A DNA stretch of 30,597 nucleotides, from the sequence record DRR378314_578. One strand, 5' to 3'. The translations under genes and the position numbers were made by a program. How positions within the stretch are numbered: position 1 is the first letter of the stretch; the number at the start of each line of letters is the position of its first letter. Below, piece after piece: positions 1 through 30,597 of this stretch. Under the pieces are notes generated by a model. That model was not told where the DNA came from. It ran no database searches and saw only the letters and a program-made list of their open reading frames with translations.

Positions 1-1
1 A

Positions 2-283
2 AACCCACCCATTTCTTGCAAGGAGTTTTTGGAACGGGACAATACGGTTGGCTACAGATTTATTGCCCATTGCCAAAATGGTGACAAAATGGAGTTAAAA
101 CGTAGGGTAATCGCCGACAATGATGCCACCATACTGATTGGTCCCGAAGGTGATTTTTCAAAAGAAGAGATTGATTTGGCCAAGGAAAAAGGCTATGTCC
201 CTATCTCATTGGGAAGAAATAGGCTCCGCACCGAAACGGCAGCTATCGTGGCATGTACCACAGTAGCCATTATCAACAACTAA
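2..283 (+). CDS. rsmE: 16S rRNA m3U1498 methyltransferase RsmE, C-terminal part (truncated by window start)
   Basis: Frame open from base 2 to TAA at 283. SPOUT motifs ILIGPEGDFS and SLGRNRLRTETA are characteristic of RsmE. Confidence 0.93.
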   Translation, partial: NPPISCKEFLERDNTVGYRFIAHCQNGDKMELKRRVIADNDATILIGPEGDFSKEEIDLAKEKGYVPISLGRNRLRTETAAIVACTTVAIINN

Positions 284-347
284 AACGGTCAACACATCAT
301 TTTTACAAATGATTATCCTATTTTTAATGTCGGTTAACTGCACCCAG

Positions 348-998
348 ATGAAAAACAACATCCTTTTTATAGTTGTGCCGCTCTTTTTTGCAATAACGGC
401 AACAAATGCGCAGCAAATTGCCATACTCAAATATGGTGGAGGTGGCGATTGGTATTCTAATCCAACGGCCTTGCCCAACCTGATTCAGTTTTGCAACAGC
501 AATATCGATACCAAGATCAACCCGGAGCCGGAAACTGTGGAAGCCGGGAGTGTTTCTATTTTCAAATATCCTTTCTTGCATATGACAGGGCACGGCAATG
601 TTTTTTTTAATGATGAAGAAGTTCTAAATCTGAGGACATATCTTTTATCGGGCGGCTTTTTGCATATTGATGACAATTACGGCATGGAACCCTATCTAAA
701 AAGAGAATTGGAAAAAATATTTCCCGACAAGCCACTCGAAGAGCTGGGCGCCGACCATCCCATATTTTCGCAAAAGTTCAGCTTTCCCGATGGACTGCCA
801 AAAATTCACGAACACGATGGAAAACGACCCCAGGCCTTTGGTATTTTTGACCAAGGTAGACTGGTGTTGCTCTACACCTACGAATGTGACCTTGGAGATG
901 GTTGGGAAGACCCTACGGTGCACAACGACCCCGAGGAGGTACGGTTACAAGCGCTGCAAATGGGTGCCAATATTGTGCAATATGCATTTAAAAGTTAA
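348..998 (+). CDS. DUF4159-family exported protein
   Basis: Signal peptide MKNNILFIVVPLFFAITATNA-Q suggests ATG 348 rather than 309. Motifs LKYGGGGDWYSNP, PFLHMTGHG, GGFLHIDDNYG, GLPKIHEHD, DLGDGWED and MGANIVQYA match DUF4159 proteins as I recall them. Confidence 0.8.
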   Translation: MKNNILFIVVPLFFAITATNAQQIAILKYGGGGDWYSNPTALPNLIQFCNSNIDTKINPEPETVEAGSVSIFKYPFLHMTGHGNVFFNDEEVLNLRTYLLSGGFLHIDDNYGMEPYLKRELEKIFPDKPLEELGADHPIFSQKFSFPDGLPKIHEHDGKRPQAFGIFDQGRLVLLYTYECDLGDGWEDPTVHNDPEEVRLQALQMGANIVQYAFKS

Positions 999-1001
999 TC
1001 G

Positions 1002-2102
1002 ATGAACGCAAAAACAATTGCCAACGGAATATTGAGGGCCATAGCCATACTGGCAGGGGTAGTACTTCTATGCTGGTTTTTTTACAAAATACAATCGGTA
1101 CTCGCCTATTTGGTCATTGCGGCCGTTTTAGCTTTGCTGGGAAGGCCCGTTGTGTTGTTTTTACGAAGAAGACTTAAATTTCCCAATACCTTGGCAGTTG
1201 TGGCCACTATGCTGTTTATGTTATCTATATTTTTAGGCATTCTGGCACTTTTGATCCCGCTGGTAGCAGAACAGAGCAAGAATCTATCTTTGTTGGACAT
1301 CGAAGCGCTTAAAGGTGATTTGAATACGCTCTACATCCAAACTTTGGAATACTTTGGAGCCTCCACCGGAAACGTCAATAATTTGTTGAGCGAATCCAAG
1401 ATCGAGGAAAATATGTTGAAAGGATTGGACTTGCGCTTTATACCCGACTTCCTAAATTCAATTGTCAACACTTTGAGTAATTTTAGTGTCGGCCTTTTCT
1501 CCGTAATCTTTATTTCGTTTTTCTTTTTGAAGGATAGTAAATTGATGCAAAATGGAATCTTGACCTTTGTTCCGAATAACAAAGAAAGCAACTTGGTAAA
1601 GTCCATTGATAAAATCAATAATCTGCTCGCCAGATACTTTGCCGGAATCTTGTTGCAACTTTTTATTCTCTTCGTAATTTACACGATTTCATTATTCGTT
1701 GTAGGGGTAGAAAATGCCATTGTAATTGCGTTCCTCTGCGCACTCTTCAACATCATTCCGTACATAGGCCCGATCATCGGTGGAGTAACTATGATCACCT
1801 TAACCATGACCAGTTTTATAGATTCTGATTTCAGCACCGTGATTCTACCCAAGGCCCTGTATGTTTTTATAGGTCTGACGGTGGGGCAATTGATCGATAA
1901 TTTCTTTTCCCAACCCTTGATTTTTTCGAAAAGTGTTAAATCCCATCCTTTGGAAATTTTCTTGGTCATCATTATTGCAGGGCTACTTTTTGGGGTGGTG
2001 GGCATGGTGATTGCCGTACCTGGATATACTGCTATCAAAGTTATTTTAAAGGAGTTTTTAGCTGAAAATTCCTTTGTGAAAAAATTGACCAAAAACTTAT
2101 AG
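1002..2102 (+). CDS. AI-2E family (PerM/TqsA-like) membrane transporter
   Basis: 366 aa with about 8 hydrophobic segments. Motifs FNIIPYIGPIIG, QLIDNFFSQPLIF, SHPLEIFLVII and GMVIAVP are typical of AI-2E. Confidence 0.9.
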   Translation: MNAKTIANGILRAIAILAGVVLLCWFFYKIQSVLAYLVIAAVLALLGRPVVLFLRRRLKFPNTLAVVATMLFMLSIFLGILALLIPLVAEQSKNLSLLDIEALKGDLNTLYIQTLEYFGASTGNVNNLLSESKIEENMLKGLDLRFIPDFLNSIVNTLSNFSVGLFSVIFISFFFLKDSKLMQNGILTFVPNNKESNLVKSIDKINNLLARYFAGILLQLFILFVIYTISLFVVGVENAIVIAFLCALFNIIPYIGPIIGGVTMITLTMTSFIDSDFSTVILPKALYVFIGLTVGQLIDNFFSQPLIFSKSVKSHPLEIFLVIIIAGLLFGVVGMVIAVPGYTAIKVILKEFLAENSFVKKLTKNL

Positions 2103-2109
2103 TTTTAGT

Positions 2110-3294
2110 TTGAATAAAGCTATATTAAATACTGGTCCACAAGGTTATATAAATAAAAATATTGATGGTGACATCATGTCAGTTTTGCTTGGAAAACCAA
2201 ATTTTGATGGTATTTCACAAAAAGAATTGGCGAAACAGATTGAAGCCAAAAGAAAGTGCAAGGACAAGCTATCTACATGGTTTCTCACAGATAAAATTTA
2301 CTACCCAGACAAGCTCAATATCGAACAAACCAGTTCGGAAACTACAGCAGCATACAAAGCTCAAATGGTGAGCGGAAAATCCTTGGTCGACCTTACAGGA
2401 GGCTTTGGGGTGGACAGCTACTTTTTTTCGAAAAAAATGGAGTCTGTTTTGCATTGTGAAATCAATCCGGAATTGAGTGCAATTGCATCCCATAATTTTA
2501 AAGTTTTAGGACAAGAAAACATTGAATGTTTCCCTGAAGACGGCATATCATTTTTAAAAAAATCAACCAGAAATTTTGATTGGGTTTACGTGGACCCATC
2601 ACGAAGAAGTGAAAAAAAGGGAAAGGTATTTTTACTCGAGGACTGCCTACCAAATTTACCTGAAAACCTCCCTCTACTTTTTGATAAAACACAGAACATC
2701 TTGGTGAAAACTTCCCCACTTTTGGATATTAAAATGGGGATTGAAACATTGGATTTCGTAAAAGAGGTTCATGTAGTAGCAGTTCAAAATGAGGTAAAGG
2801 AATTACTGTTTATTTTGGAAAAAGGCTATACGGGGAGCATCCAGATAAAAAGCATCGATTTACGACCAGAGCAAAATAATGGGTTCAACTTTTTATGGGA
2901 AGAAGAACCACATATCCAAGTACATTATGGGGAACCCGCTTCCTATTTATACGAACCCAATGCGGCCATCTTAAAATCCGGAGGATTCAAATCCGTAGCA
3001 AAAGCCTATAACTTAAAAAAGTTACATCCCCACTCACACTTATACTCATCCGATGAATTGATGGACTTTCCGGGAAGAAGATTTAAAATTCAACTGGTAC
3101 TCCCCTATTCCAAAAAGTCGTTGAAATCAATGGGAGTATCAAAGGCAAATATTACCACCCGTAACTTTCCCTTATCGGTTGCTGAGATCAGAAAAAAACA
3201 CAAAATAAAAGATGGTGGCAGTCGCTATCTATTCTTTACTAGATCCATCAACGATGCATTATTGGTTTTGGATTGTAAAAAAGTGGTTGACTAA
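2110..3294 (+). CDS. Class I SAM-dependent methyltransferase with C-terminal THUMP-like domain
   Basis: TTG start. EQTSSE, motif I DLTGGFGVD, motif IV YVDPSRR, VKTSPLLD. The C-terminal LYEPNAAILKSG...ANITTRNFP region is typical of the Bacteroidota THUMP-like MTase family. Confidence 0.85.
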   Translation: MNKAILNTGPQGYINKNIDGDIMSVLLGKPNFDGISQKELAKQIEAKRKCKDKLSTWFLTDKIYYPDKLNIEQTSSETTAAYKAQMVSGKSLVDLTGGFGVDSYFFSKKMESVLHCEINPELSAIASHNFKVLGQENIECFPEDGISFLKKSTRNFDWVYVDPSRRSEKKGKVFLLEDCLPNLPENLPLLFDKTQNILVKTSPLLDIKMGIETLDFVKEVHVVAVQNEVKELLFILEKGYTGSIQIKSIDLRPEQNNGFNFLWEEEPHIQVHYGEPASYLYEPNAAILKSGGFKSVAKAYNLKKLHPHSHLYSSDELMDFPGRRFKIQLVLPYSKKSLKSMGVSKANITTRNFPLSVAEIRKKHKIKDGGSRYLFFTRSINDALLVLDCKKVVD

Positions 3295-4217
3295 TCCAAG
3301 TCTTCAAGCCAGTCAAAAAGTAGGTTGGTCCAGTTTTTAAGTTTCTCATCATGCAAGGCCAAAGCAAAACCATGTCCTCCTGTAGGATAAACGTGCATAG
3401 TGGCAGGCACCTTGTGTTTTCGCAAAGCATAAAAAAACAGCGTGGTATTCTCAACCGGTACCGCATCATCGTCCATGGCATGCAGCAAAAATGTAGGTGG
3501 TGTTTCCTTATTGACATGTTTTTGGTTGGAGAGATAATCCACTTCCGCTTCGGTTGGATTCTCTCCTATCAACGAAGCTCTTGATCCTGAATGCGTGCTT
3601 GGTGCTCCAAGTGTAATCACAGGATAGATCAGGGCCATAAAATCCGGCCTTGCCGATAAATCATCTGCATCATCCTGCGGTTCATAAACCTTATCCTTGT
3701 AATGCGTTCCCAATGTTGAGGCCAAATGACCTCCAGCAGAAAACCCCATGATCCCAATTTTACCCAATGCAATGTTCCACTCTTTGGCATTGGACCTCAC
3801 CAATCTGATGGCACGTTGTGCATCTTGCAAAGGAACGACATTCTTATCTTTGGTGATGGATTTGGACCAAGGCAAACGGTATTTTACCACAATACCGGCT
3901 ATTCCCTTTGCATTTAACGCCTTGGCGATATCAGTGCCCTCCCAATCATAGGCCAAACCGTGATATCCACCTCCAGGAAAAATAACCACTGCCTGCCCTG
4001 TCGCAGTCCTTTTTGTGGGCAGATACACTTCCAACGTCGGTTTTTGGACATTGGTAATCCAAACAATCCCATCTTCGGTAAGTTCCACCACTTCTTTTTC
4101 GGCGGTATCTTTTTGATTTGGAACACTTTTCGGCCATAACGGCAAAATGTTATTTTGTGCAGACATTCCAATTGAAATTAAGGCAATGAGCAAGGATAGT
4201 TTTCTAGATGCTTTCAT
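3291..4217 (-). CDS. Exported alpha/beta hydrolase (BD-FAE / carbohydrate-esterase-like)
   Basis: Start placed at ATG 4217 (MKASRKLSLLIALISIGMSA-Q signal peptide); the longer ORF would overlap the next gene. Oxyanion PGGGY, nucleophile GFSAGG, acid HAMDD, His GGHGF. Confidence 0.85.
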   Translation of the reverse strand: MKASRKLSLLIALISIGMSAQNNILPLWPKSVPNQKDTAEKEVVELTEDGIVWITNVQKPTLEVYLPTKRTATGQAVVIFPGGGYHGLAYDWEGTDIAKALNAKGIAGIVVKYRLPWSKSITKDKNVVPLQDAQRAIRLVRSNAKEWNIALGKIGIMGFSAGGHLASTLGTHYKDKVYEPQDDADDLSARPDFMALIYPVITLGAPSTHSGSRASLIGENPTEAEVDYLSNQKHVNKETPPTFLLHAMDDDAVPVENTTLFFYALRKHKVPATMHVYPTGGHGFALALHDEKLKNWTNLLFDWLEDLD

Positions 4218-4233
4218 TCTGATTACGTTTTGA

Positions 4234-4959
4234 TCAATCGTTACATTCCCACTTAAAATTGGCCACCCGATCATTGGATGCCGAGGAAAGGTTATAGTGC
4301 CACCATTCTGTTCTGATAGACCAGAATCCATGTGCTTCCATGGTCTCTTTCAACAATTTCCTTTTATCCAATATCTCTTTCGGCAAATCCATGTTATCGT
4401 GATAAGCTCTTTTTCCGAAGTAATCAAAATCAGTTCCCATATCAAGTTCATTCCCACCTAAATCCACCAATGTAATATCTACAGCACCACCTTTGTTATG
4501 GATGGAACCCTTATCGGGATTCGCTACATATTGCGGGTTCGGTACAATCTCCCACATTTTGTATTGGACAGAGTTGGGGCGATAACAATCAAAAAACTTG
4601 ATTCTTACTCCCTGCTCCATAAAATCCTTATTGGCCTCGATTAAAGCCTTTGCCGTTTTTACCCTGGTATAGCACTCAGCACAATCATATACTTTGGCCT
4701 TCAAAAAATTGTTCTCGGTCGCGTAGCGCATGTCATAGGCGAAATCTTCACTAAAATCAGCCAATCGAACAAAAGTGGTATCCGCCAAGCCTTCAAATGT
4801 TTTCAAAGCAGGTTTCACTTCTTGTCCTATTGTGTCTTTAGGAACTGAATCCAGAATTATTTTGGTTTCAGCTTGAACTGCATGACTTTTATCCGTTTTA
4901 GGTTTTTGTCGACAACTTGTAATCAAAAGAAGCCCTAAAAGAAAGATTGAATATTTCAT
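4234..4959 (-). CDS. ddpX: D-alanyl-D-alanine dipeptidase (M15D, VanX/DdpX family), predicted lipoprotein
   Basis: DCYRP, zinc motif SIHNKGGAVD (SxHxxGxAxD), LDMGTDFD, EWWHY. Lipobox LITSC. Confidence 0.88.
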   Translation of the reverse strand: MKYSIFLLGLLLITSCRQKPKTDKSHAVQAETKIILDSVPKDTIGQEVKPALKTFEGLADTTFVRLADFSEDFAYDMRYATENNFLKAKVYDCAECYTRVKTAKALIEANKDFMEQGVRIKFFDCYRPNSVQYKMWEIVPNPQYVANPDKGSIHNKGGAVDITLVDLGGNELDMGTDFDYFGKRAYHDNMDLPKEILDKRKLLKETMEAHGFWSIRTEWWHYNLSSASNDRVANFKWECND

Positions 4960-4964
4960 TTGTC

Positions 4965-5684
4965 TTAATTCATTCGTTTTTTATTGGCAAACCACGTGTA
5001 TAAAGAGTCTGTCGTGTAGGCCCTTCCCCATGCATTATGACCAACACCCTGGTATCTGGTGTAACGGACATCGCGTCCCATTTCACGTAGCTTTTCGACC
5101 ATTTTATCGGATTCCTCCACATCAATCACATCATCTCGGTCGCCATGGAAAACCCAGATGGGCATATCCTTGTCTATCCAATGTGCATAAGGCAAGGGTG
5201 TCATTCCACAGACCACGGCCATGGCTGCAAACTTATCCGGATATTGCGTAGCCAACTCCCAAGAGGCACTACCTCCCCTACTCAAACCTGTCAAGTAAAT
5301 TCTATTTTTGTCCACTCTATTGGCATCGACTACGGAATCCAACAATTTAACAACAGCATCCGTGTTCCACCATTTTTTGGCATGGGAATTTTGAGGAGCC
5401 AATATTAAAAAGGGGAATTGTTTGCCTTCGACCAGCATTTTGGGCGGTCCTGTATCCTTGATTTCCTCGACATCCCTTCCGGACTCCCCACCTCCATGCA
5501 GAAAGAGCAATAGTCCAAAATCATCTTCGGAATCAAAATAATCCTCTGGATAATAGAGGTAATATTTAATATTTTCCCGGGTGACCGTTTCCAACTCATC
5601 CTGCACCAAATGGGATTGTGCGGCACAACCCTGAAGCATCAAAATGGCGGCTGAAAGTATTAGCCTAAAAGGTTTCTTTTGCAT
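4965..5684 (-). CDS. Alpha/beta hydrolase (predicted peptidase / phospholipase-carboxylesterase type), predicted lipoprotein
   Basis: LFLHGGGE, nucleophile GLSRGG, FHGDRD, GHNAW; lipobox LQGC. Start is ATG 5684 or GTG 5693. Confidence 0.8.
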   Translation of the reverse strand: MQKKPFRLILSAAILMLQGCAAQSHLVQDELETVTRENIKYYLYYPEDYFDSEDDFGLLLFLHGGGESGRDVEEIKDTGPPKMLVEGKQFPFLILAPQNSHAKKWWNTDAVVKLLDSVVDANRVDKNRIYLTGLSRGGSASWELATQYPDKFAAMAVVCGMTPLPYAHWIDKDMPIWVFHGDRDDVIDVEESDKMVEKLREMGRDVRYTRYQGVGHNAWGRAYTTDSLYTWFANKKRMN

Positions 5685-5696
5685 GGTGCCCACAAG

Positions 5697-6218
5697 TTAC
5701 AAAAGTTTATCGGCGATATCCTTCCACGAATTGGCACGCTCAAATGCTGTAATCTCGGTATTGTGCGGAGATGTAAACATAATGGATCTGCCCTCAAAAG
5801 ATCCAAGGTTCTTGCTACGGTCGTCGATAAGGACATCTCCTTTTAAAACGTGCTTGTTCCCACACAAGATTCGATTTTGCCATGGGATAAACGGGAAGAA
5901 TTCATCCAACCAATCCGATTTTTCCCTTAGCGATTGTGGAAACTCCATAGCGGCAGAGGCAATATAAACATCGTGTTTTTTGTTCAATTCCTTCAGTACT
6001 TCCTGGCTCCCTTCAATTACTTTCAAACCGGCAAAAAAACCGTCGCGATGGGTATGTTCTTTTATGGATTGTTGATGTGCTTCAGGAACAACTTGCCAAA
6101 ACTCTTTACCATAACATGCTTCAACTTTTATTTGCGCGTTGAATTCTTGATTATAAATATCCAAATGAGCGTGGTAAGCATCTGCAATAACCTCGTCCAT
6201 ATCTACAAAAATTGTCAT
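5697..6218 (-). CDS. 5'(3')-deoxyribonucleotidase (NT5C family, HAD superfamily)
   Basis: HAD motif I IFVDMDEVIAD directly after ATG 6218. YIASAA, EKSDWLDEFFP, DVLIDDR and FTSPHN also match. Confidence 0.9.
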   Translation of the reverse strand: MTIFVDMDEVIADAYHAHLDIYNQEFNAQIKVEACYGKEFWQVVPEAHQQSIKEHTHRDGFFAGLKVIEGSQEVLKELNKKHDVYIASAAMEFPQSLREKSDWLDEFFPFIPWQNRILCGNKHVLKGDVLIDDRSKNLGSFEGRSIMFTSPHNTEITAFERANSWKDIADKLL

Positions 6219-6465
6219 GTATTGTCTTTTTTTGTGAAGTACGGTAAAACTCTGCAATAATTAAAGTCATCCCGCTAAATCTATTATTAACGTCAATGGA
6301 TTTCTTAAAAAGATTCGTTGCTTTCTTAAAATTTTACAAGAATTTGTCCATCATTTAACCAAACCATATCGCTAAATTTTAAATTAAAAAAATAACAGTT
6401 ACCTTCACACAACAAGATTATTGAAAGCGCAAACATTGCGTTTTTCTGCTAAAAACCAACCTTAC

Positions 6466-7344
6466 ATGTTGCCCAAAGGAAACTTTCCTGAAAAAGTCTA
6501 TTTAAATGGTAAAATAGTATCTGCTGAAGACGCCAAAATATCGGTTTTTGACCGCGGATTTCTGTTCGGGGATGGTATTTACGAAGTAATGGTGCAGTTG
6601 GAAAATGGTCTTTTCTATAAAAAAGCACACCTAGATAGACTACAAGACAATCTGAATAAAATTGGAATCCAATACAACGTCAAGGAAATCGATGATAATT
6701 TGGAAGTACTGCTTAAAGCTTCCAATTTGACGGACCAGTCTTGTTTGATTTACATACAAGTAACCCGCGGGGTGGCTCCAAGAAAGCACTCGTACCCCAA
6801 AGGTGTTCCTCCAAGCGTGATGATGTATGCCCTACCCTACAGTCTCCCGCACATAAATCCTAAAAACATGAAGGCCATTTTGGAACCTGATTTTAGATGG
6901 CATCGGTGCGATATTAAATCCATTTCATTGTTGGGCAATATCATGACCAACGAATCGGCGATGAACGCAAATACCAATGAAGCTGCTTTGGTGAGAGATG
7001 GTATCATATCGGAAGGTTCGCACACCAATATCTTTTTTGTGAAAGATGGCACTGTTCTCACACATCCGGCCAATGAACATATTTTGAACGGCATTACAAG
7101 AAAGATTGTGCTAAAACTTTGTAGTGACCTTGATATACCTATAAACGAGAAACCCATTGCTGAAAACGAAATTGAACATATGGACGAGGCCTTTTTTACA
7201 GGCACAACCACTCAAGTGGCTTCTATAGCCCAACTGGGTTCCCGTACCTTTTATAAGAATGATGAAATTGGCAAAGTCACTCGAAAACTGCAAGAAGCGT
7301 TTGCACAACTCAGAGAAATAAACACGGCCGATATTACTTTATAA
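6466..7344 (+). CDS. dat: D-amino-acid aminotransferase (PLP fold type IV)
   Basis: DRGFLFGDGIYEV, QVTRGVAPRKHSYP (RxH carboxylate trap of D-amino-acid transaminases), catalytic Lys in RCDIKSISLL, EGSHTNIF, ILNGITR. Start is ATG 6466 or TTG 6421. Confidence 0.88.
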   Translation: MLPKGNFPEKVYLNGKIVSAEDAKISVFDRGFLFGDGIYEVMVQLENGLFYKKAHLDRLQDNLNKIGIQYNVKEIDDNLEVLLKASNLTDQSCLIYIQVTRGVAPRKHSYPKGVPPSVMMYALPYSLPHINPKNMKAILEPDFRWHRCDIKSISLLGNIMTNESAMNANTNEAALVRDGIISEGSHTNIFFVKDGTVLTHPANEHILNGITRKIVLKLCSDLDIPINEKPIAENEIEHMDEAFFTGTTTQVASIAQLGSRTFYKNDEIGKVTRKLQEAFAQLREINTADITL

Positions 7345-7358
7345 ATAACCACTTAATT

Positions 7359-8948
7359 ATGACCAAAACGAATTCCAACACGCTTTTTAAAACACTATTG
7401 GGAGTATGCCTGCTATGGGTTTTCTCTTGTGGCAACCAAGATACCTATGACGTCTTGATTTTAAACGGCAACGTCTACAATGGCAAAGGTGGAGACCCAA
7501 TAGTTACGGACATTGCCATCAAAGACTCCATGATTGTTGCTTTGGGAGAATTCGACAACGCCAAAGCAAATAAAATAATTGATGCCTCTGGATTGGCTGT
7601 TTCACCTGGTTTTATTGATATGCACACCCATATTGAGCCTATCATGGAGCTAAACTCTTGCGAGAGCCATGTTCGGCAAGGGGTTACCACATCATTGGGC
7701 GGGCCCGATGGCAGTTCACCCTATCCCCTCAAACCTTATATGGACAGTCTCCAAAATAAAGGTATTGGAATGAATGTAGCTTATCTAGTTGGGCATAATA
7801 CTATTAGAAGAAATATCATGGGGCTTGAAAATAGAGCACCAACAGCAGAAGAGCTCAAAGCCATGGAAGCTGAAGTGGACAGTGCAATGAAAGATGGTGC
7901 CTTTGGCATCTCAACAGGTTTAAAATATCTACCCGGAGCCTTTTCCAAAGTGGATGAAGTCATTAGTCTTTCCAAAGTAGCTTCAAACTATGGCGGGATT
8001 TATACATCACATCTAAGAGAAGAAGGTCTGGGGCTATTTGATGCCGTTGCCGAAGCCATTCAAATTTCCGAAGAAGCCGATATACCTGTCGTGTTGACTC
8101 ACCATAAAGCCATTGGAAAACCTATGTGGGGAAAAAGTGCGCGAACCCTGGCCATGGTGGATTCTGCTAGGGCCAAAGGACTTGACATTAAAATGGACCA
8201 ATATCCCTATGCAGCGAGTTATACAGGGATTTCGGTTTTAATCCCTAGTTGGGCAAGAGCTGGCGGACAAGAAGCCTTTGAGGAACGCGTTGCAGACCCC
8301 GTATTGAGAGACAGTATAAAAAATGGCATTGTTTTCAATATCCTTAATGATCGGGGAGGTTCTGATTTGGACAGGGTGCAATTTGCGAAAGTGGAATGGC
8401 AGCCGGAACTGGAAGGAAAAACATTGAAATACTGGTGCGAACAAAACGACTTGGAACCATCGGTGGAAAATGGTGCCGATATGGTCATTAAAGCGCAATT
8501 GAACGGTGGCGCCTCTTGTGTTTTCCACGCCATGGCCGAAGAAGATGTAGAACGCATCATGAAACATCCCTTTACCATGATAGGTTCAGACGGTAGATTG
8601 GTAGAACCCGGTATGGGTCACCCGCACCCTCGGTGGTATGGAACCTTCCCAAGGGTGCTTGGCCGTTATGTTCGGGAGAAAAACACCTTGGAACTAAGCG
8701 AGGCTATTCAAAAAATGACCTATTTACCAGCGCAAAGTCTTAACTTATCCGACCGCGGTTTAATTAAAGAAGGATTAAGGGCAGATATTACCATCTTTAA
8801 TCCAGAAACTGTTATTGACAAAGCCACTTTTGAAAAACCACATCAATATTCCGAAGGTATCGAATTTGTAATCGTGAACGGAGGCATGGCAGTTGACAAC
8901 GGTGAATTCAAGGATGTAAAATCAGGAATAGTATTAAGAAAACAATAG
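7359..8948 (+). CDS. N-acyl-D-amino-acid deacylase (D-aminoacylase, amidohydrolase superfamily), predicted lipoprotein
   Basis: PGFIDMHTH, QGVTT, GAFGISTGLKY, YTSHLREE, LTHHK, DQYPY, IGSDG, HPRWYGTFPRVLGRYVRE. Lipobox VFSC. Confidence 0.88.
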   Translation: MTKTNSNTLFKTLLGVCLLWVFSCGNQDTYDVLILNGNVYNGKGGDPIVTDIAIKDSMIVALGEFDNAKANKIIDASGLAVSPGFIDMHTHIEPIMELNSCESHVRQGVTTSLGGPDGSSPYPLKPYMDSLQNKGIGMNVAYLVGHNTIRRNIMGLENRAPTAEELKAMEAEVDSAMKDGAFGISTGLKYLPGAFSKVDEVISLSKVASNYGGIYTSHLREEGLGLFDAVAEAIQISEEADIPVVLTHHKAIGKPMWGKSARTLAMVDSARAKGLDIKMDQYPYAASYTGISVLIPSWARAGGQEAFEERVADPVLRDSIKNGIVFNILNDRGGSDLDRVQFAKVEWQPELEGKTLKYWCEQNDLEPSVENGADMVIKAQLNGGASCVFHAMAEEDVERIMKHPFTMIGSDGRLVEPGMGHPHPRWYGTFPRVLGRYVREKNTLELSEAIQKMTYLPAQSLNLSDRGLIKEGLRADITIFNPETVIDKATFEKPHQYSEGIEFVIVNGGMAVDNGEFKDVKSGIVLRKQ

Positions 8949-8957
8949 AACAATACC

Positions 8958-10262
8958 ATGAAAATGAAACATATTACACTAAGCATTTTGATAATTTCCG
9001 GCCTCTTCACCAAAGCAGTTTTGGCCCAAGAGAATATTGAAATTGATAAAAAATATACCAAAGAAGTCGAGCGCTTGGTCAAGAAGAAACAGGTCAAGGA
9101 AGCCTTTGGCCATATCAAAGCTCAAATGGACCAAACCACGGAGGACCTCATTACATTAACCGAAATATTGGCCCCTCCTTTCATGGAAGATGAAAGAGGT
9201 AAGGTATTTGCCAAAATGTTAGAAGATGCTGGCGTGGATAGTCTTTGGACAGACCAAGTCGGGAATGTAATCGGGTTGAGAAAGGGAACCTCTGGCGAAT
9301 CGGGCTATGTAGGTGTGGATGCCCATTTGGATGTCGTTTTCCCCGAAGGAACCAATGTAACTGTAAAAAAAGTGGGAGATACTTTAAAAGCTCCAGGTAT
9401 CGGTGATGACACCCGAGGGCTTGCCATGTTAATCAGTATGCTCAAGGCTATGAACAAAGCAGATATTAAAACTGAGAAAGACTTATTAATTGTGGGCACA
9501 GTGGGCGAAGAAGGTTTGGGCGACCTGCGCGGTATGAAATATATGTTCAACGAATCTGGATTGGATATCGAATCTTGGATTGCCATTGACGGAGGCAGTC
9601 TGGGGAGAATCAGCAATGCCGGATTGGGATCCAAACGCTATAAATTGATAGTTAAAGGCCAAGGCGGCCATTCCTGGGGTGCTTTTGGATTGGCCAATCC
9701 ACATCATGCCTTGGGAAAAGCCATAGACATCTTTTCTGAAGCGGCATGGGATTATACCTCTGGAAACACTCCAAAAACAAGCTTTAATGTCGGTAGAATT
9801 GGAGGTGGAACTTCGGTTAACTCTATTCCATTCGAATCTTGGATGGAAGTGGATATGCGTGCCATCGATCCAAAAAATCTTGACGAAATCGAAATCATTT
9901 TCAAAGAATCCGTGGAAAAAGCCATTTCTGAGTACAATGCCAGTGGTGTACGTGGGGAGGTAACCTACGAACTCATTAAAATTGGGGATAGGCCATCAGG
10001 AGAATTACCTGCTTCCCTCCCCTTGATCCAGAGAACTATGGCAGCTACCAAACTTTTTGGTGAGACACCGGAATTAGGACGAGGGTCAACCAACATCAAC
10101 ATACCTGTTTCCAAAGGAATACCAGCGGTATGTATCGGTCGTGGCGGTCAAGGTGGCGGAGCGCATTCTTTGCACGAATGGTATCTGAACGATGAAGAAA
10201 GTGATGAATCCATTCAATTGGCCTTGTTGATTGCATTGTCACAAGCAGGTCTAGCCAAATAA
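8958..10262 (+). CDS. Exported M20/M25/M40 family metallopeptidase/amidohydrolase
   Basis: Signal peptide ending AVLA-Q. Metal and catalytic motifs DAHLDVVF, PGIGDD, GEEGLGDL, AIDG, GGHSW, GGTSVNSIP and AHSLHE. Confidence 0.87.
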   Translation: MKMKHITLSILIISGLFTKAVLAQENIEIDKKYTKEVERLVKKKQVKEAFGHIKAQMDQTTEDLITLTEILAPPFMEDERGKVFAKMLEDAGVDSLWTDQVGNVIGLRKGTSGESGYVGVDAHLDVVFPEGTNVTVKKVGDTLKAPGIGDDTRGLAMLISMLKAMNKADIKTEKDLLIVGTVGEEGLGDLRGMKYMFNESGLDIESWIAIDGGSLGRISNAGLGSKRYKLIVKGQGGHSWGAFGLANPHHALGKAIDIFSEAAWDYTSGNTPKTSFNVGRIGGGTSVNSIPFESWMEVDMRAIDPKNLDEIEIIFKESVEKAISEYNASGVRGEVTYELIKIGDRPSGELPASLPLIQRTMAATKLFGETPELGRGSTNINIPVSKGIPAVCIGRGGQGGGAHSLHEWYLNDEESDESIQLALLIALSQAGLAK

Positions 10263-10269
10263 GGGAATC

Positions 10270-11892
10270 ATGAAGTTGCTCCCAAAACTACTTTTAGGGC
10301 TGGCCCTTGTTATTTGCACTTCGGTAAGCGCTCAACTAAGTGAAGAGCAATTGGCCAACATAGATAGTTTGTTCTTGCAATGGAACAAGCCCAATCATCC
10401 CGGTGGAGCCATTGCCATAATGCAAGGCAATGATTTGGTTTTTTCCAAAGCGTACGGTTTGGCCAGTATGGAATATTTAGTCCCAAACACTATCGGGACT
10501 AGATTCAATGTAGCTTCCGTATCCAAGCAATTCAGTGCATTGGGCATTGTAAAGCTGCACTTGGCAGGTAAACTTTCCATAGATGAAACGGTAGACAACT
10601 ATATTGATGGTCTTGCGACTTTTGGGAGTGAGATTACCATCAGGCATATACTTCATCACACGAGTGGATTACGAAGTCTTCATGCCCTTTTTGGATTAGC
10701 TGGTTGGCGCGGTGATGATGCAAGGACCAATGCAGACCTGGATAGAATCATTGCTAAGCAAAGTGAACTCAACTTTGAACCTGGTTCGGAATATATGTAC
10801 TGCAACACGGGCTACATGTTCTTGGCCAACATCATTGAAGAAGTCACGGGCATATCCTTTGTGGATTATATGAAAGAAGAAGTTTTCATTCCTCTAGGGA
10901 TGAACGACACCTATGTTGAGCCTGATTACGACGGCATTGTTCCAAACAACGCGACTTCGTACAACCAAACATCGGATGGCTTTGTCCGGTCTGTGGAATA
11001 TTGGGGCTATGTCGGGTCTGGAAACATGCACACCACAACAGATGACCTGCTCAAATATTTGAAAAATTATTATGATCCATTACCTGGGTGGAAAGCTGCA
11101 TTCGATACCATGCAGACCCTTGACCCACTCAATGATGGTAGCTTTAATAAATATGCCTTTGGGGTTAATGTTGATAAGCTGTTTGGTAAAAAACGAGTAA
11201 GCCATGGCGGTTCCATTGGTGGCTTTAGGGCCAATGTTGCTGTTTTTCCAAACGAAAAGACCAGCATTGCCATTATTACTAACTTTTCAAGTTCAGGAGC
11301 TGGAAGAAAATCCAATCAAATTGCAGAAATCCTTTTTGAAGAGACTACATCAAACAAAGATTTGAAAGTGGCAAAGGTTTCCAAGAAGAAGATGGATTCC
11401 TATACAGGTATGTATTGGGATGATGAAACCTATTCCCAACGGATGTTAACCACTGGCGGAGATACGCTATACATCGGTAGAAATCCTTTTTTGCCTGTGC
11501 AGGATGATGAGTTTGTTGCCGTTCAATCTGGAAATGACACTAGAATCCAGTTTGAAAACGGAACCATGACCATTTATCCTGAAAGTGGGAAGCCCATGGT
11601 ATTTTCAAAATTCGAGGAAGAAGAATTGACCAAAGCCTTGGCCCAGGAATATATTGGCTCTTATTTTAGCCCCGAAATTGAAACGGCTTACTCCATTCAT
11701 TATGAAGAGGGTGAGTTCTACGCCCATCATATTCGGCATGGAAAAATACCATTGAAGCTAAAAAAGAAAGATCTTCTGGAGGGAAAACACCCTTTGTCAT
11801 ACATAAAATTCAAAAGAGAAAATGGAAAAACCAAAGGGATATGGATATCCAACGGCAGGGTCCGTAACCTTTGGTTTATCAAAACTGAATAA
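10270..11892 (+). CDS. Exported serine hydrolase, beta-lactamase/S12 fold, D-aminopeptidase-like with C-terminal extension
   Basis: Signal peptide ending SVSA-Q. SxxK in ASVSKQF, ILHHTSGL, YCN, HGG triad. About 180 aa of C-terminal beta-rich domains (YTGMYW..., YIGSYFSPEIET). Confidence 0.82.
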   Translation: MKLLPKLLLGLALVICTSVSAQLSEEQLANIDSLFLQWNKPNHPGGAIAIMQGNDLVFSKAYGLASMEYLVPNTIGTRFNVASVSKQFSALGIVKLHLAGKLSIDETVDNYIDGLATFGSEITIRHILHHTSGLRSLHALFGLAGWRGDDARTNADLDRIIAKQSELNFEPGSEYMYCNTGYMFLANIIEEVTGISFVDYMKEEVFIPLGMNDTYVEPDYDGIVPNNATSYNQTSDGFVRSVEYWGYVGSGNMHTTTDDLLKYLKNYYDPLPGWKAAFDTMQTLDPLNDGSFNKYAFGVNVDKLFGKKRVSHGGSIGGFRANVAVFPNEKTSIAIITNFSSSGAGRKSNQIAEILFEETTSNKDLKVAKVSKKKMDSYTGMYWDDETYSQRMLTTGGDTLYIGRNPFLPVQDDEFVAVQSGNDTRIQFENGTMTIYPESGKPMVFSKFEEEELTKALAQEYIGSYFSPEIETAYSIHYEEGEFYAHHIRHGKIPLKLKKKDLLEGKHPLSYIKFKRENGKTKGIWISNGRVRNLWFIKTE

Positions 11893-11907
11893 CAAAAACC
11901 GACCAAT

Positions 11908-12966
11908 ATGAGAGCAATTTTTATCTTTTTACTGTTTTGCACCCTAAGCTTGGGAGCACAAACATTCCCAGATAGAGTCTGGCATTCAGCAACGGAAGAA
12001 GAAGCACAGCCATGGCAGAACGATAAATCCCAAGCTTTTAGGGAATATTTGATCGACAGTACGAAAATTACAGGATTGATGATTGTGCATAAGGGAAAGG
12101 TGGTGTTCGGTTTTGGTGACTTGGAAGAACTGAGTTACGTAGCTTCTTGCCGAAAAAGTGTGTTGTCGATGTTGTACGGTCAATATGTGGAGAATGGTAC
12201 TATCGATTTGAGCAAAACCATCAAAGAATTGGGGATTACCGATGTGGAAGGCATTCTCCCCATAGAAGAAAAGGCTACGGTCAAAGACATTATTTCTGCT
12301 AGATCTGGAGTCTACCATCCGGAAGGATACCCTGGAGGTATGCAGGAATATGCGCCTGAACGAGGCTCGGTGGAACCAGGCTCCCATTGGTTGTACAGTA
12401 ATTGGGATTTTAATGTTGCGGGCTACATATTTGAACAGGAAACTGGCACAAATATCTACGACGAAGTAGAACGCCAATTGGCCAATCCATTACATATGCA
12501 GGACTGGGACCGCTCCGTTCAACACAAACAGGGGAACACTTCCATTTCCAAATATTTAGCCTATCCCATGTGGTTTTCTACAAGAGATATGGCCCGTTTG
12601 GGATTATTGATGCTAAACAAAGGTAAATGGAAAGATACACAAGTAATAAGTAATGCTTGGGTGGATGAAATGCTCAAAACAAGAACCAGCCATGAAGAGT
12701 TAAACCAAAATGTTCCCGTATTTCAAGGTAGCGGTGTTAATTATGGGTATGGCTATATGTGGTGGTTATGGCAAAATGTTGATGACAAACGTTTTGAAGG
12801 GGCTTATTCCGCCAAGGGAGCCATGGGGCAAAACATTACCGTATACCCTGCTATTGAAACAGTTTTGGCCTTTAAGACCAAAGCCGCATATCGAAGAGCC
12901 AATGCATCCCAGATCAGGATCAATGTTGCCAAAAAGGCTGCTGAAATCTTCGATATGCAGCAATAA
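11908..12966 (+). CDS. Exported serine hydrolase, beta-lactamase class C / NylB (6-aminohexanoate-dimer hydrolase)-like
   Basis: Signal peptide ending SLGA-Q. SxxK in ASCRKS, YSNWDFN, STRDMARLGLL, YGYMWW, AKGAMGQ. Confidence 0.82.
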   Translation: MRAIFIFLLFCTLSLGAQTFPDRVWHSATEEEAQPWQNDKSQAFREYLIDSTKITGLMIVHKGKVVFGFGDLEELSYVASCRKSVLSMLYGQYVENGTIDLSKTIKELGITDVEGILPIEEKATVKDIISARSGVYHPEGYPGGMQEYAPERGSVEPGSHWLYSNWDFNVAGYIFEQETGTNIYDEVERQLANPLHMQDWDRSVQHKQGNTSISKYLAYPMWFSTRDMARLGLLMLNKGKWKDTQVISNAWVDEMLKTRTSHEELNQNVPVFQGSGVNYGYGYMWWLWQNVDDKRFEGAYSAKGAMGQNITVYPAIETVLAFKTKAAYRRANASQIRINVAKKAAEIFDMQQ

Positions 12967-12986
12967 TTTTATTAATAGAAAGGGAA

Positions 12987-15900
12987 TTAATTGGTTTTGG
13001 TGAATACCAAGACCTTACCCCTATTCTGAGTTACCACAATATAAGGGTTACCGCCATTGGCCCTTTCCACTTGTACCATATCTTTTGCATCTCCGGTGAC
13101 CTTAAATCCGCTTTCCTCTGCATTTTTGAATGTAAATCCGCCATTGTTATCCCCGAGTAGAACGCCACCATTAAATGCGTCATATCTTCCGATAAAGGCT
13201 TCATTGCCGAAGTCGTTTCCAATCATCAACACATCAGTAGCGGTATTACCGGCCGCTTGGGTGGTAATCATACATTTTATGGGTGCTAATTGTGTTTGCC
13301 ATGGAAGTTGGCCCATCTTGAACTGTCCGTTTCCATCATTCTCAAAATAGGTGGTTTGATCGTGATTGGCCATTAATTCATCGGCATTTTCCAGTTCTTC
13401 GGGGGTAAAAAGACCACTTTTAGTGGTAGTGGCATACTCTCTAAAGTAATTAAACTTTTTACGGAACATAGGGCTTTGCCCCATAAGGTCTCCCCAAAAG
13501 CTGACCGGGTAGGGCTTAAAGGTGGAATCTTCAAAATCACTTTTAAAATAAGCAAACAATACCGGGTCAATTGCTCCGTTGTTGTCAAAATCCTTGGCCA
13601 ACATAGTAACGGGTCTTTCCGGTGAAGGATTGTACAGGTTGTTCTTCCCCAAATTTCCAGCAATTAGATCCACATCGCCATCGCCATCAAAATCTTTCGC
13701 GAGAACGCATTCCCACCAACCGGATAATTGCTGCATACCTGTTTGGTCCAACTGCTGAAAGGAATCTTTCTTGTTCATAAAAATGGTAACGGGCATAAAC
13801 TCGCCGACCAAAACAAGGTCCTTCAAATTATCCTGATCCAAATCGGCCCATATGGCATCGGTGATCATTCCCGGGTTTCGCAACGCTTTGCTATACATAT
13901 CGGTCACATCCACCAGTGTGCCGTTTTCGTTTTTCAACAAATAGCAATCATCTGGTTTGGGATATTGGGAAAACGGGGTGCGGCCACCAACGAAAAGATC
14001 CACAAAACCGTCACCATCAAAGTCTTCTGCTGTCACAACTGATCCACTTGAGTTTATGCTTGGCAACTCATCCATTGCCCTCACGAATTTTCCGTTGCCC
14101 TGATTGATCATCAGGTAATCTTGATAGTAGGGCGAATCCAAATCGAATTCATTACTGCCTGCAACCATATAGATATCCAGGTCCCCGTCATTTTCCAAAT
14201 CAAAAAGTGAGATACTGGTCTCTTCCCGCATTTTATTGTCTTCATCATCGAACAAGGGAGTACCGGTAAATGAACCTTTCGCGTCTTGCATAAAGATCAT
14301 TGGAGAATGACCAGAAGAGCTTCCTATGATAAAATCCTCAAATCCATCACCGTTTAAATCCCCTTTTGCAATGCGGGGACCATTTTGGGTCAGTTTGTGG
14401 GGCAAGGTAGGTTGCACATAAAAATCGGCCTTATCGGTTTCCTCGTGGACATAATTAACGCCAACCTCCTTTGATATTTCCTGATATAGGGGGTTGGATT
14501 GTTTTGGTGCCAACGGAAATGCCAATTGTTTACCATTTAAGGCTGATGCATCACCATGATTGATTTTTAATGTTTGATTCGTTGGTACATCCGTTAACTT
14601 TTGGAATTTCCCGTCCGGCCATACTATTTCGAGGGATGCAATTGATTTTTTTGGTCCCAAACCAAAATGGGCCATTCCCTCCACCGTAGATAAATAACCC
14701 CTGTTCAACTGATGTTCGTAATATTGAAAGGTACCGTCCTTAAACCGTATGGCCACCTTGGTGCCCAAAGCCGCCTGATTGTTTGTTGGCCCTTTTAAGT
14801 CCAGTTTGATAAAATTCCTGTCTTTTTGGTTCTCAACGTCCAGATTATTCTTAAAGACGAATGCCTCGTCGTTAATGTTGTTCACCACATAATCCAAATC
14901 TCCATCACCGTCCAAATCGGCAAAAGCAGCTCCGTTGGAAAAAGATGGGATGCTCAGCCCCCATTCCTCACCAACATCCTTGAACTGGCCGTTGCCTTCA
15001 TTTCGGTAGGCGTAATTTGGTATTTTCACCACTGGAATAGAGTCCAATATTTGAGATGGGGTAAGATATTTTTGAACATTAAAGTTGAATTCACCAAAAT
15101 CGAGGTCGGTAATATCCCTTGGAAAACCATTGGTGATCAAAATATCCCTGCGACCATCATTATCTGCGTCCACAAAAAGTGGTGACCAGCTCCAATCGGT
15201 TTTGGCTATTCCGGCCATAAGACCGATTTCACTGTACGGCATATCGGGACCTTGGCCCATTTGAAGCATATTACGCATATATTGATAATCGTACCCATAC
15301 TTTTCATTCATATAATAATCATTGTACTTGGTTACTTTGATGGTGGTTTTTAGCCTGTAGTTGGTTTCCCCGAGCATGTCCAAGGTAAGAATATCAAGGT
15401 AGCCATCGTTATTAAAGTCCGCTATATCGGAACCCATGGAAAATTTACTTTGATGCTTTACAAAGTCACTGATCTTATCGGTAAATGTCCCATCCCCGTT
15501 ATTGATATACATGATATCGTTGCTCAAGTAATCATTGCTCACATAAATATCGGGCCAACCATCGTAATCCAAATCGGAAATGGCCACGCCAAGGCCATAC
15601 CCCTCAATGGTAATACCCGCTTCTATGGTTACATCGGTAAAGGTATTGTCTCCATTATTTCGGTATAAACGGTCATTGCTCTTGGATGATCCATCCGTAA
15701 TTTTTTCCCTATAATTTGCAGGTAGAATATGAATGTCCACATTGTTGAGCACGTAGAGATCCAAGAGGCCATCTTTGTTATAATCTATAAAGGCGGCATT
15801 CATGCTGTTACCGGTATCGGCAACGCCATATTCTTTGGCCATCTCTTTAAAAACAGGGACACCGTCATCATCCACGCCTTGGTTTATATATAACATATTG

Positions 15901-16325
15901 GCCTTTTCTTCAGGGCTTTCGTACATAGCGGCACATATGTAGATATCCAAAAGTGAATCGTTGTTTATATCGATTACCGCTACACCAGTCTTCCATTTAT
16001 CCGTTGCTTCCACACCGGATGCTTTGGTAACATCCTTAAATTTAAAATCACCTTGATTTAGATATAGTTTATTGGTTACCTGATTCCCCGTGAAGAAAAG
16101 ATCGGGTTTATCATCGTTGTTAAAATCCCCAACGGCGACTCCTCCCCCGTTAAAAATATACTCGCTGGTAAGAATGTTGAAACTGTCGGTCTCAACGATT
16201 TTATTGTTGAAGGTAATACCGGAATGATCGGATGAAACCTTGGTGAAGAGCGTGTCCTCCTTTTTCTTGGAACAAGAAACCACCAGTAGTGAAGCTAGTG
16301 CAATTAAAATATACCTTTTAGTCAC
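12987..16325 (-). CDS. FG-GAP/VCBS repeat lipoprotein with central ASPIC/UnbV domain (CRTAC1-like)
   Basis: GTG start, lipobox VVSC. About 13 DxDxDGxxD-type repeats (e.g. GDFNNDDKPDL, ADFNNDGYLDI, ADLDGDGDLDY, GDLNGDGFEDF, KDFDGDGDVDL). ASPIC/UnbV-like segment RGYLS...AHFGLG...IVWPDG lies between the two repeat clusters. Confidence 0.88.
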   Translation of the reverse strand: MTKRYILIALASLLVVSCSKKKEDTLFTKVSSDHSGITFNNKIVETDSFNILTSEYIFNGGGVAVGDFNNDDKPDLFFTGNQVTNKLYLNQGDFKFKDVTKASGVEATDKWKTGVAVIDINNDSLLDIYICAAMYESPEEKANMLYINQGVDDDGVPVFKEMAKEYGVADTGNSMNAAFIDYNKDGLLDLYVLNNVDIHILPANYREKITDGSSKSNDRLYRNNGDNTFTDVTIEAGITIEGYGLGVAISDLDYDGWPDIYVSNDYLSNDIMYINNGDGTFTDKISDFVKHQSKFSMGSDIADFNNDGYLDILTLDMLGETNYRLKTTIKVTKYNDYYMNEKYGYDYQYMRNMLQMGQGPDMPYSEIGLMAGIAKTDWSWSPLFVDADNDGRRDILITNGFPRDITDLDFGEFNFNVQKYLTPSQILDSIPVVKIPNYAYRNEGNGQFKDVGEEWGLSIPSFSNGAAFADLDGDGDLDYVVNNINDEAFVFKNNLDVENQKDRNFIKLDLKGPTNNQAALGTKVAIRFKDGTFQYYEHQLNRGYLSTVEGMAHFGLGPKKSIASLEIVWPDGKFQKLTDVPTNQTLKINHGDASALNGKQLAFPLAPKQSNPLYQEISKEVGVNYVHEETDKADFYVQPTLPHKLTQNGPRIAKGDLNGDGFEDFIIGSSSGHSPMIFMQDAKGSFTGTPLFDDEDNKMREETSISLFDLENDGDLDIYMVAGSNEFDLDSPYYQDYLMINQGNGKFVRAMDELPSINSSGSVVTAEDFDGDGFVDLFVGGRTPFSQYPKPDDCYLLKNENGTLVDVTDMYSKALRNPGMITDAIWADLDQDNLKDLVLVGEFMPVTIFMNKKDSFQQLDQTGMQQLSGWWECVLAKDFDGDGDVDLIAGNLGKNNLYNPSPERPVTMLAKDFDNNGAIDPVLFAYFKSDFEDSTFKPYPVSFWGDLMGQSPMFRKKFNYFREYATTTKSGLFTPEELENADELMANHDQTTYFENDGNGQFKMGQLPWQTQLAPIKCMITTQAAGNTATDVLMIGNDFGNEAFIGRYDAFNGGVLLGDNNGGFTFKNAEESGFKVTGDAKDMVQVERANGGNPYIVVTQNRGKVLVFTKTN

Positions 16326-16549
16326 AGTGCTGAAGTTTTTTTATGGGTTAGCCAAAATTATTTGATTAGGTGCAATTGGTTGTAAATTGTAAGACCACCG
16401 TTTGTGCTCGGGAAATTAAGTCATTTTTAAAACTGACGCACGGTGTCACATATTAAATTTACAAATTCGAATACTGTTGTGGAACGAATTACGATTAATG
16501 TTCGATTAAGAACGATTAATTTTTAATTAATAGGAAGTATCCATAATTA

Positions 16550-16583
16550 AAATAGGTTGCCAAAATGAATTGACAACCTATTT
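16550..16583 (-). terminator. Intrinsic terminator downstream of susD
   Basis: Inverted repeat AAATAGGTTGCCAA / TTGACAACCTATTT (14 bp). Its single mismatch is a G-U pair on the minus-strand RNA. It has a 6-nt loop, runs into a U-rich tail on the minus strand and lies about 40 nt after the susD stop. Confidence 0.8.
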
Positions 16584-16623
16584 ACTTGAATTAAATTAAA
16601 CTAACTCAGACTACTCATTATTA

Positions 16624-18327
16624 TTAGTACCCTGGATTCTGTGTCAACACTCCACCGCTCTGGTCGATTGCGTTCACAGGAATCGGGAATAAATCATGTC
16701 TTGGTTCATAGGACCTAAATTTGGTTCCATAACTAGCTTGATCAAAATCATCTGCTTCATTCTGGATATAGGTATTGATGGTTTGCTGAGCATTGCCCCA
16801 TCTTCTCAAATCGAACAATCTATGTCCTTCCATACCAAATTCCAAACGACGCTCAAAACGGATAGCTTGTCGTGCAAAATCCTGACTTGCAAAAGAAGCA
16901 TAAGGCTCAATTTGATAGTTGGCAGCATCTCCAGTTCCATCCACAGTTTGAACATAGTTCATATTTTTGGCCCTGTTTCGTACACGATTTACATATTCCA
17001 ATGCCAAAGGTAAATTTGGACTGGATTGTTCAACAGCAGCTTCAGCAGCCATCAACAATACATCTGCAAAACGCATTACGTTATAGTTGATACCGGACCA
17101 GTCCGATCCCCAACCACCTGTACCGCGTTGGGCATCCACCTCGTCCGCTTGATAAAAATTCTTTTTAGGCAAATAAGGTCCTGAAATATCACCAAAGGTT
17201 GCTCTAATCCACTCTTTTCCTGGGTTTAGACCAAAACCATTATAATCAATACCTCTTCGACCAATGGTATAATCAATACGTGGATCCAATGGTCCTGTAT
17301 GAGGGGTAAAAGGTTCATCACTATTGATTCCATAATCATTGGTTACATCAGTTGCAGCGTAGGAATCCAATAATGGCAATCCGGAACCGTCTGTCTGATA
17401 AGCATTGGCCAAATCTTGTGTTGGCTGATAAAACCCGCAGCAAGTACCCAATGGACCACCCCCTGGGAAGTTCAACGTACCTGTACCATTACCATTAAAA
17501 GAGCGTCCATCATCAGCAGCGAACTGAATGGCAAACATAGATTCAGGACCGTTTTCACCAGCAAGGTTAAAGTTGTCCACGAATTGCTCATTTAAAGAAT
17601 ATGGTCCATTATTGATCACATCGTTGAGCAATGGCAAGGCTTGGTCATATTTTCCTTGGTACAAATAAACTTTGCCCAAAAAGGCTTTTGCCACCCAAGC
17701 ATTGGCTCTACCTACGATAATATCGTCGCCCAGCGCATCAGCAGCAGCTTGAAAATCAGCTTCAATCTCTGCCCATATTGGACCTGGGTTTGGTTGATTG
17801 AACTCTGTATTCACTAAATTCTCCACAGAAAGAAAGGGTGGATTACCATAATGTTTCTGAAGCTCAAAATTGTAATAACCTCTAAGGAATAATGCTTCTC
17901 CTTCTTGTTGGGTAAAGTCCCCTTCCTCAATTTGACTGATCAGGTCCAATACGGCATTACAGCGATTTACACCAGCATAAAGTCCGCTCCATCTTCCCAG
18001 GAACCAACTGTTACCAGTTTGCCAGTCCAAGGTTTCTATCTGGAATAGTTCCGTGTTATCTCCATCGGTACTTCCCCTGTGGGCATCATCCGATACCACA
18101 TCCGTCCACCAGTTGTCTCCGCCACGAGAAACAGCTTCTCCCTGCGCATTAATACGTTCTCCGTCCATAGCGGAATAAGCCGCGGTCAACTTTAGGTCAA
18201 CGCCCAAAGCATTTTGAAGCGCTGCATCCGAGAGCGCACCAGTGGCCGGCTTTTCCGTGAAATCTTCACTACAGGCCCATAGCAATAGACCTGCCAGCAT
18301 TGTTGTAAATAATAACTTCTTTTTCAT
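16624..18327 (-). CDS. susD: RagB/SusD family outer-membrane nutrient-binding lipoprotein
   Basis: Lipobox LWAC. SusD motifs GEALFLRGYYNF, AKAFLGKVYL, MRFADVLLMAAEA, ERRLEFGMEGHRLFDLRRWG, terminal QNPGY. Lies 4 nt downstream of susC. Confidence 0.95.
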   Translation of the reverse strand: MKKKLLFTTMLAGLLLWACSEDFTEKPATGALSDAALQNALGVDLKLTAAYSAMDGERINAQGEAVSRGGDNWWTDVVSDDAHRGSTDGDNTELFQIETLDWQTGNSWFLGRWSGLYAGVNRCNAVLDLISQIEEGDFTQQEGEALFLRGYYNFELQKHYGNPPFLSVENLVNTEFNQPNPGPIWAEIEADFQAAADALGDDIIVGRANAWVAKAFLGKVYLYQGKYDQALPLLNDVINNGPYSLNEQFVDNFNLAGENGPESMFAIQFAADDGRSFNGNGTGTLNFPGGGPLGTCCGFYQPTQDLANAYQTDGSGLPLLDSYAATDVTNDYGINSDEPFTPHTGPLDPRIDYTIGRRGIDYNGFGLNPGKEWIRATFGDISGPYLPKKNFYQADEVDAQRGTGGWGSDWSGINYNVMRFADVLLMAAEAAVEQSSPNLPLALEYVNRVRNRAKNMNYVQTVDGTGDAANYQIEPYASFASQDFARQAIRFERRLEFGMEGHRLFDLRRWGNAQQTINTYIQNEADDFDQASYGTKFRSYEPRHDLFPIPVNAIDQSGGVLTQNPGY

Positions 18328-18331
18328 TTTT

Positions 18332-21300
18332 TTAAAATTTTAGATTAACTCCGAAAGAATAAATTGCAGCTAAAGGATAGTTGTTATCCGCAACACCAAT
18401 GGTCAAGTTGTCAATGGCACCACCTTCAAATCTAGGTTGTAGCTCAGGGTCAACTCCATCATAACCTGTTATGGTGAACAAGTTGGTACCTTGCAGGTAG
18501 AAGCGAACACTATTCATTCCTAAATAACTGGAAACTTGCTCATTAAAAGTATAACCAATTTGAAGGTTTTTCAATCTCATATAAGATCCATCTTCCACAA
18601 AGAAGGAGTTTGCATTACCTTCATTGTTGGATATACTCTGGCTCAACGCCGGCAATTCGGCATCTAGGTTATCTGGAGTCCAAGAATCCAAAACCCTTAC
18701 ACTTCTGTTTGCATTGAAGAATGTTGGGAAGTCAGTATAAACTTTATCGTTATTGAATATTTCGTTCCCTTGCGACCCTTGGAAAAACGCAGACATATCA
18801 AAACCTTTATAGGCAGCTGTCAAGTTAATACCATAAGTGAAATCTGGGTGAGGCGATCCGATGAAAGTTCTATCGTCATCATTGATCACACCGTCATCGT
18901 TCAAATCAGCATATCTGAACCTTCCAACACCATCGGCAGGAGTTGCAAACCCTTGGTCTGCAGCTGCCGTAACTTCTGCTTCCGAAGCAAAAATACCGTC
19001 AACTACTCTACCGTAGAATGATGAAAGCGGTTGCCCCTCTTGTGTTCTTGTAACAGTACCCGTGGTTCTAAACCCTCCGAAACCTGTTTGGAAGGCACTG
19101 ATCAAATCCACCACTTCGTTTTTGTAATGGGAGACGTTAAGGTCAATACCATAGCTAAAGCCAGAGTTCGTTTGATCTCTATAGCTTAAAGTAGCATCCA
19201 CACCTGTGTTCTCAATGGAACCAAGATTCACGAACGGTGGAGCTGCATCAATAGCTGTTGAACTGAACAATTGTTCATCCTGGTTGATCAAATCCTTTGT
19301 CTTGATTTTAAAATATTCTGCAGAAACATTCAATTTGTTGTCAAAGAAGCCAAGTTCAACACCGAAGTTGGTGGTTTCACTGGTTTCCCATCTCAAATTA
19401 GGGTTACCCGCAGCAGACAATAATGCACCTTGTGATGGGCCTCCGTTACCTGTGTAAACATAATTTGCATATTGCTCGCTCAATACAGAAATATTGATGG
19501 TTGGGTTGTTCACCGGAAGTGTCTGGTTACCCAATTGTCCCCAAGAACCTTTCAACTTCAATCGGCTCACGAAAGAGTCTGTTGGCCAAAAGGATTCGTT
19601 GCTCACTACCCAACCAGCACTGAAAGATGGGAAGGTATCACTCTTATTGTCTCCCAAAAATCGAGAGGATTCATCACGACGTACGGTAGCAGTCAACAAG
19701 TAACGACCATCATAGTCATAATTTACCGTTCCGAACAAAGAGAACAAAGAATTTGCATTGTCATAGGCGTAAGCCACGTTTGGTGCACCACCACCATTGC
19801 TCAACAAATAATAGTCAGGTGTTTCGAAAAAATAGTCGTTTCTAGTAATTTCCTTTCCTTTTGCCTGATTATCCAAAGCCTCAATACCAATTAGAGCATT
19901 AATCTTGTGATCTCCGAAAGACTTGTTATAGTTTAAGGTGTTTGTCCATACCCACTCGTAGTTGTCTTGATCGGCCTCTCTCAATGTATTTGTGGCAATA
20001 GGCTCAGATGATTCTGGAATCAACGCCCTAAAACGTCTGTCGTTGTAAGCTCTAATGGAACCACCGAAGGATGTTTTGAACTGCAATCCATCCATAATGT
20101 CCAATGTAGCATAAATATCACCGAATACCCTGAGTGTCTTGGCATAGTCATCTTTTTGACGAGTAGCTTCCGCCACAGGGTTGTTAGGGTTGGATAGTCC
20201 TGTATCGTTACTGTAGTTACCACCAAAGTTCCCATCAGTATCATAAACTGGCACCAAAGGAGACATTCTTTGTGCAAAATTGAACCATGACTGCCCACCA
20301 GCTCTTCTATCGAAAGAAATGTTGGCGTGTTGCCCGATACGAATTCTATCACCGATTTTAAACTCTGAGTTCAATCGTACCGTCCCTCTTTTAAATCCTG
20401 TATGGATTTGAACACCCTGACGGTTTAAGTAGTTAGCAGAGAAGAGAAATCTTGATTTTTCATTACCATTTTCCAAAGTAATGGAAGCGTTTTGCGTAAT
20501 GGCACTTCTGTAGATTTCATCCACCCAATCGGTACCACCTGGTCTAACATTCATAGTTACAGGAACACCTTGAATAGTGGAAGGAACAACCGGACTTGCA
20601 CCGTCACCATATTGTGGGTGCGAAGGCGTTCCACCATCATTCAGGATACTTTGCCAAAGCATTTCTCCATGTTGCTGTGGGTTTAGCATATCTGGCTTAT
20701 TCGTTACTACGGAGAATCCTGTAAGCAAATCAACCGAAACTTTTGCGGTGTTAAGGTTATAACCACCTCCTTTAGTGGTTATAATGACAACACCATTGGA
20801 TGCCCTTGCACCATAAATAGCGGCAGCACCATCTTTAAGTACGTTAAATTGCTCGATATCCGCTGGGTTAATTGAGTTTAAGATACCTGGGTCATCGGTC
20901 TGAACGCCATCAATAATATAGAGAGGGTCGTTACTATTACCTGTACCAAAACCCCTAATACGAACTACTGGAGCTGAACCAGGAGCACCGTTATTGGTAA
21001 CTGTAACACCTGCCACCCTACCTTGTAAGGCTTCTGCGGCGTTTACAACAGGAGTTTTTGTGGCTTCCTCAACATCAACTGTTGCCACAGATCCTGTTAA
21101 TTCCCCTCTTGTTTGTGTACCATAACCTGTTACCACCACCTCATCCAAGGCTGCGGCATCTTCTTCCATGGTTACATCAATTGTAGTATTACCGTCCACT
21201 GGAATTTCAATGGTCTTAAATCCTACGTAAGAAAAAATCAAAGTAGCATCCGAAGCTGCCGTAATGGAGTAATTTCCATCAAAATCCGTCTGCGTACCGT

Positions 21301-21532
21301 TGGTAGTACCCTTTACAATAACATTTGTTCCGGGTAGTGGAGTTCCAAAGTTATCCACAACGGTTCCCGTAATGGTAATTTGGTAAGGAGGTGAAGTAGC
21401 TTCATCCAAGTCTGGGGCCGCTGCCATTGCAGATCCACCCACCAGCATCATTGTCATTGACAAAAAGAGAGCCTGAAAAGCTTTAAAGCAATCAGACAAT
21501 CTTGTCAAAACTTTAAATCTGTTTTGATTCAT
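18332..21532 (-). CDS. susC: SusC/RagA family TonB-dependent transporter
   Basis: N-terminal extension (GTQTDFDGNYSI), LDEVVVTGYG, plug motifs PLYIIDG and VLKDGAAAIYGARASNGVVIITTK, NPNLRWET, C-terminal Phe (GVNLKF). Confidence 0.96.
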   Translation of the reverse strand: MNQNRFKVLTRLSDCFKAFQALFLSMTMMLVGGSAMAAAPDLDEATSPPYQITITGTVVDNFGTPLPGTNVIVKGTTNGTQTDFDGNYSITAASDATLIFSYVGFKTIEIPVDGNTTIDVTMEEDAAALDEVVVTGYGTQTRGELTGSVATVDVEEATKTPVVNAAEALQGRVAGVTVTNNGAPGSAPVVRIRGFGTGNSNDPLYIIDGVQTDDPGILNSINPADIEQFNVLKDGAAAIYGARASNGVVIITTKGGGYNLNTAKVSVDLLTGFSVVTNKPDMLNPQQHGEMLWQSILNDGGTPSHPQYGDGASPVVPSTIQGVPVTMNVRPGGTDWVDEIYRSAITQNASITLENGNEKSRFLFSANYLNRQGVQIHTGFKRGTVRLNSEFKIGDRIRIGQHANISFDRRAGGQSWFNFAQRMSPLVPVYDTDGNFGGNYSNDTGLSNPNNPVAEATRQKDDYAKTLRVFGDIYATLDIMDGLQFKTSFGGSIRAYNDRRFRALIPESSEPIATNTLREADQDNYEWVWTNTLNYNKSFGDHKINALIGIEALDNQAKGKEITRNDYFFETPDYYLLSNGGGAPNVAYAYDNANSLFSLFGTVNYDYDGRYLLTATVRRDESSRFLGDNKSDTFPSFSAGWVVSNESFWPTDSFVSRLKLKGSWGQLGNQTLPVNNPTINISVLSEQYANYVYTGNGGPSQGALLSAAGNPNLRWETSETTNFGVELGFFDNKLNVSAEYFKIKTKDLINQDEQLFSSTAIDAAPPFVNLGSIENTGVDATLSYRDQTNSGFSYGIDLNVSHYKNEVVDLISAFQTGFGGFRTTGTVTRTQEGQPLSSFYGRVVDGIFASEAEVTAAADQGFATPADGVGRFRYADLNDDGVINDDDRTFIGSPHPDFTYGINLTAAYKGFDMSAFFQGSQGNEIFNNDKVYTDFPTFFNANRSVRVLDSWTPDNLDAELPALSQSISNNEGNANSFFVEDGSYMRLKNLQIGYTFNEQVSSYLGMNSVRFYLQGTNLFTITGYDGVDPELQPRFEGGAIDNLTIGVADNNYPLAAIYSFGVNLKF

Positions 21533-22031
21533 AGATAGTCTATTTAGTTTAGTTATTTACCATAATCGAGACCGTGCATATTGTCTCAATCAGGAACAAT
21601 AATAGGTAAAATTTTAGAATTGACAATATTTTAACATTAAATATTCAAAATGATAAAATGAGTACTTTGAAAATATAAAAATGCCAATGCTAAGAAAACG
21701 TTAATATGCCTAGGCTGAGCATCCACCTTACTTTATAGCTTATTGGATGCTCTGCAAGTCGCCTTTAAATTTACAACAAATATGCGATTAATTGTTATTT
21801 TTACACAAGGTGAATTTGAGACCTAATTAGTGGCTACTTCGATTTAGGACATTGAACTGATTTTTTAAGAAATTCCTACAACATATTTATAATTGAATTT
21901 AGGAGTTGTTGATGTAATTGATTTTATCAATCTATATATATGCAACCATAGGTTTCCAAAAGCACCTAAACATGGCCACTGTTTAAATATCGGTCGAAGT
22001 AAAATTGAACATTCCAAAGATAAGACCATTC

Positions 22032-22052
22032 ATTGTATCAAAATGATACAAT
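22032..22052. promoter_or_regulatory. Perfect 21-bp palindrome, candidate NrtR-family operator
   Basis: ATTGTATCA-AAA-TGATACAAT has perfect 9-bp arms and a 3-nt centre, 59 nt upstream of the NrtR-family gene. The loop is too short and AT-rich for a terminator. Confidence 0.7.
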
Positions 22053-22111
22053 AAGTTGCTCTTTTTTTTATTTTTATATTTTTTTGATGTAAATTTTACG
22101 ATGTTTACAAA

Positions 22112-22837
22112 ATGTTACCAATCGAAAAAGACCATATAACCAACCTTGCCTATGATACCGTAATCCTAGGTTTTACAGGTAAAGAATTGAAGATTTTGAT
22201 ACTGGAATATCAAAATTCCGGTCAGTTTGCATTGCCTGGAGGATTTATTCGGCGCGATGAAGATTTGTACGATGCGGTTAAAAGAGGAGTGCGGGAAAGA
22301 ACGGGTTTAGAAAAAATCCATTTGGAACAATTTCACACCTTTGGAAAAAAAAACAGAGACAGTTCCTACCCCTTTAAAAAGATTGCTGCCGGAAAAGGGT
22401 ACACCTTAACATCCGATCATTGGGTCCTTGATAGATTCATCACTGTAGGATATTATGCGCTGATCAATTACAACCAAGTGCAACCTACCCCGGATAAATT
22501 TTCGGATTCAATCAATTGGTACGACATTAACAAGCTCCCAAAGTTAATGATAGACCACGCGGAAATTGTTGACAAAGCATTGGAATCCATCCAGCATGAT
22601 CTGGGCAAGAAACCTATAGGGGAAAATCTGTTGCCCGAAAAATTTACGATGAAAGAACTACAAAAGGTCTACGAAATTATTTTAAACAAAGAATTTCGTC
22701 GTACTACATTTCAACGTAAAATGTTAGGCATGGATATTTTAAAACGGCACGAAAAACTATATACTGGAGCCGCAAACAAGGCACCCTATCTGTACAGTTT
22801 CAACACAAAAAAGATGGAAAAGGCTGAAAAGCCATGA
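22112..22837 (+). CDS. NrtR-family transcriptional regulator (degenerate NUDIX domain + winged helix)
   Basis: ALPGGFI...ERTGL NUDIX-like box, LEQFHTFG, RFITVGYYAL, DHAEIV. C-terminal wHTH LLPEKFTMKELQKVYEIIL...TFQRKM...APYLYSF. Confidence 0.9.
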   Translation: MLPIEKDHITNLAYDTVILGFTGKELKILILEYQNSGQFALPGGFIRRDEDLYDAVKRGVRERTGLEKIHLEQFHTFGKKNRDSSYPFKKIAAGKGYTLTSDHWVLDRFITVGYYALINYNQVQPTPDKFSDSINWYDINKLPKLMIDHAEIVDKALESIQHDLGKKPIGENLLPEKFTMKELQKVYEIILNKEFRRTTFQRKMLGMDILKRHEKLYTGAANKAPYLYSFNTKKMEKAEKP

Positions 22838-22905
22838 AAAAAATCAAACTCACCACAAGAAATTGTTGAATAATTCAACCTTTAAAATCTAAACGAAATA
22901 TACGA

Positions 22906-24612
22906 ATGCCAAATTTCAATATTGATGCCGACCCTAAACACACCTACGATGCCATAGTAATCGGCTCGGGAATCAGCGGTGGTTGGGCAGCTAAAGAGCT
23001 CTGCGAGAAAGGATTGAAGACCCTTGTTTTAGAACGGGGGCCTGTCGTGGAACATCCAAAAGATTACACTACCGCCAATCTAGACCCTTGGGATATGGAG
23101 CTTCGGGGAGGATTAACTCCTGAACAACAAAAAAAACACTATAAAGGCATACGGTCAGGTTTTATAGGCCAAGACACCGAACATTTTTATGCTAACGACG
23201 AGGAAAATCCATATACCGAGGTTAAACCATTCCTTTGGATACGGGGACACCAAATGGGCGGTCGTTCGCTCTTGTGGGGCAAACAGACCTACCGTTGGAG
23301 CGAAATGGACTTTGAAGCTAATGCCAAGGATGGACATGGAGTGGATTGGCCCATCCGTTATAAAGATTTGGAGCCTTGGTATACTTATGTAGAAAAGTTT
23401 GCAGGTATCAGTGGCGAAGCCCTTGGACTGCCACAGCTTCCCGATAGTCACTTTCTACCTCCCATGGAGTTGAACTGTGTGGAAAAACATATCAAAGAAC
23501 GTATAGAACGGGACTTCCCCGGAAGACACATGATCATAGGGCGGGTAGCGCATTTGACCCAACCACTTAATGGTAGGGGACAATGCCAATACCGCAACCG
23601 ATGTAGCCGGGGATGTCCGTATGGCGCCTACTTTAGCAGTAATGCCGTAACCTTGCCAGCAGCCAATGCAACCGGGAATCTTACTTTTAGACCTTACTCC
23701 ATTGTGCAGTCCATTATGTATGATGAAGGAACAGGCAAGGCATCCGGTGTTCGCATTATTGATGCCGAGACCAATGAGGACATTGAATTCAAGGCCAAAA
23801 TTGTTTTCTGCAACGCCTCTACCTTGAGTACCACCCAAATACTATTGAATTCCACCTCCAACCGCTTCCCGGATGGAATGGGCAACGACAGTGGTGAATT
23901 GGGCCATAACTTAATGGATCATACCTACCGTGTGGGGGCACTGGGTAAGGTAGATGGTTATGATGACAAATACTACAGTGGCCGCAGGCCCAACGGAATT
24001 TATATCCCCCGTTATTGGAATATTGACGAAAAATCCAAAACCGACAAGTTCCTCCGTGGTTTTGGTTATCAGGGAGGTGGTTATCGCATGGGAAATAGTG
24101 AAGCGGCCAATCGTAAAGAATTCGGTGGCGATTACAAGGATAGTATCATGAAACCTGGGCCATGGGAATTCTTCATTACAGGTTTTGCCGAATGTTTGCC
24201 CTATCATGATAATAAAGTGTACCTCAACAAGGAGGTGACGGATAAATGGGGACAACCTACTTTGTCCATAGATTGTGAGTACAAGGAAAATGAATTGGCC
24301 CAGAACAAACAGATTCAAGAAGATGCGGTGGAAATGCTCGAAAAAGCTGGGGTAAATGATGTTCTTGGGTTTGATAACGAGCACGAACCGGGGTATGGGG
24401 TTCACGAAATGGGAACCGCACGTATGGGCCGCGACCCAAAAACCTCAGTTTTGAACGGAACCAATCAAGTGCATGCTGTCAAAAATGTATTTGTGACAGA
24501 TGGTGCCTGTATGACTTCCAACTCTTGTGTAAATCCATCACTTACCTATATGGCGCTTACTGCAAGGGCTGCCGATCATGCCGTGAAAGAACTCAAAAAA
24601 ATGAACCTTTAA
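22906..24612 (+). CDS. GMC-family FAD oxidoreductase (glycoside 3-dehydrogenase / gluconate 2-dehydrogenase large-subunit type)
   Basis: DAIVIGSGISGGWAAKEL Rossmann motif, GGRSLLWG, Cys cluster CQYRNRCSRGCP, LGHNLMDH, active-site HEMGTARMG, DGACM...NPSLTYMAL. No signal peptide. Confidence 0.92.
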   Translation: MPNFNIDADPKHTYDAIVIGSGISGGWAAKELCEKGLKTLVLERGPVVEHPKDYTTANLDPWDMELRGGLTPEQQKKHYKGIRSGFIGQDTEHFYANDEENPYTEVKPFLWIRGHQMGGRSLLWGKQTYRWSEMDFEANAKDGHGVDWPIRYKDLEPWYTYVEKFAGISGEALGLPQLPDSHFLPPMELNCVEKHIKERIERDFPGRHMIIGRVAHLTQPLNGRGQCQYRNRCSRGCPYGAYFSSNAVTLPAANATGNLTFRPYSIVQSIMYDEGTGKASGVRIIDAETNEDIEFKAKIVFCNASTLSTTQILLNSTSNRFPDGMGNDSGELGHNLMDHTYRVGALGKVDGYDDKYYSGRRPNGIYIPRYWNIDEKSKTDKFLRGFGYQGGGYRMGNSEAANRKEFGGDYKDSIMKPGPWEFFITGFAECLPYHDNKVYLNKEVTDKWGQPTLSIDCEYKENELAQNKQIQEDAVEMLEKAGVNDVLGFDNEHEPGYGVHEMGTARMGRDPKTSVLNGTNQVHAVKNVFVTDGACMTSNSCVNPSLTYMALTARAADHAVKELKKMNL

Positions 24613-24616
24613 AATT

Positions 24617-25210
24617 ATGGATCGCAGAAAAGCTTTAAAATTTACAGGAAGTATGGCCGCAGCTGCCGTTGCCGGCCCTTCATTGTTATCCCTGCTTCAG
24701 TCTTGCAAAAATGAAGCACGTGTAGATTGGCAACCACAATTTTTGACGATGGATGAGGCTGCCTTCGTGTCCAAAATAGTGGATATGATTTTACCACGTA
24801 CCGAAACACCGGGAGCTTTGGACGTCAAAGTCGATATTTTTATCGATAAGGTCTATGCCAAATTGTATGATGCCAATGGTCAAAACCATGTTAGAAAAGA
24901 AATAGAAAAATTCAATTCCGATTGTATATCCGATTTTGGCGACAGCTTTGTCAACCTTTCCGAATCCGACCAAATCAAAGTCTTGGAAAAGGCAGAACAA
25001 AACTCGGGACAATTTGGAAGCGGGGTTTGGGGAACCACAGTAGGAAACCCAGAACCAGTAGGCTTCTATCGGTCCTTAAAATCAACCATTTTATGGGGCT
25101 ATTTTACCTCCGAGGAAATCGGTGAAAATGTACTTAACTATGACCCTGTTCCAGGAGCATATCACGGTTGTATACCGTTGGCAGAGGTGGGCAATAAATG
25201 GAGCCTTTAA
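24617..25210 (+). CDS. Gluconate 2-dehydrogenase subunit 3 family (Tat-exported small subunit)
   Basis: Twin-arginine leader MDRRKALK with possible lipobox LQSC. ILPRTETPGA, GYFTSEEIG and YDPVPGAYHGC match the family. Lies 4 nt after the GMC gene. Confidence 0.9.
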   Translation: MDRRKALKFTGSMAAAAVAGPSLLSLLQSCKNEARVDWQPQFLTMDEAAFVSKIVDMILPRTETPGALDVKVDIFIDKVYAKLYDANGQNHVRKEIEKFNSDCISDFGDSFVNLSESDQIKVLEKAEQNSGQFGSGVWGTTVGNPEPVGFYRSLKSTILWGYFTSEEIGENVLNYDPVPGAYHGCIPLAEVGNKWSL

Positions 25211-25213
25211 CCT

Positions 25214-26584
25214 ATGCAAAACAGGTCTTTTTATATCAACCGAAGAAAATTCCTGACTGGCTCGGCCGCTACTTTGGCCCTATCGTCATTTGGCGCCTAT
25301 GGCATGGATTTGATGTACTCATCAAAAAAGTGGAATGTAGGACTAATAGGTTGTGGTTGGTACGGCGTAAGTGATTTGTTCAAACTGATTCAAGTAGCCA
25401 ATATCGAAGTGGTCTCACTCTGTGATGTGGACAAAAAACATCTGGAAGAAGCTGCACATTTGGTGTCCCAGCGACAAAAATCCCGTAAAAAGCCACGATT
25501 GTACAGCGATTATCGCAAAATGCTTGCCGAAAAGGATTTGGATATCGTTTTGATTGGTTCACCGGACCATTGGCATGCGCTACAAGCCATAGAAGCCATG
25601 GAATCTGGTGCACATCTTTATTTACAAAAACCCATTAGCCTTGATATTTTGGAAGGCGAAGCCATTTTGGCCACTGCCCGAAGATTGGGCAAAAAAGTGC
25701 AAGTAGGCACCCAACGTAGAAGTACGCCGCACTTGATCGAAGGCAAGAAAAACATTATAGATGCTGGACTACTGGGAAAAATATCCCATGTGGAAATGTG
25801 CTGTTACTACCACATGCGTTGGAATGCCAATCCGCCAGTACAGCAAGTTCCCGATCACTTTGATTACGATTTTTGGTCCGGTCCTGCTCCGTTGAGGCCC
25901 TATATTGGTTTGCCACATAAAAAGTGGAGAGCCTTTACGGAATACGGAAATGGTATTGTGGGCGATATGTGCGTCCATATGCTGGATGCCGTTCGGTGGA
26001 TGCTCGGCCTCGGATGGCCCAAAAAAATATCTTCCACAGGTGGGATTTACGTCCAAAAAGATTCCATAGCCAATACTTCGGATACACAGACTGCCATTTT
26101 TGAGTTTGATGAACTCAATTGCGTATGGCAGCATCGTAGTTGGGGCAATCCGACGGATCCAGATTACCCTTGGGCATTTTTTATTTATGGCGAAAAAGGA
26201 ACTTTTAAGGGAAGTGTATTTCAATATGAGTTCATTCCCCATGATAGTGGTAAAACCATAAAAAAAGAAGCGATTTACGAGCGTGAAAAATATCCAGAGG
26301 ATTTAAAGGAAAAGGATATCGAGCTCCATACAGCACCAGCTACACGAGGCCACATGTTGGATTTGTTGGATGCCATCGAAAGTGATAGATTTCCTGTGGC
26401 CGATGTAGAGCAGGGCCATATTTCCACAGCCAGTTGTATCCTGGCCAACCTTGCCATGGGATTGGAACGCCCATTGGTTTATAATCCACAAAAAAGGATT
26501 ATTGTTGATGATACCGAAGCCTCCTCATTGCTTAAGCACAAGTATCGAGAACCTTGGCAACATCCTTCGGAAACCATTTTATGA
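25214..26584 (+). CDS. Gfo/Idh/MocA family NAD(P)-dependent oxidoreductase, Tat-exported
   Basis: Tat motif NRRKFL, GLIGCGWYG, SPDHWHA, YLQKP, VQVGTQRRS, WSGPAP, GDMCVHMLD. Confidence 0.92.
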   Translation: MQNRSFYINRRKFLTGSAATLALSSFGAYGMDLMYSSKKWNVGLIGCGWYGVSDLFKLIQVANIEVVSLCDVDKKHLEEAAHLVSQRQKSRKKPRLYSDYRKMLAEKDLDIVLIGSPDHWHALQAIEAMESGAHLYLQKPISLDILEGEAILATARRLGKKVQVGTQRRSTPHLIEGKKNIIDAGLLGKISHVEMCCYYHMRWNANPPVQQVPDHFDYDFWSGPAPLRPYIGLPHKKWRAFTEYGNGIVGDMCVHMLDAVRWMLGLGWPKKISSTGGIYVQKDSIANTSDTQTAIFEFDELNCVWQHRSWGNPTDPDYPWAFFIYGEKGTFKGSVFQYEFIPHDSGKTIKKEAIYEREKYPEDLKEKDIELHTAPATRGHMLDLLDAIESDRFPVADVEQGHISTASCILANLAMGLERPLVYNPQKRIIVDDTEASSLLKHKYREPWQHPSETIL

Positions 26585-26634
26585 CCATAAAAAACCCACT
26601 ATCAACATAAAAATTGATAGCCATCAGAACCAAA

Positions 26635-28125
26635 ATGACAAAATTCAACCTTTTATTGCCACTTCTATTCATGTCTTTTTCCGTTATGGCGCAACAAGAC
26701 CATAAACGAACCATTGTTACCACCGATGGTGAAATAGACGATGTGGACACCTTTATTCGTTTTTTGATGTACACCAACGAATTTGATACCGAAGGATTGA
26801 TCTATTCCAGTTCCATGTGGCATTGGAAGGGTGATGGCAAGGGAACCACCATGGTCTCCGAAATGGAAATGACCCGAAATATGTATGGGGAACGCAGCGA
26901 ATTGAGATGGCCAGGAACCACTTGGATACAGGAACTGTTGGCCGAATATGCCAAAGTACATTCCAACCTATTGCTTCATGATAAAAACTACCCTACCCCA
27001 AAAGAGCTTTTGGTGCTGGTAAAAGTGGGCAACATAGATTTTGAGGGGGAAATGGACCAACGCACCGAAGGTTCAAAATGGATAGCAAAAAAATTGCTGG
27101 ATGATGACCCGCGCGAAATTTTTCTTCAGGCCTGGGGCGGAACCAATACCATTGCCCGTGCCCTAAAATCAATCGAAGAAGACTATTCCAGCCATAAAGA
27201 TTGGGAAACAATCAAAGAAAAAGTATCAAAAAAGGCCATCATCTACACCATCATGGACCAAGATGCCACCTACAAAAAATACATAGGGCCCAATTGGCCC
27301 AATATAAGGGTCTTTTACAATGCCAACCAATTTTGGTGCTTTGCCTACCCATGGAAACAAGTGGTTCCCAAGAGCCAGCAACCCTATTTAGAGGGGAGTT
27401 TTATGGGCCCCAACATCATAAATGATCATGGACCGTTGTTTACAAAATATTATTCCTACGGGGATGGGCAAAAACAAGAAGGAGATCCTAATCATTTTGA
27501 GGGAGATATTTCAAAAATTGCACATACCGATCGCGGCAATTTTTCCAAATACGATTTCATCTCAGAAGGAGATTCCCCTGCGTTTTTACATTTGGTGGAT
27601 GTGGGTCTGGACAACTACGAAGACCCGTCCCGAGGGGGTTGGAGCGGTCGTTTTGAGCAATCGACCGAAAATCCATACCGTTTTGAAGACGGTGAAGCCG
27701 CGGCCGATCTAAATCCTGAAACCGGAGAAATGGACAAAAGCTATCCCCAGACCCGTTGGATAAAACCTATGCAACTCGATTTTGCTGCCCGTGCCGATTG
27801 GTGCATCAAACCTTTTGAAGAAGCCAACCATCCTCCACAGATTTCTGTATCGCAAGGGAATTCGATTAATGCAAAACCAGGAGAAAAGGTTGTTCTCAAT
27901 CTTTCTGCTGAAGATATTGACGAACACCCTGTCTTTTTTAACGTTTGGCCCTATGCGGAAGCTGGTGATGGGGCTGCAACCGTTGAATTAAAAATTGATG
28001 TGGCATCGGTCAAAATTCCAAAGACAGCCAAAAATGGGGAACAATACCATATCATTGTTGAAGGTACCGATACTGGCTTTCCTGCTTTGACCAGGTACCA
28101 ACGTGTGATAATAGAAATCAAGTAA
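26635..28125 (+). CDS. Exported DUF1593 / nucleoside-hydrolase-like domain protein with C-terminal Ig-like domain
   Basis: Signal peptide from ATG 26635 ending VMA-Q. RTIVTTDGEIDD, YTNEFDTEGLIYSSS, QAWGGTNT, EGDSPAFL, GGWSGRF, DFAARADW, ANHPP and LTRYQRVII are typical of DUF1593 proteins. Confidence 0.82.
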   Translation: MTKFNLLLPLLFMSFSVMAQQDHKRTIVTTDGEIDDVDTFIRFLMYTNEFDTEGLIYSSSMWHWKGDGKGTTMVSEMEMTRNMYGERSELRWPGTTWIQELLAEYAKVHSNLLLHDKNYPTPKELLVLVKVGNIDFEGEMDQRTEGSKWIAKKLLDDDPREIFLQAWGGTNTIARALKSIEEDYSSHKDWETIKEKVSKKAIIYTIMDQDATYKKYIGPNWPNIRVFYNANQFWCFAYPWKQVVPKSQQPYLEGSFMGPNIINDHGPLFTKYYSYGDGQKQEGDPNHFEGDISKIAHTDRGNFSKYDFISEGDSPAFLHLVDVGLDNYEDPSRGGWSGRFEQSTENPYRFEDGEAAADLNPETGEMDKSYPQTRWIKPMQLDFAARADWCIKPFEEANHPPQISVSQGNSINAKPGEKVVLNLSAEDIDEHPVFFNVWPYAEAGDGAATVELKIDVASVKIPKTAKNGEQYHIIVEGTDTGFPALTRYQRVIIEIK

Positions 28126-28206
28126 GATATCATGCTCTTTCTAATATCAATTAGCTTGATTACCTTTAAATAATCCGATTGAGCACAATAAAAACTAACT
28201 AACGAT

Positions 28207-30519
28207 ATGCATACAATAAAACAAAATCTCCGATGGAGCAGTCTGTTCTTAGCAACATTATTTATAGGCTGTAGCCCAAAATTTACCGAAGAAAAAAAGG
28301 AAGGTTTCAACCTTGTACATCATGAAAATGGAGCAACCCTTGGGTACAGCCCAGGTTCCGAAGTATCCATTTTAACTGTTGACCGTTTGGCCTTTAAGGA
28401 CCTGAACCAAAACGGTACTTTAGACCCTTATGAGGATTGGAGGCTCCCTGCCGATGAAAGAGCCCATGATCTTGCCTCAAAAATGAGTGTGGAGCAAATT
28501 GCCGGTTTAATGCTTTATAGTGCACACCAATCCATTCCTGGAGGAGGCAATAGTTTTTTCGGAGCTGTCACCTACAATGGAAAACCATATGATGAAAGCG
28601 GAGCCAAACCAAGTGATCTATCCGATGCACAAAAGAAATTTCTTTTAGAGGACAACCTACGCCATGTTTTGATTACCAGTGTGGAGTCGCCGGGAATATC
28701 GGCACAATGGAACAACAATGCACAGGCTATGGTAGAAGGAATTGGATTGGGCATCCCCATCAACACCAGTTCGGACCCTAGACACGGAAGCGATTCTTAT
28801 GCAGAATTTAATGCAGGTGCAGGAGGGAAAATCTCAATGTGGCCAAGTACCTTGGGATTGGCGGCTAGTTTTGACCCATCACTAATGCAACAATTTGGGA
28901 AAATTGCTTCCAAAGAATACCGTGCTTTAGGAATTGCCACTGCCCTATCTCCACAAATAGATTTGGCTACAGAGCCGCGTTGGTCCCGTTTTGACGGCAC
29001 TATGGGAGAAGACCCAAAACTTGCCGCCGACATGGCCCGAGCATATGTTGAAGGCTTCCAAGCTTCAGAAAATGGCGATTGGGGCAACCAAAGTGTAAAC
29101 GCCATGGTAAAGCACTGGCCTGGAGGTGGCCCCGAAGAAGGTGGTCGTGATGGTCATTTTGGATATGGATCCTATGCCGTTTATCCTGGCAAAAACCTAG
29201 AGGATCATTTAAAGCCTTTTACCGAAGGGGCCTTTGATTTGGAAGGTCCAACCGAAATGGCCACTGCCGTAATGCCCTATTATACCATTTCATACAATCA
29301 GGACACGGAGAATGGCGAAAATGTGGGCAATGCCTACAATAAATACTTGATTACAGACCTGCTACGTGGCAAATACGGTTACGATGGTGTGGTGTGCACA
29401 GATTGGGGCATTACAGGGGATGCGCCGAATGTATATGAATTTAGGGGCAAGCCTTGGGGTGTTGAAAATTTAAGCGTGGCCGAAAGACATTATAAAATTA
29501 TTGAAGCGGGCTGCGACCAATTTGGAGGCAACAACGATATGGGACCTGTTATCGAAGCCTATCAAATGGGCGTAGAGGAACATGGAGAGGAATACATGCG
29601 CAAACGTTTTGAAACTTCTGCAGTGCGCCTTTTGAAAAATATATTCAGGACAGGGTTGTTTGAAAATCCGTATTTGGATGTATCAGAAACAGAACAAATC
29701 GTCGGTAATGCCGTGTTTATGGAAGCGGGCTACAAGGCACAGCTCAAATCCGTAGTGATGCTGAAGAACAGTTCGGAAACCTTGCCAGTTAAAGCCAAGA
29801 AAAAAGTTTACGTACCCCAGCGCTATGTTGCCCCTACCGTTAACTGGTTTGGCGTTGCGACCAAAGAACGCACAGAGCATCCATTTAATATGGAAGTAGT
29901 GGCCAAGTATTTTGAAGTTGTGGATGAACCTAGTGAGGCTGATTTTGCACTCGTAGGCATACAAAGTCCAAATGGTGGTGTTGGATACGACGTTGCCGAT
30001 ACGGAAAAAGGAGGCAATGGCTATGTGCCCATTAGCTTGCAGTATGGCACCTATACGGCAACCAATGCCCGGGATGAAAGCTTAGCTGCTGGAAGCCCTC
30101 TAGAAGATGGTATAACAAATCGCTCTTACAAAGGCAAAACAACAACCGCTGTCAATATTTCGGATATGGGCTTGGTTACGGATACCAAAAGAAAAATGGG
30201 AAATAAACCCGTTGTTGTAATTATTAAAGTATCCAAACCTATGGTTTTCGCTGAGATTGAGCCTTCAGCCGATGCTATTTTGGTACATATGGGGGTTCAA
30301 GATCAAGCATTAATGGATATTGTCTCCGGCAAGGTGGAACCCTCTGCCATGTTACCATTCCAAATGCCAAACGATATGATGACTGTTGAATCTCAATTTG
30401 AGGATGTCCCAAGGGACATGGAACCCTACACGGACTCCAATGGCAATGCGTACGATTTTGCTTTCGGGCTCAATTGGAATGGTGTAATTAATGATTCAAG
30501 AACGCAAGCTTATAAATAG
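28207..30519 (+). CDS. Glycoside hydrolase family 3 (beta-glucosidase/xylosidase), predicted lipoprotein
   Basis: Lipobox FIGC. FKDLNQNGTLDPYEDWRL, SSDPRH, PQIDLATEPRWSR, KHWPG, MPYY, nucleophile in VCTDWG, SVVMLKN, C-terminal FAFGL. Confidence 0.93.
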   Translation: MHTIKQNLRWSSLFLATLFIGCSPKFTEEKKEGFNLVHHENGATLGYSPGSEVSILTVDRLAFKDLNQNGTLDPYEDWRLPADERAHDLASKMSVEQIAGLMLYSAHQSIPGGGNSFFGAVTYNGKPYDESGAKPSDLSDAQKKFLLEDNLRHVLITSVESPGISAQWNNNAQAMVEGIGLGIPINTSSDPRHGSDSYAEFNAGAGGKISMWPSTLGLAASFDPSLMQQFGKIASKEYRALGIATALSPQIDLATEPRWSRFDGTMGEDPKLAADMARAYVEGFQASENGDWGNQSVNAMVKHWPGGGPEEGGRDGHFGYGSYAVYPGKNLEDHLKPFTEGAFDLEGPTEMATAVMPYYTISYNQDTENGENVGNAYNKYLITDLLRGKYGYDGVVCTDWGITGDAPNVYEFRGKPWGVENLSVAERHYKIIEAGCDQFGGNNDMGPVIEAYQMGVEEHGEEYMRKRFETSAVRLLKNIFRTGLFENPYLDVSETEQIVGNAVFMEAGYKAQLKSVVMLKNSSETLPVKAKKKVYVPQRYVAPTVNWFGVATKERTEHPFNMEVVAKYFEVVDEPSEADFALVGIQSPNGGVGYDVADTEKGGNGYVPISLQYGTYTATNARDESLAAGSPLEDGITNRSYKGKTTTAVNISDMGLVTDTKRKMGNKPVVVIIKVSKPMVFAEIEPSADAILVHMGVQDQALMDIVSGKVEPSAMLPFQMPNDMMTVESQFEDVPRDMEPYTDSNGNAYDFAFGLNWNGVINDSRTQAYK

Positions 30520-30569
30520 GATATATGGTAGGTTAAAATTAAAGGAGGGTGTATAAAAAGTAGGGCAAT

Positions 30570-30593
30570 GTCATATTGAGCTTGTCGAAATAT
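30570..30593 (+). repeat. GTC-tagged REP-like extragenic palindromic unit (one half; the inverted mate may lie beyond the window)
   Basis: GTCATATTGAGCTTGTCGAAATAT is a GTC tag followed by ATATT...AATAT arms around GAGCTTGTCGA. It resembles the GTCAnnnTGAGCTTGTCGAAnnn intergenic repeats I recall from Bacteroidota genomes. Only one copy was seen in this window. Confidence 0.55.
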
Positions 30594-30597
30594 TTTC

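Follow-up and report, generated by a model that had tools for sequence, protein, structure and literature searches.

A gene set comparable to the one analysed here has been described around Pab87, a CubicO-type S12 D-peptidase of Pyrococcus abyssi reported in 2009, which adjoins genes for a PLP aminotransferase, a D-aminoacylase and a dipeptide transporter; its authors propose that it processes environmental D-peptides derived from bacterial cell-wall debris (PMC2651629). PahZ2 of Sphingomonas sp. KT-1 is a periplasmic exo-enzyme that converts oligo-Asp to Asp (PMC13017698) and degrades oligomers of a polymer in which D- and L-Asp are equally frequent and some 70% of the bonds are beta (PMC13017698, PMC4456602); alpha bonds are also cleaved, and the excerpted text gives no stereoselectivity for PahZ2 (PMC13017698). 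In the subtype V deacylases, the beta-metal site consists of Cys97, His222, and His252 in PpOngB and is conserved in AfDam and BbDam (PMC12017989).

The stretch of DNA analysed here (the window; 30,597 nucleotides, sequence record DRR378314_578) comes from a marine flavobacterium of the genus Flagellimonas/Muricauda (Flavobacteriaceae). Between positions 6466 and 12966 it contains five open reading frames, all on the + strand and separated by gaps of 14, 9, 7, and 15 nt, which encode one fold-IV transaminase lacking a signal and four signal-peptide proteins. Together with two elements upstream, the features are as follows.

6374..6409, + strand: conserved box upstream of Dat (…AATTTTAA…AAATAACAGTTACCTTCACA), promoter- or operator-like by presumed function
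6423..6445, + strand: terminator-like stem-loop in the leader, carrying an A-tract and a T-tract
6466..7344, + strand: g1 (Dat), fold-IV PLP transaminase, D-amino-acid transaminase-like, signal-less (Pfam Aminotran_4, E 5e-39)
7359..8948, + strand: g2, D-aminoacylase-like amidohydrolase, predicted lipoprotein, with Asp replacing the Cys metal ligand (Amidohydro_3, 1e-23)
8958..10262, + strand: g3, predicted exported M20/M28-type metallopeptidase, PahZ2-like (Peptidase_M20 with M20_dimer)
10270..11892, + strand: g4, predicted exported S12 serine hydrolase with three domains, resembling D-aminopeptidase (DAP) (Pfam Beta-lactamase, 6e-54)
11908..12966, + strand: g5, predicted exported small S12-family serine hydrolase (Pfam Beta-lactamase, 4e-23)

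The first-pass annotation had proposed five co-oriented genes with these gaps, encoding a cytoplasmic transaminase and four exported hydrolases. The coordinates of the reading frames agree exactly with that description, the Pfam families are the ones it had named, with Beta-lactamase found twice, and all of its motifs were recovered: GDGIYE, R-K-H, and RCDIK in g1, SVSK, YCN, and HGG in g4, and S-C-R-K and Y-S-N in g5. The predicted N-termini fit the proposed localisation as well. Export signals were assessed with a hydrophobicity heuristic and visual inspection, which found nothing hydrophobic at the N-terminus of g1 and, in each of g3, g4, and g5, an n-region, an h-region, and an A-x-A|Q-like site.

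Like the Pab87 neighbourhood, the window operon combines an S12 hydrolase, an aminotransferase, and a D-aminoacylase-like protein, and Pab87 (2qmi) is the best sequence match of g4 (2e-38). The two sets differ in that Pab87 is a cytoplasmic octamer with a lipocalin C-domain and is served by an ABC dipeptide importer, whereas g4 is predicted to be exported and is of the DAP type with two beta domains; the window operon also has a fold-IV Dat and a PahZ2-like M20 enzyme as its most constant partner, and lacks a transporter. The earlier statement that no such gene set was known to have been described as a unit does not stand, since the comparable set around Pab87 had already been given the same interpretation (PMC2651629).

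By sequence, g1 is most like the D-amino-acid transaminases. Its start is the ATG at 6466, with a longer TTG frame from 6421. The model TIGR01121 scores 257.0 bits, below the equivalog cut-off of 277.45, and is still the top model, with ilvE next at 151. The best PDB matches are D-Ala/D-amino-acid aminotransferases (9pxs, 1e-58; 1daa, 1e-53), with a BCAT at 6e-38, and the GDGIYE, R-x-H, and R-C-D-I-K motifs all align with those of the D-Ala aminotransferase 9pxs. We take the Lys of RCDIK to be catalytic, the Tyr of GDGIYE to be an active-site residue, and RxH to be the carboxylate trap, as in Bacillus DAAT. The Bacillus-type enzyme shares fold IV and the catalytic and carboxylate-binding motifs with g1, but g1 leads an operon whose other products are predicted exported hydrolases, and its own product scores just under the equivalog cut-off. 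Marine Pseudoalteromonas reportedly catabolise D-Ala via a D-Ala aminotransferase, and a catabolic role for Dat in a marine heterotroph is plausible.

Full-length homology links g2 to the D-aminoacylase of A. faecalis (7e-80), the N-acyl-D-Glu deacylase of Bordetella (8e-75), and OngB (2e-72); its distance to each of the characterised N-acyl-D-amino-acid deacylases and to OngB is roughly the same, and it is a predicted lipoprotein. The lipobox-like sequence ...FSC|G keeps its Cys in 41 of 41 orthologues (40 by regular expression, one by eye). The HxH motif (DMHTH) and the catalytic Asp after beta-8 (MIGSDG) align with AfDam and are kept in 44 of 44 orthologues, all of which show the ligand pattern H-x-H / D / H / H / D. 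The segments HHK, PY, and PHPR also align with AfDam, and the Lys, Tyr, and Arg that bind the alpha-carboxylate of the substrate appear to lie in them, the numbering having been carried over from PpOngB by eye only. Where the named deacylases have a Cys/His/His set, however, g2 has both His but Asp at the Cys position (GGPDG versus TGNCG); Asp also occupies this position in all 44 orthologues and in four distant homologues. The earlier designation as a lipoprotein D-aminoacylase is right as to the family and is corrected in one respect, the absence of the Cys ligand by which characterised D-aminoacylases are defined.

The call of g3 as a signal-peptide M20 hydrolase could be narrowed. Judged from the alignment, g3 is a homologue of the oligo-aspartate exo-hydrolase PahZ2 over its full length: it matches the poly(aspartic acid) hydrolase 7ljh with an E value of 4.8e-88 and 299 bits (query residues 38-431, chain residues 28-423 of 425), and the second-best PDB match reaches only 6e-07. 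Residues H123, D125, D150, E184, E185, and H403 do not vary among 16 diverse homologues of 36-55% identity and are presumably the di-metal ligand set (His, Asp, bridging Asp, Glu-Glu, His) of M20/M28 enzymes. Both proteins are periplasmic, g3 by its predicted signal peptide, but in Sphingomonas PahZ2 partners PahZ1 and the known substrate is a synthetic polymer, whereas here the partner is Dat. No PahZ1 gene was found next to the operon, and the adjoining alpha/beta hydrolase has no poly(Asp) hydrolase among its 34 PDB matches.

For g4, the proposed resemblance to Ochrobactrum D-aminopeptidase with C-terminal beta domains was borne out by a fold search. The AF2 model has a pLDDT of 76, with an all-beta region at residues 370-540 (pLDDT 80-90), and its top Foldseek match is 1ei5, the DAP of Ochrobactrum anthropi, over the full length and all three domains (533 columns, TM 0.72/0.75, 23% identity); in sequence, 1ei5 matches at 4e-34. 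The two proteins share the SxxK, YxN, and HxG motifs, and SVSK, YCN, and HGG are invariant across 11 sequences. Identity is nevertheless low, the NF009622 score of 154.4 bits (query residues 42-485) lies far under the cut-off of 443, and g4 has a signal peptide while Ochrobactrum DAP is cytoplasmic. The second S12 protein, g5, has only weak PDB matches (4gb7, NylB-like, 2e-10) and an AF2 model too poor for a fold search (pLDDT 53), and its S80-x-x-K83 and Y163-x-N165 are invariant in seven sequences.

We then considered the arrangement of the genes. Because another 20 loci, in other species of the genus and with Dat 66-99% identical to that of the window, show the same order and tight spacing, because no TAnnTTTG promoter motif was found on the + strand within the operon, and because terminator-like sites within it are not in excess (4 versus 7.9 expected from shuffles), the five-gene arrangement goes beyond chance. 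The core of the upstream box, TTACCTTCAC, is invariant or nearly so across 30 aligned leaders, and the box was found in most main-clade loci. Its exact form occurs as a single copy, at this site only, in five of five genomes searched, and matches with two mismatches are no commoner than those of a reversed-pattern control. The operon is probably transcribed from this one conserved promoter-like box, and we infer that g1 to g5 are co-transcribed. The leader of the window folds with an MFE of -9.1 kcal/mol (z -2.5); the mean z of 30 leaders is -1.7, with z < -1 in 22 of them (mononucleotide shuffles). The hairpin persists between loci while its stem sequences vary, RNAalifold on a MAFFT alignment of the leaders gave no consensus structure, and at least 10 loci lack the hairpin. 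It is possibly an attenuator or a 5' stabiliser.

To describe the distribution of the cassette, 101 genomes of Flagellimonas/Muricauda were considered, 63 of which contain Dat. All five genes are present at 20 of these 63 loci, Dat and the M20 gene g3 are the sole cassette genes at 16, Dat, g2, M20, and g4 occur together at 8, and the other 19 show further arrangements; decay remnants were also seen. Dat and g3 are both present at 53 of the 63. The Dat-first, modular architecture is conserved: Dat is the first gene at 61 loci, the exceptions being L014 and the contig-cut L006, and every hydrolase combination stands after it. When 25 genomes of the genus, which as kin are not independent, were searched with both queries, 17 encoded Dat and g3, three Dat only, one g3 only, and four neither. 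On the Dat tree, each gene underwent 6 to 10 state changes, in addition to the remnants. Since the cassette often decays, its benefit is conditional.

Outside the genus, Dat stood beside g3 in none of 75 g3 loci and beside g4 in none of 6 loci, and an S12 gene adjoined g3 in 6 of the 75, which is the background level. Among 299 sampled Flavobacteriaceae genera, Dat was found in 19 and g3 in 10, with one genome common to both, and Dat was linked to these hydrolases in only one genus. The idea of a five-gene unit therefore held within the genus as regards the linkage of Dat to hydrolases and the leading position of Dat, but the set is modular and repeatedly trimmed, and homologues of g3 and g4 elsewhere are not beside Dat. 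The five genes are a modular accessory cassette of one genus and not a conserved unit. In other Flavobacteriaceae, Dat is flanked by an Amidase gene in four genera and by an S58/DmpA-like peptidase gene in four, and in one other genus as well as in a divergent clade Dat-g3-g2 is accompanied by SusC/SusD and an M14 carboxypeptidase.

We favour, with some reserve, the interpretation of the locus as an accessory operon that salvages D-amino acids in the periplasm, taking them from peptides and N-acyl derivatives. The four hydrolases would be exported to the periplasm, with g2 lipid-anchored, and would release amino acids from peptides or N-acyl amino acids that are poor substrates for ordinary L-peptidases. 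The DAP-like g4 would attack D-peptides or amides at the N-terminus, g2 would act on N-acyl-D-amino acids or C-terminal D-residues, and g3 would be an exo-enzyme for acidic oligomers rich in Asp, perhaps with beta linkages or D-residues. The freed D-amino acids would be imported by a transporter encoded outside the operon and converted to 2-oxo acids by cytoplasmic Dat. The gene structure, the families, the predicted localisation, and the modular Dat-first order are established, whereas the substrates, the stereoselectivity, and the passage of periplasmic products to Dat are proposals. This interpretation is based on the tight packing, the Dat-first order, the unique box, the co-occurrence of Dat and g3, the accessory character of Dat, the independent parallels (the fusion of an S12 with a PahZ2-like domain among them), and the nearest characterised relatives, which use D- or beta-linked substrates (D-amino-acid transaminases, D-aminoacylases, DAP, Pab87 and other D-stereospecific S12 enzymes, and PahZ2). 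It is weakened by the absence of a transporter or regulator gene from the window's operon, by the genus-bound linkage of Dat to the hydrolases, by the missing Cys of g2, by the sub-cut-off score of Dat, by the abundance of S12 genes, by the cleavage of alpha bonds by PahZ2, and by the frequent decay of the cassette.

An unlikely alternative is that the operon serves to recycle or remodel peptidoglycan of the cell itself and does not scavenge nutrients, with the S12 proteins as AmpH/PBP4B-type DD-carboxy- or endopeptidases, g2 and g3 trimming muropeptide stems, and Dat interconverting D-Ala and D-Glu for re-use. Dat chemistry suits such D-Ala/D-Glu balancing, yet glutamate racemase (MurI) is above cut-off in five of five genomes tested, four of which lack Dat, and Dat is therefore dispensable for cell-wall D-Glu. 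Weak NCBIfam matches of g4 to PBP4B and AmpH (67 and 60 bits, far under the cut-offs) and the R61 DD-peptidase among its fold matches point the same way as this alternative, but the three-domain match to DAP beats any PBP. An exported VanX-like M15 dipeptidase gene adjoins the operon; its cluster is kept in five of five genomes without Dat and is thus not tied to the operon. Moreover, an accessory and often shortened operon is unlike housekeeping wall functions. The fold matches of g4 also include the Lip3 DL-peptidase, ClbP, SurE, and alkaline D-peptidase, all acting on D-containing natural products, and a patchy accessory distribution suits an ecological trait, so that the exported enzymes might be D-stereospecific peptidases that defend against or process lipopeptides or non-ribosomal antibiotics, with Dat only mopping up the products. 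We consider this very unlikely: relatives of the exo type (DAP, PahZ2, deacylases) together with a transaminase suggest full breakdown to monomers, the reduced form that is both minimal and commonest, Dat plus M20, contains no S12 gene, and biosynthetic and immunity genes are absent nearby.

The genes might also form no common pathway, being generic exported esterases, L-peptidases, or amidases behind a transaminase gene that serves, for example, branched-chain or D-Glu metabolism. S12 genes are indeed abundant, the nearest genome having 29 matches to PF00144, g5 is without an informative relative, and the cassette is easily lost and its hydrolases are unlinked to Dat outside the genus. However, gaps of 7-15 nt with an order kept down to 66% Dat identity, the single conserved box, the D-/beta-amide theme shared by the nearest characterised families of g1-g4, and the unusual amidases adjoining Dat in other genera make this explanation improbable.

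Within the salvage interpretation, a more specific version, which we regard as tentative and rather doubtful, takes Dat and the PahZ2-like M20 enzyme as the core of the locus. The PahZ2 family would then perform periplasmic exo-hydrolysis of aged or bacterial Asp/Glu-rich, D- or beta-linked oligopeptides and the released D-Asp and D-Glu would pass straight to Dat, with the S12 enzymes and the deacylase as add-ons that widen the substrate range and with control by the locus-specific promoter box and an attenuator hairpin. If so, the cassette would be the first genomic hint at what a large family known only from synthetic-polymer degradation does in nature.

Bacterial cell walls and aged proteins supply D-amino acids that make up a sizeable share of marine dissolved organic nitrogen and turn over slowly, and the literature on these D-amino acids, by impression and not by count, concerns mostly Proteobacteria and free D-amino acids. 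Should the salvage interpretation be correct, marine Flavobacteria would be able to feed D-containing peptides and acyl-amino acids into central metabolism by way of the periplasm, the variants with five, four, two, and no genes within one genus would be a natural comparative experiment, and the operon would be a source of candidate D-stereoselective biocatalysts and would suggest a function in nature for the PahZ2 family that can be tested. Otherwise, the locus would be an ordinary cluster of exported hydrolases.

The SusC, SusD, and FG-GAP genes of the window are convergent to the operon and are retained even where the cassette consists of Dat alone. An assignment of the operon as a Bacteroidota SusC/SusD utilisation locus was rejected, as the SusC/SusD pair is not co-oriented in the window; a co-oriented SusC-SusD-...-Dat-g3-g2 arrangement occurs only at locus L149, with a neighbouring convergent version at loci L136-L142. 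The PahZ2 family comprises 696 clusters at E <= 1e-30, and one library protein is a fusion of an S12 domain with a PahZ2-like domain.

Five open reading frames lie on the plus strand between positions 6466 and 12966, separated by spacers of 14, 9, 7 and 15 nt, and their base composition is that of the flanking DNA. Pfam assigns g1 (Dat, 6466-7344) to Aminotran_4, g2 to Amidohydro_3, g3 to Peptidase_M20 with M20_dimer, and both g4 and g5 to Beta-lactamase. The first-pass annotation had described five tightly packed, co-oriented genes encoding one cytoplasmic transaminase and four exported hydrolases; the reading frames, gaps and families were all confirmed, and the predicted localisation agrees, since the N-terminus of g1 has no hydrophobic stretch, g2 starts with a lipobox-like FSC|G, and g3, g4 and g5 carry typical signal peptides. 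A cysteine in lipobox context was present in 41/41 g2 orthologues. The names of near-identical g3 proteins place the probable host in Muricauda/Flagellimonas/Allomuricauda, marine Flavobacteriaceae.

The best-supported reading, to which we give slightly better than even chances, is an accessory Dat-led operon for D-amino-acid salvage, in which the exported hydrolases would act in the periplasm on peptides and N-acyl derivatives and release their D-amino acids. Its best-supported architecture is a core of Dat and the PahZ2-like enzyme g3, with the deacylase-like and S12 genes as optional modules. We infer the stereoselectivity and substrates of the enzymes, the importer, and co-transcription of the operon. 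Of 11 sequencing-run entries from 5 studies listed as carrying the sequence, none was registered as RNA, and four bore a tentative RNA mark.

The closest solved relatives of g1 are D-Ala/D-amino-acid aminotransferases (9pxs, 1e-58; 1daa, 1e-53), with branched-chain transaminases well behind (6e-38). Its GDGIYE, R-x-H and RCDIK motifs align with those of solved D-amino-acid aminotransferases, and its score against TIGR01121 is 257 bits, slightly below the cut-off of 277. For g2, full-length homology was found to Alcaligenes faecalis D-aminoacylase (7e-80), a Bordetella N-acyl-D-Glu deacylase (8e-75) and the GlcNAc1A deacetylase OngB (2e-72). Family hallmarks described in PMC12017989 include the beta-site ligands Cys/His/His, a catalytic Asp and an HxH motif, whereas g2 has Asp at the position of the Cys ligand, as do 44/44 orthologues and four distant homologues from another genus and Gemmatimonadota. 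The earlier label "lipoprotein D-aminoacylase" holds for the lipobox and the overall homology but not for the metal site, and because the Cys position is Asp throughout, g2 represents a distinct subfamily rather than a canonical D-aminoacylase.

The protein previously described only as an M20 hydrolase with a signal peptide can now be specified further. Among solved structures this protein, g3, has a single strong relative, the Sphingomonas sp. KT-1 poly(aspartic acid) hydrolase-2 (PahZ2), which it matches end to end at E 4.8e-88; the next PDB match falls to 6e-07. PahZ2 is reported to be periplasmic and to convert oligo-Asp to Asp by cutting alpha or beta bonds (PMC13017698); the polymer degraded with its help is described as having D-Asp and L-Asp in equal amounts, with beta bonds making up about 70% of the linkages (PMC4456602). 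The expected metal-ligand residues of g3 are invariant in 16 diverse homologues. The family is large, with 4424 proteins in the library at E <= 1e-3 and 696 at E <= 1e-30; Maribacter proteins 79-82% identical to g3 exist. Some family members are long (P0195, with 811 aa, P0122, P0127 and P0135): one has an N-terminal S12 beta-lactamase-family domain, one a ChaN-like domain, and in two the N-terminus is extended by about 300 residues that match no Pfam family. The S12 domain of the fusion, found in one library protein, is just 24% identical to g4.

The proposed likeness of g4 to Ochrobactrum D-aminopeptidase (DAP) was borne out. The protein carries SVSK, YCN and HGG, and its top sequence matches are Pab87 (2e-38) and DAP (4e-34). 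In its AlphaFold model (pLDDT 76) the C-terminal 170 residues are all-beta at pLDDT 80-90, and a fold search returned DAP as the best match, spanning the whole protein (533 columns, TM 0.72/0.75), followed mostly by other D-stereospecific S12 enzymes. The smaller g5 retains Ser-x-x-Lys and Tyr-x-Asn; neither the PDB nor the protein atlas yielded informative relatives, the atlas giving only unnamed Bacteroidota beta-lactamase-family clusters, and an AF2 model built from 7 sequences reached pLDDT 53.

Within the genus, Dat was detected in 63/101 genomes and g3 in 18/25. We compared 63 loci, for which g3 served as the anchor in 18 and Dat in 45; the window proteins were mapped onto them by tblastn.

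Gene content of the cassette at 63 loci of the genus
g1-g2-g3-g4-g5: 20 loci, plus one locus cut by a contig end
g1-g3: 16 loci
g1-g2-g3-g4: 8 loci
g1-g3-g2 (divergent clade): 5 loci
g1 alone: 4 loci
g1-g2: 3 loci
other combinations, one locus each: 6 loci

Dat is the first cassette gene in 61/63 loci; L006 and L014 lack Dat. A quick maximum-likelihood tree of Dat (80 rows) was built, leaving out the loci around out-of-genus g3 homologues and Dat matches with fewer than 240 aligned residues (L143). The five-gene form is dispersed across the main clade of the genus (52 rows, SH-aLRT 97). On 61 rows of the tree the minimum numbers of state changes are 7 for g2, 6 for g3 and 10 each for g4 and g5. 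Decay is visible in L126, where 57 residues of g2 remain between g1 and g3, and in L123 and L104, where g3 and g4, respectively, are in two pieces. A variant locus, found in L136-L142 and L018 of the same genus and in L149 of another, has a DAP_DH_C dehydrogenase-like gene followed by Dat, g3 and g2, with a MocR-type regulator divergent ahead of the DAP_DH_C gene, and a SusC/SusD-like_2 pair and an M14 carboxypeptidase as neighbours.

Outside the genus, Dat was found near g3 homologues in 0/75 loci from five phyla. Other Flavobacteriaceae genera were then surveyed, 299 in all with a single genome each: Dat occurred in 19 and g3 orthologues in 10, while 12 had g4 relatives at E <= 1e-90. Dat and g3 occurred together in a single genome (G236, locus L149). 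No other cassette genes were found beside the six closest g4 orthologues. Because Dat, g3 and g4 rarely co-occur or adjoin outside the genus, the five-gene unit is a lineage-specific assembly and not a widespread pathway. At L149 the order SusC-SusD-dehydrogenase-like-Dat-g3-g2-g2' runs on one strand and looks like a peptide utilisation locus. Out-of-genus Dat genes have an Amidase neighbour in 4 loci, an S58/DmpA-like peptidase in 4 and a Tricorn-like S41 protease in 3; the amidase and S58 flanks associate Dat in another, distinct way with enzymes that hydrolyse unusual amides. At L156, L158, L160, L161 and L162, from other Flavobacteriaceae genera, a Dat of 42-46% identity stands beside an amidase-signature enzyme, an S58 (DmpA/BapA-like) peptidase, or both. 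Together with the variant locus, the S12/PahZ2-like fusion, the published Pab87 neighbourhood and the dispensability of Dat for the wall, these neighbours still speak for a link between Dat and the hydrolysis of unusual peptides.

Within 10 kb of out-of-genus g3 homologues, an S12 gene was present in 6/75 loci and a g2-like gene in 3/75. The S12 count is not above a rough expectation of ~13%, derived from the 29 family members of the nearest genome (4.1 Mb), and given those 29 matches it represents background.

The following genes flank the operon:
4234-4959, minus strand: VanX-like M15 D-Ala-D-Ala dipeptidase homologue (PDB 1r44, E 3.5e-14), lipoprotein-like N-terminus
4965-5693, minus strand: alpha/beta hydrolase with generic esterase matches, lipoprotein-like N-terminus
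12987-21532, minus strand: FG-GAP/ASPIC-UnbV protein (1112 aa, lipoprotein-like), SusD and SusC, convergent to the operon

Both upstream proteins appear to be exported, judging from their N-termini. The alpha/beta hydrolase was considered as a PahZ1 partner and rejected, none of its 34 PDB matches being a poly(Asp) hydrolase. The FG-GAP/SusD/SusC group keeps its synteny with the Dat locus in many species, on the opposite strand, and persists where the cassette is reduced.

Recycling of the cell's own wall, with a D-Ala-D-Ala dipeptidase homologue close by, seems an unlikely role. The M15/alpha-beta-hydrolase cluster, which includes NT5C and is syntenic across the genus, lies outside the variable unit, since it is retained in 5/5 genomes without Dat. 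Dat itself is dispensable for wall synthesis, because glutamate racemase exceeded its cut-off in 5/5 genomes tested, including four that lack Dat. Mere co-location of the genes is likewise unlikely, and defence against D-peptide antibiotics is improbable.

Pab87, the top sequence match of g4, is reported to degrade D-amino-acid peptides and to adjoin an aminotransferase, a D-aminoacylase and a dipeptide transporter, a neighbourhood proposed to process environmental D-peptides (PMC2651629), so that the idea behind the salvage reading is already in the literature. A TonB-dependent transporter is described beside a D-aminoacylase in a marine gammaproteobacterium (PMC3400609). We found no published description of this gene set in Flavobacteria.

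One further element precedes Dat:
6374-6409, plus strand: conserved box …AAATA(A/T)C..TTACCTTCAC… in the main-clade alignment

The box, with core TTACCTTCAC, is conserved across the main clade and occurs exactly once per genome in 5/5 genomes searched. As a wider regulon signal it was discarded, exact matches being confined to the operon's own site and two-mismatch matches being at control level. Most loci have a stem-loop with A- and T-tracts 3' of the box, and a conserved AAAACCAACC tract lies between it and the Dat ATG (leader region 6374-6465). The stem-loop is variable in sequence and persistent in stability (mean z -1.7, 22/30 leaders below -1, single-sequence folds), and is absent from some loci. 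RNAalifold gave no consensus pairs on the MAFFT alignment of leaders, no Rfam family reached its gathering threshold in the window, sigma-70 promoter and terminator scans showed no excess over shuffles, and the region ahead of g1 has no exact copy of the Bacteroidetes -7 motif TAnnTTTG. The leader fits a single locus-specific promoter or operator upstream of Dat, perhaps with an attenuator. At L105, L108-L110, L121 and L169 a same-strand block of four genes, encoding a CAP-domain protein, a CHU_C/T9SS-signal protein, PorP/SprF and an OmpA-family protein, is inserted directly upstream of Dat or of g3.

Follow-up and report, generated by a model that had tools for sequence, protein, structure and literature searches.

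Transport, sugar-oxidation, GH3 and DUF1593 genes under probable control of a single sugar-type repressor in a marine flavobacterium

In a locus of a marine flavobacterium, a single sugar-type repressor would control an importer together with enzymes that oxidise sugars, a glycosidase, and a DUF1593 protein that is an orphan. The reading preferred here, which is given about an even chance, is a mosaic regulon importing and stripping small decorated beta-glycosides, in which DUF1593 would uncap, GH3 would hydrolyse, and GMC and Gfo would feed lyases encoded in trans. Its substrates are most likely to be natural-product glycosides of plants or oligosaccharides that carry a cap.

Layout of the locus, repressor and predicted operators

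In the window (the whole stretch of 30,597 nucleotides analysed, from record DRR378314_578), ORF calls and family profile matches bore out the nine-gene layout and the 579-bp divergent spacer of the first-pass annotation. The (-) strand encodes a SusC TonB-dependent transporter (18332-21532; TIGR04056 at 885 bits, above cut-off), a SusD lipoprotein (16624-18327; PF07980, PF14322; lipobox-like LWAC) and an FG-GAP/ASPIC-UnbV repeat protein (12987-16325; PF13517, PF07593; lipobox-like Cys18, a motif read from the sequence), the gene of which lies 3' of susD in most orthologous loci and travels with this SusCD. A 14-bp hairpin obtained by inverted-repeat search on the same strand (16550..16583), about 40 bp past the susD stop and ahead of the FG-GAP gene, received no call from the terminator scan, and is possibly a terminator or mRNA-stabilising stem. 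The (+) strand encodes an NrtR-family repressor (22112-22837; PF00293 (NUDIX) and PF21906 (NrtR_WHD)), the large subunit of an FAD-dependent GMC dehydrogenase (22906-24612; family profile match), a twin-arginine small (hitch-hiker) subunit of the Gluconate_2-dh3 family (24617-25210; PF13618; RRKAL, LQSC), a twin-arginine Gfo/Idh/MocA oxidoreductase distantly like BT2158/AL3 (25214-26584; family profile; RRKFL), an exported DUF1593 protein with a C-terminal Ig-like domain (26635-28125; ORF extendable upstream to TTG at 26614) and a GH3 lipoprotein of the SN243 type (28207-30519; family profile). With an adjacent susC-susD pair, carbohydrate-active genes and a regulator, the locus has the gene make-up of a SusCD-type polysaccharide utilisation locus. 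The gene arrangement is not attributable to chance: 15 of 80 DUF1593-orthologue loci showed it again, starting at SusC or SusD and ending at DUF1593. The profile scan of 21 window proteins returned no match to DUF1080, AP_endonuc_2 or any GH family besides GH3, and the earlier claim that the two lyase families are absent from the window stood.

Two 21-bp candidate NrtR operators lie in the spacer, a pair new here and not in the first-pass annotation. Operator 1 (ATTGTCTCAATCAGGAACAAT; 21580..21600, no strand) is 47 bp 5' of the susC start, and operator 2 (ATTGTATCAAAATGATACAAT; 22032..22052, no strand), a perfect 9-3-9 palindrome, is 59 bp 5' of the nrtR start; there were 3 strand matches in the window vs 0.03 expected. 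Operator 1 was kept ahead of susC in orthologous loci. An operator stood 5' of 26 of the 29 orthologous nrtR entries scanned, which are not independent entries, and in one of the remaining three (L119) just inside the called start. In 5/5 genomes, the pattern matched exactly at NrtR loci and nowhere else. Because a predicted operator, conserved in orthologues, stands ahead of each arm, co-regulation of both arms is supported, and transporter and enzymes would form one NrtR-controlled unit, as had been proposed.

The repressor combines a Nudix domain with a winged helix, as the NrtR family does, and the Nudix catalytic glutamates were absent. Its best PDB match was AraR (5BS6, E 7e-36). It shares with AraR (BT0354) and XylR (BT0791) the inactive Nudix domain, the winged helix and 21-bp palindromic sites ahead of its own operon and of a divergent one (PMC4666351, PMC2330246). 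Arg82 and His149 are equivalent to AraR Arg86 and His131, but the Arg34 loop was not retained, the protein is about 22 residues longer, and ara genes were absent from the locus, which set it apart from AraR orthologues. The operator core is GT-N11-AC and not the GT-N7-AC of AraR/XylR and the NrtR family, the site pattern of which varies between lineages (PMC2330246), and the predicted targets are esterases, GH3, the redox module and SusCD, not ara/xyl genes. In the proposed mechanism, NrtR would bind the palindrome ahead of each arm and be released by a sugar, and SusC/SusD with the FG-GAP lipoprotein would, from family knowledge, take up the glycoside.

Redox module, and lyase families encoded elsewhere in relatives

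Twin-arginine motifs, read directly from the sequence, were present in the small subunit (RRKAL at residue 3) and in Gfo (RRKFL at residue 10). The GMC protein had no obvious signal of its own, and carries a three-cysteine motif (C227, C233, C237) that presumably has an Fe-S role; it is a putative glycoside 3-dehydrogenase, and the small subunit adjoined it in 18/18 other genera. Gfo scored 147 bits against NF058561, the cut-off of which is 750, and its closest structures were PDB 8TDF/8TDH (E 5e-27). Retention of the Gln/Trp/Asp/His positions of AL3 (Q167, W203, D251, H255) by Gfo supports the earlier proposal of a 3-keto-glycoside-type redox module.

The nearest described systems belong to the non-hydrolytic 3-keto-glycoside pathway: Bacteroides thetaiotaomicron BT2156-BT2160 and Alistipes AL1-5 (bioRxiv 10.1101/2024.03.25.586180; PMC8121099), the Agrobacterium GlycDH-OGE-HYD-Gfo operon (PMC10628242) and Caulobacter LacABC. 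The window has in common with them an FAD dehydrogenase, a Tat small subunit and a Tat Gfo with an AL3-type Asp/His pair, and would share periplasmic location and exo action on small glycosides. The window Gfo is far under the cut-off of the BT2158 family. The locus also differs in that TIM-barrel lyase, DUF1080 and cytochrome c subunit are all missing from it, families encoded elsewhere in relatives, and in that a predicted NrtR operator couples the redox genes to SusCD, GH3 and DUF1593.

The first-pass annotation had proposed DUF1593 as the missing cleavage step, and had counted lyase genes elsewhere in the genome, if they accounted fully for cleavage, as contrary to that proposal. Such families were found in the nearest genome (G001) and in congeners, so that lyases in trans are inferred from the genomes of relatives and not from the window's own. 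G001 had 11 DUF1080 and 9 AP_endonuc_2 matches over cut-off, and includes a complete GMC-subunit-2xDUF1080-2xTIM-Gfo cluster. Its TIM barrel at C18:118011-118874, with a signal-like N-terminus and the catalytic His/Asp/Trp/Glu set of a 3-keto-beta-glucoside lyase described for AL1, lies about 40 kb from the orthologous locus and was 68% identical to the TIM barrel encoded beside this NrtR clade in other genera. A TIM-barrel orthologue occurred in 22/23 congeners with this Gfo vs 24/68 other congeners. No TIM-barrel lyase was found in the window or in the 4 kb by which a 98.8% identical contig extends beyond its edge, and no DUF1080 in the window or in 15/15 redox-linked loci. The TIM lyase gene had no operator in G001, and a weak site in 1/5 congeners. 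Glycosides resistant to GH3 would be oxidised at C3 by GMC and its subunit, by the Tat-exported Gfo, or by both. Exported lyases/hydratases of the TIM-barrel and DUF1080 types, encoded elsewhere, would then cleave the product, and Gfo would reduce the 3-keto sugar back.

Alternatively, the GMC pair and Gfo may be periplasmic dehydrogenases of released sugars (respiration, aldonate/keto-sugar catabolism), with all cleavage hydrolytic through GH3, DUF1593 and esterases. The best PDB matches of GMC, which were FAD-dependent glucose and fructose dehydrogenases, agree with this, as do the scarcity of lyases beside the GMC pair in 18 other genera (DUF1080 0/18, TIM barrel 1/18) and a further operator-like site in G001 ahead of a fusion of ThuA and glucose/sorbosone dehydrogenase. 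It is nevertheless distinctly unlikely given the 8TDF/8TDH affinity and AL3 Asp/His pair of Gfo, the frequency of the TIM lyase in congeners with this Gfo, and the orthologous SusCD loci of other genera, where GMC and subunit occurred in 9/15 of those fetched and a TIM barrel in 5/15.

DUF1593 protein and its genomic contexts

The DUF1593 protein matched PF07632 and PF21027, the pair that marks the Sde182 NH-like family, formerly named DUF1593, at 234 and 55 bits, over cut-off. Its structure model (pLDDT 93) matched 2YHG at Z 39.8, which together with the Pfam scores assigns it to that family, and nucleoside hydrolases at Z 16-18 (rmsd about 3 Å over about 240 residues), which assigns it to their fold; HH probability against N-ribohydrolases was 91, for the N-terminal part alone. 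Residues D31, D35, D36 and D313 were invariant in 53/53 aligned sequences and E311 was present in 51/53, but the DxDxxxDD fingerprint read TxDxxxDD in all 37 DUF1593 orthologues aligned. Window proteins had no match to PF01156 or to GH140 (PF13204); a DUF1593 apiosidase, if real, would be a family separate from GH140.

Compared with the C-terminal region of Saccharophagus degradans Sde_0182 (2YHG), the model has the same two-domain fold (rmsd 2.4 Å, 379 residues, 30% identity), N-terminal aspartate cluster, and WGG and EGD[ST]P motifs, whereas the window protein is stand-alone and exported, has no carbohydrate-binding modules, has an aspartate loop two residues shorter, and is encoded within a regulated glycoside locus. 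DUF1593 is a candidate for a Ca2+-dependent furanosidase (apiofuranosidase) or for a protein that binds furanoses, and probably trims a small ring sugar, for example apiose, off plant glycosides. A Ca2+/aspartate site of nucleoside-hydrolase type would remove a terminal cis-diol furanose and expose the underlying glucose or glucuronate; furanose removal, most likely of beta-D-apiofuranose, is put tentatively, at somewhat less than an even chance. The 3-keto route is reported to act exclusively in exo mode and to be stopped by a sugar attached at O6, and uncapping would therefore be useful. Several relatives have esterases and a CitMHS-AtuA unit in the DUF1593 slot; these would take off an acyl group and metabolise it.

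That DUF1593 only binds furanoses in the periplasm, without catalysis, while the remainder of the regulon operates as above, is unlikely. The Thr in place of the first Asp of the fingerprint and an invariant Gly preceding D313 favour binding; nucleoside hydrolases have His or Trp at that position. Binding is also favoured by the description of Sde_0182 as catalytically inactive, inactive on nucleosides and solely furanose-interacting (review PMC8910321), but nucleosides are the only substrates reported as tested on it. The conserved carboxylates would be more than binding requires, and apiose-type operons bearing DUF1593 already include a dedicated binding protein. The reported lack of activity of this solved homologue on nucleosides also disfavours the nucleoside substrates of the first-pass annotation. 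An ADP-ribose-sensing NrtR governing nucleoside/N-glycoside scavenging, with DUF1593 as N-ribohydrolase, would accord with the origin of the NrtR family in NAD regulation and with the nucleoside-hydrolase fold, but is hardly credible: the nearest match of NrtR was AraR, which senses a sugar, the scan of recurrent neighbour families showed none for NAD or nucleosides, Sde_0182 is reported inactive on purine and pyrimidine nucleosides alike, and G001 has a separate PF01156 protein.

The proposal that DUF1593 is an unrecognised lyase/hydratase completing the 3-keto route instead of DUF1080/TIM barrel is very improbable. In its favour, DUF1593 was directly 3' of Gfo in 13/23 congeners with this Gfo and has a metal/carboxylate site, and within 10 kb no redox-linked locus (0/15) had a DUF1080 gene or a TIM barrel. 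Against this, co-conservation with the redox genes, which the first-pass annotation had required, failed: the redox block was missing in 65/80 DUF1593-orthologue loci, the 15 linked loci being all on one branch, on which the link arose; DUF1593 was beside this GMC pair in 0/18 other genera; and four congeners (G296, G317, G370, G347) had NrtR-GMC-subunit-Gfo without DUF1593 and with no lyase in its slot. The true lyase families are in trans, and the fold is nucleoside-hydrolase-like. In the preferred reading, DUF1593 would be an accessory uncapping protein upstream of cleavage, recruited once in the lineage, and not the lyase.

The window DUF1593 clade falls inside a group of orthologues (74-79% identity) that are apiose- or esterase-linked, their genes being part of apiose-type catabolic operons or of esterase/rhamnosidase modules. 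An ABC-DUF2291-FGGY-split-transketolase operon hosted 15/80 DUF1593 loci; in the other 65/80 no apiose-type operon was visible in the DNA covered, 22 loci being <15 kb. The make-up of this operon (ABC, DUF2291, FGGY, split transketolase) matches the D-apiose transketolase cluster of E. coli SE15 (ECSF_RS02670-02715; bioRxiv 10.1101/2025.09.14.675865), with transketolase A 44-50% identical. The Bacteroidota operon owes its apiose-type label to make-up and moderate identity. Its binding protein shared no more than 29-36% identity with the E. coli counterpart, and had as its nearest match a Thermotoga protein that was deposited as ribose-binding. A DUF1593 homologue occurred in 8/9 DUF2291 genomes vs 34/301 overall, and more distant paralogues adjoined GH140, pectate lyases and pectin methylesterase. 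The likeness to the SE15 route belongs to the operon hosting these orthologues; the operon is absent from the window, and no apiose-type genes, its markers included, turned up in the congeners tested (DUF2291 not in G001; fucose-isomerase-C family and GH140 each 0/5 congeners), so freed apiose would not be consumed by that route. Release of apiose that then goes unused has been reported for some Flavobacterium strains.

GH3 glycosidase and likely substrates

GH3 carries the nucleophile D399 and the Asp315/His317 dyad of the SN243/NagZ-like type, a motif described in bioRxiv 2022.04.25.489410. It matched PDB 9UL7 (E 9e-98) and SN243 (7QE1, E 1e-62), sharing KHxPGGGPxxxGxDxH, dyad and Asp nucleophile with beta-glucuronidase SN243 and beta-glucosidase 9UL7, and was closer to 9UL7, with a lipobox-like start. 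Its sugar specificity is not readable from alignment; given the residues present, it would hydrolyse the exposed beta-glycoside. The exo-acting system for small glycosides proposed earlier is supported.

A hemicellulose or storage oligosaccharide as substrate (acetylated glucuronoxylan, beta-mannan or alpha-glucan fragments), instead of natural-product glycosides, is improbable. GH67 occurred in 5/80 DUF1593 loci and SASA esterases in some, and SusCD orthologues adjoined GH26, GH27, GH130, GH1 or GH65/GH13. The closest SusCD outside the genus (80%) is beside GH65/GH13 genes, a hint of alpha-glucosides, against the preferred reading. No endo-enzyme is present in the locus, however. A paralogous NrtR adjoined xylose and glucuronate genes in G001, in favour of the oligosaccharide, but a carboxylesterase-CitMHS-AtuA unit and not xylose genes in G296 and G370. 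The rhamnosidases GH78/GH106 accompany related TIM and esterase modules, which also argues against the oligosaccharide.

Locus content and lyases encoded elsewhere

Open reading frame calls and family profiles confirmed the nine genes of the first-pass annotation, with their strands and the 579-bp spacer. Among the 21 window proteins scanned, GH3 was the sole glycoside hydrolase family, and neither DUF1080 (PF06439) nor AP_endonuc_2 (PF01261; TIM barrel) was present, again as annotated. Sigma-70 promoter and terminator scans of the window gave matches at chance level. Among named records, those nearest to the DUF1593 protein came from Flagellimonas/Muricauda (96-98% identity), and the nearest genome, G001 (96-97% identical across the locus), was used as a stand-in for the window's own genome.

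A lyase just past the window edge was rejected: metagenome contig L261 (98.8% identical) ran on for 4 kb without one, and G001 likewise had none there, the next genes in both encoding a cNMP-binding protein, TerC, Rrf2, cytochrome c and fasciclin. Both lyase families were found elsewhere in G001 (11 DUF1080 and 9 AP_endonuc_2 matches above cut-off), which argues against the earlier proposal that DUF1593 is the hidden cleavage step of a 3-keto-glycoside route. A second, complete cluster in G001 comprised GMC, subunit, two DUF1080, two TIM barrels, Gfo and transporters. The final 50-65 bases of the window (30530-30597) matched a short element, probably a REP-like repeat, of which G001 had more than 15 copies.

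One TIM barrel of G001, with a signal-like N-terminus, lay about 40 kb from the locus. Its best PDB matches were 8TCD, 8TCS, 8TCT and 8BVK, the last an O-glycoside eliminase; structures with 8TC and 8TD codes presumably stem from the Alistipes AL1/AL3 study. It bore the His/Asp/Trp/Glu set of the 3-keto-beta-glucoside lyase AL1 (bioRxiv 10.1101/2024.03.25.586180), and was 68% identical to a TIM barrel encoded directly after orthologous nrtR in other genera, e.g., Poritiphilus. Among 91 genomes of G001's genus, which are kin and not independent, it was present in 22 of the 23 carrying this Gfo vs. 24 of the 68 others; the lone Gfo genome without it was 88% complete. The operator described below was not found at the G001 TIM gene. 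Among distant lyase genes it appeared in G379 alone, with one mismatch and some 100 bp upstream of the TIM gene, and this site was not taken as support.

Co-occurrence of DUF1593 with the redox genes

DUF1593 (26635-28125, + strand) directly followed Gfo in 13 of the 23 genus genomes with this Gfo, and the region was retrieved from 9 of the remaining 10. Four congeners (G296, G317, G370 and G347) kept NrtR-GMC-subunit-Gfo without DUF1593, and by BLAST against TIM and DUF1080 reference sequences none of them had a lyase in that position. The slot after Gfo varied, with DUF1593, CitMHS-AtuA-esterase and GH3 gained or lost between genomes. One further congener (L242, in G368) had susC-nrtR-Gfo without the GMC pair, and four (L239-L241, L244) had Gfo alone at an unrelated site.

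GMC orthologues with 74-85% identity always kept the small subunit in 18 other genera; within the DNA fetched, none of the 18 had DUF1593 or DUF1080 nearby and one had a TIM barrel. An absent lyase is thus normal for this GMC clade and need not point to a hidden one, which corrects an annotation trap. In a survey of the best 80 of 112 DUF1593 orthologues (58 loci of at least 15 kb), the redox block occurred in 15 loci (13 Flagellimonas-type records, one Sediminicola, one unclassified), which formed one branch with support of 99 (FastTree; midpoint root for drawing only). Co-conservation of DUF1593 with the redox genes, a corollary of the hidden-lyase proposal, was therefore not borne out by the congeners, the other genera or the survey. 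In favor of that proposal, no TIM barrel or DUF1080 lay within 10 kb in any of the 15 redox-linked loci.

The locus would work like a 3-keto-glycoside system, and it falls outside such systems by operon membership because both lyases sit outside the cluster.

Fold, genomic company and predicted activity of DUF1593

The predicted model of DUF1593 (pLDDT 93) matched 2YHG, the C-terminal region of Sde_0182, with Z of 39.8, and nucleoside hydrolases with Z of 16-18. No DUF1080 or TIM lyase appeared as a structural analogue among the matches listed, which does not amount to an exclusion. In a profile comparison with 7 PF01156 proteins, alignment was limited to the N-terminal third, short of the downstream Ca2+ ligand. 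Residues D31, D35, D36 and D313 (numbered from the ATG at 26635) were invariant across all 53 sequences, 51 of which also kept E311. Apiofuranose carries a cis-diol, as does ribose. According to PMC8910321, nucleoside hydrolases bind the ribose cis-diol via Ca2+ coordinated by aspartates of this kind; Sde_0182 is described as retaining Ca2+ but inactive toward nucleosides. DUF1593 would be an inverting O-furanosidase, with E311 as the acid.

Fifteen other of the 80 DUF1593 loci were operons with DeoR, a fucose-isomerase-like gene, a split transketolase, a sugar ABC transporter, DUF2291 and an FGGY kinase. This make-up was the same as that of the E. coli SE15 cluster, named an apiose cluster in bioRxiv 10.1101/2025.09.14.675865, where strains carrying it grew on apiose; transketolase A was 44-50% identical, but the binding protein only 29-36%. 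A DUF1593 homologue was present in 8 of 9 DUF2291-bearing genomes vs. 34 of 301 overall. In ten more of the 80 loci, DUF1593 and this NrtR clade occurred together with carboxylesterases and a varying selection of TIM barrel, GH3, GH78 and CitMHS-AtuA. The window's DUF1593 branch was nested within the apiose- and esterase-linked orthologues (74-79% identity; FastTree, midpoint root for drawing only), and distant DUF1593 paralogues adjoined GH140, pectate lyases and pectin methylesterase. The literature search, outside which most subscription journals lay, returned no paper tying the family to apiose and none for "DUF1593" by name.

Counting against this activity, G001 showed no DUF2291, and neither the isomerase family nor GH140 was found in any of 5 congeners, so the role of DUF1593 here would be uncapping and not apiose feeding. 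Flavobacterium strains are reported to release apiose without using it, and 3-keto enzymes to be strictly exo-acting and to reject a sugar on O6, which would give uncapping a purpose. Tentatively, and with considerable doubt, we propose that DUF1593 founds a new glycosidase family, a Ca2+-dependent exo-beta-D-apiofuranosidase (O-furanosidase) of nucleoside-hydrolase fold. In this lineage, a hitherto undescribed NrtR regulon would have acquired it from apiose operons, and there it would uncap apiosylated plant glycosides so that GH3 and 3-keto oxidation-elimination take the glucose, with apiose left to other microbes. If so, the nucleoside-hydrolase fold would acquire O-glycosidase chemistry, 2YHG, a structure lacking an assigned function since 2011, would gain one, and marine flavobacteria would be seen to treat plant glycosides by uncapping, hydrolysis and oxidative elimination together.

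Read from the observed gene content, operator conservation, fold, residues and co-occurrence, with every activity and substrate predicted, the locus most likely serves import, uncapping, and GH3 or 3-keto cleavage of small decorated beta-glycosides. After import, DUF1593 would strip the furanose cap, an acyl group also being removed in some strains, and GH3 hydrolysis, or C3 oxidation and elimination by lyases in trans, would follow. Such a unit would be compact: besides the transporter, it has a repressor with a defined candidate operator and a single orphan enzyme with a nameable likely substrate class.

L056-L059 and L061, which had several DUF1593 paralogues beside GH140, pectate lyases and pectin methylesterase, look like apiogalacturonan loci; L057 also had the apiose-type operon. 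In G001, two further paralogues in tandem (L174:9693-12105, contig C10; 25-30% identical) had an AraC regulator and part of an integrase gene as neighbors, and no sugar genes were seen around them.

Candidate operator and origin of the locus

A 21-bp palindrome occurred twice in the 579-bp spacer: the copy at 21580 lay 47 bp before susC, the one at 22032 lay 59 bp before nrtR. Its pattern, ATTGT[AC]TCA-N7-ACAAT, gave 3 strand matches in the window vs. 0.03 expected. Of the 29 orthologous nrtR entries scanned, which included several duplicates or close kin, 26 had it upstream; L119 added one more, with the site just inside the called start. In each of 5 genomes, exact matches fell at NrtR loci only. 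The operator shared its 21-bp symmetry with NrtR sites (PMC2330246), but had a GT-N11-AC core, not GT-N7-AC. Judged from sequence, NrtR would bind both candidate operators. The window NrtR was closest to AraR, and since its Nudix glutamates were absent and only 2 of AraR's 3 sugar-binding residues were kept, it probably responds to a sugar other than that of AraR. Resolution of the NrtR tree was poor.

A paralogous NrtR with a nearly identical operator was divergent from or adjoined a carboxylesterase (L171:2205-3014, L243:6209-6946, L364:3239-4062, L366:2966-3822); it was 56% identical in G001 and inserted within the orthologous locus in G370, and cross-regulation between both types is possible. 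Xylose as effector, considered from the paralogue's position in G001, found no backing in G296 and G370. One further good operator-like site in G001 (L172:10848-14355, contig C20) stood 98 bp before a 1129-aa fusion of ThuA, glucose/sorbosone dehydrogenase and PKD; G303 had the same 21-mer, and the fusion gene is likely a distant member of the regulon.

Gfo kept AL3's Gln, Trp, Asp and His positions and scored far under the BT2158 family cut-off. GH3 had the SN243-type Asp/His dyad and nucleophile (motif from bioRxiv 10.1101/2022.04.25.489410), and the GMC homologue search returned generic names only. Other literature compared comprised PMC13753588, PMC10628242, PMC4666351, PMC8121099 and bioRxiv 10.64898/2026.03.13.711244. 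The SusCD-FG-GAP unit was widespread. SusD with at least 50% identity occurred in 41 genomes outside the genus; in the 15 top-ranked, long-contig ones fetched, a different GMC and subunit lay nearby in 9, a TIM barrel in 5 and DUF1593 in none. Hydrolases near SusCD orthologues differed (GH26, GH27, GH130, GH1, GH20; GH65/GH13 at 80% match). Taken together, the locus is a mosaic in which a SusCD that often serves 3-keto clusters is combined with a GMC pair that is free-standing and with an NrtR-esterase-GH3-DUF1593 module.

A unit of CitMHS transporter, AtuA, AtuA-ferredoxin-like protein and esterase lay between DUF1593 and GH3 in G001 (L009:7882-11876); the unit was also present in L047, L050, L071, L238, L243 and L364. 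It recurred with this NrtR clade and carboxylesterases, and was absent from the window. The unit may take up and cleave a di- or tricarboxylic acyl group such as 3-hydroxy-3-methylglutarate freed from acylated glycosides, with AtuA as a putative lyase for acids of this type. Congeners also had a separate SusCD locus (L250-L255) with GH106, GH78-like rhamnosidases, carboxylesterases, GH3 and a TIM lyase paralogue, no dehydrogenase being seen; it is a candidate rhamnoside-glycoside locus on the 3-keto route.

Elsewhere in the window, an operon-like run (6421-12966) encoded a D-amino-acid-transaminase-like protein, an N-acyl-D-amino-acid deacylase-like amidohydrolase, an M20 peptidase and two serine beta-lactamase-fold proteins, possibly for D-amino-acid peptide recycling; a D-Ala-D-Ala dipeptidase lay nearby (4234-4959). 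The block of DUF4159, AI-2E, THUMP-like protein, esterase and M15 peptidase (309-5693; L194-L227) marked a conserved chromosomal site. In other Flavobacteriaceae, the same site held a Gfo orthologue with GH130, sulfatases, GMC-subunit-TIM and SusCD; its cargo is remodelled between genera.
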